Below are positions 1 to 64,000 of a stretch of 64,000 nucleotides of DNA, piece by piece. Source of the stretch: a virus (taxonomy: Duplodnaviria; Caudoviricetes); the IMG/VR virus record IMGVR_UViG_3300035544_000079, positions 8,136-72,135 of that record. One strand, given 5' to 3'. The notes below the pieces were generated by a model, which was given only the letters and a program-made list of their open reading frames with translations, was not told the origin of the DNA and did no database searches. The position numbers and the translations under genes were made by a program. How positions within the stretch are numbered: the first letter of the stretch is position 1; the number at the start of each line of letters is the position of its first letter.

Positions 1-216
1 CTCTTGTAAAAATTTATAACTTAAATAAATTCCAGTAATATTACTCAATAAAGCAATAGCTCCTTGTACCCACATTACAACAATAGTTCCTTCTAAAATA
101 TATCCTATAGTTATTACTGAAATAAATCCTAAGATAACCCATAAAATATAAATAAATGCAGAGATACCTAACTGAACAAACCCTTGTTTAAATATATCTA
201 ACTTTTCTTTATTCAT
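1..216 (-). CDS. Partial membrane protein (runs off the left window edge)
   Basis: ATG at 216 after an AAGGA SD, overlapping the stop of 213..503; frame open to base 1; hydrophobic (MNKEKLDIFKQGFVQLGISAFIYILWVILGF...). Not in the ORF track. Confidence 0.6.
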   Translation of the reverse strand, partial: MNKEKLDIFKQGFVQLGISAFIYILWVILGFISVITIGYILEGTIVVMWVQGAIALLSNITGIYLSYKFLQE

Positions 217-503
217 AAATATCCTTTCTTAAAGGCTTTAACATAATAAACTACTTGAGGTAGATTACTATTTGCACCATCTTTTCCTATTAATTTAGCT
301 ATATAAGAATCTAGTAAAGGTCTAATATCACTATAATTATTACCATCACTATCTATGTAAAAGCCATCAACATAATCTAAAATAACTCTAACTTTTCCAA
401 TAAATTCATCTCCCTTTTCATAACATTCTGCTAAATAGGGAAATTCAACATAAGTTGGATAAGGTTGATTATCTAAAAGGGCATTTTCTTCATCTTTATT
501 CAT
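213..503 (-). CDS. Hypothetical protein
   Basis: 96 aa ORF with SD, co-oriented with neighbours. Confidence 0.6.
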   Translation of the reverse strand: MNKDEENALLDNQPYPTYVEFPYLAECYEKGDEFIGKVRVILDYVDGFYIDSDGNNYSDIRPLLDSYIAKLIGKDGANSNLPQVVYYVKAFKKGYL

Positions 504-538
504 AAATATCCTTACTTTGTAAGTTATTGACTAGGAAA

Positions 539-1543
539 TTAATCCCAATCAATATTGTCATCATCTTCTTCAACGTCTTTATCATTAGTATTTTCCGAAG
601 AACCTTTTACAGATTCTTTTTGGTCAGCTAAGAATTTAGAAACTGCTTTCATGTTTTGCATTATAAGTTTACTGAATGTTTCTTTGTAGTCATCTACTGA
701 AATATCTCTATCAAAAACAGCTTTCTTAATAAAGTTTCCTTCCATATCTTCTTCAACTTCAATTTTAGCAACCAATCTTGACCTTTGTTTAGATTTAATA
801 CTTTCATTAAAATCATATAAAAAGTCTCTATCATTAGATTTAACTTTCTCAGACATCATAAATGGTTTCCACTCATTATTTACATTTACTAAACCAAAGA
901 TATGTGCTTCAAAAGAAACCTTTTTATTATCAGGAATGTTCTTTCTTGTTTCATATTTCTTAGGGTCTACATCAAACTCAGCATAAAGTTCTTGTCTAAT
1001 TGTATAGAAAGACTTCTTAGAGTTCATATCAATCATACTCTTTTGACCTTCTGTGTACATATTTGGTGCAAAAGTTGTCGAAAAATTGTCTTTAGCATTT
1101 GGAACATATCTTGTTCCACCATATTGTACTCCAGTAATTACAATCTCAGGATTTGCTCCAAGATTTTCTCCCATAGAACTTTCTTCAAAGTTAAATGCTC
1201 CAGTATCTTTATCTTTAACTAATTTTGTTCCATAGTAATAAACACCACTTTCAAAATTAATATCTTTGTTCTTTTCTTTTTTAGCTTGTCTATTTGCAAC
1301 TGTAAAACTTGCTTTTTGGTGTCCAGAGTTAAATTTAAGTAACTCAAATCCTTCAGGAATAAATGAAGAACTACCTCCATTTAATTCTGTATCAGAAATT
1401 TCCCCTGCGTCAATTAATAATTGTAAAGCTTCTTCTAGTGTTTCTGCAATTCCTCCCTCTACAAATTCGTTTACTAAGTTAGTTTCCTCAGTAGTTAGTG
1501 TATGTAACTGTCTAGCCATATATTTTCTCCTTTTTTTTAGCAT
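539..1543 (-). CDS. Putative single-stranded DNA-binding/annealing protein
   Basis: Acidic C-terminal tail ending in an aromatic residue (DVEEDDDNIDWD), typical of phage SSBs; own promoter upstream. Function inferred; probable start is MARQ at 1519. Confidence 0.4.
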   Translation of the reverse strand: MLKKRRKYMARQLHTLTTEETNLVNEFVEGGIAETLEEALQLLIDAGEISDTELNGGSSSFIPEGFELLKFNSGHQKASFTVANRQAKKEKNKDINFESGVYYYGTKLVKDKDTGAFNFEESSMGENLGANPEIVITGVQYGGTRYVPNAKDNFSTTFAPNMYTEGQKSMIDMNSKKSFYTIRQELYAEFDVDPKKYETRKNIPDNKKVSFEAHIFGLVNVNNEWKPFMMSEKVKSNDRDFLYDFNESIKSKQRSRLVAKIEVEEDMEGNFIKKAVFDRDISVDDYKETFSKLIMQNMKAVSKFLADQKESVKGSSENTNDKDVEEDDDNIDWD

Positions 1544-1602
1544 ATCTGCTTTTATGATTAACCTTTCGGCAACTTATTTGCTTAACTGTTTTGAACAAAG
1601 TA

Positions 1603-1626
1603 ATTATACAAAAAGGTTCCTTAAAG
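1603..1626 (-). promoter_or_regulatory. Sigma70-type promoter CTTTAAG-N11-TATAAT
   Basis: Minus strand reads aagtaaa-ctttaag-gaacctttttg-tataat; the same spacing recurs at six other sites. Confidence 0.65.
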
Positions 1627-1659
1627 TTTACTTTGTTCAAGTGTTATTTTGAAAGAATT

Positions 1660-2712
1660 TTATAAATTATCCCAACCATTTAATATTTCAGGTGATTTAT
1701 ATGAAATACTCGTTGCTTCAAAATTGTTTGTTCTATTTGAAGTTTCATCTTCAACCCCAGATATTTTATCTAAATGGGTATATGGGTTCTTAACATCATC
1801 AAAAATCTTGTCATACCCTATTTTTTCTAATCTCTTGTTTGCTAAGTAATGAGCATTATCTTTAATACTCGTTTCTGACATTCCTAAAATCTTATTACCA
1901 ATAGCTTCATTAGAAAAGGCTATTTCCCATTGTACAGCCTCTTTAAACATATCATAAACCATTTGCTCTACTTGTTTTTGTAGCCCTTTAGTTTCTTTAA
2001 AACCTAATTTAATAATATGCTCAAATATAACTGTATGAACTAATTCGTCCCTTTTTATATAGCTAATCTGAGTATTAGAACCAATACATAAGCCTCTATT
2101 AGCAAAAGTATGGAATAATTGGAAGCCATTATAAAAATAAACACCTTCTAGTAAATAATTTGCAATTAAAGCCCTAATAAAATTCCTTAAGTTAGGTTTA
2201 TTTATGAACTCTTGATAAATACTAGCAATCCACTTATTTCTTTCTAATAGAATAGGACTTGTTTTCCATAAGTTATATAAATGACTTGCTTTCTCTTTAG
2301 ACATAATAGAGCTAAATATCCAACCATAACTCTTAGAATGTAGTGCTTCGTCCCAAGTTTGCCTTGCTAAAGCATACACAATATGTGGATTAGTTACATA
2401 GTTAGATATATTTGGTAAATTATTTGTTTGTAAACTGTCTAAAAAGGCTAAGAATGATATAACCATATCATAACCATTTCTATCATCATCTGTTAATTTA
2501 TTTTTATAATCAGAATCATCATCTGCCATTGATACTTTATGTGGTAGCCAATTGTTAGCATACATTGTATCTACTAACTTATGAAATACTTCTGAATCTT
2601 TAGGAATATTAGTTAAATCAAGTATATTACTTGTCTCACCATTAAATACTTTTAAATCCTCTCTTGCATTAGGATTAAATAAAAGCTTTTCTTTTAAACT
2701 ATCTTCAATCAT
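1660..2712 (-). CDS. nrdB: Ribonucleotide reductase class I beta subunit
   Basis: Diiron ligand motifs FLAFLDSLQ, WDEALHSKSY, LLEGVYFYNGF, IKRDELVH; adjacent to the alpha subunit. Confidence 0.95.
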   Translation of the reverse strand: MIEDSLKEKLLFNPNAREDLKVFNGETSNILDLTNIPKDSEVFHKLVDTMYANNWLPHKVSMADDDSDYKNKLTDDDRNGYDMVISFLAFLDSLQTNNLPNISNYVTNPHIVYALARQTWDEALHSKSYGWIFSSIMSKEKASHLYNLWKTSPILLERNKWIASIYQEFINKPNLRNFIRALIANYLLEGVYFYNGFQLFHTFANRGLCIGSNTQISYIKRDELVHTVIFEHIIKLGFKETKGLQKQVEQMVYDMFKEAVQWEIAFSNEAIGNKILGMSETSIKDNAHYLANKRLEKIGYDKIFDDVKNPYTHLDKISGVEDETSNRTNNFEATSISYKSPEILNGWDNL

Positions 2713-2735
2713 TTATCTCCTTTCAATCGGATGTG

Positions 2736-5700
2736 CTAGTTTGCACACCCTTCACATTCATATTTTTTAGCGTCAATAGTTAAAGAGTAATAAACTGCTT
2801 TTAACTCTTTTGAAGCAAAACCTTCAAGTATTTCATCAGAAATAGTTTTTATATCAGGTGTTAAATCTGGATTTATAGTTAATTCCATACTAATCCCAGT
2901 ATCTACCCATCTTTGTAATACCCTAGTAAATTTAATAATGTCTTCTGTTTTATATTGAAATTTAGTCTTATAAAACCAAAACCTTTTATCAATGAACTTA
3001 GGTAAAACAGGAATGACCATATCTCCTAAAGTTTGAGTATTATTTTTACTATGTGCCGGTAAATATGAAGCAGTAACCCCTTGAACTAATCCTGAACTTG
3101 TATTTGGTGCTAATGCAATTAAAAGCATATTTCTAATACCATAATCTTCAATATCTTTTCTAAGTTGTACCCAATCAAAACCATTCTTACTCATTTTATT
3201 TAACTCTTCAGGAGTCTTTCCAAACATTTTAGAGTAATCCGAGTCTTTAAACCCTAAATAAGAACCTTTTTCCTTAGCTAAATCAATACTTGCTTGATAG
3301 CAATAATAAGTAATTCTTTCTTGTAAACCTTCAGCTAAATCTCTACCCTCTTGACTATCATAATTTACTTTATTATAAGCCATCCAATCTGCCAATCCTA
3401 CAACTCCTATTCCAATATTTCTTAAAAGTTTAGAACTATTTTCAGCTTCTAAAGTAGGCATAGTCCCTAAATCAATACTTGCATCTAACATTCTTACTGC
3501 ATTTTTACAAGCTCTTTGTAATAGTTTATTATCATTTAAAATATTAGCTACATTGATACTAATTAAGTTACAACTATGCGTTAATCCATCACTTTCAGTA
3601 GTAACCTCTCTATCTCCAATTACTTCTTTCTTCCACTTTGAAGGAGCTTTTGATAAAGAGTATGATTCAACACAGTTACCTGCTAAGATTCCATTAAACA
3701 TACCCATATTCCTCTTAGGCTCAAAGAAACAGTATGTATCTGAAACTCTACCTTCATTTTCTACCGATAGTACTTTTATGAACTGAGAGGCATCTCTATT
3801 TGGTTTTCTAATTGTTGGAGATAATCTATCAGTACTTAAACCTAATGATAATAACTTCTGAACCCCTCCTTCTGGAATAAGAAGTCTTTTTACTTCTTTT
3901 ACCTCATACTCAGCATATTCTCCAGAGCCGTCGTTTTTTGGAAGGCTTTGTACTCCTTTATCTCTACCATGTGTAACTTTACTATCAATACCTAATGTTT
4001 GTAACATTAATCTTAGCTCATATAAAAAATCAATATTAACCTGAGCTACTTGTAAAGATTGAGTACCATTATTAGAAGTTAAACAACCATCTGCATCTAA
4101 AAATCCAGATAACCAATCTATTCTACTTTTTATAGTATACTCAGCATTAGGTATAAAATATTTACTCTTCAATTGCCCCTTTTTCACCCTTAATACTTGT
4201 TTTTTATTCTCAGGATAATATATATCTGAAATTAAATCTAAGTTATTAAATCTATTTCTAAGCTTTGTTTTATCATGATATAAATATATTAAAGGTACTC
4301 CAGTACTATAAGTTCCATCACCACTAAAAAATCCATTTTCATATGCAAAAGGTAATACCTTTTTACCTTTAATTTCAGGTAAACTATATTTTATAATCTT
4401 ATCATTAGACTTTAATTCATAAGCTCTTTTCATAACTGCTTTTTTAGGGTTTCTATGACCTTCTTTTTTTATATAAAATTTATGATAAGGTGTACATTCT
4501 ATAAACCCTGTACTTGTCATAACTTTTAGTATTTCTTGGGATTGTCCCGTCTTTACTATTTTAACATTTTCTGACCACTCTTCACCATTCCATATAGTTT
4601 GATATGTACCTTCAAGACTACCTATTTCCTTATATCCATTTTTTGTTAATATTTTAGTCTCTGGAGTAACACAAAGATTGGCGTTCTTGGCTGTACCAAT
4701 AGCTTTCATATAATTACTTAAGTTTAAATTATCTTTATGTGTTATATAAAAATCTCCATACTCAACCCATGACCATAAAGCTTGTTTCCACACTTTACTT
4801 GCAGAAATCTTCTCATAATGCTTTAACTTACCTTCTTTGATTAAGTTTTCTACTTCTAAATGTGCTTCATAGAGTTCTTCCTCTATTAACTCTGTAATAT
4901 CTTTACCTGTCAGCTGTTTATACTCATGTTGGTCAAATAAGTATACATCTTCTTTATTTTGTACTTTTTCCACAAAATAAGTATCAACAACAATTTGAGG
5001 GAAAATATCAAAACATTTATCTCTTAAATCACCATTTAGTTCGGACTTAATTTCACAGAAGTCAATAATATCCATATGCCACCAATCTAAAGCTACCGTA
5101 ATAGCTCCTACTCTAGCCCCTCTCTGATTAACTGAGACTGCTAAATCATTTACAATCTTTAACCATTTATTTATCTTATTAGCTTTAGGTACATTTCTTG
5201 AATAAGCATTACTTGGTCTAATTTTTCCAAAATACCAACCAATACCTCCACCTTCTTGGGAAATATATGCCATATCTGTATAAGATTTCATTAATCCATA
5301 AATATTATCAGGTGCTTCCCCAATAAAACAACTTCCTGTATTACCATTTGGTATCCTTAGGTTTCTTTTAAAGGGAGTTGCTAAAGATAAAATATACTTA
5401 CTTAACATTTCATAGTACTCTTTTGAAATACTAACTCTATTTTTTTCTTCTTCAATAGTTGCTAAAATCATACTATTAAACATATCTGATGTGCTTGGAT
5501 ACTCAATAATACCTTTTTTATTTTTTACTAAATACTTTGATTTTAACAAAGCAACTTGAGATAATCTTAAATTATAATCTCGTTCTTCTTTAATAAAGTT
5601 TGATAAAGTATCTAATTGCTCATCAGTAAAATTTTTTAGAATATCAGACCTATAATACTGATTTCTTATTAAATATTTAATATGTTCTTTAAACATAGAA

Positions 5701-5990
5701 ATATCAAATTTAGTTGATTTCCAAATCTCTCTCATTAATTGGTATGCCATAAGCCTACCTGCAACAATATCCCAATCAGGATTTTCATCAGATATACTAT
5801 TTTTAGCAATCATTATTAACTTTTCTTGTATTTCAGAAGATTTAATATTTGAAGTCATATCTAAACAAATCATTGATTCAAACTCAAGAGGGTTAATATT
5901 TGTACCCTCACAAGCAGGAATAATCTGTTTTCTAATTTTTTCAATATCAAAGTCTTCTTTTCTACCATCTACTTTGACAACTTTTTTCAA
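2736..5990 (-). CDS. nrdA: Ribonucleotide reductase class Ia alpha subunit, intein-containing
   Basis: TTG start; N-terminal ATP cone (VVKVDGRKEDFDIEKI); GSCF; N-L-[intein]-C-V-E active site; LAPNTSS; C-terminal CEGC. 751 aa after removing the intein. Confidence 0.95.
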   Translation of the reverse strand: MKKVVKVDGRKEDFDIEKIRKQIIPACEGTNINPLEFESMICLDMTSNIKSSEIQEKLIMIAKNSISDENPDWDIVAGRLMAYQLMREIWKSTKFDISMFKEHIKYLIRNQYYRSDILKNFTDEQLDTLSNFIKEERDYNLRLSQVALLKSKYLVKNKKGIIEYPSTSDMFNSMILATIEEEKNRVSISKEYYEMLSKYILSLATPFKRNLRIPNGNTGSCFIGEAPDNIYGLMKSYTDMAYISQEGGGIGWYFGKIRPSNAYSRNVPKANKINKWLKIVNDLAVSVNQRGARVGAITVALDWWHMDIIDFCEIKSELNGDLRDKCFDIFPQIVVDTYFVEKVQNKEDVYLFDQHEYKQLTGKDITELIEEELYEAHLEVENLIKEGKLKHYEKISASKVWKQALWSWVEYGDFYITHKDNLNLSNYMKAIGTAKNANLCVTPETKILTKNGYKEIGSLEGTYQTIWNGEEWSENVKIVKTGQSQEILKVMTSTGFIECTPYHKFYIKKEGHRNPKKAVMKRAYELKSNDKIIKYSLPEIKGKKVLPFAYENGFFSGDGTYSTGVPLIYLYHDKTKLRNRFNNLDLISDIYYPENKKQVLRVKKGQLKSKYFIPNAEYTIKSRIDWLSGFLDADGCLTSNNGTQSLQVAQVNIDFLYELRLMLQTLGIDSKVTHGRDKGVQSLPKNDGSGEYAEYEVKEVKRLLIPEGGVQKLLSLGLSTDRLSPTIRKPNRDASQFIKVLSVENEGRVSDTYCFFEPKRNMGMFNGILAGNCVESYSLSKAPSKWKKEVIGDREVTTESDGLTHSCNLISINVANILNDNKLLQRACKNAVRMLDASIDLGTMPTLEAENSSKLLRNIGIGVVGLADWMAYNKVNYDSQEGRDLAEGLQERITYYCYQASIDLAKEKGSYLGFKDSDYSKMFGKTPEELNKMSKNGFDWVQLRKDIEDYGIRNMLLIALAPNTSSGLVQGVTASYLPAHSKNNTQTLGDMVIPVLPKFIDKRFWFYKTKFQYKTEDIIKFTRVLQRWVDTGISMELTINPDLTPDIKTISDEILEGFASKELKAVYYSLTIDAKKYECEGCAN
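3675..4673 (-). mobile_element. 333-aa intein with LAGLIDADG homing endonuclease
   Basis: Starts CVTPETKILT, ends FNGILAGN, followed by the +1 Cys (CVES); LAGLIDADG-like blocks ENGFFSGDG and LSGFLDADG. Confidence 0.92.
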
Positions 5991-6596
5991 TTACTCCCCT
6001 TCCTTTTCATTTTCTGAAATATCTTCTTTTTCAGTAATTAATCTTTGCTTATACTCTCTCCACTTAACTAATCTTTCATTTGCTTCAACTTCATCAAAAC
6101 TATAGTCTCTAATTCTTCCTTCACATAAATCATCAATTTCTTTATCTGTAAGGAATCCTTTATATACTTCTTCAAATAATCTTCTTTGAGATTTCTTTAA
6201 GAATTTAACTTGCTTAGCCTGATAAGAAGTATCTCCATAATGTCCTGATTGCATTTCGTGAATATACCATTCCCCATAAGGAACTGTATAACAATCATCA
6301 CAAGCTAAACTAAGTAAACTTCCTGCACTACTAGCGTGAATAACTTGTGCAATAACTTTCCCTTTAGAGTTTCTAATTGCATCCATTACAGAAATCATTG
6401 TAAAAGCATGACCTCCATAAATATTTACCCTTAAAATAGTTGTATCAGACTCTTCTTGAGTATCTAATAATCTAATTAAATCTCTTACTTGACTAGGTGT
6501 CTCAAAATCTTCATCAATATCGAACTTATATAAATTACTCTGAACCGAATCAATTAAATATGTATTTGGTTCTAAAACTTTAAAATCTTCTTCCAT
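5991..6596 (-). CDS. ClpP-like serine peptidase
   Basis: NIYGG, ASSAGSLL (catalytic Ser) and YIHEM (His) match the ClpP/crotonase-fold pattern. Confidence 0.75.
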   Translation of the reverse strand: MEEDFKVLEPNTYLIDSVQSNLYKFDIDEDFETPSQVRDLIRLLDTQEESDTTILRVNIYGGHAFTMISVMDAIRNSKGKVIAQVIHASSAGSLLSLACDDCYTVPYGEWYIHEMQSGHYGDTSYQAKQVKFLKKSQRRLFEEVYKGFLTDKEIDDLCEGRIRDYSFDEVEANERLVKWREYKQRLITEKEDISENEKEGE

Positions 6597-6832
6597 TATT
6601 TTCCTTTACTAATATTTTCTTTAGCTTTTCTTACTAAATATTCCCAAGGTTCGTTGTTAAAACCATCTAAAGAAAGTCTTCCAAAAGTATCCATTGAAAC
6701 AAGATTTGTATATTCAACTCCATTAGCACTTTTGTTAGTAATGTTCATATAATAGTTACCTTTACGGTGTTTTTGAGTAACCTTTCTTCCTTTAATCTCT
6801 TCTTGGTGTAATCTTTTTTGTAATTTATTCAT
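6596..6832 (-). CDS. Hypothetical protein
   Basis: 78 aa, overlaps both neighbours as in an operon. Confidence 0.6.
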   Translation of the reverse strand: MNKLQKRLHQEEIKGRKVTQKHRKGNYYMNITNKSANGVEYTNLVSMDTFGRLSLDGFNNEPWEYLVRKAKENISKGK

Positions 6833-7655
6833 TTGTTTCTCCTTTATTTAACTCTTTTCTATATTTTTTATCCACTAAAACTCTATATTTATGAGGTACT
6901 TGTTCTAAAATAGCTTCAACAACTTCCCTAATACCATAATAAGCAGAACCACTTCCTCTTAATTCTATAAAGTGTTTTAAACTTCTTAAGTTAAATGTCC
7001 AAATACCTTCTGTTAACCAACTTTCTGGTAATATTCTTTTAACTCTATCATTTTGTTTCTTTTTAGCTCCACCAGTAAGACCTTTTTTAAGGGGTTCTTC
7101 ATAATTATAATGAATTAACATATTATCTAAGTAAGATACAATTGTTTCAATTAAATCTTTATTTAGATGAATTATATTATTAGATACAACTTCATAAAAA
7201 TTATGATATGCTTTATCATCATTTAACTTTGAATTAGGTATTATTGACTCATTATAGTCTATCCAAGCATTAATTAAATCTTCGATAGTATATCTGCTTG
7301 ATTTTTGACTTGTAGGCATACCTATTCGGTGTCTATTCCACTCAATAATAATTTCCCTAGATACATTTTTAACATAAAAACTTAAATTAATATGTTCAGC
7401 AACAGACTCATGGAAATAAACATTAAAAAGTTTATCTAATAAATCTGAATGGTCAATATCTTTATTTTTACTTAATTCTTCAAGGAACTTATCAGGTTCT
7501 TTTTTGAATAAATTTACTAACTCATTTTCACTTAAGTCGAAGCTATTGTAACAAACTCTACCTCCAATCTCACCTAAGATTAGAGGGGAAGCATGAAGTA
7601 ATCTTGCTTTAGGTTTCTTGTATTGTTCTATAATCTCTCCTTTACATTTCTTCAA
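6825..7655 (-). CDS. thyX: Flavin-dependent thymidylate synthase
   Basis: HESVAEH, ThyX motif EWNRHRIGMPTSQKSSRY, NLRSLKHFIELR. Confidence 0.92.
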   Translation of the reverse strand: MKKCKGEIIEQYKKPKARLLHASPLILGEIGGRVCYNSFDLSENELVNLFKKEPDKFLEELSKNKDIDHSDLLDKLFNVYFHESVAEHINLSFYVKNVSREIIIEWNRHRIGMPTSQKSSRYTIEDLINAWIDYNESIIPNSKLNDDKAYHNFYEVVSNNIIHLNKDLIETIVSYLDNMLIHYNYEEPLKKGLTGGAKKKQNDRVKRILPESWLTEGIWTFNLRSLKHFIELRGSGSAYYGIREVVEAILEQVPHKYRVLVDKKYRKELNKGETNE

Positions 7656-7836
7656 AAAAATCTTGGCTAGTTAAATCATTTTCAAAAGCTTCAACAATAC
7701 CAATAGCCTCAATAAGTTTATCTTTAGTTTCACCATCTTCTAAAATATCTAAATCAATATATTCATTTGTTAATGCATACCAAAAATCATCACTATAAGA
7801 TACTGAGTCTATATTGTCTTTATACTTAAATTCCAT
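7642..7836 (-). CDS. Hypothetical acidic protein
   Basis: 64 aa ORF with SD, within the operon. Confidence 0.6.
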   Translation of the reverse strand: MEFKYKDNIDSVSYSDDFWYALTNEYIDLDILEDGETKDKLIEAIGIVEAFENDLTSQDFFEEM

Positions 7837-7848
7837 TCTATTCTCCTT

Positions 7849-8085
7849 TTAATATTCTAAGTTTTCAAGACAATATTTTATTTCTTTATATATTAAAGAT
7901 GTATCTATGATGATATCATAACAATTAGTTAAAATCATATCAATATAAGCAAATTCATCTCCAAAATCTTCTTTTAACTTTTCTATAATATCATATGTAT
8001 CTCTAATATTTAGATACATTAATAAATCCTCATCTCCCGACTGTGTTTTAGTATATATACTAACTATATTTTTAATATTTTCCAA
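7849..8085 (-). CDS. Hypothetical protein
   Basis: 78 aa, TTG start after GGAG. Confidence 0.55.
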   Translation of the reverse strand: MENIKNIVSIYTKTQSGDEDLLMYLNIRDTYDIIEKLKEDFGDEFAYIDMILTNCYDIIIDTSLIYKEIKYCLENLEY

Positions 8086-8096
8086 TATATCTCCTT

Positions 8097-8471
8097 TTAA
8101 CTTGGTTTTAATTTAATTTCACTTAAATCTCTAAAATCAAAGTAACATAACCAAAGACCTCTTGAAACTCTTTCATTGAACTCTTTCTTTACGAACTTTC
8201 TTTTACTAGCATCTAAGTTTTTAGGCTTTAAGCCTAACCCTAAACACAAATTCTTTATATCATTAGTTGTCAAATTGACATTAAAGAGTGCTTTTACTGT
8301 ATTTATTATCTCTTGATAAGTCAATTCAGTATAATATTTCTTTAAAAACTCTTTGACACTTTGTAATAAAACCTTGTGTTTACTTTCTTTTATAATATTA
8401 TATAAATAATACCCTCTTTTGGTCTTTTTTCTTGGAGGAGTTACTTTAATATCTAATTCTTCCATAGTCAA
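8097..8471 (-). CDS. Hypothetical basic protein, possible HTH
   Basis: 124 aa; LTYQEIINTVKALFNVNLT resembles a helix-turn-helix segment. Confidence 0.5.
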   Translation of the reverse strand: MTMEELDIKVTPPRKKTKRGYYLYNIIKESKHKVLLQSVKEFLKKYYTELTYQEIINTVKALFNVNLTTNDIKNLCLGLGLKPKNLDASKRKFVKKEFNERVSRGLWLCYFDFRDLSEIKLKPS

Positions 8472-9433
8472 TCCTCACAAAAAGGACTATTTTCTGATAA
8501 TTTTTCACAAAGTTTATTAAAAAAATCATTCCGAAGATAATTCTTACTATAGCTTTGATTATCTTTTTTCTTTAGAACCTCTTGAAAATATATGATATCT
8601 TCATCTTTATAAATATTATACCCTTGAAAACATAAGTTGATAAAAGCTTCTTCAGTATTAGTTAAATTAAATTCCTCCATATAATTATAAAAAAGAGTCT
8701 TTTTATCAACTGAATCTAAAATATCATCAGAAAAATCTATATTTTCAATATCATAATAAATACTTTTTCTGAATCTATTAATTACTTTTATATCAATATC
8801 TTGAACTTTACATAAATCAATTAATCCCTCTCCTTGTATTTTATTAAGTATTTGTTCAACCTCAGTTTCCATTTCCTCTATACTAGAAGGTGTTTTTAAG
8901 TGTTTACCATAAAACATTACCTTATAAACTACTTCATCATTATTTGTATAGAAGAATACCTCTTTATTTTCATTTTTATCTAAGTCATAAATATTTTTAC
9001 TTTCAATTTCAAAAGTTAAAGACATTTTTTCAATAATCTCATTAAGTAAATCATATTTATTGGTATGTTTTTTAACTTTAATATTACAGAAAACCTTGTA
9101 CTTAAACTCTTGAGGGTTTTTTACCATAACCTTTTGAATGTTTAAATAATCTCTTGTCTTTATCTTATCAAACAAGTAGTTATAAAGCTTTTTATTTGCT
9201 TCTTGTTTTTCAAGGTTATTTAAAATACTTATTATCTCTTGTTTATGTTTAGAGACAATATCTGAAATATAATTTTCAGTAGTATCTTTTGGAACATTAT
9301 ACATATGTAATAACTTTTGAGCTAACCTACTACAAAGTCCTTTTGAAACTTTTTCTACTTTATTCTTCTTTTGGACATATTTTCCAAAAATAATCTCAAA
9401 TTGAGACTCCGTTAACTTAACTTTTGTATCAAT
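8468..9433 (-). CDS. Putative sigma-like/transcriptional regulator, 321 aa from an ATT start
   Basis: Frame open 43 codons above the track ATG (9304) to ATT at 9433, 5 nt after AAGGAGG. C-terminus LTNTEEAFINLCFQGY resembles sigma region 4 (weak). Confidence 0.45.
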   Translation of the reverse strand: MDTKVKLTESQFEIIFGKYVQKKNKVEKVSKGLCSRLAQKLLHMYNVPKDTTENYISDIVSKHKQEIISILNNLEKQEANKKLYNYLFDKIKTRDYLNIQKVMVKNPQEFKYKVFCNIKVKKHTNKYDLLNEIIEKMSLTFEIESKNIYDLDKNENKEVFFYTNNDEVVYKVMFYGKHLKTPSSIEEMETEVEQILNKIQGEGLIDLCKVQDIDIKVINRFRKSIYYDIENIDFSDDILDSVDKKTLFYNYMEEFNLTNTEEAFINLCFQGYNIYKDEDIIYFQEVLKKKDNQSYSKNYLRNDFFNKLCEKLSENSPFCED

Positions 9434-9456
9434 CTTTTCCTCCTTGTTTTAAGATG

Positions 9457-9469
9457 AAGTAAGACTTAA
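9457..9469. repeat. 13-bp direct repeat AAGTAAGACTTAA, copy 1 (copy 2 at 10131-10143)
   Basis: Identical 13-mers flank gene 9466..10098, one on its stop codon and one 33 nt above its start. Confidence 0.8.
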
Positions 9470-10098
9470 ATGTCTACTTCAATCTCTGTTTTAGCATTAA
9501 CCTCTGATAAAGTCATATCAATCTCATCAAGAAGATAATTAAGATTTTCTAACTCGTATCTGATTTCATCAATATTTAAACCTACTATTTCTGCACCCCA
9601 CATTTGGGTATAAGTATCAGTTAAAGTCTTAGTTAAATCTTTTGATGTTTGGTTTTTATTAGTCATAGCACTTTCAACTTGTCTTGAAACCTCTTGTTCA
9701 ATTTTATGTTCTTGTTGTTCAACACTCTGTTTAAAAAGGTTATACTGTCTTTCAAGATTATTTAATCTATCAATTTTATAACTAAGAGAAGTTTTTAAAT
9801 CAATTAACTCAATAATTGAATAACTATCTGTTTTCTTCCCTAATTTAAATTCAACCTTAGTTTCTACATTAGCTTTTGCTATAGCTGATTTAACTACTCT
9901 TCTATTCTCAAATAATTTATCAAAACTTTCCTTGTTAGCTTTAACGTCTTTAAGAAACTGTTCCTCAGTTAAATTTGAATTATTTACTAATTTGTTGTTT
10001 ATTTTTGTATCAAAACCAACATAATTATTTAAAAGCCTTTTTTCATAAAGCTTAACCTCGGCTAATGCCCTTGTTATCGACATAGTTTTCTTTCCCAT
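9466..10098 (-). CDS. Conserved coiled-coil protein (MSITRALAEVK...LSEVNAKTEIEV type)
   Basis: 210 aa, mostly helical; termini recall DIP1984-like/DUF proteins (from memory, unverified). Confidence 0.6.
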   Translation of the reverse strand: MGKKTMSITRALAEVKLYEKRLLNNYVGFDTKINNKLVNNSNLTEEQFLKDVKANKESFDKLFENRRVVKSAIAKANVETKVEFKLGKKTDSYSIIELIDLKTSLSYKIDRLNNLERQYNLFKQSVEQQEHKIEQEVSRQVESAMTNKNQTSKDLTKTLTDTYTQMWGAEIVGLNIDEIRYELENLNYLLDEIDMTLSEVNAKTEIEVDI

Positions 10099-10132
10099 AT
10101 TTTCTCCTTTAATTTTTAATTATAAGTCAAAA

Positions 10133-10453
10133 GTAAGACTTAACAAAGAACTATCTAAAATTAAATAGCTAGGTACAAACTAAAACAATTTAATAAATGT
10201 TTAAACTTACCCCTAGATTTTTAGAAAGGTTATATGGTTTAAAATTTAAAACAAAATCTTTAATTATAAGAACTTTAATTTTTAACATTTTACCTTTTAA
10301 GCTTTAGGACTTTTAAGAAAAAGTATTTTCCTAAGCATGGAAATTAATTAAAAGGTTAAATATAATTATTTTACAACACTAATTTAACGAAAATGTTGTA
10401 TTAATTTTTATAGTTTTCATTTAATTATAAAATAGTCCTTTATTAAGTCTTAC
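10133..10453 (-). ncRNA. Candidate structured leader RNA, ~320 nt
   Basis: 10453-10432 pairs with 10154-10133 as a 22-bp helix whose only two non-WC pairs are G-U on the minus strand; internal hairpins; no ORF. Confidence 0.6.
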
Positions 10454-10585
10454 CTATTTTATAGAGTAAGACTCTGTCCAAACATGACTAAAAGTCAAGA
10501 TTTTGAAAGTTTTTATTGCACTTTCTAGTATTGATACCTACATTCTTCTAAATACTTACTTAAATCTATTCGTTTGTACAGAAGA

Positions 10586-10609
10586 ATTATAACAAATAAC
10601 TCCTTAAAG
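10586..10609 (-). promoter_or_regulatory. Promoter CTTTAAG-N11-TATAAT driving the leader RNA
   Basis: ttaagtaat-ctttaag-gagttatttgt-tataat. Confidence 0.65.
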
Positions 10610-10792
10610 ATTACTTAATTTATCAATATTTTTTAAAGAATTTTGAAATTTCTTTTCAATTTCTTGTTTCTCTTTTTCAAACTCTTTGTAAATCCTATGA
10701 ATTAACTGATTAACATGACCCACAGGAATCATTGCTCCATTTTCTTCTGTTAATAAATTAAACATTTCTATTTCAGCTTCTCTTTCAGTCAT
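10604..10792 (-). CDS. Hypothetical protein
   Basis: 62 aa, SD and own promoter. Confidence 0.55.
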   Translation of the reverse strand: MTEREAEIEMFNLLTEENGAMIPVGHVNQLIHRIYKEFEKEKQEIEKKFQNSLKNIDKLSNL

Positions 10793-10820
10793 TTAGTTAT
10801 CCTTATCTCTTATTTGTAGT

Positions 10821-10844
10821 ATTATAGCAAATATTTTCTTAAAG
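10821..10844 (-). promoter_or_regulatory. Promoter CTTTAAG-N11-TATAAT
   Basis: ttaagtaat-ctttaag-aaaatatttgc-tataat. Confidence 0.65.
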
Positions 10845-10856
10845 ATTACTTAATAT

Positions 10857-12347
10857 TTAACCTTTAATCAATCTTTTGCTAAATTTTACTTTATAACCTA
10901 ACTCTTGTTCGATTAACAAGCTCAACTCATCTAGGTTTACATCTTCCTTTGTAATAAAAGCGTCATAAAGAAGTAAATCATGTGAATAGTTCTTAGTAAT
11001 TAAATCAAGTATTTGACTTTCTATACCAAAATAGTAGTGCATAATCGCCTTATTTGTATTCCATTTACTCATATATTTAGCACTTTTATTTCCTCTTGAA
11101 TTATACAGAATATCTTTTCCATTTTTATCTTTCTTTAGAAACTTATTTTGAATAGATTTCTTTAGGTAAGAAAATAATTTCTTACACTCATCATAAATGT
11201 CATAAGCACTTGGGGTATTTTGTAAAATATATTGAATTTTATCTACACCATAATCATTAGCCCAAGAGTTAGTATGTACCCCATATATCCCTAAATTAGC
11301 TCCAAAGAATATTGCTAAATAAAATTCTTTAGCTTCTTTATAAGAAAAGCCTAAATCAACAATTTCTTGTCTACACTTTTCCTTATTATCAATATAGTAT
11401 TTTATCTTAGGAAAATCATGTGTTTTATGATACTTCTCACCTGTTTGATATAAAATAGTAGGAGCTGAATTTTCAATATCTATTTCATAATACCCTTCAA
11501 AAACTTGTTCCCTGATACTTTTTTCTAAGTTTTGTATGCCAATATACTTCTCTCCACCAAAATTAACTAATCTACCTCCATCTTTTCTTTCATAGTTTAA
11601 AAAATGATTTCCATTATTGTACTTGAAATCTAAATTAAATAGAATTATAAAATCAGTACTATACATTAAATCAGTTTCTCCATCTGTAACTCTTTTTATT
11701 AAGTTTTTTACATTCTCTTGATTATAAGTAAACTTATGTCGGTAGCTCATTCTTGGTCTATTAGACGGAGTTATTGCTGTACCTTGTGCTAACTCTTTAA
11801 TTTCATAAGAATATTTATTAATATTTTTACTTAATTCAGTTCTTGTCAAATTTTCTCCTTGCATTAAATCTTTCTTTGTACTGTACTTATTATTATTATT
11901 TGGATTTATATATCCAATTTTGGTTTTAAACTTCTCTCTTGTGTAATATCTTGTCCTAGAACTCATACCATAACTATATAACTCTATAATAAATTCATAC
12001 CGTAGTCTATAAGCAAAAGTCTTTTCAGTAAAACTATTACAAACTTTACTATCTTTAATTGATTCAAAGAAATAGTCAAAGCTTTTCATTTTATTAAACC
12101 TTTTAAGATTTCTAGTTACATTACTAAAATAATCATAATATATTGAAACATATCCTTTATATTCTTTATGTTTAGCAAAGTTACTATTTATAGACTTATT
12201 TATTAAATAAAGTAAGTCAAAAGTATGTCTAAAGTCATAGAATTTATCATAATGGTTATTAAGAAATTTATTTAAATCAAAGTTAGTGCTAATTAATAAA
12301 TCTTTTGATTTAACTTTACTATGTTTCTTCTCTTTATTTTCTTTTAT
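10857..12347 (-). CDS. Minimal PolA-superfamily (TV-Pol-like) polymerase, paralog 1, 496 aa from an ATA start
   Basis: GGRL...QNLEKSIRE; motif A YEIDIENSA; motif B KEAKEFYLAIFFGA; motif C LLLYDAF. Frame extends 86 codons above the track ATG to ATA 5 nt after TAAGGAGG. Confidence 0.65.
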   Translation of the reverse strand: MKENKEKKHSKVKSKDLLISTNFDLNKFLNNHYDKFYDFRHTFDLLYLINKSINSNFAKHKEYKGYVSIYYDYFSNVTRNLKRFNKMKSFDYFFESIKDSKVCNSFTEKTFAYRLRYEFIIELYSYGMSSRTRYYTREKFKTKIGYINPNNNNKYSTKKDLMQGENLTRTELSKNINKYSYEIKELAQGTAITPSNRPRMSYRHKFTYNQENVKNLIKRVTDGETDLMYSTDFIILFNLDFKYNNGNHFLNYERKDGGRLVNFGGEKYIGIQNLEKSIREQVFEGYYEIDIENSAPTILYQTGEKYHKTHDFPKIKYYIDNKEKCRQEIVDLGFSYKEAKEFYLAIFFGANLGIYGVHTNSWANDYGVDKIQYILQNTPSAYDIYDECKKLFSYLKKSIQNKFLKKDKNGKDILYNSRGNKSAKYMSKWNTNKAIMHYYFGIESQILDLITKNYSHDLLLYDAFITKEDVNLDELSLLIEQELGYKVKFSKRLIKG

Positions 12348-12375
12348 AATAACCTCCTTATTTAACTTAAAATGT

Positions 12376-12399
12376 ATTATATCTAGTATTTACTTAAAG
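12376..12399 (-). promoter_or_regulatory. Promoter CTTTAAG-N11-TATAAT for Pol-like paralog 1
   Basis: ctaagtaat-ctttaag-taaatactaga-tataat, just upstream of the SD at 12360. Confidence 0.65.
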
Positions 12400-12758
12400 A
12401 TTACTTAGGTATATAATTTCTTAGTATTAATATTAATATATTTAAAATAGGGTATAACTAGGTTTAGTATCTAGCTCTTGTTTCCTAGAGTTTTTCCAAA
12501 GAGAACCCTTAGCTGACACAAAAACTATACTAATTTTAAGTATTAAATACACTTGTAACTACCATTAATACGAGGTTAAGAGGCAAAAATTTAAATGACA
12601 TTATTTTAGACTTAACGAAAAGTAAGTGTTTTTATTGTACCTAAATAAAAGACTAGAAATATGTAAATTTTTAAATAAAACTTAACCTATCAACCAACAA
12701 AAATCTCAACAAAATATACCTAAACCTTTAAGAATATTACAAATTTCAAAATTTGTTG

Positions 12759-12798
12759 AAATAAAAAAGTGTAAAATCGCTAAAATGCCCCATATATA
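12759..12798 (+). repeat. 40-bp element, inverted copy at 45921-45960
   Basis: aaataaaaaagtgtaaaatcgctaaaatgccccatatata vs aaataaaaaagtgtaaaatcataaaaacgccccatatatt, 35/40 identical. Confidence 0.8.
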
Positions 12799-12944
12799 AG
12801 TAGAAAGGGTTAAGTTATTTAGCCTTATGTATCTTTATCTGTTTTGTTTCTTTCTCCTTTAAGTAATTTTTCATTTGATTCTCCTTTTAAAACTAAATAA
12901 AAATACAACTTATAACACCTCCTACGATAGGACAAAGGAATAAA

Positions 12945-13511
12945 ATGGCTAAAGATAAAACAAAGCAAAAATCAGCAGAAGATATTTTAATGGAATTACA
13001 TTCTAATACATCTATTCAATCTGAACAAGAAGAGACTTCAAAACAATTAACTCTTAAAGAGAAATCTAGCAAAGAGGACTTAAAAGACTTAGTAACAACA
13101 GAAGCTACTAAAGAAAAGAATTTAACTGAGACAGATTACTTAATACTTGAACAACATTGTTTAGGAGTTGATGAAAAAGTAATTTGTGATGAGTTTAATA
13201 TTACTAAGGGTTATTTAAGAAGTCTTTTTAGAAATAGTAACTCAAGTAAATTTGTTGAAAAGTGGAGTCAAAGTACCCAACAAAAAGTATTAACCCAAAG
13301 TACTGCTAATATTGCTACTGGAATGGATTTATTAACCAAAAAGATTAATAAACTTATTCTTGAAGGTAAAGAAGATTCAGCTATTAGAGAAATGTTTGGT
13401 AAACTTAGTTTAGTTGAAGTACACGAAAAACTTGCTAAACTAAATTCTGAACAAGAAGAAGATACACAAGCTCCTATACAAAATCTTTTCCTTAACTTAC
13501 AACAAAGGTAA
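12945..13511 (+). CDS. Putative terminase small subunit
   Basis: Directly before TerL; HTH-like segment (VDEKVICDEFNITKGYLRSL). Confidence 0.6.
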   Translation: MAKDKTKQKSAEDILMELHSNTSIQSEQEETSKQLTLKEKSSKEDLKDLVTTEATKEKNLTETDYLILEQHCLGVDEKVICDEFNITKGYLRSLFRNSNSSKFVEKWSQSTQQKVLTQSTANIATGMDLLTKKINKLILEGKEDSAIREMFGKLSLVEVHEKLAKLNSEQEEDTQAPIQNLFLNLQQR

Positions 13512-13514
13512 GAT

Positions 13515-14960
13515 ATGGAACAAAAGACTTTTGAAAGATTAGTTCCTAAGAATGTTTTAGAATACCAAGAAACTTGTGGATTAATTAACCCTATTCAAGT
13601 TGCTGAAATGTTAGGACATACTTTACATGAAGGGCAACAAGAATTAGCTAGTTACTTCTTAGCTGAGAATAGGCATAAGTGGGATATTTATGTAGCCCTT
13701 TGTTCAAGAAGATGGGGTAAATCATTTGTTGCTGACGATGTTGCTATTGCTGAGTTATTAACTCCTAATGCAAGAGTTGCTATTATCACAATGGGACTTA
13801 AAAGAGCAAAGGAACACTTCAAAACTATCTTGAATGGACTTAATTCAATACCTGCTTTAAAAGGTAAAGTTAAAGGGTTAAAACAAGAACAAACTATTGA
13901 GATTGAGATTAATGGGAAAATAAGTACCTTAATCATTTCTTCTGAAACAACGTATGAAGCAAGGGTTGTTGGTACAGAGCTAACTTTACTTATTTTAGAT
14001 GAATTTTTCCTTATCAATCCAATTATCCAACAAGAGCTTCTTGATGCTATTATTCCTACAATGGCTACTTATGGTACTTACCCAAATAGCTTAATTAAAT
14101 ATGGTAAAATTGCTATATTTAGTACACCAAGACTTGGAAAACTACAATCTCCAGCAGGTGTCTTATTTGCTAAAGCTGAAAACAAAGACCCTGAATTTGA
14201 TTCTTATGTTTATTCTAAATACGATGTTTATTCAAACCCACTTGTAACAAATGAGATTATTGAATCAGATAGAAAGAAAATGTCTGAAAGTAAATTCAAA
14301 AGAGAGTATTTACTTGAATTTGATAATGGTGGAACAAAAGTTTTAAGTAATTTCTATGAGCAAAAACACGTTATAAATGTTAGAAAACTAGAACATCTTA
14401 AAAATAGAGACGATTTATATTTAGTAATTGCTTACGATTATGGACAATCTGATGGTAATGCAGGTTTATTTGCACTTTATGACGAAAGAATTCATACTTA
14501 TTACTTTATTGAAGGTACTTATGCTAAGAATAGACTTACGAGAGATATGTATTCAGAAGGAATTAAGATTAGAGATAACTTAATGAAAGAGTTTAATATA
14601 TCCAAAGATAACATAGTTTATTTTGGAGACCCTAGCTCACCTGAACTTATCAAATTAGGTTTTATTGATTATGGTATGAGAATTATGAAAGCTAAAAATG
14701 ATAGAAAAGAAGGGTTTGATAAACTAAATGAACATCTAGAGGGTACTCCAGAGATTCCTTCAACAATCTATATAGACCAAAAATTAACAGAAGTTATTAG
14801 ACAATGGGACTTTGCACAATTTAAAGAAATCAATGGAACAGTAACGGTTAATTATGATAGGGATATATTAGAAACACATTTTGAATTTGTTGATACAGCA
14901 AGATACATTGTATATACATTTGATAAATACATAAAGAAAACAAAAATATTAGTAGCTTAA
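13515..14960 (+). CDS. terL: Terminase large subunit
   Basis: Walker A region CSRRWGKS, Walker B LLILDEF, STP coupling motif, RNase H nuclease IAYDYG. Confidence 0.92.
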   Translation: MEQKTFERLVPKNVLEYQETCGLINPIQVAEMLGHTLHEGQQELASYFLAENRHKWDIYVALCSRRWGKSFVADDVAIAELLTPNARVAIITMGLKRAKEHFKTILNGLNSIPALKGKVKGLKQEQTIEIEINGKISTLIISSETTYEARVVGTELTLLILDEFFLINPIIQQELLDAIIPTMATYGTYPNSLIKYGKIAIFSTPRLGKLQSPAGVLFAKAENKDPEFDSYVYSKYDVYSNPLVTNEIIESDRKKMSESKFKREYLLEFDNGGTKVLSNFYEQKHVINVRKLEHLKNRDDLYLVIAYDYGQSDGNAGLFALYDERIHTYYFIEGTYAKNRLTRDMYSEGIKIRDNLMKEFNISKDNIVYFGDPSSPELIKLGFIDYGMRIMKAKNDRKEGFDKLNEHLEGTPEIPSTIYIDQKLTEVIRQWDFAQFKEINGTVTVNYDRDILETHFEFVDTARYIVYTFDKYIKKTKILVA

Positions 14961-14983
14961 AGAGGCTACACAAAAGGAAATAT

Positions 14984-15346
14984 ATGAAAAGATTATTTGA
15001 TAAAATATATTTTTCCTCAGAGCTACTAAGCGATAAAGTTTTAGTAGGAGGAAATAATAAAAACTTACTAAAATTTTTAATTGCTGATACTATTTCAGCT
15101 ACAGAAATTGACCAAGTAGAATTAAAACTACAGGCTCCTTCAACTGAGCGTGGGGGGCTACCTACTTTAGTTTTAGATTGGGAAATACTTACTAAAGATA
15201 CAGATAATATAAACATTTTTGAAAAAGAAATTACTTTTACTGAAACTGAAAGTATAACAGACATTGAAGGGGTTATTAAAATTACTGATACAAAGGGCAA
15301 TATTTTTTATAATCAATACAAACCCTTTGAATTAAAGGTTTTATAA
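14984..15346 (+). CDS. Hypothetical virion-associated protein
   Basis: 120 aa between terL and portal, overlapping the portal start. Confidence 0.55.
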   Translation: MKRLFDKIYFSSELLSDKVLVGGNNKNLLKFLIADTISATEIDQVELKLQAPSTERGGLPTLVLDWEILTKDTDNINIFEKEITFTETESITDIEGVIKITDTKGNIFYNQYKPFELKVL

Positions 15347-16710
15347 TGATACTTAAGAAAGTTTTTCAATCAAAAGAAAATCCAAGTAAAGTAACTAAAA
15401 ACCCTTTAATTAAAGCAGAAGCTCTTGGATATAAAAATGGACAAAAAAGACCTGTTGGACAACAAATTTATAAACAATGGATTAATCAAATATCTGCTTT
15501 AAGAAATGTTCTAGGAACAACTTCTGAATTAGCAAGTGGTGCTAGTATTAAGTTTTATAAAGTAGATACAAAAGGTAAAAAGAAACTAATACTTAACCCT
15601 AAACAGTTTGATACAATGTTTATGAATGATATAGATGATGTTAGTTCATTTTTGTACAACTACTTTGGACAAATTAAAACTTATGATAATGTCTTTATTA
15701 TCCCTGAAGAAAGTAAATACCCTTACAGAAAAGGTAAAATAGATTTCTTTATTGCTGATAATACTAATTGGTATGCTAATCCAAACGAAACTGGAAAACA
15801 AACTATTGATTCATTTACTTATAGAAGTAATCAAGGAATTGAGACTCAGTATAAGTATGAAGATGTTATTTATATTAGAAAGCCATTAACTTCAAGTAAC
15901 TTATTATATGGTGTTTCAAGACTACAATCTCTTAATGAAGAAGTTAATAGAATACTTACAATGGGAGGTTATGTAGATAATTATATAGCAAGTGGTGCTA
16001 AAAAATCTATTATTATTGGTGCAGACAGTCCAATGTCTCCAAATGACCAAATGGATACTATCGAACAATTTAATTCTTTCTTAAAAGACCCTAATACAAA
16101 AGCTTTAATGATTGATACTGAAAAACTTAATATTAAAGAGGTTTCTGAAAGTTTAGCTTCTACTGATGTTATTAACTTTTTAGTTAAGCTTAATAAACAA
16201 GTTTTAGAATCATATAATTTACCGAAGTTTTTATTAGGAAATTATGCTGAAACAAGTAATGCTGAATTAGTAAGACTTTCAATGAGAATATTCTTTCAAA
16301 GTGTTTTATACCCTGAGTTTTTAAGATTAGGTAGACATTTAACTAGATATGCACAAAATATTTTAAATATTAAAAATATGGAAATTGTATTTGATTTTGA
16401 TGGTATTAATTTATTAGAAGACTCACTAGATGAAAGGTTAAAAGCAACTTCTGAAATGTTTAAATTAGGATTATTGAGTCCGAATGAGGCACGAGTTAAA
16501 CTAGGTGAAGATAGTATAGACTTAGAATCTATGGATAAACACTATAGTCCAAGCTACCTATATTCAGGATTACCAGTAAGTTATGAGAATTATGACCAAG
16601 ATATGGAAGCCAAATTAAATACTGAAAAACCAAGCAATAGTTCAAACCAAGATACACCAAAAGGTGATGGTAGAGAGTCACAATCAGAAGATTTAGGAGG
16701 GCGTGTTTAA
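15346..16710 (+). CDS. Portal protein (HK97-like)
   Basis: YGVSRL and LLSPNEARVKLG motifs; position. Confidence 0.85.
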   Translation: MILKKVFQSKENPSKVTKNPLIKAEALGYKNGQKRPVGQQIYKQWINQISALRNVLGTTSELASGASIKFYKVDTKGKKKLILNPKQFDTMFMNDIDDVSSFLYNYFGQIKTYDNVFIIPEESKYPYRKGKIDFFIADNTNWYANPNETGKQTIDSFTYRSNQGIETQYKYEDVIYIRKPLTSSNLLYGVSRLQSLNEEVNRILTMGGYVDNYIASGAKKSIIIGADSPMSPNDQMDTIEQFNSFLKDPNTKALMIDTEKLNIKEVSESLASTDVINFLVKLNKQVLESYNLPKFLLGNYAETSNAELVRLSMRIFFQSVLYPEFLRLGRHLTRYAQNILNIKNMEIVFDFDGINLLEDSLDERLKATSEMFKLGLLSPNEARVKLGEDSIDLESMDKHYSPSYLYSGLPVSYENYDQDMEAKLNTEKPSNSSNQDTPKGDGRESQSEDLGGRV

Positions 16711-17825
16711 TGTGTTCTCCTTTGAAAGTATGTAGAAAGTGAGGTATTGAGGCACACACTAAAGAACATCTTAATATTTTTGTTAAGAGGAAATATTCAT
16801 TAGATGGGTATGATAACTTATGTAAAAAATGTAAAAATAAATTGGATAAGAAATATAAGTCAAAAGAGTATATTGAAAAGAGACTTGAAGAAAAAGCTAA
16901 CCACCTAAGGAAATGTACTAGGTGTGGACTAGAAGCTAAAAGTATTGATGATTTACACATGTTTACTCCATCTAAGGGAAGCGAATATGGGAGACAGAAT
17001 AAATGTAAATCATGTACTAAAATACTTGATTTTGAAAGAAAGCAAGACCTAGAGATAGCATGGCTTAATAAACATACTTACTATAGAAAATGTAACGACT
17101 GTGGGTTAGAGGCAAATAATGAAAGAAGTTTAATATTATTCATAGAATGTAATCGTACCCCTTTTAATCATAGAAATTTATGTAAGGTATGTAATGCTAA
17201 AAGGAAAAATCATATATTACAAGAGGATATTAGACTTTATAAAAGAAAGTGTACCACCTGTGGATTAGAGGGAAAAACATTAGAGGATTTAGAAAATAAC
17301 TTTGTAATAAATAAAAACATGTTACATGGATACAGTAATTTTTGCTTATCTTGTAGAAGTAAAGAACGTATTAAGGCAATGAACGAAAATATAGAATTAA
17401 GAATACAAGATAGAAAAACGTCAAGAATAAGAAGTGTTAAAAAAAGAAGTCATCCAAAACAGTATTCTTACGACTCTGAATTAGAAGAGTTCCTAATTGA
17501 TACTATATATGAAACTTGTTTAGAAAGAGCCAATAAATTTGGGATTCATCTTCATGTTGACCATATATACCCACTTAATTCAAATCTAATGAGTGGATTA
17601 CACATATCCTCGAATTTACAAATTGTAACTGCTGAGTATAATTTAATGAAACAAAATAAGGTAGGTAAAGAGTTCCCAGAACAAGAAAATGTAACCTCTT
17701 TAAGTGACCATATAGGAAATAGAGATGCCCCTTACAAAGTATTTCAAGCCTTAGGATGTAATATGACTTGGGAAGATTTCTTAGTATATGAGAAAAAATA
17801 CTATAAGGATAGTTTATATGAGTAA
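16710..17825 (+). CDS. Multi-zinc-finger HNH endonuclease with in-frame TGA at codon 11
   Basis: ATG 16710 with AGGAGG SD; four CxxC..CxxC repeats, the first reading KVCRK*GIEA; C-terminal HVDHIYPL..GLH..NLQ..N. The track start (TTG 16842) lacks an SD. Confidence 0.75.
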
Positions 17826-17895
17826 AAATGAAGTTAAATTTAAAACCTATTCATCTTTTAAGAATTTCAAAGAAGATGAAGAAAAAGGAATATAA
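17818..17895 (+). CDS. 25-codon mini-ORF (MSKNEVKFKTYSSFKNFKEDEEKGI)
   Basis: TAAGGA SD; overlaps the HNH stop, and its TAA overlaps the protease ATG. Confidence 0.35.
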   Translation: MSKNEVKFKTYSSFKNFKEDEEKGI

Positions 17896-19286
17896 TGAAG
17901 ATTAATAAGAATATTAATATTAGTATATCTAGTAAGAACTTTAATATTTCAGAAAGTCAAGACGAGATTACTTTAGAAGGGTATGCTTCTAAAATGTTTG
18001 ATAATGGTAAAGAAGTAGTTGATTTAGATAGTGAATTTGTTGATACAAAACAATTTGAACTTATTGCTAAAAGACTACTTCTTAACCATAAACTTGAAGA
18101 TGTAGTTGGAGAAATTGAATTAGAACATAGACCTGACGGTATTTACTTAAAAGGTAAAGCCTATAAAGACACTATGGATTCAAAAGAATGGGCTAGATTA
18201 AGAAAAGGTCTTTATTCATTCTCAATAGGGTTTACTGTTGAAGATGGTGAATATAGAGAAATCAATGGACAAGAGACTTTAACATTTACTAAGGGAATCG
18301 TATATGAGGTGTCTCTCGTACCAATTGCCAGTAATCCAAAAGCTATTATTGATAATATGAAATCAATAAATATGGATAAAGGTTGTATTGGACTTCAATG
18401 TTCAGTTGACCAAATCAAATCTATGAATCCTAATATGCCTTGTGATTGTTTAGAGGATTTAAAGAAAGAAGCTGAAAAAACTAAAGGGAAAGAAATGGAT
18501 AAAGAAACTAAAGAAGCTTTAACTAAAAGTATCCAAGAAAATATTATCAAGGGATTAACTATTGAAGAAACTATGTCAGAAATTTGGAATGTAGATGATA
18601 ATTTATGGCAAATGTTTAGATATTTCATTCAAACTATAGAAGATAATATTTATGAATTTGAATGGTCGGATAGTTATGATAGAACTGAGATGGTTACAAA
18701 TATCAACTCAGCAATGGAATTATTTAAACAAACTCTTGAAGAAGAATCACTAAGAATTGGTGAAACTATAGGGAAAGAAATTAATCAAGAGGTTATTACA
18801 AAAGGGAAAGATATGAAAGATAAACAAAAAGAAACTAAATCTACTGAAACAGAAACACCTTCGGAAGAAGTAACTCAGGAAACTCCAAAAGAGGTTGAAA
18901 CAAAAGACTCTGAAACGGATTCGCAAGAAGAAGTTAGCTCAAAAGAGACTCAAGAACAACCTTCAGAAACGAGTGAAAAACCAACTGAGAAACCTAATGA
19001 AGAACCAAAAGAAGATTTAGCTAAAACTTCAGAAGAACAACCTTCTACACCTTCAGAAACTACTGAAGTTGAACCTAAAGCTGAACCAACTAAGGAAGAG
19101 CCTAAAGAAGTTCAAGAAACAAAAGTTGATGAGCCTAAAGTGGTTCAAGAAAAGCCTTCTATTTTTGAATTTGATTTAGTAAAAGCTGAACCAGAAGAGA
19201 TTGCAGAAGCATATGATAAGTTAGCTGATAGACTTGAAGAAATTGAAAGATATGTTGAAGCTGAACTTGCAAAAGATACAGAGTAA
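17895..19286 (+). CDS. Prohead protease fused to an acidic scaffold-like region
   Basis: LEGYAS, LLNH, FSIGF, YEVSLVPIASNP (HK97-type protease); long E/T/P/K low-complexity tail. Confidence 0.85.
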   Translation: MKINKNINISISSKNFNISESQDEITLEGYASKMFDNGKEVVDLDSEFVDTKQFELIAKRLLLNHKLEDVVGEIELEHRPDGIYLKGKAYKDTMDSKEWARLRKGLYSFSIGFTVEDGEYREINGQETLTFTKGIVYEVSLVPIASNPKAIIDNMKSINMDKGCIGLQCSVDQIKSMNPNMPCDCLEDLKKEAEKTKGKEMDKETKEALTKSIQENIIKGLTIEETMSEIWNVDDNLWQMFRYFIQTIEDNIYEFEWSDSYDRTEMVTNINSAMELFKQTLEEESLRIGETIGKEINQEVITKGKDMKDKQKETKSTETETPSEEVTQETPKEVETKDSETDSQEEVSSKETQEQPSETSEKPTEKPNEEPKEDLAKTSEEQPSTPSETTEVEPKAEPTKEEPKEVQETKVDEPKVVQEKPSIFEFDLVKAEPEEIAEAYDKLADRLEEIERYVEAELAKDTE

Positions 19287-19325
19287 TCTGTAAGACTAAA
19301 ATAAAAATAAACAAGGAATAAATTT

Positions 19326-20546
19326 ATGTCTAAATTTGAAAAAATGATTAAAGAAAAAGTAGAAACAAAAATGCCTAAAGCAAATGCTCCAAAAGAGACT
19401 TTCTCTAAAAATTCTACAGATTTTTTAACTGCTGAAGAAAAATCAGTAGTAACACAAGGTATTATTGCTAAGAAACTAAGACAAGGTCTTGGACAAGAAT
19501 TATCTGATGCAGATAAATATGGTTTAGAAAAATTAGCACAAACTAAAGCTCCAACATTATCAGCAGATTTAGTTGATTTAGTAATTGAGTCAGATATTTT
19601 ATCACCAGACTTAGCTAAAGATATGTGGTCTCAAACTACTTTAGGTAAAATTTTACCAATGCAAGAAGTAGAAGATTTAGCATTAGCAGTTACTATTGAT
19701 AACTTAGATGCTTCAATGAGAGTTATTGGTGAAGGACAAGATTCTAAAGAAACTACTAACACATTCAACAAAATGAAACATTTCGTGTATGATATTGGTG
19801 GATATGCTTCTTACTCTTACTTAGCTGAAAATAGAAGTATTATTGATATTGCTTCTAACAAGTTAGGTGCTTTACAAAACTCTTGGGCAAGAGCTGTAGA
19901 ATCATTTGCTATTAATGGTAATAATGCAGGAACTCACCCTGATGCAAACTTTGGAGCAGGTGATGCTGACATTGTTGAAAAATTTGGTAAAGGTTTAAGA
20001 TTTATTGCTAAAGAAAAAGAAACTGTAGACTTCGGTGGAGCTTCTTTATCTGATGATAACTTAATCAAATACATTCAAGAAATGGGATTAAAAGGTGGAG
20101 TTTATTTAGACCCTAACGCTGTTGCTAATAACGAAGTTGCTTTATTAGTTACTCAAGGTTTATACCTAAGAATGGCTAGAGCTAAAGATGTGTTCCAAGC
20201 AGTTAACCCTCAAACAAATGATGGACAAGTTGCTAGATTTATGGGTGTTCCAGTTTATATGTCTTCATATATGCCACAAAAAACTAATGCAACAGGTGTT
20301 GTTGATGCAGTTGGTGCTAATAATACTTTTGATTCAGCAATTATGATTAATAAAAACTTCTTCAAAATGTACACATATGGTTCTCCAATTGTAGAAACTG
20401 ATAGAAATATTATTAACAAAACTAAACAAATCACTTTATCAGGGTATGTTGGTTGCTCAGGGCTATTTGATTCGTTGAATGAGACATTCCCAGTTGATAC
20501 AACTAGAAAATATGCTACTTATGGTGTAAACATTAATGTAGCTTAA
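19326..20546 (+). CDS. Major capsid protein (HK97 fold)
   Basis: Follows the protease; ARFMGVPVYMSSYMP, AVESFAINGN; followed by a terminator. Confidence 0.8.
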   Translation: MSKFEKMIKEKVETKMPKANAPKETFSKNSTDFLTAEEKSVVTQGIIAKKLRQGLGQELSDADKYGLEKLAQTKAPTLSADLVDLVIESDILSPDLAKDMWSQTTLGKILPMQEVEDLALAVTIDNLDASMRVIGEGQDSKETTNTFNKMKHFVYDIGGYASYSYLAENRSIIDIASNKLGALQNSWARAVESFAINGNNAGTHPDANFGAGDADIVEKFGKGLRFIAKEKETVDFGGASLSDDNLIKYIQEMGLKGGVYLDPNAVANNEVALLVTQGLYLRMARAKDVFQAVNPQTNDGQVARFMGVPVYMSSYMPQKTNATGVVDAVGANNTFDSAIMINKNFFKMYTYGSPIVETDRNIINKTKQITLSGYVGCSGLFDSLNETFPVDTTRKYATYGVNINVA

Positions 20547-20575
20547 TAAGATTGAGGGAAACCTCTTTCTTATTA
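20544..20575 (+). terminator. Hairpin terminator after capsid gene
   Basis: taataaga-tt-gagg-GAAA-cctc-tt-tcttatta. Confidence 0.55.
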
Positions 20576-20609
20576 AATAAAATAAAAAAACCTTAAAGAA
20601 AGGAATTAA

Positions 20610-20864
20610 ATGAAGTTAAAATACAAAGGTGACTTTAATTTATCTTCTGTTCAAAAATCTTTTAAAGGAAAAGACTTAGAGAAAGTTTATGAACTATCTG
20701 ATACTGATGGTAAGTACTTACTAAATACTTTTAAAGAATTATTTGAACAAATTGAAGAGAAACAAATAGAAACAGAGCCTAAAGAATCTCCAAAGAAAAC
20801 AGAAACAAAAACAACTAGAACAAAAGTTAAACCTAAGACAGAAACAAAAACAGAAGCTAAGTAA
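20610..20864 (+). CDS. Small virion/head-associated protein
   Basis: 84 aa with K/T/E-rich tail, typical of the slot after the capsid gene. Confidence 0.55.
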   Translation: MKLKYKGDFNLSSVQKSFKGKDLEKVYELSDTDGKYLLNTFKELFEQIEEKQIETEPKESPKKTETKTTRTKVKPKTETKTEAK

Positions 20865-20873
20865 GGGGTTTAA

Positions 20874-21647
20874 ATGAAAACTTCTTTTACGGACTTTAAA
20901 CTTAGCTTTAGTATTAAAGATAATACAAACGATACTGAATATGCTAGTATTATGAGAGGAGTTCTTAAAGAACTTTACACGATATTCGGAATTGCTTTAG
21001 TAAGAGATACTGAACAACATTCCGAAACAATTACTCTTGAACATGATACTGAAACTCAACTCATTCATAAGAACATAAAAGAACTTTCTATTGACCATCT
21101 TGGGACATATGTAGAAGGAACAGATTATGTAGTTAATTATGAAGAAGGAACTATTACAAGTTTAAGCTCAGGCTCAATACCTAACAATCAATCTCTTACG
21201 ATTAATTACTTTTATTATGTTTTTATAAATGAGTCTGATACACTTACTCTTGAAATCTTTCCTAGACAAAACAAAACAAAATATTTTATTGGAATAAAAC
21301 CTTATACACTTAATAAAGTAACTTATGAAGGAAGCACTCTCACAGAGGATTATGATTATTATTTTTATAATAATAAATTTGAATTACTTTCTGAACCTAC
21401 TAATCTGAGAAAACCTTATCTCTTAGATTTAAATGTAGGATATGATATTGTACCTGATGATTTAAGAATGGCTTTTTACGAACTTATTAAATTAAGATAT
21501 GATAGAAGAAAAGCTAAAGCTGATATTATCTCAAGAGTACAAGATGTTGATGGGTCTGAAACTACTTATAGAGAATCTTCTATTCCTAAGCATTTATCGG
21601 ATATTTTTTATAGTTACTCGGGTAGAAGCTTAGCTATGGTAGGATAA
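20874..21647 (+). CDS. Head-tail adaptor/connector
   Basis: C-terminal VGYDIVPDDLRMAFYELIKLRY is gp6/gp15-like; position. Confidence 0.65.
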   Translation: MKTSFTDFKLSFSIKDNTNDTEYASIMRGVLKELYTIFGIALVRDTEQHSETITLEHDTETQLIHKNIKELSIDHLGTYVEGTDYVVNYEEGTITSLSSGSIPNNQSLTINYFYYVFINESDTLTLEIFPRQNKTKYFIGIKPYTLNKVTYEGSTLTEDYDYYFYNNKFELLSEPTNLRKPYLLDLNVGYDIVPDDLRMAFYELIKLRYDRRKAKADIISRVQDVDGSETTYRESSIPKHLSDIFYSYSGRSLAMVG

Positions 21648-21650
21648 GTT

Positions 21651-22136
21651 ATGGCTACTATAAAAGGGTTTAACCAATTAAGAAAAACAGTTATAGCTAA
21701 ATCTGAAAAATCTTTTAAAGTAAAAGTTAAGAATTTTGTTGATTCAGTTAATAATTTAAAAAGTAAGCTATTAAAAGTTCAACAAAGAAAGTTAATGAAT
21801 AGAAGTATTAATGATGGTAAAACTGATTTCCCTCATAAAAGAACAGGTAATTTAATGAGAAACTTAATAGATATTAGAGTTGATACATATAGACCAAATA
21901 ACTATAAAAGAAAAGGTAACTTAATATCTTATACTCACAAAACTTCTAATATATTAGATGGTGGAGATGAGGGTACAACAGTTTTTAGAATATATAAAGG
22001 GAAGAGATATAAATATGCTGAAATTTTACAAAATAGTGATAAATTTAGTAAGTGGAATAGATACTTTGAAAGATTACAAGCTATTTTTGAAAAACAATAC
22101 CGAAGTAGTATCTCAAGAATACTTAATAAAATATAA
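21651..22136 (+). CDS. Putative neck/tail-completion protein
   Basis: Basic; PHKRTGNLMR resembles HK97 gp10-like proteins. Confidence 0.5.
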   Translation: MATIKGFNQLRKTVIAKSEKSFKVKVKNFVDSVNNLKSKLLKVQQRKLMNRSINDGKTDFPHKRTGNLMRNLIDIRVDTYRPNNYKRKGNLISYTHKTSNILDGGDEGTTVFRIYKGKRYKYAEILQNSDKFSKWNRYFERLQAIFEKQYRSSISRILNKI

Positions 22137-22145
22137 AGGGAAAAT

Positions 22146-22583
22146 ATGGATGATGAAAGATTAGTTCCTACTAGAAAGATTATAGAAGAACTTAAAGATA
22201 TAATTGAATACTCAAATATTTTTAATAAAGTAGAAATAAGTAAAAATATAGCACTAACTCAAGAAAATACTTTCCCATCATGTTATATAAAAATAGATGG
22301 TACTACAAATGAGTTAAATGGAAATATAGGAACAGAAGATGGTTGTGAATATGATAGGGTTATGATGATTAGAATAAGAATGTTCTTAGAAATGTCTGAT
22401 AATAATCCTCTTGAATTTTTAGATTTTCAAGATAAAGTTGAAACAGCTATTTTAACAGATAATCCTCTTTGGAAGATTATTTTAGATAGAGATATAATAG
22501 GGACTGAGTGGGATAATGATACTAGTTATCCTAAAAAAGAGGGAGAACTTTCTTTACTTGTTAAGTGGAGAACGCAGTCGTAA
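22146..22583 (+). CDS. Tail terminator
   Basis: Acidic 145 aa, FPSCYI motif, directly before the tail tube. Confidence 0.6.
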   Translation: MDDERLVPTRKIIEELKDIIEYSNIFNKVEISKNIALTQENTFPSCYIKIDGTTNELNGNIGTEDGCEYDRVMMIRIRMFLEMSDNNPLEFLDFQDKVETAILTDNPLWKIILDRDIIGTEWDNDTSYPKKEGELSLLVKWRTQS

Positions 22584-22646
22584 GACTTTAAACAAAACAG
22601 ATAAAAATAAACTAATTACACAAATAAACTAATACAAAGGAAAATA

Positions 22647-23843
22647 ATGGCAAAGCTAACGAAAAGTTCAGTTATATACCTTGCCGAAGAGACAACTAGA
22701 GGTCAAGCTAAAGCAAGTACTGCTGATTATCTTTCTACTGAAGTTTCTGCTAATTTACTTGCTAGAACAGATGGAACACTTGCTACTATCGTTGATGATG
22801 GTGGAACTCTTTATAGATTCTTAGGAACAGAAGATGAAGTTGCAGTAAATTTAACACTAGAAGATTTTACTAATACAAACAGATGGGCTAATATAGGTTC
22901 AGCTTGGGCTAGCACTGATGCTGTTCTATTTCAAACTACATCATTTGGTTCTCTTTCTATTGAAGCTTTGACTAGAGAAAACTTAAACTACTCATTTAGA
23001 AATTGCCCAACAATCGCAGGAACTGAGAGTAACTCTTTTACAGGAGATATTGAGCTGGGGATTAAGCCAGTAAGTGGAGCTGAAGCAGGAAACTTAAGGG
23101 GGCATTATTTATATAAAAATTCTCTTGGGGCTTATATAGAAAAAGGTGCTAATGTTGATAAAGGGGCAGGAACTGTTACAGAAGTTGCTACTACAACAGG
23201 TGTTTATGATTTATATACTGGAGCAAAACCAGACGAGATTATCTCTACACTTGCTGTAAGACAATATGAAGGTGGAAGTCCTGACGAAGTTATGGACTTT
23301 GGAGGATTAGTTACAGCTACTTCTACTTTCAATGTTTCAGCAGGACAAATTATTAATGTTTCTCACTCTTTAGAAGGGACAGAGACATTTATTAATACAA
23401 CTACACAACCAACACCACCAACTATTTCATGTGGTGAACAACCAATGGTAGCAAAGAGATTAGGATTCAGAGTTGATGGAGATACTTATGAAGTTTCTGA
23501 TTTAACTCTAACAATTACTAATACACTTAATGACCGTCAATTTATCAATTCTAGTGGCATTGGAGAGAAGATTACAACAGCTAAACAAACTACAATTTCT
23601 TTTACAAGAGACTTAGATACTTTTGCTGATATTTTAAGATATAAACAAAATCAATCTGCTACTGTATTTGTAGAACTTGTTAATGGCAACGGTGACGAAA
23701 TTATTATATATTTACCAAATGTTCTTACAAGTGAGCTTTCAAGAAGTGACGATGCAGGAGTAATTTCTCAAGGAATTACTTTTGAAGCATTTGATGATGT
23801 AAATGGTAGAGATGTATATATTGCTACTAAAAAGGGAATCTAG
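22647..23843 (+). CDS. Major tail tube protein
   Basis: Beta-rich; LTLTITNTL, TISFT, IIIYLPNV; position. Confidence 0.75.
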   Translation: MAKLTKSSVIYLAEETTRGQAKASTADYLSTEVSANLLARTDGTLATIVDDGGTLYRFLGTEDEVAVNLTLEDFTNTNRWANIGSAWASTDAVLFQTTSFGSLSIEALTRENLNYSFRNCPTIAGTESNSFTGDIELGIKPVSGAEAGNLRGHYLYKNSLGAYIEKGANVDKGAGTVTEVATTTGVYDLYTGAKPDEIISTLAVRQYEGGSPDEVMDFGGLVTATSTFNVSAGQIINVSHSLEGTETFINTTTQPTPPTISCGEQPMVAKRLGFRVDGDTYEVSDLTLTITNTLNDRQFINSSGIGEKITTAKQTTISFTRDLDTFADILRYKQNQSATVFVELVNGNGDEIIIYLPNVLTSELSRSDDAGVISQGITFEAFDDVNGRDVYIATKKGI

Positions 23844-23951
23844 AAGTTAAATCTTCTAGGTTCTTCTGTTTATCTTTTATAAAGATATTATAGAAAAGAA
23901 ATTCATATTTTTATAAAGGTTAATTACCTAAAAACAATAAAAGGGAAAGAT

Positions 23952-24341
23952 ATGGCAAAAAGACAATTAGTAACACTAGATTTAGATAAAGAATTTATTT
24001 GGACTCCAACAGATGAGATTGATGAAGAAAAGCCTACTAAATTCTACTATAAAGCTTTAAGTAATAGAGAATATGAAAAAATAAATGCACATATTATTAA
24101 AGCAGAAGATGGAGTTATTTTCTCAGAAGAGGGCGTAGTAAATTATGATACTGTTAAATTAAAATTAGTAAAAATTGAAGATATTGAAATAGATGGTTCA
24201 TTAAAAAATTTTGATAAAAAAGATATTACAGATAAAATATTAGACTCATTACCAAGAGAGTGGATTGCTGATTTAGCAACTCAGATTAGAGTAACTTCTA
24301 TTTTAAAAGGTAAGGAAATAGAGGAATTAAAAAAGTCTTAG
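23952..24341 (+). CDS. Tail assembly chaperone (G)
   Basis: Between tube and tape measure; ends at slippery A-AAA-AAG (24329-24335). Confidence 0.75.
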   Translation: MAKRQLVTLDLDKEFIWTPTDEIDEEKPTKFYYKALSNREYEKINAHIIKAEDGVIFSEEGVVNYDTVKLKLVKIEDIEIDGSLKNFDKKDITDKILDSLPREWIADLATQIRVTSILKGKEIEELKKS

Positions 24342-24688
24342 CAGTACAATTTGACGAAAAATTCTCAGAGTGGAATTGCTCAACTTGTACTGATAGAGAC
24401 AAGATAACAAGAGGTTGTAAAAGAAAAGATTATAAAGGAGATAAGCCTCCTTTTTATCAAACTTATAAAGTTAAAGAATATACTTTTAAAGGCTGTCCTC
24501 ACTCAGATACAGATTGGGGTATATTAGATGAAGCACAGAGTAGCTATGAGTTTTACTCTGATGGTTATTTACCAAATAAAGGTACTATACTAGACCAATC
24601 TAATTTTTTCATAATAACATCTAAATTAATAAAAACACAGATAAGTACAACCGAAAGAGAAAGACTAGAAAAAGCTAAAGGAAAATAG
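24329..24688 (+). CDS. -1 frameshift extension of the tail chaperone (GT-like, ~245 aa fusion)
   Basis: -1 frame open 24335-24688 with no ATG: VLAVQFDEKFSEWNCSTC...GYLPNKGTILDQ...; absent from the ORF track. Confidence 0.75.
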   Translation, partial: KKVLAVQFDEKFSEWNCSTCTDRDKITRGCKRKDYKGDKPPFYQTYKVKEYTFKGCPHSDTDWGILDEAQSSYEFYSDGYLPNKGTILDQSNFFIITSKLIKTQISTTERERLEKAKGK

Positions 24689-24776
24689 TCCTTTAGCTAT
24701 ATAAAGGGTATTATTTTGAAAATATTTATAAATGATGTTTTGAGAAATAAGTGTTCTCAAAATAATAAGGAAAACA

Positions 24777-27700
24777 ATGGCTAATGATAATCAAACACAA
24801 ACAACTACCTTAGTCTTAGATGCTGGTAATATTTCAAAGGGATTAGAAAAGCTAGAAAAAGATATTACTAAAATTGGAGTTCAAACAGAAAAAGCTTTAG
24901 CAACTCTTAATAGTGAAAGTAATATTTATAAAACATTAGAAAAAAATCATTTAAGACTAGCAGAGATACAAAGTAGAATTATTAAACTTAAAAAAGATGA
25001 TACTCTCACTTCTGCCCAAATAAGTAATGAATTACAAACTTCATTAGGTAAATATTCTATTATAAAACAACAAGTAACAGATATTAATAAACTTTTAAAT
25101 GTGACTCCTTCTCAGTTAAGGAGTCAAGGTAATGAGATTACTAAAATTGAAGATAAGTTTTCTAGTTTGAATAGGGAAGTAAGAAGTTTACAAGGGCATT
25201 ATAAAACACTAGGCTCTAGTAAAGACTTAAAAAACTTATCTTCTCAAATGGAAGGGATAAAACATCAACAAGAAATAATTAGTAATTTATCCAAAAAAGG
25301 AATTATAAATCTAACAACTTCTGATTTAAAAACGTTAGATACTGCTAAGGCAAGGTATAGGGAATTAAAAAATCAAGTAGCAGATACAAAAGCAGAGCTT
25401 AGTGATGTTTCTATAGGAGGTCTTGCAAAATCAGCTGGAGTTAGAGCTTTAGGGTATTCAGCATTATTTGCAATTATTGCAGGGATTACTCAAGCAGTAG
25501 GAGTAGGAACAAAGTATATCTTAGAATATGAATCAGGAATAAAAAGACTTCAAACTATCTTAGATATAAGTGCTTCAAGTGCTTCTAACCTAGAAGGCAA
25601 ACTAGCAGATTTAGGTAGAACATATGGTGAACAATTAGATAGTATTAATAAAGTTGCATTAGAACTTTCAAGAGCTGGATTAGCACTAAATCAGGTAGCT
25701 GATGCTTCTGAGGTAGTTATTAAATTAGCCTTATTAACAGGAGATAGTATTGAACAGTCTGCCAGTTCAATTATTTCTTTTACACAAGTATTTGGAAGAA
25801 ATGAGTTTGGACAAGTTATTGCTAGTGTCGATGAGTTAGGGGCTAAATTAGCATACCTAGCAAATAAGTCAAGATTAGGTACACAAGACATTAATACCTT
25901 TGCCAACTATGCTTTAGCTTCTGCGAAAGCTATTGGATTAACTATTGATGCTGTAAATGGTTTAGCTAGTGCTTTATCTAATGCTTCTTTTAACGCATCA
26001 ACTATTGGTACACAAATAAGAAAATTTACTATTGCTTTAGGGAAAGATACAGGAGCTATTTCAAACTTTTTTCAAAAAATAGGAGTTAATCAACAAAACC
26101 TAGCAAAACAAATAGCCCAAGGTGGAGAAGAAAGTAATAAAGCTTTATTAGGATTTTTAGATACAATTAAATCATATAGTAGAGAAAGTTATAATGAGGC
26201 TCTTTCTGGAGTTGAAGTTCTTACAAAGAATGTATTTCAAGCATTACAGAATAATGCAAATGAAATACAGACTAATCTAAGAGAATCTCTTAATGTAACT
26301 TCTGATGAGATTGATAAAGCAAAAAATATTACTGAGGATTATAGAAAGACTTGGTCTAAATTTGCAAATAATATACTTAGTGATTATAATAATGTTTTTA
26401 AACCAGTATTTGAAGGGCTTATTGGGTATATTTCTACTTTAAATAATAGGATGGCTTTATCTGACTTTTTTGGTTTTTGGTCATCAATTTCTTCTTCTTT
26501 TTCAGAAGGAGCAGATTTAATAGATATAAAGCTGAAGTTAGTAGATGATAGTTTAAAAAATTTTGGTAAGAATGGTTCTGAACAAACTCTTAAAAGAACT
26601 AAATATGAATTAACTCAAATCCAACAAGTATTAGAAGCAATGATTGCACAAGCAACTAAGAAAAATGAAAGTTTTGATGTAATTCAGAGATTAGAACAAC
26701 AATTAAACAGTGTTAAAAAACAACAAAAAGAGTTAACAAAAAGTACACAAGAATATCAAAATATTTTAAATGATTTATCAAGTAAAGGCTTAGAACAGCA
26801 GAATCAGAAGAACATAACTTCCTTGACAAGAGTTATTGGTTTACAAGAAGCACAATTAAAAACTTTAGATAGCACAAGTAAACAATATACTTTATTAGAA
26901 ACTCAAATTGAAAAAAATAGAACAAGATTAGAACAATTAAAAAAACCTATTGAAGATATTACCGAAGATACAAAAGTATTTAAAGAAACTTTTGACTTTT
27001 TTAGTACAGCAGATTTAACTAATATTCAAAATAGTATGACTTCTTTTAATAAGGCTATTAATATTGCTTCTACTGAAGAACTGCCTAAGCTTCAAAATAT
27101 ATTAGAAACAAAAATACAAAGAACACTTCAAGAATTGCCTAAGACAGTAAATACTGTAAAAGCAAGGTTATCAACTCTTGGGGAAGATATATCTTTTTTA
27201 AATGTGGATTCTTTTAAAGGGGCAGGTAGTGCTATAATTGAAATAGAGTCAAGAATAGATAGTTTAAGGCAAAATAGCTTAAATGCAAATAAAGAAGAAG
27301 TAAGAATAAATGAGGAAAAGATTAATGTATATAATACTCAAAAAGCTTTATTACAGAATCTTGTTGATGCTAACAATTTATTTCTAAACTCTTCTAAAAG
27401 AATTTCTGATTTAAAAGAGCAACAAGAAAAACAAACTAAGAAAGAAAAAAGACGACAAGACAATATAACAAAGCAAATTATTAGACAACAAGTATCTGAA
27501 GCTCAATTAGCTTTGCAATATAAAGATAAAGACTCATTATTATTAGCAGAGATAAATACACGAGGAAAACTTCTTGGTAATCTACAAGATGAAAAAAACA
27601 TACAAAATCAAATAGCTAAGATAAAAGCTTTAAGTTTACAATATGATAAAGCTTCTTTTTCAACTTCTCTTATAGATAAAGAAAGAGAAATAACAGATGA

Positions 27701-28706
27701 AATAGAAGCTCAAGAAGTTGCTATAAAAGATAGAATCCCACTAGAAACTACTTTATTACAAATCAAAAATGAACAGAAGTTTCAAAATGGAGAGATAACT
27801 AAAGCTGAGTATTTACAGAATCAACAAAGAATAAAAGATTTAAGAGATTTAAACTTACAATCTGATAAACTAAAAGAAACTTTAGATAGCTTTGATAAAT
27901 ATGGTAACTCAGGATTCGCTAAAGCATTACAGTCCTATAAAGACAGCATACCAACAATTACAGAGGCATTAGAACAGGTAGGTAATGTAGGGTTACAATC
28001 TTTAGAAAATGGATTTATGAATTTCTTTGACGTAACTAATAAGGGCTTTATGGATATGGGGGATTTAGCTAAAAGTGTTATACAAGAAATTTATAAAGAA
28101 TTAATAAGAACATTAATAGTCAAACAAGCAGTAAGTGGAATTGGTAGTATAGTTACTTCTGGAATAGGTTCTCTTTTTTCAAGTGGAGCATCAGCGGTTA
28201 CTTCAAGTGTAGCAAGTACAGCAGTATCTACTCCTCTTACTGATATGTACTTTGGAAGTTTAAGCTTAGCAAAAGGAGGTCTTATAGATGGAGTTCCTAA
28301 TGGAAGAGTTAAAGGATATGCTAGTGGGGGTCTTTTAACAGGAGGCTCGGGTACAAAAGATGACCTCTATCTAGGACAAGTAAATGGTACTACTATTATG
28401 GCTATGGGAGGAGAACATATTACACAAAAATCATCAGTAAATCCTCAAACAAGACCTATGTTAGATTATATTAATAAAACTGGGTCTGTACCAAGTTCTA
28501 ATGCTGGAGGGACAGTAGTGAATTCTCCTGTATCTATAAATATTGAAAATAAAACTGGAACAGATATTGATGCAAAAATGATAGAACAAATAACGAAAAA
28601 GAATGATAATGATGAGTATGAAAAAATAGTAACTATAATGCTTCAAGCTAAAGAAACAGATAGTAGAATAAGAAGTGCCTTTGGTAGTAATAATGGAAGA
28701 GTTTAA
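24777..28706 (+). CDS. Tape measure protein
   Basis: 1309 aa helical/coiled-coil with A/G-rich TMP core; C-terminal GGLLTGGSGTKDD. Confidence 0.9.
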   Translation: MANDNQTQTTTLVLDAGNISKGLEKLEKDITKIGVQTEKALATLNSESNIYKTLEKNHLRLAEIQSRIIKLKKDDTLTSAQISNELQTSLGKYSIIKQQVTDINKLLNVTPSQLRSQGNEITKIEDKFSSLNREVRSLQGHYKTLGSSKDLKNLSSQMEGIKHQQEIISNLSKKGIINLTTSDLKTLDTAKARYRELKNQVADTKAELSDVSIGGLAKSAGVRALGYSALFAIIAGITQAVGVGTKYILEYESGIKRLQTILDISASSASNLEGKLADLGRTYGEQLDSINKVALELSRAGLALNQVADASEVVIKLALLTGDSIEQSASSIISFTQVFGRNEFGQVIASVDELGAKLAYLANKSRLGTQDINTFANYALASAKAIGLTIDAVNGLASALSNASFNASTIGTQIRKFTIALGKDTGAISNFFQKIGVNQQNLAKQIAQGGEESNKALLGFLDTIKSYSRESYNEALSGVEVLTKNVFQALQNNANEIQTNLRESLNVTSDEIDKAKNITEDYRKTWSKFANNILSDYNNVFKPVFEGLIGYISTLNNRMALSDFFGFWSSISSSFSEGADLIDIKLKLVDDSLKNFGKNGSEQTLKRTKYELTQIQQVLEAMIAQATKKNESFDVIQRLEQQLNSVKKQQKELTKSTQEYQNILNDLSSKGLEQQNQKNITSLTRVIGLQEAQLKTLDSTSKQYTLLETQIEKNRTRLEQLKKPIEDITEDTKVFKETFDFFSTADLTNIQNSMTSFNKAINIASTEELPKLQNILETKIQRTLQELPKTVNTVKARLSTLGEDISFLNVDSFKGAGSAIIEIESRIDSLRQNSLNANKEEVRINEEKINVYNTQKALLQNLVDANNLFLNSSKRISDLKEQQEKQTKKEKRRQDNITKQIIRQQVSEAQLALQYKDKDSLLLAEINTRGKLLGNLQDEKNIQNQIAKIKALSLQYDKASFSTSLIDKEREITDEIEAQEVAIKDRIPLETTLLQIKNEQKFQNGEITKAEYLQNQQRIKDLRDLNLQSDKLKETLDSFDKYGNSGFAKALQSYKDSIPTITEALEQVGNVGLQSLENGFMNFFDVTNKGFMDMGDLAKSVIQEIYKELIRTLIVKQAVSGIGSIVTSGIGSLFSSGASAVTSSVASTAVSTPLTDMYFGSLSLAKGGLIDGVPNGRVKGYASGGLLTGGSGTKDDLYLGQVNGTTIMAMGGEHITQKSSVNPQTRPMLDYINKTGSVPSSNAGGTVVNSPVSINIENKTGTDIDAKMIEQITKKNDNDEYEKIVTIMLQAKETDSRIRSAFGSNNGRV

Positions 28707-28715
28707 GGAGGATGT

Positions 28716-29102
28716 ATGGCATTACCTGAATTGGAATTTCCTCCTTATGAGGGGGTTAATGGTTGTAATTATCCAACCAATTTAGAAACACAAGGTGAAG
28801 ATAATACAGTTACAGTTGAAATGCAAAATGGAACAGTTTTAGTAAGGCCATGGTCTACAAAACAACGAAAGACTTTTACCTTAGAGTTTAACACAAGAAC
28901 AATAGCAGAAGCTAAAGTTTTAGAAGATTTTTATGATTTAGTTAATTTATATACTCCTTTTACTTTTACACACCCTACAGATAAAGATGAAACAAATAAT
29001 TTCAAACAATATGCTGTAAGATTTAATGAGCCTATTGATATAACTCAGGATGGGTCGAGACCTTTTGTTAAAGATATTTCTATGAAATTTACTGAGATAT
29101 AG
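28716..29102 (+). CDS. Distal tail protein (lambda M-like)
   Basis: 128 aa after TMP; PFTFTHP motif. Confidence 0.6.
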   Translation: MALPELEFPPYEGVNGCNYPTNLETQGEDNTVTVEMQNGTVLVRPWSTKQRKTFTLEFNTRTIAEAKVLEDFYDLVNLYTPFTFTHPTDKDETNNFKQYAVRFNEPIDITQDGSRPFVKDISMKFTEI

Positions 29103-29119
29103 ATAAGTAAAGGAAGAAT

Positions 29120-29812
29120 ATGAGAGAATTTAGTCAAGATACTTTAGAAGAAGCTGATAAGTTATTTCAGGATAAAGCTTGGATAACTTTATTAACTATA
29201 AAAAATCCTGAAGGTGTATTAATAAGTAACCTTTGTGTAAATACAGAATCTGTAGTATTTAATAATGAAATATATCAACCTACTAATGTTACTATTGGAG
29301 AAGTTCCACAAGCTACCACAGGAACACTCCCAAAAGTCCCTCTAAATATACAGAATGTAGATAGAATAGTTGGACAAATGGTAGAACAAGACCCCAATTT
29401 TGGGTCAGAGTGGATTATAGGATTAAGAGTTGTACATGAAAATCATTTAGGACTTACACCTATCCTTAATCCTGATGATACTTTATATGAAGAATTTATT
29501 GTAAGAGATGTTTCTACAAATCACCAATATGTAACTTTTAATCTTAGTATGGGTCAAAACCCTATGAGGATTCCTTTTCCTAGTCAAAAGTTTAATCCAT
29601 CCCATTGTCAGAGAACTTTTAATAATGTGTTTACAGGATGTCCTTATGCAACTTCAGGAAGAGCAGGAACTAACTTTACTTTTTGTAATAAAACTATAGA
29701 AAGTTGTAAAGAAAGATTTGATGAAGATAGATTAAATACTAATAATGAAAGAGTAGGGTTACCTTTCCTAGGTTTCCAAGGATTAACTAGAAGAGCGATT
29801 ATAAAAGTTTAA
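29120..29812 (+). CDS. Minor tail protein (lambda L-like)
   Basis: C-terminal Cys cluster HCQ..GCPY..CNKTIESCKERF..FLGF. Confidence 0.7.
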   Translation: MREFSQDTLEEADKLFQDKAWITLLTIKNPEGVLISNLCVNTESVVFNNEIYQPTNVTIGEVPQATTGTLPKVPLNIQNVDRIVGQMVEQDPNFGSEWIIGLRVVHENHLGLTPILNPDDTLYEEFIVRDVSTNHQYVTFNLSMGQNPMRIPFPSQKFNPSHCQRTFNNVFTGCPYATSGRAGTNFTFCNKTIESCKERFDEDRLNTNNERVGLPFLGFQGLTRRAIIKV

Positions 29813-29827
29813 ATAAAAAGGGGTTAA

Positions 29828-30226
29828 ATGAAAAAGTATGAATATGATTATTTAGATTTATTAAAGTGTAAATTTAAATATGATGGACAAAATATTAATG
29901 AGGGGTTTGATTGTATGACTTTAGTTATAGAAATAGGAAAAAGAAGAAATGTTAAAATACCTAATTTAAATTACTTAGGAATAGACTTACTACATAGTCA
30001 TAAATTATTTACAGAAACTAATTATATAGATTATTTTAAAGAAGTTCCTAAACAAGAGAATACAATAGTCTTAATGAAAAATCCTTATGGAGTCATAGGT
30101 CATGTAGGATTTATGATTGATAAAAATAATTTTATACATATGACTGCTGATAAAGGAGTTATGGTTACTAAGGTTACAGATAAAATATATAAAAATAGAA
30201 TTGTAGGGTACTACTTACCAAAATAA
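29828..30226 (+). CDS. NlpC/P60 tail-tip peptidase
   Basis: GFDCMTLV, GHVGF, FIHM. Confidence 0.8.
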   Translation: MKKYEYDYLDLLKCKFKYDGQNINEGFDCMTLVIEIGKRRNVKIPNLNYLGIDLLHSHKLFTETNYIDYFKEVPKQENTIVLMKNPYGVIGHVGFMIDKNNFIHMTADKGVMVTKVTDKIYKNRIVGYYLPK

Positions 30227-30250
30227 GCTTATAGGAATTTAAAAGGAAAT

Positions 30251-33200
30251 ATGATGAAACAAAAAGGAGTTCAAGATTACTCTATCACAAAAGCTAATAT
30301 GGCATTTGTTGATATAAGAGATTCCTACAACGAAACAATAAAAAATATAAATATAAATACATTTTCTTTTGGTACAGTATTTATTACAGAAATTCCTAAC
30401 CCTTTTAAACTTAATATTCAAAATAAAAGAACAGAACTTCATGGAAAGTATTTAATAGATTATGCTAGAAAAAATGAATTAGATGAAACAAATTATTGTA
30501 TAATTTATAATGGGAAACTTATAAAAGAGAAAGAAGAACAAGAAAATATACTTGTAAAAGAAAATGATATTATAGTATACTTTCCTTATCAAGAATTTTC
30601 AGCTATAGCCGCAGTTGCAAGTATTATTATGTCCTATATTGGTACTTCTGTAATTGCTACAGCAATAGCCTATACCCTAGCAACAGGTCTTATTATTGGT
30701 GGTATGATGCTAATTAATAAAATGTTAGCACCTGATATACCTGAAACTAATATGGATAGTAATATAAGTGAATCAAAAACTTATACATGGGAGGGTATTA
30801 GTACTAATAGGGATATAAATTCAGTAATACCTATTGTTTATGGAACTCAAGTAGTAGGTGGAACAGAAATAAACAAGTTCAGTTACTATGAAAATGGAGA
30901 TGATTGGTTAGCAATACAATTAGCACTCGGTTATGGTGAAATTGAAGAAATATCTTCTGCTGATATTTACTTCAACGGACAACCTTACAATAACTATGTG
31001 AGTAGTGTAAATGATGGTGTATTCTATTACCGAGATGGTACTTTTAATCAATCAATAATGAAAGGGTTTGATGATACCTCTTATAATAATGGTAATGTTA
31101 CAGAAACGCTGACTTACAATGAGTCTTATATATTTGAGTCAGAAAGTGATAATATAGATAGATTTAAATTACACTTTGAATTTATGGAAGGACTTTATCA
31201 TTTATATGCTAAAAAAAATAGATACCTTCCAGTTACAGTTAGCTATTCCATAGGGTATAGGATTAAAGGGGAATCTACTTGGAATTACTTTAACCCCCCA
31301 ATATATCAAAAGCAATTCAGTATAAGTACTTTACAAACATTTAGGAAACGAAGAAGAGACTATTACAGAACAGTACAAAAATATGTATGGTCAGATTGGG
31401 AAATATATAATAATAGTAATATATCCCATGCTGAAGAATTAGAATTACAAAAACAAAATAGAATAAGATATAGAAATGTTAATATAGGAGGAAATAATAC
31501 TCTTAGTTATACTGCTAATAAAACTAGCAAAGTTAAATTTTTAGTTAGTAGTGATGATTTAGGTGTAAATCTTACAAAAGGTAAATATGAGTTTATAGTT
31601 ACTAGATTATCTCCTATACCTAGTAATACTAAATATCATTTATATAAAACAGATATGACATTTTCATACTTAGAAGAAATAAATACAACAGACCTAAATT
31701 ATGGAGGGGTTTCTCAGTTAGGTATTAAAATAAAGGCAACTGATAGTATACAAAATCAACAACCTAATGTAACTACAAAAGTAACTAGAAAAGATTTAGA
31801 TATTTATACTTCTGATGATTACTCTGAGAGCTTTAAAGCAAGAAGTAATAACCCAGCATGGGTATGCTACGATATATTAACTAACCCTTTCTATGGGGCT
31901 AAGATAAAACCTTCTCAAGTAGATTTTGAAAGGTTTTCAGAGTGGGCTAGTTTTTGTGATTTAGAGTTTTTAAGAGAAGAAACTATTATAAGTAATAATG
32001 AGGTCTATACTATAGATAGACTTATATATAATAGTTCAGAAAGAACTCTAAAAGTTTATAAGTCAGAAATACTTCAAGAAATAAGCTCTATTGAATTATC
32101 TACTTATAATAAAGGTTTATCAAGAATTATTATTACAGATAATTCCAAAAATACTTTTCAGTTTAATACTTTAATAAGTATAACAGAAGATGTAGATATA
32201 AATGGGGAATTTTATTTATTTAGTTTTAGTGAGTATAATTCTAATTTTGATTCTTCTAATATAGCTAATATAGATTTTTTATTAGATTTTGCTAGTACTG
32301 ATTTTATCACTTTAACCAATTTAGGACATCCTTTGCAATTAAATTTTAATGGGGTGTTTGATACTTTAACAAACCCTTGGGATGCTTGTCAAAAAGTAGG
32401 TAAAATAGGTCGAGGTCAAATTCTATTAAGAGGTAATAAATATTCTTGTACTTTTGATGGGATACAGCCTATATCTTATATGTTTAATGTAGGGGATATA
32501 AAGAAAGAATCATTTAATATTTCATATACTCCTCTTGCAGATTTAGCAACTGAATTAGAAATACAGTATGCAGATACTAGTATAAGAAACGAATTAAATA
32601 CAATAACAATACTAGACCAAAATTTAACGGATACTACCTTAAATCCCAAAACATCAACAGTAAACGCAATAGGGATAACGACTAAAGAGGAAGCTATTAT
32701 ATTTGGTAGATATATGTTGGCTACCACTAAATTTCAAAGAAGAACAGTTTCTTTTGAAACAAATATAAAAGGACTTCCTTGTGAAGTTGGAGATGTTGTA
32801 GCTGTTCAAAATGATATTCCTCTTTGGGGAAGTGGAGGAAGAATACAAGAAGTGACACCAACTTCAGTAATTTTAGAAGAACCTGTTACTTTAATCTCTG
32901 ATAAAGATTATACTTTAAAAATCCAAGTTGGAAATATCTTTCAAGACTATTATATAACTAACACAGACTTAACAGATACTCTTGAGATACCTCTATTAGA
33001 TACTTCAGGTATTAGTCAATATAATAGTTACATTTTTGGAGAAAATAATAATGATGCTTTATTAATTAGAGTTACTGGTATTACAAGAACTGATAGAGAA
33101 TTTAATTTTAAAATAGAAGGTTCTGATTATAATCCTAGTATCTTAGATTTTAATTATAGTAATGACCAAATTACTACTATTGAGCCATCTGTTTTAGAGG

Positions 33201-34882
33201 CGAATAGATTATTAACTTTTGAAGTATTAGATGAAGTTCAGAGTTCAGATGACGGTAGAGGAGTAATTAATTTAATTATGTCTTGGACTGCTATATCAAC
33301 AAGTACTTATGATATATATGCTATCCCTCATAATGATGACCCTGAATTAGAGATACCCTTTATAGAATTGGACAATATACAAGATAATAGAATATATATT
33401 GCTAAAGGAGTAAAAGGTAACTCCTATATTGCTAAAAATGTTGGGTTATTAGAAATACCTTATAGAGTCTATATACAAGAAGTAGATAATCCAAGCAATT
33501 TTTTACAAGTACTTTATACAGTTGATGGTAAGCAGATAAGTCCTTTAGATATTGATAATATAACTGTTACTGAAAGTGGTAATGAATTTACCTTTAATAT
33601 TACTTACTTAGGTAAAGCTTCAGATTTTAAACATTATAATCTTTATTTAGAGGATAAATTTTATGGTTCTTTTAATCAAGATGCTTTTAAAACAGATATT
33701 ATCTATGGATTAGATACAAAGAATTTTAAAATAGAGGCTGAGGATTCTAGTGGAAATAAAAGTGAGCCTTATTTAATAAGTAAAACAGCAGAAGCTCCCC
33801 CTAAAGCAGATTACTTTTTTTGTGAAATAACTGATACTAAGAATATTAGGTTTACTTTTGATTGTCTAAGTAAACCTTTAGATTTTAGTGGGTATGAAAT
33901 TAGGTATCAATATGGACTAAATTATGATTGGAATAGTGCTACTAAAATACAAAAAGGTGTTATTACATCTTCACCTTACCTAAGTCATTTGAAATTACAA
34001 AATGGGCTTTATACGGCTTTATTAAAAACAGTTGATTCAGCAGGAAATTTAAGTAAATATACCTCAAAAATAACTTTTAATATTGAAGAAAGTTTATTTA
34101 GTAACTTAGTATATACTAAAGATTTTCACCCAACATTTGTAGGAGATTATACTAATTGTTATTTAGAAGATAACAAATTAATAACAGAGATTAATGCAAG
34201 TGAATTTTGGAAAGGGGATTCTAATAATTATTGGGATTCTGATTTTGATATGTATTGGTACTCAAATAGTTCGCCTCATTGGGATGATACTCTGAATGAG
34301 TTTTGGGGAGTAGACCAACTACCTTTTTGGGACAATGAATATACTTATAGAAGTATCTATGAAACTTCATTTATAACAGATGCAAAAGGTATTTTAGACT
34401 TTAGGTTTATTGGAAAAGGAACACCAACTTATTATATAAGAAATAGGGATATATTACCTTTTTGGGAAGAAAATGGTACAGAATTTTGGGAAGAAGATAT
34501 TAAAAATTTTTGGACAATCCCTAACTACTCCTTATATAGTTCAGGTTACGAAGTTGTTCCTTTTGTAGAATATGACTTACAAGTTGTTTTTGAAAGTACT
34601 AATACTGTAATCTCTGAGATAGAAGAGTTTAGTTTATTCATTGACGCTCAAGATATTTTTGAAAGTTTCGAGGATGTAAATGTACCTATTAGTGGTTATA
34701 GTCTTAACCTTATAAAAACATTTAGTAAAATAAAATCAGTAAATGTTACGGTTCAAGATGATGGTGGAAACGCTAGGATTTCTAAAGTAGATAAATCAGG
34801 AACTCCTTATGAAGTTTATTGTTATGATGAAAACAATAACTTAACAAGTGGAACTGTAGATATAATTATCCAAGGGTATTAA
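30251..34882 (+). CDS. Central tail tip/hub protein (lambda I+J-like)
   Basis: VIPIVYG, SNNPAWVCYDILTNPFYGA, CEVGDVVAVQ, FN3-like C-terminal repeats; 1543 aa. Confidence 0.85.
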   Translation: MMKQKGVQDYSITKANMAFVDIRDSYNETIKNININTFSFGTVFITEIPNPFKLNIQNKRTELHGKYLIDYARKNELDETNYCIIYNGKLIKEKEEQENILVKENDIIVYFPYQEFSAIAAVASIIMSYIGTSVIATAIAYTLATGLIIGGMMLINKMLAPDIPETNMDSNISESKTYTWEGISTNRDINSVIPIVYGTQVVGGTEINKFSYYENGDDWLAIQLALGYGEIEEISSADIYFNGQPYNNYVSSVNDGVFYYRDGTFNQSIMKGFDDTSYNNGNVTETLTYNESYIFESESDNIDRFKLHFEFMEGLYHLYAKKNRYLPVTVSYSIGYRIKGESTWNYFNPPIYQKQFSISTLQTFRKRRRDYYRTVQKYVWSDWEIYNNSNISHAEELELQKQNRIRYRNVNIGGNNTLSYTANKTSKVKFLVSSDDLGVNLTKGKYEFIVTRLSPIPSNTKYHLYKTDMTFSYLEEINTTDLNYGGVSQLGIKIKATDSIQNQQPNVTTKVTRKDLDIYTSDDYSESFKARSNNPAWVCYDILTNPFYGAKIKPSQVDFERFSEWASFCDLEFLREETIISNNEVYTIDRLIYNSSERTLKVYKSEILQEISSIELSTYNKGLSRIIITDNSKNTFQFNTLISITEDVDINGEFYLFSFSEYNSNFDSSNIANIDFLLDFASTDFITLTNLGHPLQLNFNGVFDTLTNPWDACQKVGKIGRGQILLRGNKYSCTFDGIQPISYMFNVGDIKKESFNISYTPLADLATELEIQYADTSIRNELNTITILDQNLTDTTLNPKTSTVNAIGITTKEEAIIFGRYMLATTKFQRRTVSFETNIKGLPCEVGDVVAVQNDIPLWGSGGRIQEVTPTSVILEEPVTLISDKDYTLKIQVGNIFQDYYITNTDLTDTLEIPLLDTSGISQYNSYIFGENNNDALLIRVTGITRTDREFNFKIEGSDYNPSILDFNYSNDQITTIEPSVLEANRLLTFEVLDEVQSSDDGRGVINLIMSWTAISTSTYDIYAIPHNDDPELEIPFIELDNIQDNRIYIAKGVKGNSYIAKNVGLLEIPYRVYIQEVDNPSNFLQVLYTVDGKQISPLDIDNITVTESGNEFTFNITYLGKASDFKHYNLYLEDKFYGSFNQDAFKTDIIYGLDTKNFKIEAEDSSGNKSEPYLISKTAEAPPKADYFFCEITDTKNIRFTFDCLSKPLDFSGYEIRYQYGLNYDWNSATKIQKGVITSSPYLSHLKLQNGLYTALLKTVDSAGNLSKYTSKITFNIEESLFSNLVYTKDFHPTFVGDYTNCYLEDNKLITEINASEFWKGDSNNYWDSDFDMYWYSNSSPHWDDTLNEFWGVDQLPFWDNEYTYRSIYETSFITDAKGILDFRFIGKGTPTYYIRNRDILPFWEENGTEFWEEDIKNFWTIPNYSLYSSGYEVVPFVEYDLQVVFESTNTVISEIEEFSLFIDAQDIFESFEDVNVPISGYSLNLIKTFSKIKSVNVTVQDDGGNARISKVDKSGTPYEVYCYDENNNLTSGTVDIIIQGY

Positions 34883-34914
34883 CTCTTGGTATATGATAAA
34901 AATAAAGGAAAATA

Positions 34915-36342
34915 ATGCCATTACCAAGTAAAAATGAATTAAGTTTAGCTCCAAATAACTTAACAATGAAACAGTTAATGGAGCAACAAAGAGATAGCAT
35001 ACAAGGTTCAGGAAAACAGTATAGTACAGATGTCGAATATGAGCTATATGATACTTGTATTTATGGAGGAATTGAATATATTAGTATTTATAATGTAGGT
35101 GATACAAAACATACTAATCAACAACCTAATATTAGTCCTACTTATTGGCAAGATAAAAGAGTATTTGATGGTGTTGTTAGTTTAGATGTATTAGATGATT
35201 ATGTAACAGATACTGAATTAAATACTGCTTTAGATGATTATTATACTAAACAAGAAACTTTAGATTTACTCTCTGGGTTAGATATAGTATACACAGGTGC
35301 TTATGGAATAACTTGGAATAATACTAATGATATATACATTAGAACAGGTTCTTCAAATTATAAAGCCATTCAAGCTTTAATGAGAAGATGTGTTTTAAAC
35401 ATAGATGGAACAGTAAATTATTATTTACATCCTACTAACTCAAATTATAAAGCAGATGGAACATTAGCTAACTTAGATGGTACTGACGGGAATGTTATGG
35501 TAGAGATACCTAAATTTTATGTTAAGTTTGATAATACTGAAGGTGCTAAAAATGTCAGTATTTCATTAACACAAGACACTGGCTATACTTTACATCCAGC
35601 ATTTATTAAAGGTGGTGTTGAAGTAGCACACCGATACTATCCTGCTTATGAAGGATATAATGATAGTGGTACATTAAAATCTATTAGTGGAGTAACTCCT
35701 ACAAGAAGCCAAACAAGAGCTACTTTTAGAACACAAGCTGAAAACAATGGTACAGGATGGCATCTTATTGATTGGAATTTACTAAATGCTATTCAAGTAC
35801 TATGTTTAATAGAAATTGGTACTTGGGATGCTCAAGCAATATTAGGTAATGGTAACTCTACGGGAAATGATTTTGGAGTAATTACGGGTATATCTAATTC
35901 AATAGGAAATGCTAGTACTTCGAATCCTTCGGATACTTGGATGAGTTATCGAGGTATAGAAAATCTTTATGCAGATATATGGAAATTTATTGATGGTATA
36001 AATGTAAGAGATAGAGTACCTTACATTAACTCTGATTATAGAACTTTTGCTGATGATACTTTTACTGGAGATTATATTTCTAGTAATATTACTATGCCTA
36101 GTGCTTCAGCGAGTTATATCAAGAATATTACATTTAGCTTAAATGGGTTCATATCAACTGAAGTAGGAGGCAGTTCTAATACATATGTACCTGATGGATT
36201 ATGGACAAACACAGGAGATAGGGTTGTTTTCTTTGGGGGTACTGCGGCTACTTCTTCTTCTCTGGCTGGTCTGGGGGCGCTTGCTGCGTATGCTTCCTCT
36301 ACATATGTTTCCGCGAATGTTGGTTCGGGCGTCTGCTTTTAG
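34915..36342 (+). CDS. DGR target: tail fibre/receptor-binding protein with C-type-lectin-like C-terminus
   Basis: N-terminal CBM-like module (IYGGIEYISI..NQQPNISPTYW), YYTKQE spacer, VMVEIPKFY, GIENLYADIWKFIDG, terminal VR GG...ANVGSGVCF. Confidence 0.85.
   Translation: MPLPSKNELSLAPNNLTMKQLMEQQRDSIQGSGKQYSTDVEYELYDTCIYGGIEYISIYNVGDTKHTNQQPNISPTYWQDKRVFDGVVSLDVLDDYVTDTELNTALDDYYTKQETLDLLSGLDIVYTGAYGITWNNTNDIYIRTGSSNYKAIQALMRRCVLNIDGTVNYYLHPTNSNYKADGTLANLDGTDGNVMVEIPKFYVKFDNTEGAKNVSISLTQDTGYTLHPAFIKGGVEVAHRYYPAYEGYNDSGTLKSISGVTPTRSQTRATFRTQAENNGTGWHLIDWNLLNAIQVLCLIEIGTWDAQAILGNGNSTGNDFGVITGISNSIGNASTSNPSDTWMSYRGIENLYADIWKFIDGINVRDRVPYINSDYRTFADDTFTGDYISSNITMPSASASYIKNITFSLNGFISTEVGGSSNTYVPDGLWTNTGDRVVFFGGTAATSSSLAGLGALAAYASSTYVSANVGSGVCF
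36223..36334 (+). repeat. DGR variable repeat (VR)
   Basis: Aligns to the TR with 23 substitutions at TR adenines, one G/A mismatch and one extra codon. Confidence 0.93.
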
Positions 36343-36380
36343 GTTAAATAGTATTAAAAAGTACAAATAAAAATAAACAT

Positions 36381-36544
36381 AGGGCTAAAATTCACCAGAT
36401 TGTTAAATTTGGAGGTAATGCGAATAATTCTTCTCTAGATGGTCTAGGGACGCTTAATGCGAATAATTCCTCTACGAATGTTTCCACGAATATTGGTTCA
36501 GGCATCTTGTAAACTAAGAACCTTTAGCCCTTGCCACTTGGCAA
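36381..36544 (+). ncRNA. DGR template RNA with flanking structure
   Basis: AGGGCTAAA (36381-36389) pairs with TTTAGCCCT (36523-36531) around the TR; hairpin TTGCCA-CT-TGGCAA at 36531-36544. Confidence 0.6.
36399..36507 (+). repeat. DGR template repeat (TR)
   Basis: 109 nt, 30 adenines, 8 AAT codons in the VR frame; lies between target and RT. Confidence 0.93.
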
Positions 36545-36621
36545 AACAAATAACTAAACTTCATTACATATTAGTAAGATTAAATTCTGAAAGTTTGGAA
36601 GTAACAAGACGAAAGAAAAAT

Positions 36622-37677
36622 ATGAAAAGATACAACAATTTAATTGAAAGTATTATAGACCAAAATAACTTAATTGAAGCACATAATAATGCAAAGATAG
36701 GAAAAGATTTTTATAAAGAAGTAAAAGAATTAGATAGTTACTTAGACTACTATATAGAAGATTTATATAATAAGTTAACTACAAGAACTTTTACTACAAG
36801 TCCATATACAGCATTTATTAAACAAGATTCAGGCAAAGAAAGAATAATATATAAATTACCTTACTACCCAGATAGGATAGTACATCACGCTATAATGCAA
36901 GTATTAGAGCCTATATGGAAGAAAACATTAATAGCAGATACTTATCAAAGTATTAGAGGTAGAGGTGTTCATAAGTGTTTTAAAAAAGTTAAAAAGGCTG
37001 TACAACAAGAAAGATTAAGTTATTACCTACAGATAGATGTAAATAAATTCTACCCTTCAGTTAAGAATGATGTTGTAAAGAAAGTAATAAGACAAAAGAT
37101 TAAGTGTAAAGGCACATTAGCTTTATTAGATGATATAATAAATAGTCATCCAGAGTTACCTATAGGAAACTATATAAGTCAGTACTTAGGAAATCTAACA
37201 TTGTCTAAAATAGACCACTTAATGAAAGAGAAACTTAAATGTAAAAATTACTATAGATACTGTGATGATATAGTAATCATATCAGATAATAAGAAATTTC
37301 TACATAAATGTTTAGATATTTTAAGTAAAGAATTATATAAAATACAATTAACGATTAAGAAGAACTATAGTATAAATAAAATCAATCATAGACAAGGTAT
37401 TGACTTTTTAGGATATGTTGTGTATAAAGATAAAGTATTAATAAGAAAAAGAATAGCTAAAGAATTTAAAAGAAAGATTATGAAAGCTATAAAGAATAAA
37501 GATACAAAGGCAGTAGATTTTTTAAGTGCTTATTATGGTTGGTTTAGGTATGCAGATTGCTATAATTTATGGAATAAGTATATAACAATGTATTATAATA
37601 TGTTTATAGCTAATTATCCTAAACATAAGTATATGAATAGAGTATATAAGCTATACACTAAATTTAATAAACGATAA
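36622..37677 (+). CDS. DGR reverse transcriptase (351 aa)
   Basis: KERIIYKLPYYPDRIVHHA, QIDVNKFYPS, LPIGNYISQYLGNL, YYRYCDD, IDFLGY. The track start at 36457 runs through the TR; real start likely MKRYNNL at 36622. Confidence 0.95.
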   Translation: MKRYNNLIESIIDQNNLIEAHNNAKIGKDFYKEVKELDSYLDYYIEDLYNKLTTRTFTTSPYTAFIKQDSGKERIIYKLPYYPDRIVHHAIMQVLEPIWKKTLIADTYQSIRGRGVHKCFKKVKKAVQQERLSYYLQIDVNKFYPSVKNDVVKKVIRQKIKCKGTLALLDDIINSHPELPIGNYISQYLGNLTLSKIDHLMKEKLKCKNYYRYCDDIVIISDNKKFLHKCLDILSKELYKIQLTIKKNYSINKINHRQGIDFLGYVVYKDKVLIRKRIAKEFKRKIMKAIKNKDTKAVDFLSAYYGWFRYADCYNLWNKYITMYYNMFIANYPKHKYMNRVYKLYTKFNKR

Positions 37678-37698
37678 AGCAAAAATAAAGGAAGAAGT

Positions 37699-38088
37699 AT
37701 GGAGATACAAGAAATAAAAATAGTACAAAGTTCAGTAGAGCCTAGTGTTACTGAAGAGTTACAAGGTAAAATACTTGTTAACTTCAATATAGAAGAAAAA
37801 ACTAGAATAGATAATAATGAAGAAGAAATTACTTATTATGAATATTATCAAATATCTAGACCTTTAGGGGATACAGAAGATAGGATAGAAAAGTATACTA
37901 ACTATGCTAAGATACAAATTATGCAAGAGTATTTAGAGAAAACAGATTATATCTCAAATAAATATCAAGACGAAGTTATACTTTTAGGAAATTTAACACA
38001 AGAAGAGTTTATAGAAAAGTATCAAGAAGTATTAAATACAAGAAGTACTTACAGAGGTAATATAAATAAAATATATAAAAATATGTGA
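37699..38088 (+). CDS. Tail fibre assembly/chaperone-like protein
   Basis: C-terminal YLEKTDYISNK..E...LNTRSTYR..IN pattern seen in genes next to phage fibres; not Avd-like. Confidence 0.45.
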   Translation: MEIQEIKIVQSSVEPSVTEELQGKILVNFNIEEKTRIDNNEEEITYYEYYQISRPLGDTEDRIEKYTNYAKIQIMQEYLEKTDYISNKYQDEVILLGNLTQEEFIEKYQEVLNTRSTYRGNINKIYKNM

Positions 38089-38186
38089 ATGTGGGCAGAA
38101 ATGTTCTTATGTATTCTGTTATAATAGTATTTGGAAGAAAATATAAAGATGTTTAAGGTATTATAAAGAAATATAAAAGGAAAAAT

Positions 38187-39092
38187 ATGATAGTAACAAA
38201 AGAAAATGGAACGATTTATACAAAATATATTAAAAATATATGTATGTGGTTAGGTAAAGGGTTTGTAAAAGTTTATCCTTACTTAGCTGTAATGTTGGTG
38301 TTAGCTGGATTATACTTTCACACACAAGCTATGGTTATCCTAGGTTTAATATTTATCACTCATTTAATTATAGCATTTAGTACTAGAGATAAAACTAGGC
38401 CTATTTGTTATAATTATTTCTTAACTAATAATTGGCATATACCAAGATTAACTAGAGATGATAAGTTAATTATTAAAGAAGATGATGATAAATACACATT
38501 TGTTTCATCTAAATATAATTCTACAAATATATTAACTAAAAGAGAGATTCCAAGTTGGTTATTTTGGATTTCCTTCTTAGGTGGTTGGATTTGGTTTGGA
38601 GATAATTCTGATGCAGATTTAACTGTTGAAAATTATGCTGATGACATTATAAGAGAAAAAAAGCACTTTGATTGGATACCTAGTTGGCTAGGTTTTCATA
38701 AAGAAATACAAAGAGAGTGGGATTATATTAAAACTCAACCTAAAGGAACTTCTTTCCATTTAGCTGAAGGGAGAACTAAAGTAAGTATACTTAAAACACC
38801 TCTTATGACTTTACTATGGCAAATAAGAAATACGAGTTATAACTATGGCTACTACTTTGAAGAAAAAGCCAAAGATGATAAAGACTTCTATTATTATCAT
38901 ACTAAGAGAAAATATCCTATACCTACATTAAATAGTTGGAATGGAATACCTTATATTTGGTATGAGATGTCTTATCTTCACTTTGGGTTTATCCCTTATG
39001 ATAATAGTGAGAGACAAGGTAGAGCTGTTATATTTACTGAAGATATAAATAAGGTTGATGATGAAATCAGGAACATATACATCAATGGATAA
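38187..39092 (+). CDS. Hypothetical membrane protein
   Basis: Two to three hydrophobic segments; aromatic-rich; WQIRN motif. Confidence 0.55.
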   Translation: MIVTKENGTIYTKYIKNICMWLGKGFVKVYPYLAVMLVLAGLYFHTQAMVILGLIFITHLIIAFSTRDKTRPICYNYFLTNNWHIPRLTRDDKLIIKEDDDKYTFVSSKYNSTNILTKREIPSWLFWISFLGGWIWFGDNSDADLTVENYADDIIREKKHFDWIPSWLGFHKEIQREWDYIKTQPKGTSFHLAEGRTKVSILKTPLMTLLWQIRNTSYNYGYYFEEKAKDDKDFYYYHTKRKYPIPTLNSWNGIPYIWYEMSYLHFGFIPYDNSERQGRAVIFTEDINKVDDEIRNIYING

Positions 39093-39267
39093 AATTATTA
39101 GAGAGTTTAGTGAAGTACCTAAGCTTTATAATTCTACAAGAGTTGATTTAAGAACAAATAATATAGGACATAAGGTAATATTCGACCCCGAAGCATTTAA
39201 TAATGTTAATACTTTAGAAAGAAACAAACAAATAATATTTAGTTATGAATGGAGGATAGAATTTTGA
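39085..39267 (+). CDS. Small hypothetical protein
   Basis: MDKIIREF start overlaps the upstream stop. Confidence 0.4.
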   Translation: MDKIIREFSEVPKLYNSTRVDLRTNNIGHKVIFDPEAFNNVNTLERNKQIIFSYEWRIEF

Positions 39268-39599
39268 TTAATATAAGCACACTCTTAACTAATATTAAAG
39301 TTTACATTTATATAGGACTATTTTTAGGAGTAATTTCTTTTTTAGTTTATGCTTACTATAAATATAATAATATGATTTCTACAATAGAAAATCAAGAGAT
39401 TATTATTAAAAATAAAGACATAGAGTTAAGTATAGAAAAAGCTAATTATAAAGAATTAGAAAGAAAACACTCTAACGAAATACTTAAGTTAAAAGCTGAA
39501 ACTAAAATAAAAGCTAAACAAAAAGAAATAGAAAAAGGAGTAAGTTATGATAAAAGCAATTCAAGGGAAATTACCTCTACATATATTGATTTGCCTTAG
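39249..39599 (+). CDS. Inner-membrane spanin (Rz-like)
   Basis: N-terminal TM plus coiled coil; overlaps the lipoprotein gene. Confidence 0.6.
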   Translation: MEDRILINISTLLTNIKVYIYIGLFLGVISFLVYAYYKYNNMISTIENQEIIIKNKDIELSIEKANYKELERKHSNEILKLKAETKIKAKQKEIEKGVSYDKSNSREITSTYIDLP

Positions 39600-39903
39600 T
39601 GCTTTTAGCCTCTTCTTTTCAGGCTGTTCTCAAAAGGAACCTCAAGTAATTATTCAAAAAGAGTACATTTATGAAAAACCTTTTGAGTTCGTTATTTATG
39701 ATACAAAAGGTTTAAGAGTAAATGCTAAAACAAAAGAACTTCAAAGAATATGTACTCCTTTAGTTCTTGAAGTAGGAGGTATTTATAGAAAATTTATTAA
39801 TGGTTATGAAGAACAAATTAAAGAGTATAATACTTATAATAAAAATAAGAGTATAAATAATACTAAGGATACTTATATATCAAATAAAAAAGAGCTTAAA
39901 TGA
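39547..39903 (+). CDS. Outer-membrane lipoprotein spanin (Rz1-like)
   Basis: Lipobox LFFSGC followed by SQKEPQV. Confidence 0.65.
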   Translation: MIKAIQGKLPLHILICLSAFSLFFSGCSQKEPQVIIQKEYIYEKPFEFVIYDTKGLRVNAKTKELQRICTPLVLEVGGIYRKFINGYEEQIKEYNTYNKNKSINNTKDTYISNKKELK

Positions 39904-40175
39904 CTTTAGAAGAAAAAGATAAATATAGGTTAAGATTTAAGGTAGCTTCTATTTTAATGGTTTTTGGTGTTCTTGTTGGAGGAATTATTTTAGCTTACTT
40001 TGGAAGTATAAGTGGTTTCGGAGGAATTGCTGGTTCAGTGTGTGCTTTTGCAAGTGCTGTTTTTGGGATAGATTATTATACTTCCCCTAAAGATACTAAT
40101 AAATCAAGCACTTCTAAAGATAATTCCTTTAAAAGAAATAATCTAGACATAGATACAGAGTTAGGTAGGTATTAA
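39900..40175 (+). CDS. Putative holin
   Basis: Two TM helices, charged C-tail, 91 aa. Confidence 0.6.
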   Translation: MTLEEKDKYRLRFKVASILMVFGVLVGGIILAYFGSISGFGGIAGSVCAFASAVFGIDYYTSPKDTNKSSTSKDNSFKRNNLDIDTELGRY

Positions 40176-40237
40176 TAATACTAAAGTATTAAAATATTAA
40201 AATACTAATAAATAAAAATATTTGAGGAATAATTTAG

Positions 40238-40822
40238 ATGGATTTTTTTAATAAAGGCTTAGAAAAAACAAGCAAATTAAGCGAAAATGATGCTAATGAG
40301 TTATTTAATAGGCTAAGATTTTTAGAAATGAAAGGTGCTGAGCAAGATAAAGATATTAGCTCTATTATTACAGCTGTTAGAGAAGTCAAAGAAATATTTA
40401 AAGAGCATGATGATAAAGAGATGAAAAAATATGAACAAACAGATAACTCAATAAAGCAAATGACTGAAAGTATGATTAAAGTTAATGAAAATCTAAACTC
40501 TTTAGATAGTAGTATAAAAAATCAATCCACTCAATTAGAAAAGTTATCAGAGGCTCATTATAAGCATAAAGAGGATGTAGATAACAGATTAGATAAGCAA
40601 GACGCTAAGATAAATAAAATGTTAGGAGGATTGATTTTGGGCTCAATTCTTTTGGGTATGTCTTGGCAAGTATATACTTACTTTGCCAATAAGTTTGAAA
40701 GACAAGAGCATGTAAGAATTGAAGAGAAAAAACAACTAGAAGAAAAGATTAAGTTACTAGAAAATTATACGAATAGGAATAAAGGTAGTTTAGATACTTT
40801 AAAACAAATAAAAGGTAAATAA
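40238..40822 (+). CDS. Coiled-coil membrane protein (holin/antiholin-like)
   Basis: Long coiled coil then one TM (MLGGLILGSILLGMSW), just before the endolysin. Confidence 0.45.
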   Translation: MDFFNKGLEKTSKLSENDANELFNRLRFLEMKGAEQDKDISSIITAVREVKEIFKEHDDKEMKKYEQTDNSIKQMTESMIKVNENLNSLDSSIKNQSTQLEKLSEAHYKHKEDVDNRLDKQDAKINKMLGGLILGSILLGMSWQVYTYFANKFERQEHVRIEEKKQLEEKIKLLENYTNRNKGSLDTLKQIKGK

Positions 40823-40842
40823 AGAAAATAGAAAGGATAACG

Positions 40843-41478
40843 ATGGATTACAATACATCTGATAAGTCCAATATATGTTTTAATTGGACAGTAGGTAAAG
40901 AGGGTGGGTTTGTACATAATATAGATGGAGATGGTCTATATACGCTCTTTGGGATAACTCAAAAGTATAACCCTAATTGGGAGGGTTGGGATATAGTAAA
41001 TCAAATAATAAAAGACCGCCCAAAAGATTATAAAGAAATTATTAATAAAAATACAGAGTTAAAAGCTTTAGCACAAAAAAGATATAAAAATAAGTATTGG
41101 GAAACTCTTTGGGAAGAATTACCAATTAGATTTGGTTTAGTATTTTTTGATATGAGAGTTCAACATGGAAGAAGATTAGATAAAGAGATTCAAAAACTTA
41201 TCAAAAGAAAACTTCCTAAAGAAATTGCTGAATATGAAGCACAAGGAAAAAGATTTGTTGATAGTTATTATGGAAAGACTACCCAAAAATATATTTTAAA
41301 AATGCTTAATCAGTATGGTGAAATGGAAATTTTGTTTCAATTACTTTTAGAGAGGCTTGATTTATTTGTAGATTGGGCTGAGTATAAGAATAAAAAACAC
41401 CTTTATTTTGGTACAACAAAGCATAGAGTGAGAGATTTATATATGGAGATTCTTAAATCAAAATATAATGAGGATTAA
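40843..41478 (+). CDS. Endolysin, glycoside hydrolase family 108-like
   Basis: EGGFVHNIDGDG..TLFGIT catalytic motif; FDMRVQHG. Confidence 0.85.
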   Translation: MDYNTSDKSNICFNWTVGKEGGFVHNIDGDGLYTLFGITQKYNPNWEGWDIVNQIIKDRPKDYKEIINKNTELKALAQKRYKNKYWETLWEELPIRFGLVFFDMRVQHGRRLDKEIQKLIKRKLPKEIAEYEAQGKRFVDSYYGKTTQKYILKMLNQYGEMEILFQLLLERLDLFVDWAEYKNKKHLYFGTTKHRVRDLYMEILKSKYNED

Positions 41479-41493
41479 TTAAATAAAAGGTTT

Positions 41494-41523
41494 AAAAAGA
41501 GGGATTAGCTACCCTCTTCTTTT
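41494..41523. terminator. Bidirectional terminator between convergent blocks
   Basis: AAAAAGAGGG-attagcta-CCCTCTTCTTTT. Confidence 0.8.
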
Positions 41524-41526
41524 GGT

Positions 41527-41799
41527 TTAAACTTCAAACATCTCTCTAAACTTATCATCACCTAACTTTAGTAACTTAGCTTTTCTAAAAGGTTTTTCTT
41601 CTATAGTATAACTTATATCAATATGGTTTTTAGACCAAAGTACTTCATCACCTTTTTCAATATTAATTGTTAAAATATCTTGGTTAAGAAATGTCTCTAA
41701 AACAAGATTATAATTAATACCTTCCTTAAACTTACTATTAATAACTTTTCTTACGAAATACTTATTATTATTATCATTACCCACGTTATTATCTTTCAT
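41527..41799 (-). CDS. Hypothetical protein
   Basis: 90 aa, SD. Confidence 0.55.
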   Translation of the reverse strand: MKDNNVGNDNNNKYFVRKVINSKFKEGINYNLVLETFLNQDILTINIEKGDEVLWSKNHIDISYTIEEKPFRKAKLLKLGDDKFREMFEV

Positions 41800-42142
41800 G
41801 TCTCTCCTTTAATTCTTTTAATTTATTTTTTAACTTTTTATTTTCATTTTCTAAGTCCTGTACCCATAACTCTAATATGTTAATACTAGAATAAGCATAA
41901 TTAATCCCCCTTTCTAAAGATTTTCTCTCTAGTGCTCTAGCTTTAGCTAATCTTTGATAATAAGTTTCTTTAGTACCTTCTTTATTTAGTATAAAAGGTT
42001 CTCTTGTTATCTTTAAATTCTTATAAGTAGTACTTATATACTTAAGAGCTAACTCTTCTGATGACCAAACTGAGTCAATAACTGTACTAAAGTTACCATC
42101 AACAATTTCATGTACGAGATATATTGGTTGGGTATTTTTCAT
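41789..42142 (-). CDS. Hypothetical protein
   Basis: 117 aa, SD, coiled-coil end. Confidence 0.6.
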   Translation of the reverse strand: MKNTQPIYLVHEIVDGNFSTVIDSVWSSEELALKYISTTYKNLKITREPFILNKEGTKETYYQRLAKARALERKSLERGINYAYSSINILELWVQDLENENKKLKNKLKELKERHER

Positions 42143-42154
42143 ATTTTTCTCCTT

Positions 42155-42466
42155 ATTTTTTAACTTTCTAATTTAATTTTTATGCTAGTGAATTATATTG
42201 CTAAGAGTGTCAAGATAATCTATTTGTTCTTCACCAATACTAATTCCAATGAATCCACAGTCAACATCACTTGCATTGTCATAATCTTCTTTAGAATAAA
42301 CACATGGTGTTCCATCTACCATAATAACAACCAAGCCGTGTTTTTTAAGATTTTCCAACGCTCTTTTTACTCTCGTTATTGCCGACTTTTGTTCCTTAGT
42401 TAAATCACAGTATTCAGTAGCCATTTGTATCTCCTTTAATTTTTTAACTTTCTAATTTAATTTTTA
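42155..42466. repeat. 28-bp direct repeats at 42155-42182 and 42439-42466
   Basis: attttttaactttctaatttaattttta occurs twice, each beside an SD. Confidence 0.8.
42185..42424 (-). CDS. Hypothetical protein
   Basis: 79 aa, SD, flanked by direct repeats. Confidence 0.6.
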   Translation of the reverse strand: MATEYCDLTKEQKSAITRVKRALENLKKHGLVVIMVDGTPCVYSKEDYDNASDVDCGFIGISIGEEQIDYLDTLSNIIH

Positions 42467-42749
42467 AAATTATGCAATTTATCCCAAAATTTTTTAGGAC
42501 ACCTAATCTTACCAATTTTTACCTACTTTTTAAGTTTCTCCTACCAAATAAACCTTTTTAGTCTTTCTTGATACATTATTCATTTAGAGCTTTATCTTCA
42601 ATATTTGTATAGAGAAAGAGGTGTTAAATTAAGTTAGGATTAGTCTTTACATTATTTCTCCTTTTGTTTTTTTTATGAAATGATTATACAAGAATATTTC
42701 CTATGGTTTGCTTAAAGGGGTATTTACAAAGTAATATGTAAAAAGAACT

Positions 42750-43913
42750 CTAAGAGGTTAATTCCTCGAAATCTCCTTTTATTAAATCTTTACTAAACCT
42801 TTTAGGAATTTTTTTCTCTTTAATGTATTTAAACATTTCCTCATCAGAGACCTTGTAATTTCCCCATATATCCATTCTATTAAACTGTACTAATTTTTCA
42901 AAACTAAATAAATATCCATCTCCTCTTATAAAATTTTTTAAAGTTATATTAACTTTTGCTTCTAATATCTGTAAATTATCAACATGGTCTAACCCATTTA
43001 TATATTTACCATTTAGTGGGACTATATGGTCTATGTGAAATTCTGTTGAATATCTTTTATTGAAATACTCCCTAACCCTATAAAGCTTTTTCTCATATTT
43101 TTTATCTTCTTTACTTCCTCTTAGCCTTTTAGCCATTTTCATAGCTGTAACTCTTCTACCATGTATAGGATTATACTTACTTTTATAATTAACTTTTTTA
43201 ATGTAATTTAAAGTACATTGGTTACTTTTTCTCCTATACTCAGGGTCATTACTACGTCTCTCTCTATTTAAAGCATTCATACACGATTTACACTTCCTAA
43301 ATTTTAGTATAGAAGGTTTGGAGGATTTAAAACCTTGATTCCCAAGAAGTTCTACTATATTTTCATCTTGTAAGAACAATTCCCCACACCTTGAACACTT
43401 ACCTTGTATCAGTTCTTTACCTTTTGTTAAATTTTTTACTTCAAGTATAAATTTATCTTTTGACATAACTCCTTTTAATTGCTCTTGTTTATGTAAATAC
43501 CTTAAAGTCTTTTCATACTCTTCTCTTAGTCTATGGAAATTTTTAGCAAGGATTGTGTAAGGAACTCTTTTATCTATAGGTATTTTACCTTTTTTATCAC
43601 TAAAACATTTATGACATATACCTTTATACTCATTTACCTCATTATAATATATCCTAAACTGTTTGCCCATATCTTTATTTTTATAGAATTTTGTTTTACA
43701 ACAAGTACATTTAAAAAACCCTTTAGTCTTTGTATTCATATTTTCTAAACAAGTTGAGCAATATTCTTGTTTTTTAAATAAAATATTTTCAGGAAAAGGT
43801 CTTCTATGTAACTTTTTTACTCTTTTCCACTCATTGTTAGGATTATATCTGTTAAACTTTTTACCACAATCCTTACAAGTATATTCTTCCTCTTCTACAT
43901 ATTCATATTTCAT
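42750..43913 (-). CDS. Zinc-finger HNH homing endonuclease
   Basis: Multiple CxxC; FHIDHIVPLNG..NGL..VDNLQIL..N. Confidence 0.8.
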   Translation of the reverse strand: MKYEYVEEEEYTCKDCGKKFNRYNPNNEWKRVKKLHRRPFPENILFKKQEYCSTCLENMNTKTKGFFKCTCCKTKFYKNKDMGKQFRIYYNEVNEYKGICHKCFSDKKGKIPIDKRVPYTILAKNFHRLREEYEKTLRYLHKQEQLKGVMSKDKFILEVKNLTKGKELIQGKCSRCGELFLQDENIVELLGNQGFKSSKPSILKFRKCKSCMNALNRERRSNDPEYRRKSNQCTLNYIKKVNYKSKYNPIHGRRVTAMKMAKRLRGSKEDKKYEKKLYRVREYFNKRYSTEFHIDHIVPLNGKYINGLDHVDNLQILEAKVNITLKNFIRGDGYLFSFEKLVQFNRMDIWGNYKVSDEEMFKYIKEKKIPKRFSKDLIKGDFEELTS

Positions 43914-45511
43914 TCTAATAATTCCTCGAAATTACTTTCTAATTTTTCTTTACTAAAAGTTAAATCATAACCTAACTCTTTCATAACAATTCTACTTAAT
44001 TCCTCTAAGTCAATATTATTAGGAGATATAAATTCATCAAATAATAATAAACTAATATCATACCTTTTACAAACTATATCTAGGATTTGACTTTCTACAC
44101 CATTATAAATAAAACTTAATACTTTAGGGTTATTCCACTTATCAAGGTTTTTAGAAGTACCTCTTGTATTTAATACTTTGTACTTTGTTTTCAACTCTTT
44201 AGCATTTTCTAAGGCTTTTTGTTTAAAATATTCCCCTAATTCATTATATAAGTAAATAATCTCTTCAACAATGTTTTGTACTTTAGTATTATTAAGAGCT
44301 TTTACTAAATTATCTCCTCCTATACTTTTTACTATAGTTGAATACTGTTCAAGGCTTTCAAGATTAGTTGATAAATTAGCTCCAAACAATAAAGCTGTAA
44401 AATACTGTTTAGCTTGTTTATAAGTAAAACCTTCTTTTACAAGCTCTTGTCTGAATTGTTCTTTATCTCTAATATATTCCTCAATATAATAAAAGTTACA
44501 CTTCTTTGCAATAAACCTCCAATAAAGTTGATAAAATACATTTATAACTGCCGTATTAATATCATAAGCATATTGCCCTTCAAACATTACTGCCCTAAAT
44601 TTACTAGGCAACTGTTGTGGAACAATATTACTATTATAATTAGCCCTTTGGTAAAGTCTCCCTCCACCTTTTCTTTGATAAACAAATGTACTTTCTAACC
44701 CTTTTAAATCCCTAAAATCAGAAACTACCGAAGCAAAGTGAATACAATTTAACATATTACTATTGTTACTAACATTCCTTTTTAAAAAAGAAATACAATC
44801 ATCAATTCTTTCATCATTTAGTTTAGGGTAATGTTGGAAGTCAATATCTCCCTTTAACTCTTTTTTAGTAAGAACTTGTCTATGTTGTTTTGATGGTAAT
44901 GTTTTAAATACTTCCATATACTTTTCCATAAAATCTTCTGTTTCTCTGTTAGACAACCCTAATTCCTCCTTCATTTGTTTTCTAGTTAAATAGATTTCTT
45001 TATTCATAATATTATAACATATCTTTTCTTCAAACTTTCTTAAGTAATATGTTATTAGTTTATCTTCTGTTGAGACAAATGCTAAATAGACATCTTCTAA
45101 AATACCTTCTTTTATTCTATACCCTTTAGTATATCCCTTAGTATTATAGGTATTTATTTCATTATCTCTTAAGTAAAACCTATACCCTAAATCTTCCTCA
45201 AAGATTTCATAAAAGATATGTTTCTTATGTCTTGTTGCATAAGTACCTAATATCTTATCTAATGTTTTAAAACTTATTGAGTAAAGGTTCTTATCCTCAG
45301 AGTGTGAAAGAATAGAACCTTTTTGAATTAAGTTAAAGAGATATATAATAGAGTATGTTTGCTTAAAGTTTTTTTGAAGGATTTTATACTTACTTATTAT
45401 CTTATTGTAATTAACCTTAGAGACAAACTCTGTAGGTATCTTATCTTTAGTATTCTTAGTATCAGTACTAATTGTATTAGTCTTATGTTTATTCTTATCT
45501 ATACTTTTTAT
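43910..45511 (-). CDS. Minimal PolA-superfamily (TV-Pol-like) polymerase, paralog 2, 533 aa from an ATA start
   Basis: GGGRLY..QQLPSKFR; motif A YAYDINTA; motif B KQAKQYFTALLFGA; motif C LLLFDEF. Frame open 168 codons above the track ATG to ATA 5 nt after AAAGGAG. Confidence 0.65.
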   Translation of the reverse strand: MKSIDKNKHKTNTISTDTKNTKDKIPTEFVSKVNYNKIISKYKILQKNFKQTYSIIYLFNLIQKGSILSHSEDKNLYSISFKTLDKILGTYATRHKKHIFYEIFEEDLGYRFYLRDNEINTYNTKGYTKGYRIKEGILEDVYLAFVSTEDKLITYYLRKFEEKICYNIMNKEIYLTRKQMKEELGLSNRETEDFMEKYMEVFKTLPSKQHRQVLTKKELKGDIDFQHYPKLNDERIDDCISFLKRNVSNNSNMLNCIHFASVVSDFRDLKGLESTFVYQRKGGGRLYQRANYNSNIVPQQLPSKFRAVMFEGQYAYDINTAVINVFYQLYWRFIAKKCNFYYIEEYIRDKEQFRQELVKEGFTYKQAKQYFTALLFGANLSTNLESLEQYSTIVKSIGGDNLVKALNNTKVQNIVEEIIYLYNELGEYFKQKALENAKELKTKYKVLNTRGTSKNLDKWNNPKVLSFIYNGVESQILDIVCKRYDISLLLFDEFISPNNIDLEELSRIVMKELGYDLTFSKEKLESNFEELLE

Positions 45512-45690
45512 ACTTACTCCTTTCTATTAATATATTATAATAATCCCTAACAACCTTTCGACAAAGGAAGCAACACGCCTGTATATATTGTACATTTTAG
45601 CATTTTTTTATGTAAAAAGTCCCTTGCCATGGGGTCTAGCACCCGTAATCGTTAAGTATTTAATCCTCTATATTTTATTTTTAAAATCTT

Positions 45691-45885
45691 TTAACCAACC
45701 AAAACTTCTCTGACTTTATCTTTCCCAAAAGCTTGTAATAAAATAATATATGTTTCAAGCATTTTGCTAATACACTCTTTGTTAGATTTACTTAAAGTAG
45801 TTGGGTGTAAGTTAAAAATCTCACAGAACTCTTTATTTGTACTATCTAAATCAAGTAATCTTTTTTTGAATTCTTTATAAGTCAT
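45691..45885 (-). CDS. Small HTH (Cro/XRE-like) regulator
   Basis: LDSTNKEFCEIFNLHPTTLSK; strong SD. Confidence 0.6.
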   Translation of the reverse strand: MTYKEFKKRLLDLDSTNKEFCEIFNLHPTTLSKSNKECISKMLETYIILLQAFGKDKVREVLVG

Positions 45886-45920
45886 ATTCCTCCTTTCTTA
45901 TCTATTAGATATTCTCTATT

Positions 45921-45960
45921 AATATATGGGGCGTTTTTATGATTTTACACTTTTTTATTT
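45921..45960 (-). repeat. Second copy of the 40-bp element (see 12759-12798)
   Basis: 35/40 identity; directly upstream of the HTH gene SD. Confidence 0.8.
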
Positions 45961-46005
45961 AACTAAATTTAAAAATTTGTATCCTTATTAAAAGGAATGG
46001 CTTAA

Positions 46006-46527
46006 TTAAACTCCAAAATACCTCTTAATATCCTCAACCTTAATGAACTCATAATTATTACAATCAATATTAACATTAAAGTATCTTTTATCAACTTCTC
46101 CGTTATCTAAGATAGCTCTTTTTGATAAATCTTTGTTATAATGTAAATGACCTTGAAGATTTCCGACTCTTTCTCGTATTTCTTGAGGGTGAATAGGACA
46201 ATGAGATACCCACATATTCTTATAACTAAACAAAGGTAATTGAATCTCAATATTAGGGTGTCTTTCTCTATATAAATTCTTTGAATCATGGTTTCCTAAT
46301 ACAATCTTTAACTTAGCCTTTATTTGCCTTATTTGCTCCATATATGACTCATAATTATCCCCATCAAAAATAAAATCCCCTAAGATATATAATGTATCTC
46401 TTTTAGTAAGACTTAATATTTTATCAATCATAAATTGGTGGTGTTCCTCAGCAGAGTTAAATCTAGTTCTATACTTATTTATTGACTTGTGATTGATGTG
46501 AATGTCACTTGTAAAATAACAAGCCAT
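46006..46527 (-). CDS. Calcineurin-like metallophosphoesterase
   Basis: SDIH, LGDF, LGNHD, SHCP, GHLH. Confidence 0.88.
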   Translation of the reverse strand: MACYFTSDIHINHKSINKYRTRFNSAEEHHQFMIDKILSLTKRDTLYILGDFIFDGDNYESYMEQIRQIKAKLKIVLGNHDSKNLYRERHPNIEIQLPLFSYKNMWVSHCPIHPQEIRERVGNLQGHLHYNKDLSKRAILDNGEVDKRYFNVNIDCNNYEFIKVEDIKRYFGV

Positions 46528-46713
46528 CTATTTCTTCCATTCTTCTAAGTCTTTAATAATAAGGCATCTTCTATCTAAATAATTAAGGCTTTGTTTTAAA
46601 TCTCTTTGACCTAATATTCCTCCATAAGAATTTGAGATAATAATTAATCTTTCCTCTGTTTTTACTGTGTTAATTACCCTAATAATATCTTCTATAGTAT
46701 TTAAAGTTTCCAA
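46528..46713 (-). CDS. Hypothetical protein
   Basis: TTG start with SD. Confidence 0.5.
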   Translation of the reverse strand: METLNTIEDIIRVINTVKTEERLIIISNSYGGILGQRDLKQSLNYLDRRCLIIKDLEEWKK

Positions 46714-46725
46714 TTCTTTCTCCTT

Positions 46726-46872
46726 TTAAAGTAAAATATATAACAAAATACAAAGTATAATTAAAATAACAAGGAAATTAAGACCTATTGAGTCTACTTT
46801 AATCTCATCTTCCATTTCTTTAATTTCTTCTTTTGTTCTATATTGTTTACCTTTATAAAAATAAGCTCCCAT
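46726..46872 (-). CDS. Small membrane-anchored protein
   Basis: Start MGAYFY after GGAGG; C-terminal TM. Confidence 0.5.
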   Translation of the reverse strand: MGAYFYKGKQYRTKEEIKEMEDEIKVDSIGLNFLVILIILCILLYILL

Positions 46873-46873
46873 A

Positions 46874-47074
46874 TCAATCCTCCACAAATATATTATTCTT
46901 AGCTCTATATTCAAGCTCTTCTTTTAAAGTATCTACATAAATACCCTTATAACCGTCATTTATATAAAGCTCTTTATTAAGGTCTTCATGTTGAACATAA
47001 TCGTGAGTAAACCTTGAAACAAGCTCTGTTCCATCAGGTGTTATAATACTATTTCTTAGGATTCTTTTTTCCAT
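46874..47074 (-). CDS. Conserved phage hypothetical protein, possibly shortened
   Basis: NSIITPDGTELVSRFTHDYVQH and ELEYR motifs. Confidence 0.55.
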   Translation of the reverse strand: MEKRILRNSIITPDGTELVSRFTHDYVQHEDLNKELYINDGYKGIYVDTLKEELEYRAKNNIFVED

Positions 47075-47338
47075 CTATTTCTTCACCTTTCCTTTACCTT
47101 TACTATTGCCTTTAGTTCCAATAGGAACAATCTTACTATCAATCTCTTTAGTACCTCTTGATTTACGTTCTTTTTCAATAGCTTTCAACAAAGGTTCATA
47201 AAGAGCTTTTTCTCTTTTACTTTGTTTTGAACTAATTATCTTAATAATATGTACTAAATGCTCATTTGAATAAGAACTTACTTTCTTAATTTCTTCTTTA
47301 ATTTGTTTTGTTAATTTCTTTTCTTCGTCTTTGTTCAT
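47075..47338 (-). CDS. Hypothetical basic protein
   Basis: 87 aa, SD. Confidence 0.55.
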   Translation of the reverse strand: MNKDEEKKLTKQIKEEIKKVSSYSNEHLVHIIKIISSKQSKREKALYEPLLKAIEKERKSRGTKEIDSKIVPIGTKGNSKGKGKVKK

Positions 47339-47346
47339 TATATCCT

Positions 47347-47697
47347 CTACATACTTAATTTACTAAGATTTTTCTTAAGATTTTGTTTAAAATCATTATA
47401 TTTTAACATAAGTTTATAAACTTCTTTCTTAATTAAAAGTTCTTGATAATTACTATCCTTACAGTATAAATGAATGTTACTTCCTAAATTATAAAATTCA
47501 GTAATATCCTTATCTAATTGAATATACTTCTCAGCTTTTGCCGACTTAGATACTTTAGTAAGGCTCTTCTCTATTTTACTTTTATAAGTAAAGCACATAG
47601 TACTCATACTGTTTAAAATATCCTCTTTGTATTCATTTGCTGATAAGCTACTTAATAAACCCAGTACTGTAACTCCTGTTACTATAATCTTTTTCAT
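47347..47697 (-). CDS. Putative secreted protein
   Basis: Signal peptide MKKIIVTGVTVLGLLSSLSA. Confidence 0.6.
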   Translation of the reverse strand: MKKIIVTGVTVLGLLSSLSANEYKEDILNSMSTMCFTYKSKIEKSLTKVSKSAKAEKYIQLDKDITEFYNLGSNIHLYCKDSNYQELLIKKEVYKLMLKYNDFKQNLKKNLSKLSM

Positions 47698-47713
47698 TTA
47701 TTCTCCTTCTTTT

Positions 47714-48037
47714 CTAATCTTGTTTTTCTGTTAATTTATAATCTACTTCTAATAAAATATCAAAGCAATTATAAACACCATTAATCTTATTATCTCTAAT
47801 TATGTAATAAGTAAGTATATACTCATAAACCTTAAAAGAACATAAAAATGGAATAAATAATCTAAACATAGTGAACAAATTATATTCAGATAATCTTTTA
47901 TATTTCTCAGCTTTTAAAATACCCTTGGTTGTATTAAGTGTTTCCCAAGATATAACTCCAAACCATATTGTATAAATTCCTATTGAAAGAAAGTTAAACA
48001 AATAACCTACTAGAACTATTAAATAAATATCATTCAT
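47714..48037 (-). CDS. Membrane protein
   Basis: Two hydrophobic segments. Confidence 0.55.
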   Translation of the reverse strand: MNDIYLIVLVGYLFNFLSIGIYTIWFGVISWETLNTTKGILKAEKYKRLSEYNLFTMFRLFIPFLCSFKVYEYILTYYIIRDNKINGVYNCFDILLEVDYKLTEKQD

Positions 48038-48384
48038 TTATTCCCCTTATTTACTTTGTTTAAAGAATCTAATAATTCTTGTTTTTCTTTAACTTCCTTT
48101 AAATACTCTTGTATTTCTAAATCATCTACTATATCTTCATCTTTTACAGCTATTTCTAGTAAGTCATTTATATAATCATCCATATTAATAATTACTCCTT
48201 TAAAGTCATCTGTAAAAGGACAATAAAGATAAATTTCTATTTCACCTTTTTCTTCAGCTAAAAATAAAGGGTAAAGTTCCTCTAATATTTCTTCTTTATC
48301 TTCTTCTGTTTCCTCATAACAAATAATATCTCTTCCTCTGTTTCCATCAATATCTGCTCCGTAACTATGTTCAATATAAAACAT
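48034..48384 (-). CDS. Hypothetical acidic protein
   Basis: YIEHSYGADIDGNRG motif; own promoter. Confidence 0.6.
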   Translation of the reverse strand: MFYIEHSYGADIDGNRGRDIICYEETEEDKEEILEELYPLFLAEEKGEIEIYLYCPFTDDFKGVIINMDDYINDLLEIAVKDEDIVDDLEIQEYLKEVKEKQELLDSLNKVNKGNK

Positions 48385-48423
48385 ATTTTCTCCTTTTGTT
48401 TTTTATTTTGTTTTGATAAGATA

Positions 48424-48447
48424 ATTATAATAGAAGTTTTATTAAAG
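48424..48447 (-). promoter_or_regulatory. Promoter CTTTAAT-N11-TATAAT
   Basis: Same spacing as the other copies. Confidence 0.55.
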
Positions 48448-48489
48448 TAAGCTTAAATATAATTAAGTAAGTATAAATAGTAGTATATA

Positions 48490-48553
48490 TTATAGAAAGG
48501 TATTATAGAAAGGTGTTATAGAAAGGTGTTATAGGGAAGTAGTATAGAAAGTA
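48490..48553. repeat. Tandem 13-bp iteron-like array (TTATAGAAAGGTG)
   Basis: Five units: ttatagaaaggta, ttatagaaaggtg x2, ttatagggaagta, gtatagaaagta. Confidence 0.8.
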
Positions 48554-48566
48554 GTATTAGAGGGAA

Positions 48567-48788
48567 CTAGCCCTCTAAAGATTCTTGTAAATTTTTTATT
48601 TTAGTTTCTAGAATAAATATTTCATTAAGCAAGATTTGGTTAGGACAATTTGAAATATTACCTAGTATTAAATCATTTAAAGAATAACTTATATTAGGGT
48701 CTATCTGCTTTGACTTTTCAGTTATAAGTGTCTTGAGAGTTTTTATTCTCTCAAGTTTTTCTTGGTATGTTATTTTAGTAGTTTCCAT
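48567..48788 (-). CDS. Hypothetical protein
   Basis: 73 aa, SD. Confidence 0.55.
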   Translation of the reverse strand: METTKITYQEKLERIKTLKTLITEKSKQIDPNISYSLNDLILGNISNCPNQILLNEIFILETKIKNLQESLEG

Positions 48789-48814
48789 AGTTCTCCTTTA
48801 TTTTGAGATTGATA

Positions 48815-49063
48815 CTAAACAAGTATCTTCGTTATAATGTATTTGAGATGGTTTGATTTAGTAACTAACCATGTTTGTAGCTCATCTCTTGTATAAGTTG
48901 GTTGAGGCATATTTCTAGCCCTACAATTAGTTCTTTGTGTAGTATGAGTTTCAGTAATAAATACTTTAGGCATTTTTCTACCACAAGATTTACATAATCC
49001 TCTTTTATAAAAACCTTTTTTAGGTCTTTCTTGTTTACATTTATAGCAATATTTTGTTTTAAA
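48815..49063 (-). pseudogene. Truncated homing-endonuclease remnant related to 61661..62494
   Basis: 82 open codons starting at TTT 5 nt after AAGGGAG; CYKC..CKSC; QRTNCRARNMPQPTYTRDEL aligns with QKLSCKNRNMDMPNYTKDWF; no nuclease domain. Confidence 0.6.
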
Positions 49064-49091
49064 TTTGACTCCCTTAAATTATATTTATTTT

Positions 49092-49115
49092 ATTATAACA
49101 AAAGGAGTCTTAAAT
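49092..49115 (-). promoter_or_regulatory. Promoter TTTAAG-N11-TATAAT
   Basis: atttaag-actccttttgt-tataat. Confidence 0.6.
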
Positions 49116-49120
49116 ATTGC

Positions 49121-50434
49121 TTAATTTTTGTTAAGGTTTTTATCTTGTTCTACTTCTAACATATCAATCTTGAATAAGTTCCTTGAAACCTCTCCATATT
49201 TTTTATGATAAGTAATAGCTTTAACTTCCCCAACATTACCTCTAAATCCTGCTCCATCAGCCCAAGCATCTCTAGGGGGTAAGTTTTTATGAATCTCAAT
49301 AGACATCATAGCATCTTCTTTAGATAACATTTTATGATTAGAATGTAAATGACCTATATTCCAATATCTATATTTAGTTTCTGAGAAAATATCAATATTG
49401 TCTTCAATCATACATTCTGTTAATTTAGTTTTATTTAAGATGGTATGCCCATGTGAAAAGCCTAACAGCACTTTATTAAACTGATAGTACTGTGTTAGCC
49501 TATTATCCCCAACAATCTCTACTCTAGGTTCATCTTTAAAATAAGCCCGTAATACTGCTTTTAAGTAGTAACTAGAGTTCTCACTATGATTACCTGAAAC
49601 AGATAATACTTTTACATATTTATGCTTTTGTAATGCTTTTTTCACTAACTCAATCATAATACTAAAAGTTTCTTCAATAATTCTACTATGCCTACTATCC
49701 ACATCTAGCGAATGACCTGAAACCGTTTGTTTTGTATCATCATTTGCATGAAGTAAATCCCCCATTTCGGCTATTAAACAAGTTTCAGAATTAGGAGCAA
49801 CTGTCATAAGATAATCAAAACTTCCTAAAATCCACTTTCTAGCAATTTTTAAATCATAGTTATATCCACTAATTTCTTCTAAAGCTAACATTGCAATATG
49901 TAAATCTGTGTAAGGGTACATAGTCAATAAATCTGAATTTTGAGCTAAAGTTAAATCACATTTAATAGGTGTGTATTTTTCATTAGCCTTATTTAAAATA
50001 CTTGCTAATGCTGTTTCTACTCTTTCCATCTCAGCATCTTCTGTTAACTCTCTTTTGACTAAGGATTTAATCTCTTTCCTAAGAACATTATTGTTATGTT
50101 GTTGAGTCATAACAGATTTTCTAAGCTTTAAGTTTTCTTTTACAACACTCTCTAATTCTTCCTCTAATTTATGTTCAATATCATAATCTGCTCCAGATTC
50201 AATAGCTAAGTCTTTATTTAATTTAAGAACACTTTCAGCTCTTTCTGCTTTAGTAGCATTTTTAAAACCAATTTGATAAGCAAGGTATCTAAAAGAATTA
50301 TAATCAACCTTGTAATCCTCACAAAGAGTTCTTAAAGGTCTATCCTTATCTTGATATTCTTGTAAGAACTTATTAAAATCTTCTTGACTTAAGTCAAACC
50401 TATCTTTAAATTCATTTACTAATTTTGTTTTCAT
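49121..50434 (-). CDS. Metallophosphoesterase with N-terminal HTH/coiled coil
   Basis: TDLH, MGDLLH, SGNH, SHGH, IGHLH. Confidence 0.8.
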   Translation of the reverse strand: MKTKLVNEFKDRFDLSQEDFNKFLQEYQDKDRPLRTLCEDYKVDYNSFRYLAYQIGFKNATKAERAESVLKLNKDLAIESGADYDIEHKLEEELESVVKENLKLRKSVMTQQHNNNVLRKEIKSLVKRELTEDAEMERVETALASILNKANEKYTPIKCDLTLAQNSDLLTMYPYTDLHIAMLALEEISGYNYDLKIARKWILGSFDYLMTVAPNSETCLIAEMGDLLHANDDTKQTVSGHSLDVDSRHSRIIEETFSIMIELVKKALQKHKYVKVLSVSGNHSENSSYYLKAVLRAYFKDEPRVEIVGDNRLTQYYQFNKVLLGFSHGHTILNKTKLTECMIEDNIDIFSETKYRYWNIGHLHSNHKMLSKEDAMMSIEIHKNLPPRDAWADGAGFRGNVGEVKAITYHKKYGEVSRNLFKIDMLEVEQDKNLNKN

Positions 50435-50443
50435 TTATCTCCT

Positions 50444-50800
50444 TTAATCTTTATCATCTTCAAATATTTCACCACAGTCCTCACAATTAGTATCTAATGA
50501 GCTAATTTCCTCACCACAGTTAGGACAAGTAAGGTAATCAAGAGGACTATATCCACTACTTAAACAAATATCTAATCTTTCAGCTTCTTTAAGAAATTCT
50601 TGATTATCAGTTACTAATGTAATATCTCCTTTTTCAATCTCTCCATAAATTTCCGAGTGTTTACCTAATACCTCACCGAAGTAAATTTCCTTACCTATTA
50701 AAGCATCAACTTCTTCTTGTGTTGCTAAAAACCTACCTTCTAAATCACCATTTCTACCACAATCCCAATAGAAATCATATAGATTAACTTGTTCTTCCAT
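50444..50800 (-). CDS. Hypothetical protein with C-terminal zinc ribbon
   Basis: DCGRNGDLEG motif; CPNC..CEDC. Confidence 0.65.
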   Translation of the reverse strand: MEEQVNLYDFYWDCGRNGDLEGRFLATQEEVDALIGKEIYFGEVLGKHSEIYGEIEKGDITLVTDNQEFLKEAERLDICLSSGYSPLDYLTCPNCGEEISSLDTNCEDCGEIFEDDKD

Positions 50801-51162
50801 TAATTTTCCTCCTCAATAATATTAATTAAATCATAAACTTGTTCCTCTAAACAAGTTCCACCATTATAAAAATTAAATTCGTATTCTACTTGTCCACTCT
50901 CCTTAACCCTGTATTCAAAAATATCTCCGTTGGGGTCTTTTTCTTCATTTTGTATTTGGTAAATCCTATCATTATTAATATAGTAACCATAGTCAGCTAA
51001 AGTATCATAACAAAACGCTCTAAAATCACTTTCATCAGTTAAATCATAATAACTAGGAACTTTAATATTCTCCTCTTGAACTAATTTATTAATAAAGTCT
51101 TTTGGACTCATTCCTATTGAGACTCTTTTTAGAGTTCCTTTGTGTCTTTCATAATAACTTAT
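50800..51162 (-). CDS. Hypothetical protein, 120 aa from an ATA start
   Basis: Frame open 17 codons above ATG 51111 to ATA 5 nt after AAGGAG. Confidence 0.55.
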   Translation of the reverse strand: MSYYERHKGTLKRVSIGMSPKDFINKLVQEENIKVPSYYDLTDESDFRAFCYDTLADYGYYINNDRIYQIQNEEKDPNGDIFEYRVKESGQVEYEFNFYNGGTCLEEQVYDLINIIEEEN

Positions 51163-51237
51163 TATTTCTCCTTTATTTTAAATTTATTTGAAAAGGTATC
51201 ATACTTCATAATACTTTAAACCTATCTTAAGTACATC

Positions 51238-52881
51238 TTAAAAAGTATCCTTTGCTTCAAATATTTGATTAAACCTCCTTAATTTAGTTATCTTTTCAGT
51301 ATATTCCTCCTCATGCCATGAGAATTTCTTCATTGGTGCTAATAAAGCAAAATGACTTTTCTCATTAAAGTTAAAGATAAATACCTCTTGGTTAATAAAG
51401 TTAGGAACAATCTCAGGGCTTTCACTTATTCTAGTTGTATGAAGAATAATCTCTTCTTTATTATCTAAGAAAGTAAACCAACCTCTATTCCTTCTTCTAT
51501 TAAATTCCGTTAAAACAGCTTTTCTATATTTTACTCCATTAGTAAGTAATAATAAATTCCTAAACATAATAGTTATAGGTAACTTATCTCCTAAACTTAT
51601 ATTAAGTAAAAGATAATTTAACAAATGGTGTAAAGAATGAAATACAAAACCTTGTTGTTTATGAAGCTTTACTTTTCTTACTCCATATTCATCAGCAAAA
51701 TGTTGTATATTTTTCTTTAATTGTTTAATATCTTTATTATATGTACTATAACTATATTGGTATTTCATAGCTTTTTCTGTTAAGAAACTGTTACAAAGCT
51801 TTTTCTCTGTACTACAAACAAGAACATCTAAACTATTATCTTGATTAATATAACCTATAAATAAAAATGTTGTACTTTTCATTCCCCTACGAGCCATTGT
51901 TTCAAAATAATCTTTAAACATTCCCTCAATATTTGTTTTAATAATACTTCCGTATCTTAAGAAGTAACAAATCTTTTTAGGATTTTTATTATAAGAACTT
52001 CCTTTATAAAGAAATACTGGAAATCTTGGGTGATATTCTGTATCATCAAGAGGTTTTTCTAATGACTTTTTCCACATATATATCTTTCTAGCCTTTCTTC
52101 CACGTTCTCTATAATAATCCCTTATTTCTCCATCAGTAGGTAATACAATCTTATCCTTCCACTTACTGCCACCAAAACCTTTTAAGTCCATAAATTTATA
52201 GAAGTTTCTTTCATTAACTTCTGAACCTTTACCTATAAAATGTCTATGAAGAATAACCTTATCAGTTAATGCCATATACCTTTGCATTTTAAGTTTTTGA
52301 TTATCCCAAAGTTCTTTAAGAAGGTGTTTAGGAACTTTAAAAACATTATCTCCATTAATAAACTTAACTAAAAAGTCCTGAAGGTAATTACTTTCTGAAT
52401 AAATATACTCCTCAAAATAAGGTCTAAGTTCTTCTTCCTTAACACCATATTCTACCATAAAATCTAGTTGAGGAAAATTAATGTTCTTTCCTGTTTTAGT
52501 ATCTTTTTCTAAATCACTTTCTAAGGGTAAAAACTTATCCGTAGGAATTGGACTAAACAAAAGCCTTTTAACAAAATAACCAATAACAATATTAAGTTCA
52601 GCTCTGTTATCATTATTCCTATACAGAATCTTTCTTAAATAAGCTTGTTTATCTTCAGCACTTGGAATCTTATCTAACTCGTGAATAAACTCCATAAAAA
52701 TCCTAATAATAGTATCCTTAATAAAAAATATATTAAAAGTTGTTTTTAATTTACCTTTCTTAGGAACTGTTATAGCTTTCTTTGTAGACATAAGATTTGG
52801 AACATACACTTCTTTAGTCTTTTCTTCTTGTTCTACTTTAGAGAACGATTGTTCTACATTTTGTTCTAACTCTTCTGACAA
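51238..52881 (-). CDS. Large hypothetical protein
   Basis: 547 aa, basic/aromatic, no motif recognised. Confidence 0.65.
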   Translation of the reverse strand: MSEELEQNVEQSFSKVEQEEKTKEVYVPNLMSTKKAITVPKKGKLKTTFNIFFIKDTIIRIFMEFIHELDKIPSAEDKQAYLRKILYRNNDNRAELNIVIGYFVKRLLFSPIPTDKFLPLESDLEKDTKTGKNINFPQLDFMVEYGVKEEELRPYFEEYIYSESNYLQDFLVKFINGDNVFKVPKHLLKELWDNQKLKMQRYMALTDKVILHRHFIGKGSEVNERNFYKFMDLKGFGGSKWKDKIVLPTDGEIRDYYRERGRKARKIYMWKKSLEKPLDDTEYHPRFPVFLYKGSSYNKNPKKICYFLRYGSIIKTNIEGMFKDYFETMARRGMKSTTFLFIGYINQDNSLDVLVCSTEKKLCNSFLTEKAMKYQYSYSTYNKDIKQLKKNIQHFADEYGVRKVKLHKQQGFVFHSLHHLLNYLLLNISLGDKLPITIMFRNLLLLTNGVKYRKAVLTEFNRRRNRGWFTFLDNKEEIILHTTRISESPEIVPNFINQEVFIFNFNEKSHFALLAPMKKFSWHEEEYTEKITKLRRFNQIFEAKDTF

Positions 52882-53322
52882 TTATTTCTCCTCAAGTAGT
52901 AATTTTAAAGTATTTTTAAAAGAGTAATAGTTATCTTTAGATTTTCTATACTTTAATTCTAAATCTTTTTCTATTTTATCAATATTATTTTTATAATAAT
53001 TCAAGAAAAACTCTTTACCTTGTGAAGTTAGAATATCAAAAAGGTAAAAAGGATTAACATAATTGTTATAAGGATTATGGAGATTTCTACCATATTCTAT
53101 ATTATCTAGGTACTCTACTCCTTTATAAATTCCTGATTTTATAACTAAATTATTTGAACCACTTCTCTCCCTCCAACCTCTACTATAACCTAGATTGTTT
53201 TTATGTAATGTAGTATCCACTGTTAAAAAACTCAAAAACTTTTCCAATTCAATAGGATTTTTGTTATTATTCATTTGGCATTTATCTGTACCTAGCTTTC
53301 TTTTTAATTCTTCTAAATCCAT
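52882..53322 (-). CDS. Hypothetical protein
   Basis: 146 aa, SD and promoter. Confidence 0.6.
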   Translation of the reverse strand: MDLEELKRKLGTDKCQMNNNKNPIELEKFLSFLTVDTTLHKNNLGYSRGWRERSGSNNLVIKSGIYKGVEYLDNIEYGRNLHNPYNNYVNPFYLFDILTSQGKEFFLNYYKNNIDKIEKDLELKYRKSKDNYYSFKNTLKLLLEEK

Positions 53323-53361
53323 ATTTTCTCCTTTTATTTTAATGTTTCATTTATAAGTAGT

Positions 53362-53385
53362 ATTGTAACAATATTAACCTTAAAG
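53362..53385 (-). promoter_or_regulatory. Promoter CTTTAAG-N11-TACAAT
   Basis: ctttaag-gttaatattgt-tacaat. Confidence 0.55.
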
Positions 53386-53487
53386 TTTCATTAAAAGTAT
53401 ATTAATAACACTTGGTTATAAGTATAGGCGTTTTTATGTTAGTTTAAGGTTAGTTGTAGTAAGTAGTTTGTTAGTATCTCAAGAGGA

Positions 53488-55185
53488 TTATTCCTCCCAA
53501 GATAGTGTAGATTGATTATCTTCTCTATAAACATTTAGAGTGTAATCACTTTCGATAGTTTCACCGTGATGGACGGTGATTATACTTTTATTAGGAAACT
53601 CTTTAGTAATATATCTTAAAAGCTTTCCTACTTCTTTCTTCCCACTCTCATCAATATTACTTAAAACCTCGTCCAAGAATAATAAGTTAATATCAACATT
53701 TGTAAGTGTTTTAATACTTAAGTTCAAAGCTAAACATAAAAGAATATCTACCCTTCTTTGTGTTCCAGAACTTAAATCAATGTACCTTTGTATTAAACCT
53801 TGTTCTTTATAAACAAGTTCAAAAGTATCTTTAGAGGTATTCTCTACCCAAATATTAATTTCATTACCTAAAGCTTTTGAACTAATCTTTGAAAGAGTTC
53901 CATTAAAAAGTTCTATAAATAATTTGATTCTTTCTTTTACAAAGCCCTTAGCTCCAGTACAAGCTTTAATCAATTCATAAACATAAACTTTATCTCTAAA
54001 TTCTGTTAAAGCAATTTCATTAGAAACTATTTCTTCATTAGCCTTAGCTAAGTCTTTTCTCAGCTTATTCCTAAGAGTTACTTTATCTGAACTTTCTTCA
54101 TTAGCTTTTATCTCTTTGAGTCTTTTAATCTCATTCTCTAAAAGGATTTCTTCTTTAGTAATCTTTTCAAACTTTGTTCTTAATCCTTGTAAGATTTTAT
54201 ACTTCCCTAAGTTATTTGTTTTTAAATCTTTCCTTTGAGTTGCTAGTTCAGTAATCTGTTCTTGAATATTTTCAAACTCACCTTTCAAAGAATCAATATT
54301 CTTAATCTCTTGTTTGCAGGTAGGACATTTACTAAGATTAAGTATCTTTGAACTCTCTGTTTGTTGTTTCTTAAGAAAGTCTATTGAACTTGTTAATTCA
54401 TTTACTTTACTTTCTTGCCCTTTTATTTCAGACTCAAATTCTTGTAACTCTTTTTTGGCTTTACTTTTATTATAAACAATTTCTTCAAGAGTTTCCTCTT
54501 TGGTTGTTATATCAAGAATATCTACTGAGTTATGTTTAATCATATCTAGGTGTTCTTTAAGATTATTAACATTACTTTGTAAAATACTTTGTTCCTTGAC
54601 TTTCATATCAAGCTCTAACTTAAGAGACTTTAATTCAATATCAGCTTTTTTATTAATATCTGTTATGAACTCTAAACTAAGTAACTCTTTAATAAAATTA
54701 CTTTGAGCTGTATCCTCAGAGGTACTAAATAAGCTTAGTTTCTGAGGACTTAAAAAGAACAATTTACTAAAAGTATTAAAACTTAAACCTAATTCTTTTT
54801 CAAGTTCATTTTGTTTAGTTACTTTATTAGAGTATCCACTAGGAATATCATTAATATAATATTCAAAAAAGTTCTTAGAATAATCTCTTTCTATAATAAG
54901 TTCATCAATAGAATCTTCTCGGATAAGGTCTATATAAATCTTTCCATAGAATTTCTTGTTAGTATGTTTATTATAAATTTCTTTTTGAGCTTTTCCTATT
55001 AAATTCTTTCCGTAAATACATTGACAAACTAAAGAAGGTAATGAGCTTTTGCCACTTCCATTAGAATCAAACTTTCCATCAGTTTGACCATTAAGAGCTA
55101 CTAACCCTTCTCTATTTTCAAAGGAAACTTCTGCATCATTATACAAAAGAAATCCTTGTGTTTCTATCTTTTTAATTTTTACCAT
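53488..55185 (-). CDS. Rad50/SbcC/gp46-like recombination ATPase
   Basis: Walker A GSGKSS, zinc hook CPTC, signature LSSG, Walker B LFLDE, H-loop VHH; start MVKIKKIE after AGGAG. Confidence 0.9.
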   Translation of the reverse strand: MVKIKKIETQGFLLYNDAEVSFENREGLVALNGQTDGKFDSNGSGKSSLPSLVCQCIYGKNLIGKAQKEIYNKHTNKKFYGKIYIDLIREDSIDELIIERDYSKNFFEYYINDIPSGYSNKVTKQNELEKELGLSFNTFSKLFFLSPQKLSLFSTSEDTAQSNFIKELLSLEFITDINKKADIELKSLKLELDMKVKEQSILQSNVNNLKEHLDMIKHNSVDILDITTKEETLEEIVYNKSKAKKELQEFESEIKGQESKVNELTSSIDFLKKQQTESSKILNLSKCPTCKQEIKNIDSLKGEFENIQEQITELATQRKDLKTNNLGKYKILQGLRTKFEKITKEEILLENEIKRLKEIKANEESSDKVTLRNKLRKDLAKANEEIVSNEIALTEFRDKVYVYELIKACTGAKGFVKERIKLFIELFNGTLSKISSKALGNEINIWVENTSKDTFELVYKEQGLIQRYIDLSSGTQRRVDILLCLALNLSIKTLTNVDINLLFLDEVLSNIDESGKKEVGKLLRYITKEFPNKSIITVHHGETIESDYTLNVYREDNQSTLSWEE

Positions 55186-55372
55186 AACCGTAATACTCCT
55201 TTGAAAAGTTTGGTCTATGGGGTAAATCATTATCAAAAATACCAAATCTTCTTTTATGTTTACTATGAGGTTTTGGTAGTCTCATTCCTAAATCTTCTAC
55301 AAGATTACATTCTAATTCTATCTCTCCACTTTTTGCTTTTAAAATTTTATCTCTCTTTTCTTCGTCCGTCAT
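55172..55372 (-). CDS. Hypothetical protein
   Basis: 66 aa, GGAGG SD. Confidence 0.55.
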   Translation of the reverse strand: MTDEEKRDKILKAKSGEIELECNLVEDLGMRLPKPHSKHKRRFGIFDNDLPHRPNFSKEYYGYGKN

Positions 55373-55383
55373 TCCTCCTCCTT

Positions 55384-56517
55384 TTAATCTTTTTGTTCAA
55401 CTTGACTTTCTAAAGTAGTATAGGTAGAAACTAATTTATCTTCAAGTCTTTTATCTTCATTTGTTTTAACAATATATTCTAACAAGTTTTTGCTTACAGA
55501 TTTCTTATCTAAACATTGTTTTACTAATTTATTGTAATTAATCTTTTGATAATCTGTATCATTCATACTAAGATTGATAAATTCTCTTATACAAAAGTTA
55601 TCTATATCTTTATGTTCTTTAAAAGCTCTTTTAATTTTATCTATCATAAATTTTTTACCATAAATTCTTACTTTATAAAAAGCTTTATTATCTTTATTGT
55701 CTTGCCTCATTTCTTCAATAATATTATCAATATTATCTAAATCCTCTAACTTAATATGTTTAAGTTTTTTTTGGTAAGGACTTTCTTTATTGAATAATAC
55801 TATTCGTTTATATTCCCCAGTTTCTTCATTAAGTAATAATACCGAAGGAGTTGAACTAAGTTTGTTTTCTTGTTCTTCTAACTTAGGAAAGTGTATCCAA
55901 GTCATAGCTCCTGTATAAGCAATATTATCATACTCTAAATGTTGGTGAATATCACTTAAGAAAATCTTTTTAGCACAAGCCTTTGGAATAGTCATATTAA
56001 TTTCATCTGAATAATAAGCATTTCCATCACTTGTTCTAATATGGCTAAAAATATATCTATACTTTTTGTTTAAGTGTTGTAACTTATGGATATATTTGTG
56101 CGAACAATATAAATCAGTAAACTTATTACAAGGACTCTTTACTTCATTAAAATCAAGAACATCTATATTCCACTTTTCTTTATAAAAATCTCGCATAAGC
56201 TCTCCATAATAAAGTCTTTTTTGAGAGGATTTTAATAACTCATGGTTTCCATCAATCTTTATTCTTTGGACTTCTTTAGGAATATTACTCCAAAAATAAT
56301 CCATTAAAGTTAATTCTTGATTAACATTTTCAACAGAATCTAAATCATCTCCTAAAGAAACAACTTTTGTGATATTATATTCCTCAAATAAGTTATGGAC
56401 TAAACTTATGCAATATTTCTGCATATCGAATGTCCATTTAGATAATTGAGGTTTCTTTTCGTTGAATCCAAAAAGATGAAGGTCGCCGATACATATCGTG
56501 TAATTAGGTTTATCCAA
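55384..56517 (-). CDS. Mre11/SbcD/gp47-like nuclease
   Basis: GDLH, LGDDLD, GNHE, SH, SDIH, YTGA; beside the Rad50-like gene. Confidence 0.88.
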   Translation of the reverse strand: MDKPNYTICIGDLHLFGFNEKKPQLSKWTFDMQKYCISLVHNLFEEYNITKVVSLGDDLDSVENVNQELTLMDYFWSNIPKEVQRIKIDGNHELLKSSQKRLYYGELMRDFYKEKWNIDVLDFNEVKSPCNKFTDLYCSHKYIHKLQHLNKKYRYIFSHIRTSDGNAYYSDEINMTIPKACAKKIFLSDIHQHLEYDNIAYTGAMTWIHFPKLEEQENKLSSTPSVLLLNEETGEYKRIVLFNKESPYQKKLKHIKLEDLDNIDNIIEEMRQDNKDNKAFYKVRIYGKKFMIDKIKRAFKEHKDIDNFCIREFINLSMNDTDYQKINYNKLVKQCLDKKSVSKNLLEYIVKTNEDKRLEDKLVSTYTTLESQVEQKD

Positions 56518-56528
56518 ATTAATCTCCT

Positions 56529-57065
56529 TTAAATATCTTTCTTATCTATTTCTTCAAATACAATCTGTTTTGGTAGAATATTACTACAAAGATATACACT
56601 ACTAAATGGAGGATTTAAAGCAGGTTTTTGGTCTTCATAAGATTTAAAGTAAGATACTCTTCTATTCATATACATAATTTCAAAAGTATTGTCTCTAAAC
56701 ATTTCAAACCTTTTCTGACTCTCAAATAAACCTACAACACCTACTAACATAGCAAAAGGCAATTTTCTTTGGAATAAATTCTCAAATACTTCATTCTTTA
56801 AACTATAAGGAGGATTACTAATAATATAATCAACTGACTTAGGAGTTTCTATATTAAAAAAGTTTCCTTGTTCTCCGTCTGAAATATGTGTGGTATAAAC
56901 GGTATGTCCTTCTTTTTCTAGTAATTCTTTAAATAAACTATCCTCTGTATCAAAAGGACACCATATAATACTATTAGGTTTTAAGTATTTTAGTATAGGT
57001 CTTATAGCATATCTCGGGGTATAGAACTCGTCATTCCCACTTCCTGCAACTTTATCCATTTTCAT
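56529..57065 (-). CDS. Short N6-adenine methyltransferase-like protein
   Basis: DEFYTP, IWCPFD, IISNPPYS. Confidence 0.75.
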   Translation of the reverse strand: MKMDKVAGSGNDEFYTPRYAIRPILKYLKPNSIIWCPFDTEDSLFKELLEKEGHTVYTTHISDGEQGNFFNIETPKSVDYIISNPPYSLKNEVFENLFQRKLPFAMLVGVVGLFESQKRFEMFRDNTFEIMYMNRRVSYFKSYEDQKPALNPPFSSVYLCSNILPKQIVFEEIDKKDI

Positions 57066-57092
57066 TAATTTTCTCCTTTTATTTTTATTTTT

Positions 57093-58037
57093 CTAATTTA
57101 AATACATAGCAATTTCTTCTAAGTAATCTTTTGCTTTAAAAGCTTGACTCTCAAAGAATATATCATCAAGTTCATCTGTAACTAGCTCTTTAGGTTTTTT
57201 GAAGTTAAGAATCTTTTGAACAACATTTTCGTATTCTCTCTCTTGATAATCCTCTAATAAAGATTTATCTTTCATAATCTTTACAAGTTTATATCCTAAT
57301 TTAAGTTCATCCTTACCTTCTTTAGTTAGAAGTCTTTCTAAAGCTTTTCTTACTCTCCAATCTTTTTGAATATCCTCTGAGTTAATTTCTTCTTCCATAG
57401 TTTCTAATAAATTTTTTAATGAACCAAATCTTCGTATAATCTTTTCAGCAGTACCTACGCCTACTCCTTTTACAGAAGATACTCCGTCAACTCCATCTCC
57501 CATCAAAGCCTGTAATCCTAAGAATTGTTGTCTGCTAAAACCTAATCTATCTTCTTTAGTCTTAAACCTTCCTTTAGTCCAATCATAATGATTATGAAAA
57601 GGAATTGTTGTCATTAAATCTTTATCTTGACTTACTACAATAATTTCATAGTCAGATAATCTTTTATCATGATAAAGTATAGACATAATATCATCAGCTT
57701 CTACATCTTTAACACCTCCATAAACAAAAACTCCTTCAAAATGCTTTAGGTTTTTCTTTAAATCTCTAACAAGTTGTTCTGCTTCTTTTTGAACTTTTGT
57801 ATATTTCTTTGCTTGTTTAATTCTTCCTAATTTATACTCTTTAGTAAGCTCTTGTCTGTATTTACTTTTATATTCATCATTACATAGAACAACCATTTTA
57901 GGGTTATGTAATTGAACTTGTTGTAAAATATCATTTAAAAAAGGTTCAATTAAATTACTTACTTTTCCACTAATCCAATCATACTTTCTACTATGGTAAA
58001 GATTAGCAGAATCTATTACTAAAATCTTTTCTTTCAT
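57093..58037 (-). CDS. 5'-3' (flap) exonuclease
   Basis: VIDSAN, EADD, SQDKDL, LMGDGVDGVSSVKGVG H3TH motif. Confidence 0.92.
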   Translation of the reverse strand: MKEKILVIDSANLYHSRKYDWISGKVSNLIEPFLNDILQQVQLHNPKMVVLCNDEYKSKYRQELTKEYKLGRIKQAKKYTKVQKEAEQLVRDLKKNLKHFEGVFVYGGVKDVEADDIMSILYHDKRLSDYEIIVVSQDKDLMTTIPFHNHYDWTKGRFKTKEDRLGFSRQQFLGLQALMGDGVDGVSSVKGVGVGTAEKIIRRFGSLKNLLETMEEEINSEDIQKDWRVRKALERLLTKEGKDELKLGYKLVKIMKDKSLLEDYQEREYENVVQKILNFKKPKELVTDELDDIFFESQAFKAKDYLEEIAMYLN

Positions 58038-58924
58038 CTTTCTCCTTCTAAAATAAAACTCTCATAACTATCAAAGAAAGCCCCCTTTGAAACTAATACC
58101 AAACAATCAAACTTTAGGTCACTTTTTGGAATATCATCTATATCCCATATAAAGTTTCCTTCTAAGATATTTCCTAAAATATCTTTTTGTTTTAATGTAT
58201 GTTTCAAAAAGGTCATTCTTTCGACACCATTAAACCTACTCTTTTTAGAAAGTTCTTGTTCAGAATAATATCCTAAAAAGTAAGGTTTACTTGTATTCTT
58301 CCTTGAAATATCTATTATACCAAAATAAACTAAATGTTTGCTTAATTTACTTAGTTTCTTACTTGGTATATTTATCTTTTCATTACATTGTATTTGAGAA
58401 CCTTTTATAGTCATTTCAAAGAATTTATATTTCTTAGGTAATTTGTAATAAAAAGCTCCATTTTGATTAATCTTTTCAAGAGCTTCTAAGGACTTTGTAC
58501 TTTCAAATAATTCTTGATAAGTTCTTTTCTTAATCTCGAACTTTGTACCTAATTCTATAAAAGGTTTTTTAAGAAACTTCTCTCTAAAAGAAATACTCTC
58601 ATAAAGATTATAAAAATCTTTTTCTAAAGACTTATGGTAAAAAGGAATATCTTCAAAACCTTTTATTCTCTTTTCTTTTCTTTTAGGGTTATACCAATTA
58701 TATAACCACATATACCATTCATAATTATATTTCTTTAAGATTTTTGTTTCAACATTTATATCAGAAAGCAATAACATAAATCCTCTTTTAGACTTTATTG
58801 AAAGCTTTAATGAGTAAGGCATTTCTTTTTCAGTTATATCTTTTCTTTTAGGATTTATGTAAGAAAACTTTCTACGACTTTTCCATTTAGGAATTTTGTC
58901 AAGGTTTACTGTTGATTTAGCCAT
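58034..58924 (-). CDS. Hypothetical basic protein
   Basis: 296 aa in the replication block; no motif recognised. Confidence 0.6.
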   Translation of the reverse strand: MAKSTVNLDKIPKWKSRRKFSYINPKRKDITEKEMPYSLKLSIKSKRGFMLLLSDINVETKILKKYNYEWYMWLYNWYNPKRKEKRIKGFEDIPFYHKSLEKDFYNLYESISFREKFLKKPFIELGTKFEIKKRTYQELFESTKSLEALEKINQNGAFYYKLPKKYKFFEMTIKGSQIQCNEKINIPSKKLSKLSKHLVYFGIIDISRKNTSKPYFLGYYSEQELSKKSRFNGVERMTFLKHTLKQKDILGNILEGNFIWDIDDIPKSDLKFDCLVLVSKGAFFDSYESFILEGER

Positions 58925-59219
58925 TATTAAGGTTTATTTTATACCCAAACATTTTACTAAGTAATTGTAAAGTTTCTTTTGTTTGTAACTCTTCAGGAGT
59001 ATTGCCTAAACACCTTTGAAAAATCTTTTGTTCAAAGTTATCTAAAATATTTGCTATATCCTCAGAAATATCAAAAACCATAATTCCTTCACTACCTTTT
59101 GATATATTTTTTATATCAATTAGCTGTTCTTCTCTGTTTTCATCAAAGATAGAAACTAGCACTTTAGCTCCATATTCATAGAAATCAACTGTTTCTTTTA
59201 AGTCTTCTACTTCTAACAT
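58917..59219 (-). CDS. Hypothetical protein
   Basis: 100 aa, operonic. Confidence 0.55.
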   Translation of the reverse strand: MLEVEDLKETVDFYEYGAKVLVSIFDENREEQLIDIKNISKGSEGIMVFDISEDIANILDNFEQKIFQRCLGNTPEELQTKETLQLLSKMFGYKINLNNG

Positions 59220-59222
59220 TTT

Positions 59223-59993
59223 CTATCCTCCTAAAATATCTTTTAATAAATCTGTTTCTTTCTTTACTTTATCAGTAAAACCTATATTAATAATCTCTCT
59301 ACCTTTTATACTAACCTCTTTTTTTGAAGTAAGTATTACTAAAGTTTTATTAACAAAACATTCGTCCAATAATGCTTCAAACTTAGCTTTGTTAAAATCA
59401 CTTGAACTTAAAGTATTATAACTAAAAATACCTAAACAATCAACCTTAGCCATTTTACTGACTGAGCTGTCATAATCATTAAAATCTTTGAAATCATAAT
59501 CTAACTTAGCTCCAGTTGTTATAGTAATCTTTGTTTTAGTATTCTTGTTCTTAATCTTTTCATTAATACTATTCAGTAAAACACTTCCTGCTAATAACCC
59601 TTGTTCCCCTATTTGAGAATAAAGATTAATAATATAACCTTTATTAAGTAATTTATCAGAATTGTTTACTAATTGTTCCCAAAAATGTCTATTAGAATAT
59701 TTCTTTTCATTAAAGATTATACTCTTAGGTTGTGGATTAGTTTCTTCTAAAATAGGTTCTCTAGGTAAATTCTTTTTAAATACCAATGATTCTCCTTTCT
59801 GTATTATTTTATGGTGTATCTCTTGATACTCTTTTTCTCGGAATAGGCTGTTGATATTAATTCCTCTTAGGTATTCTTTGTAAGCCCATTTGATTGAATC
59901 AATACCTGTACAATACTTTTTAAGAGTATTAAATTCAATAAGTAACATTCCGAGGTTGTTTCTTGTGCTTTGGAAATAGTTAGGCTTTTTCAT
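59223..59993 (-). CDS. Possible degenerate DnaC/IstB-like loader
   Basis: AAA+-like C-terminal pattern (FEALLDECFVNKTLVILTS) but no intact Walker A or B. Confidence 0.3.
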   Translation of the reverse strand: MKKPNYFQSTRNNLGMLLIEFNTLKKYCTGIDSIKWAYKEYLRGININSLFREKEYQEIHHKIIQKGESLVFKKNLPREPILEETNPQPKSIIFNEKKYSNRHFWEQLVNNSDKLLNKGYIINLYSQIGEQGLLAGSVLLNSINEKIKNKNTKTKITITTGAKLDYDFKDFNDYDSSVSKMAKVDCLGIFSYNTLSSSDFNKAKFEALLDECFVNKTLVILTSKKEVSIKGREIINIGFTDKVKKETDLLKDILGG

Positions 59994-60259
59994 TACACTA
60001 AGTCAGAATTAAAACCAATATATTTAAAAAGTATATTTAATAATTCATATCCAAAGTTACCAAAAGTATAATATAATGAATTTTCATCTGAATCTTCTCC
60101 AAAGTATAAATCAACTGAATCATTATCAATTTGTATTTCCATACCTAACTTTTCCATTTGAACTTTGTTTGTAACAATATAGTCCAATACATCTAAATCT
60201 GTTTCACAATTTTTATCTAAATATTCTAAAGTTTCTTTTATTTTATTTATATTTTTCAT
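59993..60259 (-). CDS. Hypothetical protein
   Basis: 88 aa, operonic. Confidence 0.55.
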   Translation of the reverse strand: MKNINKIKETLEYLDKNCETDLDVLDYIVTNKVQMEKLGMEIQIDNDSVDLYFGEDSDENSLYYTFGNFGYELLNILFKYIGFNSDLV

Positions 60260-60484
60260 CTATCTCTCCTTTAACTTTCTAGTCTTACTATTATAATATC
60301 TTCTTACTAAATAAGACCTTAATAAACTAATTAAAGTAAAATAAAGTCCTATTAAAAGATTCTCTTGGAAAGTTACCTCAATATTAAATAAAGGAAAGAT
60401 TAATAACTGACTTATTAAAGCTGTTATATAACCTATAAAAATATTAGTTAAACTTTCCTTAAAACTTTCTAATTTAGTTTGCAT
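60260..60484 (-). CDS. Small two-TM membrane protein
   Basis: ESLTNIFIGY..LIFPLF..ISLLRSYLVRRYYN, a pattern often seen next to phage MTases. Confidence 0.7.
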   Translation of the reverse strand: MQTKLESFKESLTNIFIGYITALISQLLIFPLFNIEVTFQENLLIGLYFTLISLLRSYLVRRYYNSKTRKLKER

Positions 60485-61221
60485 AACTCTAATTGGTCTT
60501 TATGAATAAATAGTTTTTCAGTTGGTTTATATGTCTTACTTTGATTCATACTATTAGTAACTTCTTTCTCCCAAATACAAACAAAATCATTAGGGGCATT
60601 ATATTCTGATACATAAACAAAATGACCTTCATTAACTTTAGTCCTACACCACTCCCAAAACTTTTCATGGTTAAAATCTTTTGAAGTTATATATTGTTTA
60701 GTGTCTTTATAGGGAATATCGCAATATATAACTGAATTTTTAGGAATATGTAATTTATTATAGTTAGAATAAATAAAAGTAACATCCTTAAGATTTGATG
60801 ATTGCTTTTCAGTATTTCTAATTTGCTCAGAGATATAATCTCTTTGTGTTTTTCCTACTGAATGACCAGAATACCCACCATCAAAGAACCTACCATTATA
60901 ACTGCCCATCCATCCAATCCATCCAATAATAAATTTAGAAAAATTTTTAGTGGTTTCTTTATTATTATAATAACTTCTAGCTTCCGAATATAAATCTTTT
61001 GAAATTATTTTAGGTCTATTTAAATCATCCTGCAATCCTTTCCACATTTCAATTAAATATTCATTAAAGTCCCCTCCTATTCTTTTATCATACTCAATCT
61101 TATCTATCATATTAGCACCTCCTACAAAAGGCTCTACATAATAATTATCCCCATTTAAGTTCTTTTCTAAAAACGGCTTTAAATATTTTGCTATTCTATT
61201 CTTACTTCCCATATACTTCAT
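60469..61221 (-). CDS. D12-class DNA adenine methyltransferase (Dam-like)
   Basis: KYMGSK, YVEPFVGG, IYCDIPY. Confidence 0.88.
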   Translation of the reverse strand: MKYMGSKNRIAKYLKPFLEKNLNGDNYYVEPFVGGANMIDKIEYDKRIGGDFNEYLIEMWKGLQDDLNRPKIISKDLYSEARSYYNNKETTKNFSKFIIGWIGWMGSYNGRFFDGGYSGHSVGKTQRDYISEQIRNTEKQSSNLKDVTFIYSNYNKLHIPKNSVIYCDIPYKDTKQYITSKDFNHEKFWEWCRTKVNEGHFVYVSEYNAPNDFVCIWEKEVTNSMNQSKTYKPTEKLFIHKDQLELCKLN

Positions 61222-61242
61222 TAAATTTATCCTTTTAATCTC

Positions 61243-61431
61243 TTAATGTAATTTCCCATTAAAATCACCCGTCTTAATAGCACCTACACCAAAACCTCTT
61301 GACATGATTTCTTTACAAGAATCGCATTGTTGGGTATCTTTGTCTTTATCTTTTACTAACTTTTCTTTTTTAATATTATACTCTTGACAATCTTTGTTAT
61401 CACATATGTAATCAAATGTTTTGAAACTCAT
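61243..61431 (-). CDS. Zinc-ribbon (FmdB-like) protein
   Basis: FDYICDNKDC..CDSC..MSR. Confidence 0.65.
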   Translation of the reverse strand: MSFKTFDYICDNKDCQEYNIKKEKLVKDKDKDTQQCDSCKEIMSRGFGVGAIKTGDFNGKLH

Positions 61432-61457
61432 TCTTGTTCTCCTTTTAATAAATAACT

Positions 61458-61694
61458 TTAATAATGTTCCTCGAAGTTATCTCCAAGTACCTTTGTTTTA
61501 TCTTTGTTTTCAGAATTTATTATACATTCTTCTTCCTTAACCTTTGCTTTAGGACTTTCTGTGTTAATTATTGATTGAAGCTCTCCAATAGCAAAGTTTA
61601 GAAGGGAGGTTTTGATGGGGTTTGTTTTTAAAGCTTTGTTTATTAATTGGTTTGCTTTATTTAGTTTTTGTTGTGTTTTTTGATGTATTCCCAT
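61458..61694 (-). CDS. Hypothetical protein
   Basis: 78 aa. Confidence 0.5.
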   Translation of the reverse strand: MGIHQKTQQKLNKANQLINKALKTNPIKTSLLNFAIGELQSIINTESPKAKVKEEECIINSENKDKTKVLGDNFEEHY

Positions 61695-62494
61695 TTATAA
61701 CCTCCTGCATGCACTCTTTGATTATTACATACTTTCCAAATATTTTGATAAGCAATTCCAGTTAATCTCTCAGCTTCTCTTGTGTTAAAATATTCCCTAA
61801 TGAAATTACCCTCCATATCTAACTGCCTTACTCCTACATAATCAAATCTACTTTCTCCTTTGATTGTTGCTTCATTAGCCATTCTATCATTTTCTCCCCA
61901 ATTTACCATTTCTATATTATCTTTTAAATAAGTCTTAAAATTATTAAGTCTATCTACACTAGGTTTTTCATATTTAGCATAACCTGATTCAACCCATTTA
62001 TCATAATATTCGTGAAAAGCCTTTTGACTAAAACACCATTCAAAAAACCAATCTTTAGTGTAATTTGGCATATCCATATTTCTATTCTTACAAGATAATT
62101 TTTGACTATCCCATAATGTTTGAACAACCCGTTCTTTAGATTTAGCCCATTTATCTTTAAACTCTTTTCTACATTGCTTACAAATATAATGAACTCCTAT
62201 TTTTGATTGTTTATTCTTAACATAATTATCCGAGGATTTCCAAGTATCACAACTTGTACAAGTTAATCCTTTAATTTCATTTTTATATTCCCATTGTTTA
62301 TTTTTTGTTTTAGTTTTTAAACCCATTTCTTCTAATTCCATATCAATCAGACTTTTAAAATCAATAGCTTCTTCTAAAGTTTTGAAATTAATTCTTTTAA
62401 CTTCATAATTAATTTGTCCCCTATATTGGAAGGGTTCTCTCCCTCCAACCCACTCAATATTAGGTGGTAATGTTTTATTTATATTTCTACTCAA
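61661..62494 (-). CDS. Homing endonuclease (AP2-like N-terminus, Zn finger, HNH-like core, NUMOD1/IENR1 C-terminus)
   Basis: FKTLEEAI; CTSC..CKQC; KPSVDRL..NIEMVNWGEN; QLDMEGNFIREY..AERLTG..AGGYKW. Confidence 0.8.
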   Translation of the reverse strand: MSRNINKTLPPNIEWVGGREPFQYRGQINYEVKRINFKTLEEAIDFKSLIDMELEEMGLKTKTKNKQWEYKNEIKGLTCTSCDTWKSSDNYVKNKQSKIGVHYICKQCRKEFKDKWAKSKERVVQTLWDSQKLSCKNRNMDMPNYTKDWFFEWCFSQKAFHEYYDKWVESGYAKYEKPSVDRLNNFKTYLKDNIEMVNWGENDRMANEATIKGESRFDYVGVRQLDMEGNFIREYFNTREAERLTGIAYQNIWKVCNNQRVHAGGYKWEYIKKHNKN

Positions 62495-64000
62495 TTTTAT
62501 TATCCTTTTTAAACTTATTATATATTTCTAATTTTTCTTCTAATGTGCCTTTTAACTCACAACCTCCTTTTAGAGATTTTCCAAGTTCAGGTAAACCTTC
62601 TAAATTATATATTTGATTTTCCATAAAAGGTCTTTCCATTTCCTTTTGAATTACTTGACTTGCTTCAAATAAAATATCTTTATGACATTGAAAATAACAA
62701 GCATCATGCCAAGGAGTTAAAGGTTTTAAGTCCCATCCTTTCTCATATGCTATATTACATATATTAATCATTGCCCTATGTGTAATCCAACTTCCTGATT
62801 GAATGGTTGCATTATTTGATGATTTTATAGACTTACTTTGTATCTTTATATCTGAATGGTTTGCATCAGGTGTTAAAAGTTTAGCCCCCCCAATTAAATC
62901 CACATAACCTTCTTTTTTAGCTTTTAATTCTCTACTATCAAAAAATTCTTTAGCTTGTTTATGAGTTTCCCAAAAACCATCTACAATAGCTTCTCCATCT
63001 GTTTTAGGTATTCCTAAATCCCTAGCAAGTCCCATTCCTGAAATACCGAAAATACAACTAAAGTTAGCTGTTTTAGCAATGTGTCTTAAGTTAGGGTAAT
63101 TCTTTTTTACATACTTAATATCTTCTAACTTTGAGTTGTCTAAACCTTTTATATCTTTAAATAACTCAATACCTAAATTAGCTAGATTTATCCCCAGCCA
63201 ACTGTGTCCATCACCTTCAGCCTCTTCTCTAATTTTCATTAAGGCTTCGTCTTTTGAAATTAAAGTTAATTGGTTTCCTTCCAAATTTGTGATGTCGTCC
63301 CCTATAACAAAATACTCACTATCTTCAGGATAACCTAAAAAGTATTTAAAGTCAGAATCTCTTGGTACTTGTAAAATATTCACATCAGTCATTGATATTC
63401 TACCTGAAATAGTACCACTAATTCTATAAAAACCTCTTATTCTACCATCAATAGAGTTTTCAGATTTTCTTATATAAGGTTCATAAAAACTTGTAATTTC
63501 TTTCTCTAATTTAGCTACCTTTGAGAAGTAATTCAGAATATCTATTTTAGGATTTTCTTCTGCCCACTTAATACAAGTTTCAGAATCTACACTAACTAAA
63601 CCTGCTGAAGTTTCTTTCAATGGTTTCAAACCTAATACCTCTAAAAAGAGTACTCTTTTATGGTCAGTTGAGTTAGGGTTAAATTCTACATTAAAATTAA
63701 TACTTCCATATTTCCCTAAAGCTTTATCAGGTTTTTTACCTTTAAACTCTTCCCCTTGTTGTAGCTTATCTTGAACTTTTTTATTATACTGTTCCATTGC
63801 TTTTTTATAGTTCTTGTTATTAATAAAATTAACAGCCTCTTTTACTTTACCATTTTCAAAGATATTAGAGTATATTCTCTTTCTTTCTTTATACTTCTCA
63901 TTCAATAACTCTTTAGCTTTTTTAATATTAAAAGGTATCCCAATAACTTCCATATAAGATATTAACTTACTAAAGTCTTTATAAAAAGGTAAAAAAGATT
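62487..64000 (-). CDS. polA: Family A DNA polymerase (5' part beyond the window)
   Basis: TISGRISM..NILQVP, motif A DDITNLE, motif B RHIAKTANFSCIFG, motif C WHDA; frame stays open from 63953 to the window edge. Confidence 0.92.
   Translation of the reverse strand, partial: SFLPFYKDFSKLISYMEVIGIPFNIKKAKELLNEKYKERKRIYSNIFENGKVKEAVNFINNKNYKKAMEQYNKKVQDKLQQGEEFKGKKPDKALGKYGSINFNVEFNPNSTDHKRVLFLEVLGLKPLKETSAGLVSVDSETCIKWAEENPKIDILNYFSKVAKLEKEITSFYEPYIRKSENSIDGRIRGFYRISGTISGRISMTDVNILQVPRDSDFKYFLGYPEDSEYFVIGDDITNLEGNQLTLISKDEALMKIREEAEGDGHSWLGINLANLGIELFKDIKGLDNSKLEDIKYVKKNYPNLRHIAKTANFSCIFGISGMGLARDLGIPKTDGEAIVDGFWETHKQAKEFFDSRELKAKKEGYVDLIGGAKLLTPDANHSDIKIQSKSIKSSNNATIQSGSWITHRAMINICNIAYEKGWDLKPLTPWHDACYFQCHKDILFEASQVIQKEMERPFMENQIYNLEGLPELGKSLKGGCELKGTLEEKLEIYNKFKKDNKIE

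Follow-up and report, generated by a model that had tools for sequence, protein, structure and literature searches.

Probable translation initiation at AUA and AUU codons behind strong Shine-Dalgarno sequences in five early genes of an uncultured low-GC phage

Five early genes of an uncultured low-GC phage very probably begin translation at near-cognate codons, AUA in four of them and AUU in one, each placed behind a strong Shine-Dalgarno (SD) sequence, as judged from sequence comparison. They are five among about 77 genes, and all of them belong to early or replication modules. The window, that is, the whole stretch of DNA analysed, has 64,000 nucleotides and is part of a 72-kb virus record. 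SD-directed initiation at AUA or AUU is a documented mechanism; what is unusual here is its density and the family-wide conservation of ATA in one group of proteins. The genes and signals concerned are the following, numbered by window position.

6825..7631, minus strand: ThyX (Pfam Thy1), probable ATA start at 7631-7629
7637..7643, minus strand: SD AAAGGAG of ThyX, 5 nt before ATA 7631, sharing bases with the upstream gene's TAA stop (7644-7642)
8468..9433, minus strand: function-unassigned gene, 321 aa from ATT 9433-9431; a public call from ATG 9304 would give 278 aa
9439..9445, minus strand: SD AAGGAGG of the ATT gene, spacer AAAAG before ATT 9433
10857..12347, minus strand: PolA-fold paralogue 1, 496 aa from ATA 12347-12345; public call P0001 from ATG 12089, 410 aa
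12353..12360, minus strand: SD TAAGGAGG of paralogue 1, spacer TTATT before ATA 12347
about 12374-12385, minus strand: -10-like TAGATATAATAC, just upstream of the paralogue 1 SD
43910..45511, minus strand: PolA-fold paralogue 2, 533 aa from ATA 45511-45509; public call P0010 from ATG 45007, 365 aa
45517..45523, minus strand: SD AAAGGAG (AGAAAGGAG including flank) of paralogue 2, spacer TAAGT before ATA 45511
50800..51162, minus strand: phrog_6035 protein, 120 aa from ATA 51162-51160; public call P0157 from ATG 51111, 103 aa
51168..51174, minus strand: SD AAAGGAG of the phrog_6035 gene, spacer AAATA before ATA 51162

An earlier note on this DNA had listed the sites at 12347, 45511, 9433 and 51162, each with a strong SD, a 5-nt spacer and ATA or ATT, and all of these elements are present there on the minus strand. 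Its count of four genes was right for those four and overlooked a fifth, ThyX at ATA 7631. The distance, which had been given as exactly 5 nt, is 5 nt at all four sites, a value that shifts with the choice of GGAG or GGAGG as the end of the motif; after alignment to the 16S tail the spacing is 4-5 nt, and in relatives it is 5, 6 and 8 nt. The supposed likeness to ATG genes also holds, for the gene at 10098 reads AAGGAG, AAAAT, ATG, and the SD-led ATG and TTG genes of the minus strand have spacers of 4-7 nt. The near-cognate sites have matches of 7-9 nt to AGAAAGGAGGT followed by 5 nt, while the ATG genes of the same strand have AAAGGAG followed by 4-7 nt. A scan of the entire 72-kb record for this signature, in both orientations, gave only the four sites and one weak antisense match (AAAGGA + 9 nt + ATC). 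At 12347, 51162 and 7631 the SD is followed after 2 nt by a further in-frame ATT or ATA, so the true start codon could be one triplet earlier in these three genes.

ThyX probably starts at ATA 7631. Its sole canonical alternative is TTG 7655, which lies 8 codons upstream in frame, inside the upstream gene, and has no SD. In the ThyX orthologue of the related assembly L003, AAAGGAG is followed by ATATT and ATA and by 27 codons without a canonical start, and the called ATG would cut off conserved N-terminal residues.

The stretches between the near-cognate codons and the first canonical starts of the other four genes (12089, 45007, 9304 and 51111) are, as the earlier note had read them, free of stops over 86, 168, 43 and 17 codons, respectively, and they also lack ATG, GTG and TTG. 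With about 0.1 stop per random codon, an estimate from rough coding-strand base frequencies, a stop-free run would be expected by chance with a probability of about 4e-8 for 168 codons and about 2e-4 for 86 codons, so these two extensions exceed chance; the 17-codon case is argued from homology instead. The extensions are coding by the evidence of alignments and of a predicted structure. Full-length homologues of 480-524 aa cover the extensions of both PolA-fold paralogues, and in the AF2 model of paralogue 2 (pLDDT 83) the N-terminal domain, residues 23-168, is folded with pLDDT about 76-96. The proposed homology of the two Pol-like extensions is borne out by the alignment of the paralogues, which opens at residues 38 and 48, within both extensions (30% identity, E 2e-42). 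In paralogue 1, ATA AAA GAA matches the TTG AAA GAA with which the gene of L006 starts. The 43-aa extension of the ATT 9433 gene is strongly conserved in L003, where the orthologue (322 aa) has a TTG start two codons earlier, and the orthologue in L009 carries AAGGAGG, AAGAG and ATT at the aligned position. As for the phrog_6035 gene, the profile match begins at residue 2 of the gene product and position 2 of the profile, and M1 of P0158 and P0159 falls exactly on the ATA 51162 codon in the alignment.

The two Pol-like proteins have, according to structure prediction, the Pol I-type palm/fingers fold. A Foldseek search of the PDB with the paralogue 2 model gave 78 matches at E<=1e-3, and all 48 among the matches listed are Pol I, KlenTaq, Bst, Pol theta or apPol; the polymerase matches have a probability of 1.00, but their TM reaches only some 0.3 across about 340 columns. 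For the PolA-fold protein, 197 homologues were obtained. Neither a Pfam (DNA_pol_A) nor a PHROG match was found for these paralogues, and a PDB profile search had no relevant match; family A membership by sequence, with the canonical catalytic set of motifs A, B and C, is not supported. The alignment of PolA-fold homologues does show invariant D, K, E/D and F positions. The phage's true PolA is encoded at 62487-63953. The promoter motif GATATAAT is not supported as a feature of the whole genome, with 10 matches against 8.6 expected; its occurrence is local and confined to the region in front of the PolA-fold genes.

On whether orthologues keep the near-cognate codon, the relatives are divided: several independent assemblies keep ATA or ATT, and in others ATG or TTG stands in its place. 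At the aligned start positions ATG occurs in L010, TTG in L006 and L003, ATT in L009 and ATA in L003, L005, L011 and L012. In the PolA-fold gene, an SD followed by 5-8 nt and ATA is found in L003 and L004 (two sequencing runs), L005, L011 and L012, and L003 also has a TTG, without an SD, 15 codons downstream of its ATA. Among the PolA-fold starts, ATA is the commonest codon (6 of 11, with TTG in 2 and ATG in 3), a census of 11 genes only, which were chosen in part from truncated calls. In the tree of this family, ATA is distributed over four separate parts and across deep branches, and TTG is nested within an ATA clade. Among cultured phages, megablast and tblastn gave no close relative, and the terminase has only about 23% identity to that of T5-like phages. 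Single proteins and alignment A1, used as queries against IMG/VR, yielded no relatives, and in a scan of JGI metagenomes only L007 and L008 matched.

The AUA and AUU codons would presumably be decoded by the initiator fMet-tRNA. A strong SD (AAAGGAG or AAGGAGG), with a spacer as in the phage's ATG genes (4-7 nt), may set the near-cognate codon in the P site, and the weak codon would lower output, to roughly 10-30% of AUG if the extended-SD sites of Staphylococcus aureus are taken as the analogy. Such reduced initiation might tune the dose of promoter-proximal early proteins. Deliberate low-level control, as the earlier note had proposed, fits the retention of ATA across diverged PolA-fold members and the published reporter data (PMC13009471); the IF3 sensitivity that it had offered alongside is purely conjectural. 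A bolder reading, rather unlikely, is that AUA is the selected and ancestral start of the PolA-fold family, an early protein heading a promoter-proximal transcript, that the lineage has also adopted AUA or AUU in several further early genes, and that the low-GC bacterial host, or initiation fidelity altered by the phage upon infection (for example, through IF3 activity), makes of near-cognate initiation a programmed timer or dose switch, not a mere attenuator.

Tolerance of such starts by the host may let ATG, TTG, ATA and ATT swap freely at one position among related phages. In a quite unlikely alternative nothing is tuned: the host, or a phage factor, relaxes start discrimination, the four codons are nearly equivalent and they change by neutral drift. 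The toggling among ATG, TTG, ATA and ATT at homologous positions of closely related phages speaks for such drift, and so does the number of near-cognate starts, five in about 77 genes when S. aureus as a whole has four reported. However, all of the approximately 27 late genes start at ATG and most of the early ones at ATG or TTG, while ATA is enriched specifically in one family (6/11); the use of ATG in late genes and the excess of ATA in the PolA-fold family make the pattern look gene-specific and not a genome-wide drift. Moreover, the early proteins scanned showed neither an IF3-like protein nor any other translation factor.

It is decidedly unlikely that ribosomes initiate solely at the first downstream ATG and that the open stretches upstream are untranslated remnants. 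The public gene calls (P0001, P0010 and P0157) do use those ATGs, and ATG 12089 is preceded at 6 nt by a weak AAAGG, from which a short isoform of paralogue 1 could also arise. An SD comparable to those of the near-cognate sites, however, is absent at all four ATGs, there being none at 45007, 9304 and 51111, and it is each open frame that is headed by a strong one. In addition, up to 168 codons stay free of stops in spite of a GC content of 27%, the extensions are conserved as protein and include invariant residues, and that of paralogue 2 forms a confidently modelled domain.

An error of assembly or sequencing, or a defective variant genome, in which ATG is the real codon and its G became A or T by misreading or mutation, is very improbable. 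The close relative L010 does carry ATG in place of ATA 51162, as AAAGGAG, AAGTA, ATG, with identical SD and spacing. Nevertheless, five errors in one contig would be needed, each hitting a start codon exactly at its third base and in genes otherwise without lesion, and other samples, assembled independently, show ATA or ATT again at equal positions (L003, L004, L005, L009, L011 and L012). The flanking sequences differ at many bases, so the assemblies that share ATA or ATT are diverged lineages.

Extremely improbable is recoding, either from an ORF upstream through a frameshift or a read-through stop, or by a code in which ATA is Met: the window does have a start-less frame ahead of the tape-measure gene, and its HNH gene contains an in-frame TGA, but the frames in question open merely 4-14 codons upstream of the ATA or ATT, every site has its own strong SD, paralogue 1 has no gene upstream (a divergent intergenic region), and internal ATA aligns with I, L and V just as ATT does, a weak check, as the homologues have their code in common. 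The marks of programmed frameshift or readthrough, namely an upstream ORF or in-frame stop and a frame without its own ribosome-binding site, were not found, and paralogue 2 has two in-frame stops directly upstream of its SD. A SECIS-like hairpin past the in-frame TGA at 16740 was unsupported (z = -1.1). A changed code with ATA as Met or TGA as sense was considered and rejected, TAA, TAG and TGA all being used as stops (50/18/8), and so was an initiator tRNA encoded by the phage, the 72-kb record having no tRNA gene.

The host is most likely bacterial, on the basis of a GH108 muramidase and of the SD sequences AAAGGAG and AAAGGAA, which pair with the tail CCUCCUUU. An archaeal host, including an Asgard one, was rejected on the same two grounds, the GH108 endolysin and the AAA-extended SD. 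Genome scans for a prophage relative gave none and no clue to the host.

Standard gene callers were expected by the earlier note to truncate these proteins, and the public protein collection indeed has 410, 365 and 103 aa where the near-cognate starts give 496, 533 and 120 aa. Calling restricted to ATG, GTG and TTG loses up to one third of such proteins, for example 168 of the 533 residues of a PolA-fold protein, which make up its folded N-terminal domain, and SD-anchored start finding that admits ATA and ATT would mend the affected calls in phages of low GC content. Well-studied bacteria very rarely have near-cognate starts, and a phage with five of them together with an ATA-rich family constitutes a compact natural test set. 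This could reveal how the strength of the SD makes up for weakness in the codon, as well as whether start-codon strength sets the dose of early proteins in phages.

NCBI translation table 11 already permits ATT, ATC, ATA and CTG as bacterial initiators. While ATA and ATT are thus allowed, the public calls for the phage genes begin at ATG only, and consequently the products are stored truncated. In Escherichia coli, infC and pcnB have AUU starts with weak initiation that is discriminated by IF3, and infC is autoregulated. There a near-cognate AUN codon limits a dose-sensitive protein, as is proposed here for the phage; the present starts differ in that they belong to phage genes and are mainly AUA and not AUU, and the IF3 feedback loop is a feature of infC. 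Near-cognate starts in E. coli give only 0.02-3% of AUG (10.1101/063800). In S. aureus, infC, ccpN and citZ (AUA) and cvfC1 (AUU) have extended SDs and reach 10-30% of AUG in reporters, and the AUA start of ccpN is shared by S. aureus and B. subtilis (PMC13009471). The phage sites resemble these S. aureus sites in their low-GC context, in the strong or extended SD near AUA or AUU and in the conservation of the codon among relatives. In S. aureus, translational attenuation was measured by reporters, whereas the phage starts are predicted from sequence. Furthermore, S. aureus has four such cellular genes in about 2,800, whereas the phage has five in 72 kb, in addition to a family of proteins that most often start at ATA.

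Near-cognate start codons, ATA or ATT behind a strong Shine-Dalgarno (SD) motif, appear to open four genes of this phage and probably a fifth:

12347, minus strand: ATA start of protein 1, a PolA-fold protein (496 aa); TAAGGAGG-TTATT-ATA
45511, minus strand: ATA start of protein 2, its paralogue (533 aa); AAAGGAG-TAAGT-ATA
9433, minus strand: ATT start of protein 3 (321 aa); AAGGAGG-AAAAG-ATT
51162, minus strand: ATA start of protein 4, a phrog_6035 protein (120 aa); AAAGGAG-AAATA-ATA
7631, minus strand: ATA, probable start of ThyX, in frame; TAA-AGGAG-AGATT-ATA

The first four, all on the minus strand, agree exactly with the SD and ATA/ATT sites described in the earlier note. The first in-frame ATG, GTG or TTG comes 86 (12347), 168 (45511), 43 (9433) and 17 (51162) codons further on and lacks a comparable SD. 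Early genes started by ATG or TTG, including gene 10098, to which the earlier note had compared these sites, carry the same AAAGGAG motif with spacers of 4-7 nt. The SD-led genes of the window fall into two ribosome-binding classes: AAAGGAG(A) in early minus-strand genes (25 of 33 have G at core position 4) and AAAGGAA in late plus-strand virion genes (A there in 14 of 17); the strong early type precedes all five near-cognate starts. ThyX (Pfam Thy1) has been called from TTG 7655, which has no SD and lies within the upstream gene, and an AAAGGAG overlaps the stop codon of that gene, with ATA 7631 in frame 5 nt further. In the related contig L003, thyX reads AAAGGAG-ATATT-ATA GAA with 27 codons devoid of a canonical start, and the called ATG would drop a conserved N-terminal segment; in the contig L009 it starts with ATG. 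Near-cognate starts are thus found in 5 of about 77 genes of at least 60 aa in the window, every one in the early modules, and the 8 kb of the record before the window contain no further one.

The window comprises bases 8136-72135 of the 72,135-bp IMG/VR virus record (GC 25-31%), for which no close relative was found among cultured phages. A plus-strand virion module at about 12.9-41.5 kb (terminase, portal, capsid, tape measure, DGR region and GH108 muramidase) is flanked by two minus-strand early/replication modules, which encode RNR with a LAGLIDADG insert, ThyX, a Clp-like protease, a true PolA, a 5'-3' exonuclease, a D12 methylase and SbcCD-like nucleases. In the 1084-aa RNR large subunit (2736-5990, minus strand), which starts at TTG, residues 626-682 are a LAGLIDADG_3 domain; this is presumably an insert, either an intein or a homing endonuclease. 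In addition, 500 nt without any ORF (10099-10603) separate two minus-strand genes, and a start-stop mini-ORF behind a perfect SD, AAGGAG-AAATA-ATG-TAA (42647-42663, minus strand), lies in the 325 nt from gene 42750-43913 to gene 42185-42424.

The 5' extensions at the four sites are coding. Proteins 1 and 2 share 30% identity (E 2e-42) in an alignment whose first residues, 38 and 48, fall within the two extensions, which bears out the argument of the earlier note that these are homologous and hence coding. Homologues of 480-502 aa from a search of 5.8 billion proteins cover 96% of ATA-started protein 1, and full-length homologues of protein 2 (490-524 aa, exhaustive HMMER search) have N-termini aligning to its residues 15-28. 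Furthermore, the AlphaFold model of protein 2 (pLDDT 83, pTM 0.78) is confidently folded over residues 23-168, the match of protein 4 to phrog_6035 begins with residue 2 and profile position 2, and an orthologue of protein 3 with 56% identity shows high conservation across the 43-residue extension. Initiation only at the downstream ATGs is very unlikely, as it would throw away this conserved, folded sequence in favor of codons without an SD. Pfam and PHROGs do not recognize the Pol-like proteins; the label is justified as a statement about the predicted fold only, because the top Foldseek matches of the protein 2 model are all family-A DNA polymerases (probability 1.0, TM about 0.3).

Judged from alignments, the near-cognate codons occupy the positions of the start codons of relatives. 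The ATA of protein 4 falls exactly on Met-1 of the public homologues P0158 (81% identity) and P0159 (48%), and the P0158 contig reads AAAGGAG-AAGTA-ATG there. Protein 3 keeps its ATT in L009 (AAGGAGG-AAGAG-ATT) with unrelated sequence upstream of the SD, and starts two codons earlier in L003 (GGAGG-TAAAAG-TTG, 322 aa), while ATA AAA GAA of protein 1 is aligned with TTG AAA GAA in the related locus L006. The question of the earlier note, whether orthologues keep ATA or have ATG, has a divided answer: ATT is kept in L009 and ATA in L003 ThyX, with ATG in the P0158 contig and TTG in L003 and L006. Assembly or sequencing error concealing true ATGs is still less probable, since it would have to strike the third base of the start codon five times in one contig, and the same codons recur in independent assemblies despite many differences at neighboring bases. 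That a frameshift, readthrough or code change supplies the N-termini is scarcely credible: each site has its own SD, the frames are open only 4-14 codons upstream, TAA, TAG and TGA all end genes (50/18/8), and, as a weak check, internal ATA aligns with I, L and V as ATT does. No tRNA genes were found in the record.

Two other features of the window resemble recoding. An HNH homing-endonuclease-like gene inserted after the portal gene (16710-17825, plus strand), with repeated CxxC...CxxC zinc modules and an HVDHIYPxN...NLQ motif, opens with 10 codons from ATG 16710, an in-frame TGA (16740-16742) and a 360-codon frame having no canonical start over 33 codons. In the alignment with the public homologue P0163, the first CxxC has the TGA in place of its second Cys. 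A SECIS-like hairpin after the TGA is not supported (z = -1.1), and the likeliest cause is a nonsense mutation in a homing endonuclease undergoing decay. A 125-codon frame without a start codon of any kind (24314-24688, plus strand) overlaps gene 23952-24341 at its 3' end, directly upstream of the 1309-aa tape-measure gene, and the layout of 23952-24688 matches that of the classic tail-assembly-chaperone programmed frameshift, for which it would be a candidate.

Among 11 PolA-fold family genes with readable DNA, a small sample partly picked from truncated calls, the starts are as follows, with a strong SD before every ATA:

Proteins 1 and 2 of the window: ATA
L003 and L004 (two runs): ATA, SD + 8 nt; called TTG without SD
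L005: ATA, AAAGGA + 6 nt; no canonical start over 85 codons
L011: ATA, AAGGAGG-ATTAC-ATA; 41 codons
L012: ATA, AAGGAGG-TTTAAT-ATA; 139 codons
L006 and L007: TTG
L009, L015 and L013: ATG

In a maximum-likelihood tree, four separate parts of the family have ATA and the TTG pair sits within an ATA clade, with branch lengths of 0.25-1.2 substitutions per site. Because an unconstrained third base would not outlast such divergence, ATA is either retained or repeatedly re-selected, as far as this small, partly truncation-derived sample tells.

The host is most likely bacterial rather than archaeal: the phage has a GH108 muramidase, and its SD shows three leading A's, enriched well above background, which would match a 16S tail of CCUCCUUU. 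At homologous starts, ATG, TTG, ATA and ATT replace one another freely among related phages, which suggests that the host tolerates near-cognate start codons fairly well. The SD of the PolA-fold gene is preceded at 15-25 nt by a -10-like TAGATATAATAC in the window and several relatives. At this distance, the conserved element TAGATATAAT(A/T)C is found at about 12374-12385 (minus strand) of the window, 490-502 of L003 and 412-421 of L007, in L011 and L015, and, before the SD of the protein 3 gene, in L009 (about 12113-12122). The latter motif has no genome-wide enrichment; its placement suggests short-leader, promoter-proximal transcripts, which would fit strong transcription combined with a weak start.

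Near-cognate initiation behind a strong SD is an established mechanism. In Staphylococcus aureus, Ribo-RET showed that infC, ccpN and citZ start at AUA and cvfC1 at AUU, in each case behind an extended SD, with reporters at about 10-30% of AUG (PMC13009471), and in Escherichia coli AUA, AUU, AUC and CUG reach 1-2% of AUG, or 0.02-3% by construct (10.1101/063800). Because of these precedents, the most likely reading is that a strong SD compensates a weak start codon and would keep the dose of certain early proteins low; the ATA and ATT starts may also depend on IF3. The core interpretation of the earlier note, initiation at ATA or ATT, is supported by the four sites, their coding extensions and the orthologous start positions, and the public calls of these proteins are truncated, as it had claimed of gene callers. 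What is notable here is the density of such starts, about 6% of genes in the phage versus about 0.1% in S. aureus, and a protein family in which ATA is the predominant start codon.

Follow-up and report, generated by a model that had tools for sequence, protein, structure and literature searches.

A conserved structured RNA encoded beside phrog_1491-family genes in phages

Does the gene-free stretch that stands next to a 210-aa protein gene in this phage genome encode a folded RNA, and does such an RNA belong with the protein? The DNA that we analyzed, referred to as the window herein (64,000 nt), is part of a 72-kb IMG/VR virus record with ~27% G+C from an oil-field metagenome. Reading the letters alone, the original prediction placed a ~320-nt structured RNA closed by a 22-bp helix on the minus strand at 10133-10453 and took it to form a module with the gene. 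Our analysis confirmed a real folded non-coding RNA that is conserved, covarying, strand-specific, and linked to the protein gene.

Anatomy of the RNA and its near relatives

The structured RNA runs from the 5′ arm to the 3′ arm of its closing helix, P1, and spans 321 nt (10133-10453, minus strand), as supported by its folding energy, its identity in near relatives, and its match to a profile of the family core. All of the elements named in the prediction were found where they had been placed. The minimum free energy of a 336-nt stretch was −75.8 kcal/mol versus −50.2 ± 4.7 kcal/mol for 100 dinucleotide shuffles (z −5.43), none of which folded as well. No ORF longer than 36 aa was found inside 10133-10453, in agreement with the claim that the region holds none.

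The outer 5′ arm of P1 (10453-10432, minus strand) pairs with 10154-10133 through 20 Watson-Crick and two G-U pairs; as foreseen, these two imperfect pairs form as G-U only on the minus strand, whereas transcription of the plus strand would give A-C. The inner helix, likewise present as described, joins AAUUAAAU (10426-10419) to AUUUAAUU (10166-10159), and its counterpart in the relative L006 reads AUUAUAU/GUAUAAU, a compensatory change. Immediately past the 5′ arm lies the junction GAAAAC (10418-10413), and 36 distinct family members have the same start, GAAAAC or GAACA, after their 5′ arm.

Three internal hairpins had been proposed and all three are present, with one of them not kept in relatives. 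The first, UACAACAU (10400-10393) with GUGUUGUA (10379-10372), was recovered by folding and inspection and is read as stem A of a putative pseudoknot (10400-10372), for which the support is comparative only. Within its loop, inspection of the sequence identified GUUAAAU (10388-10382) as the 5′ strand of stem B, with AUUUAAC (10361-10355) as the 3′ strand, which is preceded by the A-rich loop 3 (10371-10362). The second hairpin, UUUCC (10343-10339) with GGAAA (10331-10327), is the one not conserved, and it lies in an insert (10354-10318) whose length and sequence differ among relatives. The A-rich middle of the RNA (10317-10217) is a phased repeat array of AAAAG, AAAG, AAAU, or AAAC units, each followed by ~3 nt, ending in AAAAAU; it contains five strict and ~10 loose units compared to 0.6 strict units in shuffles. 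The third hairpin (10216-10169), with the base stem CUAGG/CCUAG, is conserved and covaries in 38 sequences. After it come CUA (CUG in the family) and, by pairing, the inner (10166-10159) and outer (10154-10133) 3′ arms of P1, which together with CUA fill 10168-10133. The outer 3′ arm stops 24 nt short of the Shine-Dalgarno sequence AGGAG (10108-10104), close to the ~25 nt that had been estimated.

Eight proteins with 40-55% identity to the 210-aa protein were found in metagenome assemblies, and the contigs of seven of the eight were compared. No near relatives were found in the phage collection by DNA or protein search, nor in the viral contigs by a protein pattern or a three-block DNA pattern. 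In four near lineages, the gene-free stretch is 67-71% identical to the window, which is the same level as coding sequence. When each near homologue was folded alone, the same closing helix and 3′ hairpin were obtained, and the alignments of near relatives contain compensatory changes in P1, the inner helix, and the first hairpin. Variant contigs with ~92% identity (runs X4 and X5; seawater and algae metagenomes) carry listed SNPs that avoid the paired positions checked, and the SNPs at 10389 and 10354 flank stem B of the pseudoknot and leave the stem untouched. The one large change in this variant is a 23-nt self-complementary insertion after 10323 (10323/10324; stem AUCUUU/AAAGAU), which falls in the variable region.

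The wider family and tests of its structure

A first profile of the conserved core gave weak matches in loci of distant homologues (23-33% protein identity), all on the strand of the gene and all downstream of it, and the first distant alignments kept the 3′ hairpin with different letters. After four rounds of nhmmer, exactly one match per locus was found in 77 of 77 distant loci and in every near locus, GC-rich loci included and always on the gene's strand. The window itself has a single match (10312-10167, E 1.1e-10 at iteration 4). Since the RNA shows compensatory changes next to homologues of the 210-aa protein in the four near lineages and this linkage in the 77 distant loci, the proposed RNA-plus-protein module holds up. 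From comparison of sequences, the RNA belongs to a widespread, uncatalogued family that always accompanies phrog_1491/T5.085, with the window as a divergent, AT-rich member.

The family shares one plan: the P1 5′ arm, GAAAAC or GAACA, a putative H-type pseudoknot with an A-rich loop 3, an insert, the array, AAAU|C with the 3′ hairpin, and GCUG, the last base of which opens the P1 3′ arm. The window meets this plan at P1, with its 8-bp inner and 22-bp outer helices and its GAAAAC, and reads GCUA where the family has GCUG. Across the family, the RNA measures 240-460 nt, P1 12-36 bp, and the variable insert 0 to ~250 nt.

From lineage to lineage, the sequences of the P1 arms are unrelated, but the pairing is maintained. 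In 28 distinct helices, we counted 374 Watson-Crick, 67 G-U, and 1 A-C oppositions and 5 others (p 5e-19). The counting rule treats G-U and A-C transition mismatches alike, and the anchor pair of each helix came from a folding program that favors G-U. The excess of 67 G-U over 1 A-C implies that selection acts on a single strand, namely the gene's sense strand. This count bears directly on whether the locus could be an element of the DNA itself, such as an origin, a single-strand initiation site, or a MITE bounded by the 22-bp inverted repeats. Its AT-rich composition, terminal inverted repeats, short direct repeats, and position among early and replication genes would suit such an element, but the G-U count rules out selection on duplex DNA. 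Moreover, the orientation follows the gene in 85 of 85 loci, the element occurs as a single copy in the 72-kb record, its flanks AAAAUAG and UUUUGAC are not duplicated as a target site would be, and sense-oriented tRNAs are embedded in two lineages. We therefore give a DNA-level explanation almost no credence.

Genuine tRNA genes were found within the P1-closed RNA, between the pseudoknot and the array, at L043:3713-3787 (Rfam 53.5 bits) and L044:3729-3805 (65 bits). Processing by RNase P and RNase Z would, we infer, cut each of these two RNAs into two pieces held together by P1.

For the 3′ hairpin, we used an alignment that included the conserved flanks. Its base stem is 96.3% paired in the 38 sequences, and four of its five pairs have changed on both sides. 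The covariation score over both helices tested was 0.583 versus 0.206 ± 0.022 in shuffles, a level that none of 500 shuffles reached, and slid registers scored 0.06-0.15. A separate count of our own for the hairpin agrees with this result. In the inner stem, only the first three pairs are supported. The pseudoknot topology recurs with unrelated stem sequences in L006, L007, L016-18, L040, L045, L050, L052, L060, L080-82, and L089; in L006, for instance, the equivalent of stem B is UGAUAAA/UUUAUCA. In the window and at least 15 lineages, stems A and B can be placed at the same site although their letters differ, without a formal alignment-based count. In a shuffle test of each sequence, the pseudoknot did no better than shuffles (median z ~1), leaving its support comparative only.

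Strict AAAG units occur 5.9 times per RNA across the family versus 1.3 times in shuffles, within ~10 phased units. Their spacing peaks at 7, 14, 21-22, and 28 nt family-wide, with a minor series at 8 and 15 nt. The bases after AAAG are low in information and mostly YUY. When the repeat period (7 or 8 nt) was compared to protein clade, there was no clean split and hence no signal of co-evolution.

In accord with the earlier failure to match the RNA to any family, a covariance-model scan of the window against all 4227 families of Rfam 15, including ROOL, GOLLD, Y RNA-like, RNase P, tmRNA, and group I intron models, gave 0 hits at gathering, and 10050-10700 yielded only chance-level rows (E > 1). 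ARAGORN found no tRNA and no tmRNA in the window. In the loci of relatives, Rfam reported only tRNAs and one separate group I intron (92 bits; L035:4632-4878), situated ~700 nt downstream from the RNA, in a phage locus rich in tRNAs. The resemblance of AAAGUCC to RNase P CR-I was considered and rejected, as there was no RNase P hit at E < 10. We found the family in no RNA catalogue or paper, and found no paper on the RNA of the T5 region or on T5.085. The cluster with an 8-nt period (#8,581) of 10.64898/2026.10.21.760802 is a different element with TAGTC units.

Linkage to the partner gene and its transcription

The partner gene (9466-10098, minus strand; 210 aa) is on the strand of the RNA, 34 nt downstream, and matches phrog_1491, equivalent to T5.085, over its full length (PHROG E 3.9e-29). 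The label of phrog_1491 is "tail fiber protein". Homologues of this family occur in 743 phage records, mostly of T5-like phages, in which the counterpart is T5.085. No Pfam or NCBIfam family was found for the 210-aa protein, no Pfam family for six homologues, and a PDB sequence search with the 210-aa protein gave no match. Its predicted structure (pLDDT 86) consists of helical hairpins and a small sheet, with five helices (H8-22, H45-77, H95-146, H155-167, and H176-203) and four short strands, and seven basic residues are conserved. All Foldseek matches of the model to the PDB had E > 0.3, and the best VIA-align Z of 8.2 is at the level of generic helical bundles; as far as the model can tell, the protein has no recognizable fold relative. 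A relationship to DUF6847/DIP1984 is only a faint lead: the profile does not hit the window protein, it reaches the L006 homologue at E 0.04-0.07, far below the curated cut-off, and a structure search of the atlas gave TM 0.64/0.74 to a DUF6847 cluster, again a lead only.

The RNA had been described as leading the gene. It does precede the gene in the window and in four near lineages, an order swapped relative to the rest of the family, in which it follows the gene (77 distant loci). A 62-64-aa ORF separates the two in three near relatives (L004:1398-1592, L005:782-976, and L007:648-836) and is absent in the window and L006. Because this ORF intervenes, the RNA is not tied to the ribosome-binding site of the partner gene. 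In T5-like phage AKFV33, the core lies at L089:3359-3514 and a 17-bp P1 begins ~10 nt past the stop codon of orf083, with no annotation there. Measured from the stop codon of the gene, P1 begins at a median distance of ~23 nt, an approximate value as some table rows are in error, and thus a separate promoter would not fit in between. In a few lineages, RNA and gene are 100-1900 nt apart (approximate figures). The adjacency survives the gene-order swap in the window clade; as the window is a deeply divergent, order-swapped member, selection keeps the linkage of RNA and gene rather than their relative positions. The RNA-before-gene order is peculiar to the window clade and, since position is not conserved, the RNA is not a leader in the regulatory sense.

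This distribution counts heavily against a riboswitch-like or autoregulatory leader that controls translation of the 210-aa gene in cis. Such a leader could account for an RNA that ends 24 nt before the Shine-Dalgarno sequence in the window, and a short hairpin after the 3′ arm (AAGUC/GACUU in the window, UUGAGU/ACUCAA in relatives) could compete with the outer end of P1. However, the Shine-Dalgarno sequence is left untouched by that hairpin, of which just two independent versions are known. In addition, L004, L005, and L007 have a further ORF between the RNA and the gene, and the RNA comes after the gene in the 77 distant loci, so that we see very little chance of a cis-acting leader.

At three loci (L050:5560-5993, L081:4549-4934, and L018:4001-4303), other sequence intervenes and places the RNA 350-1900 nt downstream of the partner gene; adjacency is thus not absolute.

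The RNA is more conserved than the adjacent gene in ~440 T5-like phages. For the RNA, 151 records reach ≥99% identity and only 14 fall at 80-90%, whereas for the gene 16 records reach ≥99% and 211 fall at 80-90%; at ≥90% identity, the RNA is found in 426 of 451 T5-like records. None of the T5-like records listed annotates it. Across the family, the RNA is frequently located within tRNA arrays. A cassette for transcript processing or stability, in which P1 would be an RNase III-type site that shapes the maturation or half-life of neighboring mRNA or tRNA precursors without any function in trans, would fit the long P1 (12-36 bp) that flanks the element within polycistronic units and its location beside or around tRNAs. 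We find this improbable, as the ~250 nt of conserved interior, with pseudoknot, phased repeats, and hairpin, far exceeds what a cleavage site needs and is under more constraint than the gene.

A promoter of its own had been assigned to the RNA at 10586-10609. A strict scan for sigma-70 −35/−10 elements failed there; what stands is an extended −10, TGTTATAAT (10594-10586), inside a recurring motif, without transcript data. The likely promoter (10619-10586, minus strand) comprises ATTAAG (10619-10614), TTTAAG (10608-10603), and this extended −10, and it rests on recurrence of the motif and on no experiment. Seven minus-strand sites in the window (58322, 53370, 49100, 47408, 45019, 10829, and 10594) match ATTAAG..TTTAAG-N8-TGnTAnAAT, and all seven stand before minus-strand gene blocks and are without a canonical −35, which suggests a putative phage-specific promoter class. 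One gene upstream, at 10854-10818, is a copy of the motif with 86% identity. Transcription is inferred to start near 10579, in the absence of transcript data; among public runs, no RNA run is listed that contains this phage. This would place a 5′ leader at 10579-10454 (minus strand) ahead of P1, with a small hairpin AGAGU/ACUCU at 10475-10463; its extent hinges on the inferred start. No terminator-like site was found between the promoter and the 210-aa gene, and the RNA and gene are therefore most simply one transcript.

A sigma-70-like site, TTGTTA-16-TATAAT (10 of 12 positions), was seen at 10146-10119 on the minus strand, where it shares sequence with the P1 3′ arm and could by itself drive the 210-aa gene; sigma-70-like sites are not enriched over shuffles at this locus. 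An exact 13-nt direct repeat, UUAAGUCUUACUU, brackets the 210-aa gene (10143-10131 and 9469-9457) and was weighed as an alternative pairing partner. This was rejected, as no relative repeats its own 3′ arm past the gene. Repeats of 12 nt are common by chance in these AT-rich loci, and the 13-nt repeat, which is not conserved in relatives, is probably a matter of chance or specific to the lineage.

Known systems and the proposed role

The best explanation that we can offer, though one held with only even confidence, is a stable ~320-nt non-coding RNA gene that is co-transcribed with the 210-aa gene, excised, and assembled into a protein-bound particle; the transcript, the binding, and the processing are all inferred. 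In this model, the RNA and the adjacent gene would be co-transcribed from the phage promoter. The long P1 helix would clamp the two ends and mark the RNA for excision from the polycistronic transcript, like the processing stalks of rRNA, while the pseudoknot and 3′ hairpin would serve as a fixed scaffold. Several copies of the partner protein may then bind the row of ~10 phased AAAG units, and the resulting ribonucleoprotein particle would act early in infection. Contact between protein and RNA is inferred only from their linkage and from the phasing of the repeats, as there are no binding data for any member.

Rows of evenly spaced short RNA motifs are read by oligomeric proteins in Bacillus, where TRAP on the trp leader and HutP on hut mRNA recognize (G/U)AG or UAG triplets. 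The array described here is similar in being such a row. Whereas the TRAP and HutP targets are cis-regulatory mRNA leaders, the present RNA is a self-contained, P1-closed RNA with AAAG units that stands on either side of the gene.

ROOL and GOLLD, two large and conserved RNAs with multiple domains, are found in phages and prophages, where they often neighbor tRNA genes; their function is unknown. To our knowledge, they have no obligate neighboring protein and no phased repeat array, and their covariance models do not match the window RNA or its relatives. By their example, the RNA could be a machine that acts alone, as a multimeric assembly or a decoy, with the protein sharing its pathway and not coating the repeats. 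The RNA is large, multi-domain, phage-borne, and often found in tRNA arrays, as are ROOL and GOLLD, its AAAGCUU-type units are partly self-complementary, and its conservation exceeds that of the protein gene. Nevertheless, a single protein family is linked on the same strand to the RNA in 85 of 85 loci, even where the gene order is swapped; this is at odds with an RNA that works by itself, as is the absence of an Rfam match to ROOL or GOLLD. We judge the RNA-only alternative unlikely but worth keeping in mind.

The end-pairing stem also recalls the bacterial and phage Y RNAs (YrlA type) that associate with Ro60/Rsr, in which the paired ends form a long stem around an effector module; in L043 and L044, the module so enclosed contains a tRNA. 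The partner differs in that it is not a TROVE/Ro60 protein, given the lack of a Pfam family for the window protein or six homologues, and there is no Rfam match. We know of no Y RNA with a pseudoknot plus an AAAG array. Species 1 and 2 of phage T4 (rnaC and rnaD) are stable RNAs of unknown function within a tRNA cluster that are co-processed with tRNAs, and no dedicated protein partner is known to us for either. They resemble the present RNA as phage-encoded RNAs within tRNA arrays and differ in being shorter.

Similar in layout is VIPR, in which Vipr is a RAMP protein (RRM, G-loop, and thumb) and vrRNA is ~100 nt long with 9-16 YNNGG pentamers (GGY/NN), the NN of which is hypervariable, and protein protomers line up along the vrRNA repeats (PMC13142463). 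Both systems are phage-encoded, and both place a small protein gene beside a non-coding RNA of short, phased, constant-plus-variable units joined to a pseudoknotted part. The two differ in several respects. The protein here models as helical hairpins, whereas Vipr is a RAMP; the RNA is 240-460 nt long with a long P1 and AAAG+3 units spaced 7-8 nt apart, compared to ~100 nt and YNNGG; and the whole RNA is highly conserved, while the variable bases of vrRNA are hypervariable. No RAMP was listed among the Foldseek or VIA matches of the partner protein, although absence from the list does not exclude the fold. We rejected membership in VIPR, as the repeat motif is AAAG and not YNNGG, the variable positions lack hypervariability, and the model of the protein is helical.

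By analogy to VIPR, the ~3 variable bases after each AAAG could still form a noncontiguous, programmable guide displayed by a protein filament. The vrRNA-like layout, with constant and variable units beside a pseudoknotted scaffold and next to a small phage protein gene, speaks for such a guide (PMC13142463). A programmable guide is hard to reconcile, however, with variable positions that are not hypervariable in an RNA that as a whole is 90-100% identical across ~440 T5-like phages, with post-AAAG bases that are low in information and mostly YUY, or with a protein model that shows no RAMP features, and we hold it to be very doubtful. A long shot of much the same standing is that the AAAG+NNN array represents a second, independent noncontiguous RNA code, in which a filament of the helical protein would hold AAAG and display the triplets to a fixed, conserved nucleic-acid target of the host or a competing element. 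If true, logic like that of VIPR would have been built here from components, both protein and RNA, that are unrelated to it.

Conserved RNAs of large size that come with an obligate protein partner have mostly proved to be machines, as with RNase P, SRP, tmRNA, and the CRISPR and VIPR effectors. Here, an RNA of ~350 nt with a dedicated protein partner has gone unannotated in hundreds of sequenced phages, including T5-like phages, which are relatives of one of the oldest laboratory phages. An RNA-protein pair in such a tractable model phage is directly testable, and a new activity could emerge from it, whether in infection or in inter-phage conflict.

Two other minus-strand genes flank this pair in the window. 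The 410-aa gene upstream (10857-12089) had no match in PHROG or Pfam. The 278-aa gene after the partner gene (8468-9304) had no family match either, and the module of this clade could include it as a third component; this gene is kept in near relatives at 281-289 aa (L006, L007, L008, L086, and L087).

What the first reader, a model, noticed from the sequence alone, without database searches (positions are those of the whole stretch)
10857..45511. Two paralogous minimal PolA-palm (TV-Pol-like) genes bracket the virion module, in addition to a true PolA
Seen: 10857..12347 and 43910..45511 share GRL-x-Q, motif A Asp (EIDI/AYDI), motif B (K-AK..FGA), ESQILD and motif C Asp (YDA/FDE), have homologous N-termini (FRHTFDLLYL vs FKQTYSIIYL), lack exonuclease domains, and each lies next to a long non-coding region. 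Known: the TV-Pol family is related to PolA and T7-like RNA polymerases and was proposed to act as primase-polymerase. Inference: two dedicated origin-priming or mini-RNA-polymerase enzymes, each paired with its own cis site, forming an undescribed initiation system.
Basis: partly seen in the sequence, partly recalled or inferred. Interest (0 to 1): 0.8.

Follow-up and report, generated by a model that had tools for sequence, protein, structure and literature searches.

The report
Two minimal TV-Pol-like phage polymerases
Besides its ordinary DNA polymerase, this uncultured low-GC phage carries two anciently duplicated genes for stripped-down polymerases with a DNA-binding-like head; they probably start nucleic-acid chains at specific sites to begin replication, but they belong to the already described, still untested TV-Pol/divPolA2 group.

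Summary

Seven residues are invariant in 65 diverse relatives: Y278, R285, D317, R354, K368, E473 and D492. The family is large (1035 clusters) and has no Pfam, PHROG, NCBIfam or PADLOC model.

It is not a new kind. Profile comparison links it to divPolA2 (Yutin 2024; 94.5%) and to a form fused to a D5/VapE-type helicase (98%), which is the classic TV-Pol architecture. The nearest viral folds include virophage and giant-virus replication proteins.

Unlike the phage's own PolA and CcPol, the family lacks the Glu and Phe that exclude ribonucleotides.

Best reading (about 0.5): site-specific initiator primase-polymerases. A transcribing RNA polymerase remains possible. Pairing with "own cis sites" is unproven.

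This scan has noted similar minimal PolA/TV-Pol-like genes on other DNA (36 notes, at least 31 genomes).

The parts
10857..12347 (-). Paralog 1 (496 aa): ATA start, N-terminal head plus minimal polymerase core. It belongs to the 'terminase-side' orthologous group.
   Evidence: SD + ATA; paralogy; motifs; syntenic orthologue P0015 in L011, also ATA start; clade support 97
43910..45511 (-). Paralog 2 (533 aa): ATA start. Head at residues about 28-216; thumb, palm and fingers at 217-531. R285 lies in the hairpin, D317 in motif A, K368 in motif B, E473 in the ESQILD motif and D492 in motif C.
   Evidence: (model pLDDT 85.1, pTM 0.84); syntenic orthologue P0006 in L002; clade support 94
12348..12944 (.). 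Non-coding region of 597 nt between paralog 1 and the small-terminase gene. It holds the promoter-like box, a block shared with phage L011, and one copy of the 78-nt element.
12376..12411 (-). Promoter/operator-like box (CTAAGTAATCTTTAAG, then 11 nt, then TATAAT) directly upstream of paralog 1. It is one copy of a recurring minus-strand motif.
   Evidence: (family D1)
12727..12804 (+). Copy A of the 78-nt element (near-palindrome ACAAATTTnnAAATTTGT ... GTGTAAAATC ... GCCCCATATAT). It faces the terminase operon and is conserved in phage L011.
   Evidence: (I1, 81%)
45915..45992 (-). Copy B of the 78-nt element, facing the 64-aa gene and paralog 2.
45691..45885 (-). 64-aa gene between element B and paralog 2. 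A 63-aa gene sits at the same place in L002.
45512..45690 (.). 179-nt non-coding leader or spacer upstream of paralog 2.
42750..43913 (-). Zinc-finger/HNH-type protein (387 aa) overlapping the stop of paralog 2 by 4 nt. Its last 39 nt copy the 3' end of paralog 2 (79%), giving the same C-terminal tail (FSK-L-KG-FEE).
   Evidence: (D20)
62487..63998 (-). The phage's regular family-A DNA polymerase. The frame runs off the contig end. It keeps the Glu (motif A +5) and Phe (motif B +4) that the two paralogs lack, so it serves as an internal control.

Best explanation
Each gene encodes a stand-alone initiator polymerase of the TV-Pol/divPolA2 kind. An N-terminal head that weakly resembles a winged helix would place the enzyme on a specific DNA site. 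A minimal family-A-type polymerase would then start a short chain de novo, most likely RNA or mixed, because the ribonucleotide-excluding residues are absent. This polymerase has a short thumb, the Arg285 hairpin, palm Asp317 and Asp492, and fingers Lys368. The phage's regular PolA would extend the primer.

The two paralogs are an old duplication kept in fixed genome positions. They would therefore serve two different sites or stages, for example an early and a late origin. The ATA start codons would keep their amounts low.

Shown here: the fold, the invariant catalytic residues, paralogy and orthologous groups, absence of an exonuclease domain, relatedness to helicase-fused forms and to divPolA2, and absence of the Glu/Phe sugar gate.

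Inferred: de novo initiation, RNA as the product, sequence-specific binding, and a role in replication.
For: Fold and catalytic residues
- Seven residues are invariant in 65 diverse members.

Links to replication proteins
- The family profile hits a 723-aa protein whose residues 73-299 are this polymerase core (hhalign 98.1%, E 1e-13). Its residues 467-590 are DUF5906/VapE-like, a D5-type helicase. That is the slot usually held by a primase, which is the argument Iyer et al. used for TV-Pol.
- The best annotated viral structural neighbours include virophage and giant-virus replication proteins: Zamilon 'DNA replication protein', Qinghai Lake virophage 'helicase/primase/polymerase', and an 'origin-binding protein domain' protein. 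Their E-values are 1e-7 to 1e-10, against about 1e-5 for canonical PolA.
- The family is related to divPolA2 (94.5%, E 8e-8). The ICP1 member lies at 57.7-60.9 kb, depending on isolate. ICP1's early theta-replication read peak is 'near the 60 kb position' (PMC7145576).

Sugar selection
- Motif A +5 is A/H/V/S, never Glu. Motif B +4 is T/I/L/N/S, never Phe.
- The window's own PolA keeps both residues. The DNA primase CcPol also keeps them (PMC7581432).
- The helicase-fused form shares the His and HDG signature.

Other context
- Distant members sit beside integrases and restriction genes in bacterial islands, where a replication starter makes more sense than a transcriptase.
- CcPol-MP shows that a family-A core can act as a primase.
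Against: - No member with this architecture has been assayed.
- In this phage no D5-like helicase lies next to either gene, and the contig is only about 79% complete. Whether a canonical primase exists is therefore unknown.
- The cis elements beside the genes look like promoters or operators rather than iteron-type origins.
- The ICP1 origin link rests on a coordinate coincidence of about 1-2 kb in a distant relative.
Confidence: 0.5

Rival explanations
1. They are miniature single-subunit RNA polymerases that transcribe phage gene classes. The two paralogs would read two promoter types, and the N-terminal head would replace the promoter-recognition elements of T7 RNAP.
For: - No Glu steric gate, and motif C H-D-G/A-F resembling T7 HDSFGT.
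- GR-x-Y plus a following Q resembles T7 RGRVY and NPQG.
- A conserved 78-nt promoter-like element precedes the late operon and the paralog 2 unit, and is conserved in another phage.
- Yutin et al. propose this for divPolA2.
Against: - Only two copies of the 78-nt element occur in 72 kb.
- The recurrent promoter-like motif in the minus-strand arms carries a perfect TATAAT, which suggests the host sigma factor.
- The thumb is very short, and the model shows no long specificity loop. A 29-kb late operon would need a processive enzyme.
- The position equivalent to T7 Tyr639 is Phe in 37 of 65 members.
- Relatives fused to a D5/VapE helicase, or sitting singly beside integrases, are hard to explain as transcriptases.
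- No Pfam phage-type RNA polymerase hit.
Confidence: 0.25
2. They are accessory DNA polymerases for repair, recombination or lesion bypass. They would extend existing 3' ends and have no initiating role.
For: - The top structural matches are DNA polymerases (Pol theta, Klenow).
- There is no proofreading domain.
- The genes lie in arms rich in recombination, repair and nucleotide-metabolism genes: SbcCD-like, FEN, RNR and ThyX.
- Yutin et al. list repair as an option.
Against: - Both residues that family-A DNA polymerases use to reject ribonucleotides are missing, although the phage's own PolA has them.
- A sequence-reading head is not expected on a repair polymerase.
- Helicase-fused relatives point to priming.
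Confidence: 0.1
3. They are replication modules of mobile elements that have settled in the phage, or serve another role such as making a decoy or signalling nucleic acid against host defence. In that case they would not be part of the phage's own replication.
For: - Distant members lie next to integrases.
- In Arcobacteraceae genomes they lie next to Mrr and type I restriction genes.
- An HNH gene has inserted at the 3' end of paralog 2.
Against: - Both paralogs have syntenic orthologues in other phages, at the same borders of the virion module. This argues for a stable core role.
- No recombinase lies next to either gene in the window.
- No PADLOC match.
Confidence: 0.1

Closest known systems
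TV-Pol family (Iyer, Abhiman and Aravind 2008, PMC2579912), e.g. the polymerase domain of virophage V13-type replication proteins
   Same: - Minimal family-A/T7-RNAP-type core: hairpin Arg, two palm Asp, fingers Lys.
- No exonuclease domain.
- Stand-alone forms of 400-600 aa carry an extra N-terminal domain.
- Relatives are fused to a D5-type helicase or sit beside integrases.
- Virophage replication proteins are among the best viral fold matches.
   Different: - No direct sequence match was obtained to a named TV-Pol. A profile search of the Ma-LMM01 genome was empty.
- The literal RxxxK motif is not kept: the invariant Arg is 14 residues before the Lys.
- The head here is mixed alpha/beta and winged-helix-like, whereas Iyer et al. 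predicted an all-helical domain.
- In this phage neither gene has a helicase or recombinase neighbour.
divPolA2 (Yutin et al. 2024, PMC11348598; representative AUR84708 of Vibrio phage 1.063.O; also barbaviruses and ICP1)
   Same: - An extra polymerase in phages that already have a regular DNA polymerase.
- N-terminal globular domain of unknown kind, and no exonuclease domain.
- 2-3 paralogs in some genomes.
- hhalign 94.5%, E 8e-8 over the whole catalytic core.
   Different: - The link is beyond HMMER's reach, and the N-terminal domains do not align.
- The six Vibrio-phage sequences sampled, including ICP1, have Glu at the steric-gate position and D-E in motif C. The present family never has the Glu, and 56 of 65 members have D-G or D-A in motif C, closer to the Aeromonas/barbavirus subtype.
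- The proteins here are 60-100 aa longer.
CcPol-MP primase of SCCmec (Bebel et al. 2020, PMC7581432; Rice 2023, PMC10061031)
   Same: A family-A polymerase core used as a primase on a mobile element. It is the only biochemically tested precedent for priming by this fold.
   Different: - CcPol keeps the Glu710 and Phe762 equivalents and makes DNA primers.
- It needs a separate OB-fold partner (MP) and lacks the N-terminal head.
- No such partner was identified here.
T7-like single-subunit RNA polymerases, including N4 RNAPII and mitochondrial RNAP
   Same: - GR-x-Y hairpin motif.
- No Glu gate, and an HD-small-aromatic motif C.
   Different: - About 500 aa against 800-1200 aa.
- No Pfam RNA polymerase hit.
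- No long specificity loop in the model.
- The Tyr639 equivalent is Phe in more than half of the members.
Family-A DNA polymerases (Pol I/Klenow, Pol theta, T7 DNAP), including the phage's own PolA at 62487..63998
   Different: - No PF00476 hit.
- No exonuclease domain.
- Truncated thumb.
- The Glu and Phe sugar-discriminating residues are missing.

Membership tests
TV-Pol (Iyer et al. 2008) | [quoted passage not shown] | tested here: met
   Strands 276-281 and 285-288 in the model. R285 is invariant in 65 sequences and G284 is present in 55 of 65.
TV-Pol (Iyer et al. 2008) | RRM-like palm with two conserved metal-binding Asp | tested here: met
   [not shown]
TV-Pol (Iyer et al. 2008) | Fingers inserted after the first palm strand, with an RxxxK motif | tested here: inconclusive
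   K368 is invariant, in a motif-B-like helix (K-x3-T-A-L-F-F/Y-G). Position K-4 is variable. An invariant Arg (R354) lies 14 residues upstream. Its structural equivalence was not established.
TV-Pol (Iyer et al. 2008) | Thumb built on two antiparallel helices | tested here: inconclusive
   Helices 233-245 and 253-268 precede the hairpin, and structural alignments start at residues 217-222. They are much shorter than a Pol I thumb. Yutin et al. describe divPolA2 as lacking a homologous thumb.
TV-Pol (Iyer et al. 2008) | No fusion or linkage to exonuclease domains | tested here: met
   No Pfam or NCBIfam hit. The N-terminal 220 residues are winged-helix-like. The 150 best representatives are at most 577 aa.
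TV-Pol (Iyer et al. 2008) | Context: fused or linked to a D5-like helicase, or an N-terminal domain plus a resolvase, integrase or transposase neighbour | tested here: met
   This holds for the family, not for this phage. P0154 has the core at residues 73-299 and DUF5906/VapE-like at 467-590. P0038 and P0080 lie next to integrases. In the window itself no helicase or recombinase is adjacent.
TV-Pol (Iyer et al. 2008) | Detectable sequence relation to a named TV-Pol member | tested here: inconclusive
   A profile search of the Microcystis phage Ma-LMM01 record gave nothing, but the first-look filter found no candidates to score. The relation rests on Foldseek hits to virophage replication proteins.
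divPolA2 (Yutin et al. 2024) | Homology to the divPolA2 catalytic core | tested here: met
   hhalign of the 65-sequence profile against a 9-sequence divPolA2 profile: 94.5%, E 8e-8, 182 columns, all motifs in register. Against AUR84708 alone: 45%. Controls with T7 RNAP and the window's PolA scored under 1%. HMMER alone finds no link.
divPolA2 (Yutin et al. 2024) | Encoded in addition to a regular DNA polymerase, with an N-terminal globular domain, no exonuclease, sometimes several paralogs | tested here: met
   Regular PolA at 62487..63998. Two paralogs in the genome. Head domain modelled. The N-terminal domains themselves did not align.
Family-A DNA polymerase (Pfam PF00476) | Match to the family profile, and the Glu (motif A +5) and Phe (motif B +4) sugar gate | tested here: not met
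   No PF00476 hit in either paralog or in any of 65 relatives. Motif A +5 is A30/H19/V13/S3 and motif B +4 is T/I/L/N/S. The window's PolA has Glu and Phe at these positions.
T7-like single-subunit RNA polymerase | Match to the phage-type RNAP profile; Tyr639-equivalent; promoter-reading N-terminal domain and specificity loop | tested here: inconclusive
   [not shown]
CcPol-MP type PolA-SSB primase | Family-A core that keeps the dNTP-selecting residues and pairs with an adjacent OB-fold ssDNA-binding partner | tested here: not met
   The Glu and Phe equivalents are absent, whereas CcPol has E174 and F225. The genes downstream of the paralogs are an HNH protein or lie behind a promoter-like box. 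No partner was identified, although the small neighbouring ORFs were not folded.

The most novel reading that the evidence does not exclude
The two paralogs could be a dedicated pair of origin-specific RNA-primer polymerases: a primase class built on the PolA/T7-RNAP fold with its own DNA-reading head. Each would fire at a different site or stage of phage replication, and conserved AUA start codons would hold both at very low levels. This would make the large unnamed family (over 1000 sequence clusters) a third major way, besides DnaG and AEP primases, in which phages start DNA replication.
Probability: 0.25. Interest if true: 0.75.

Novelty: new member of a known kind. Interest (0 to 1): 0.4.

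Why it matters
TV-Pol and divPolA2 polymerases are widespread in phages, virophages and mobile elements. Apart from CcPol-MP, which lacks the N-terminal head, none is reported as biochemically characterised in the papers read here. Whether they are primases, RNA polymerases or repair enzymes is still open.

This locus adds four useful facts:
- A very large subfamily exists that no domain library covers.
- It lacks both residues that family-A DNA polymerases use to reject ribonucleotides, while a helicase-fused relative shares the non-Glu (His) gate position and the HDG motif C. That points to RNA priming.
- The duplication into two fixed-position orthologous groups is old.
- Paralog 2, paralog 1 and the paralog 1 orthologue in another phage all start at AUA, which suggests that dosage is tightly limited.

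The phage itself is uncultured, so the question is better tested in ICP1 or with recombinant protein.

Tried and rejected
Family libraries and sequence searches
- Pfam, PHROGs, NCBIfam and PADLOC gave no family for either paralog. Pfam also gave none for any of 65 relatives.
- PDB sequence and profile searches gave nothing significant. A weak match (E 0.6) of residues 162-211 to the fingers HTH of Bst Pol I was set aside as chance.
- tblastn of paralog 2 against GenBank phages, and of a distant member against GenBank phages and PLSDB plasmids, gave no match.
- The IMG/VR pattern scan found no relatives. The 65-sequence alignment was too diverse for that tool.
- The second word-indexed homologue search was swamped by low-complexity candidates, but it did give the helicase-fused P0154.

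Links to named relatives
- Profile searches of the Ma-LMM01 and MG592441 records were empty at the first-look stage.
- HMMER found no link to AUR84708.
- hhalign against single sequences of T7 RNAP and the window's PolA gave under 1%, with meaningless alignments.
- Relatives of a virus record cannot be drawn, and Logan contigs are not held as records. Co-occurrence of both paralogs in related phages could therefore not be checked.

Local features and neighbouring genes
- Rfam and tRNA scans of the window found nothing.
- Sigma-70 consensus scans of both upstream regions were not enriched over shuffles.
- No primase or replicative helicase was recognised among the larger ORFs. This is not evidence of absence, because the contig is about 79% complete.
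- I considered that the shared C-terminal tail is a docking motif also present on a helicase. I rejected this: the P0154 match is to the polymerase core, not the tail.

Full report
**The sequence.** The window is 27% G+C phage DNA. It is part of a 72,135-bp IMG/VR record that CheckV rates about 79% complete. The surrounding stop-to-stop frames are 10857..12389 and 43910..45523. Standard ORF calling returns only 410 and 365 aa, because the frames hold no ATG, GTG or TTG for the first 87 and 169 codons.

**Start codons.** The upstream parts are nevertheless coding. They align between the two proteins and with full-length homologues whose Met sits at the same place. Each frame has a strong Shine-Dalgarno (TAAGGAGGT and AAAGGAG) followed 5 nt later by ATA. 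The orthologue of paralog 1 in another phage contig (L011) has TAAGGAGGT, 6 nt, then ATA. The ATA starts are therefore real and conserved. A script found two more candidate non-AUG starts in this genome, at 8468..9433 (ATT) and 50800..51165 (ATA).

**Paralogy and family.** The two proteins share 30% identity over 490 residues (E 2e-42).
- A profile of six close sequences found 1035 representative clusters (at 50% identity) at E up to 0.001 among 1.8 billion proteins. Of these, 393 scored at or below 1e-10.
- In an alignment of 65 diverse members, Y278, R285, D317, R354, K368, E473 and D492 (paralog 2 numbering) are invariant.
- Neither paralog, nor any of the 65 relatives scanned against Pfam, matches a Pfam family. 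The two paralogs also have no significant PHROG or NCBIfam match, and they and six relatives have no PADLOC match, apart from one weak hit outside the polymerase core.
- The genome holds exactly two copies. The family profile does not pick up the phage's regular PolA.
- A quick maximum-likelihood tree puts paralog 1 with P0010, P0011, P0012, P0013, P0015 and P0023 (SH-aLRT 97). It puts paralog 2 with P0004 to P0008 (SH-aLRT 94).
- Synteny agrees. P0015 is divergent from terminase and portal genes, with ThyX downstream, like paralog 1. P0006 follows a 63-aa gene and converges on lysin and tail-fibre genes, like paralog 2.
- The duplication therefore predates this group of phages, and both copies have kept their places. 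The careful tree search did not finish, so this is the quick tree only.

**Structure.** AlphaFold2 with the 65-sequence alignment gives a confident model of paralog 2 (mean pLDDT 85.1, pTM 0.84).
- I read the head as probably DNA-binding, but this is not established. There is no exonuclease domain.

**Relation to known groups.** Three results place the family.
- Against predicted viral structures, the best hit is a full-length uncultured-phage protein (E 1e-11, TM 0.57). Close behind come virophage and giant-virus replication proteins in which a TV-Pol domain is expected to be fused to a helicase. Examples are Zamilon 'DNA replication protein' and Qinghai Lake virophage 'helicase/primase/polymerase'. 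They score better than canonical PolA.
- The family profile hits a 723-aa metagenomic protein, P0154. Its residues 73-299 align to the core with hhalign probability 98.1% (E 1e-13), with every motif in register. Its residues 467-590 are DUF5906/VapE-like, a D5-type helicase module. This is the architecture on which Iyer et al. based the primase-polymerase prediction for TV-Pols.
- I built a 9-sequence divPolA2 profile from GenBank phages. hhalign gave 94.5%, E 8e-8 over 182 core columns. The same query gave under 1% to T7 RNAP or to the window's PolA as single sequences.
- HMMER alone sees no link, and the heads do not align. This is a distant sister subfamily rather than divPolA2 proper.

**Active-site signature.** Family-A DNA polymerases reject ribonucleotides with a Glu five residues after the motif A Asp and a Phe four residues after the motif B Lys. 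These are E710 and F762 of E. coli Pol I, quoted in PMC7581432.

| Protein or group | Motif A Asp +5 | Motif B Lys +4 | Residue after motif C Asp |
|---|---|---|---|
| This family (65 sequences) | A30, H19, V13, S3 | T, I, L, N or S | G36, A20, C5, S3, E1 |
| Window's own PolA | Glu | Phe | Ala (HDA) |
| CcPol (DNA primase) | Glu (E174) | Phe (F225) | not checked |
| T7 RNAP | Gly (DGSCSG) | Met | Ser (HDSFGT) |
| Helicase-fused P0154 | His | not checked | Gly (HDG) |
| divPolA2, six Vibrio-phage sequences incl. ICP1 | Glu | not Phe | Glu |
| divPolA2, Aeromonas and barbavirus type | His or Trp | not Phe | Ser |

The registers come from motif alignment, not from superposed coordinates, so residue equivalence is an inference. 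The pattern suggests that this subfamily can use NTPs.

**Surroundings.**
- The plus-strand block 12945..41478 is the virion module, with large terminase, portal, protease, capsid and tape measure. It also holds a reverse transcriptase noted elsewhere as a DGR.
- The minus-strand arms carry RNR, ThyX and a ClpP-like protein on the left. On the right they carry SbcCD-like proteins, FEN, Dam and PolA.
- Paralog 1 has, 5 nt upstream of its Shine-Dalgarno region, one copy of a recurring box (TTAAGnAAnCTTTAAG, 11 nt, TATAAT). This box occurs at least six times on the minus strand. I read it as a host-type -10 with an operator or activator site.
- A 78-nt element lies about 380-400 nt upstream of both paralogs, but in opposite orientation. 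It contains a near-palindrome and GCCCCATATAT. It faces the terminase operon at 12727..12804 and the 64-aa gene plus paralog 2 at 45915..45992. It is conserved in L011 at the same place.
- This looks like a shared (late?) promoter or operator, not a private origin for each enzyme. No Rfam family or tRNA is present.

**Wider context.** Distant members lie next to phage-type integrases. In Poseidonibacter and Aliarcobacter genomes they lie next to Mrr and type I restriction genes. That echoes Iyer et al.'s description of TV-Pol islands. It is also compatible with an Arcobacteraceae-like low-GC host; host G+C was not checked here.

The ICP1 divPolA2 gene lies at 57.7-59.0 kb (MW794165), or 59.6-60.9 kb in another isolate. 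Published marker-frequency data place ICP1's early bidirectional origin 'near the 60 kb position'. This is suggestive, but it is only a coincidence of coordinates in a distant relative.

**Verdict.** The best-supported mechanism is a site-specific initiator primase-polymerase, probably making RNA primers (confidence about 0.5). A miniature transcribing RNA polymerase is the main rival (about 0.25). The enzyme type is already in the literature as TV-Pol (2008) and divPolA2 (2024), and this scan has noted similar minimal PolA/TV-Pol-like genes in at least 31 other genomes. I therefore file it as a new member of a known kind. Its noteworthy local features are conserved AUA starts, an old fixed-position duplication, and an active site without the ribonucleotide gate.

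Noticed in passing
window 42750..43957: A 387-aa Cys-rich/HNH-type gene overlaps the stop of paralog 2 by 4 nt. It ends with a 39-nt copy (79%) of paralog 2's own 3' end, so both proteins finish with FSK-L-KG-FEE. Orthologues of paralog 2 in other contigs have the tail but no HNH gene. This looks like the scar of a homing-endonuclease insertion.
   Followed up: partly
window 1620, 10603, 10838, 12393, 49109, 53379 (minus strand): A recurring box, TTAAGnAAnCTTTAAG, then 11 nt, then TATAAT (often with TGn before it), lies in front of minus-strand genes, including paralog 1. The inverted TTAAG/CTTAA halves suggest a dimeric regulator site replacing a -35.
   Followed up: partly
window 12727..12804 and 45915..45992; L011 8930..9010: A 78-nt element is repeated in inverted orientation 33 kb apart and is conserved in a second phage in front of its terminase operon. 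It is a candidate late promoter or operator.
   Followed up: partly
window 8468..9433 and 50800..51165: Two more genes appear to start at ATT or ATA a few bases after a strong Shine-Dalgarno. Non-AUG initiation seems to be a habit of this phage.
   Followed up: partly
window 12430..12520; L011 9400..9500: A block of roughly 90 nt, richer in G+C, lies just upstream of paralog 1's promoter-like box. It is partly conserved between the two phages (shared strings such as GAAAAACTCT and AACCTAGTTA). Its function is unknown.
   Followed up: no
window 2736..5990: The ribonucleotide reductase large subunit carries a LAGLIDADG domain at residues 626-682 inside the barrel domain. This is probably an intein.
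   Followed up: no
window 61661..63998: The regular PolA frame runs off the contig end. It is followed by a NUMOD1-containing (homing-endonuclease-like) ORF that overlaps its 3' end. Its motif C reads HDA rather than HDE.
   Followed up: no
window 36457..37677: A reverse transcriptase (PHROG 1423, E 2e-92) lies inside the tail-fibre region. This is consistent with the DGR noted by another reader.
   Followed up: no
L015 (Poseidonibacter lekithochrous) 9221..10888; L016 (Aliarcobacter MAG) 2364..3989: Distant family members lie in Arcobacteraceae chromosomes beside Mrr-type and type I restriction genes. This gives a host clue for the 27% G+C phage. It also hints that some members live in defence or mobile islands.
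   Followed up: partly
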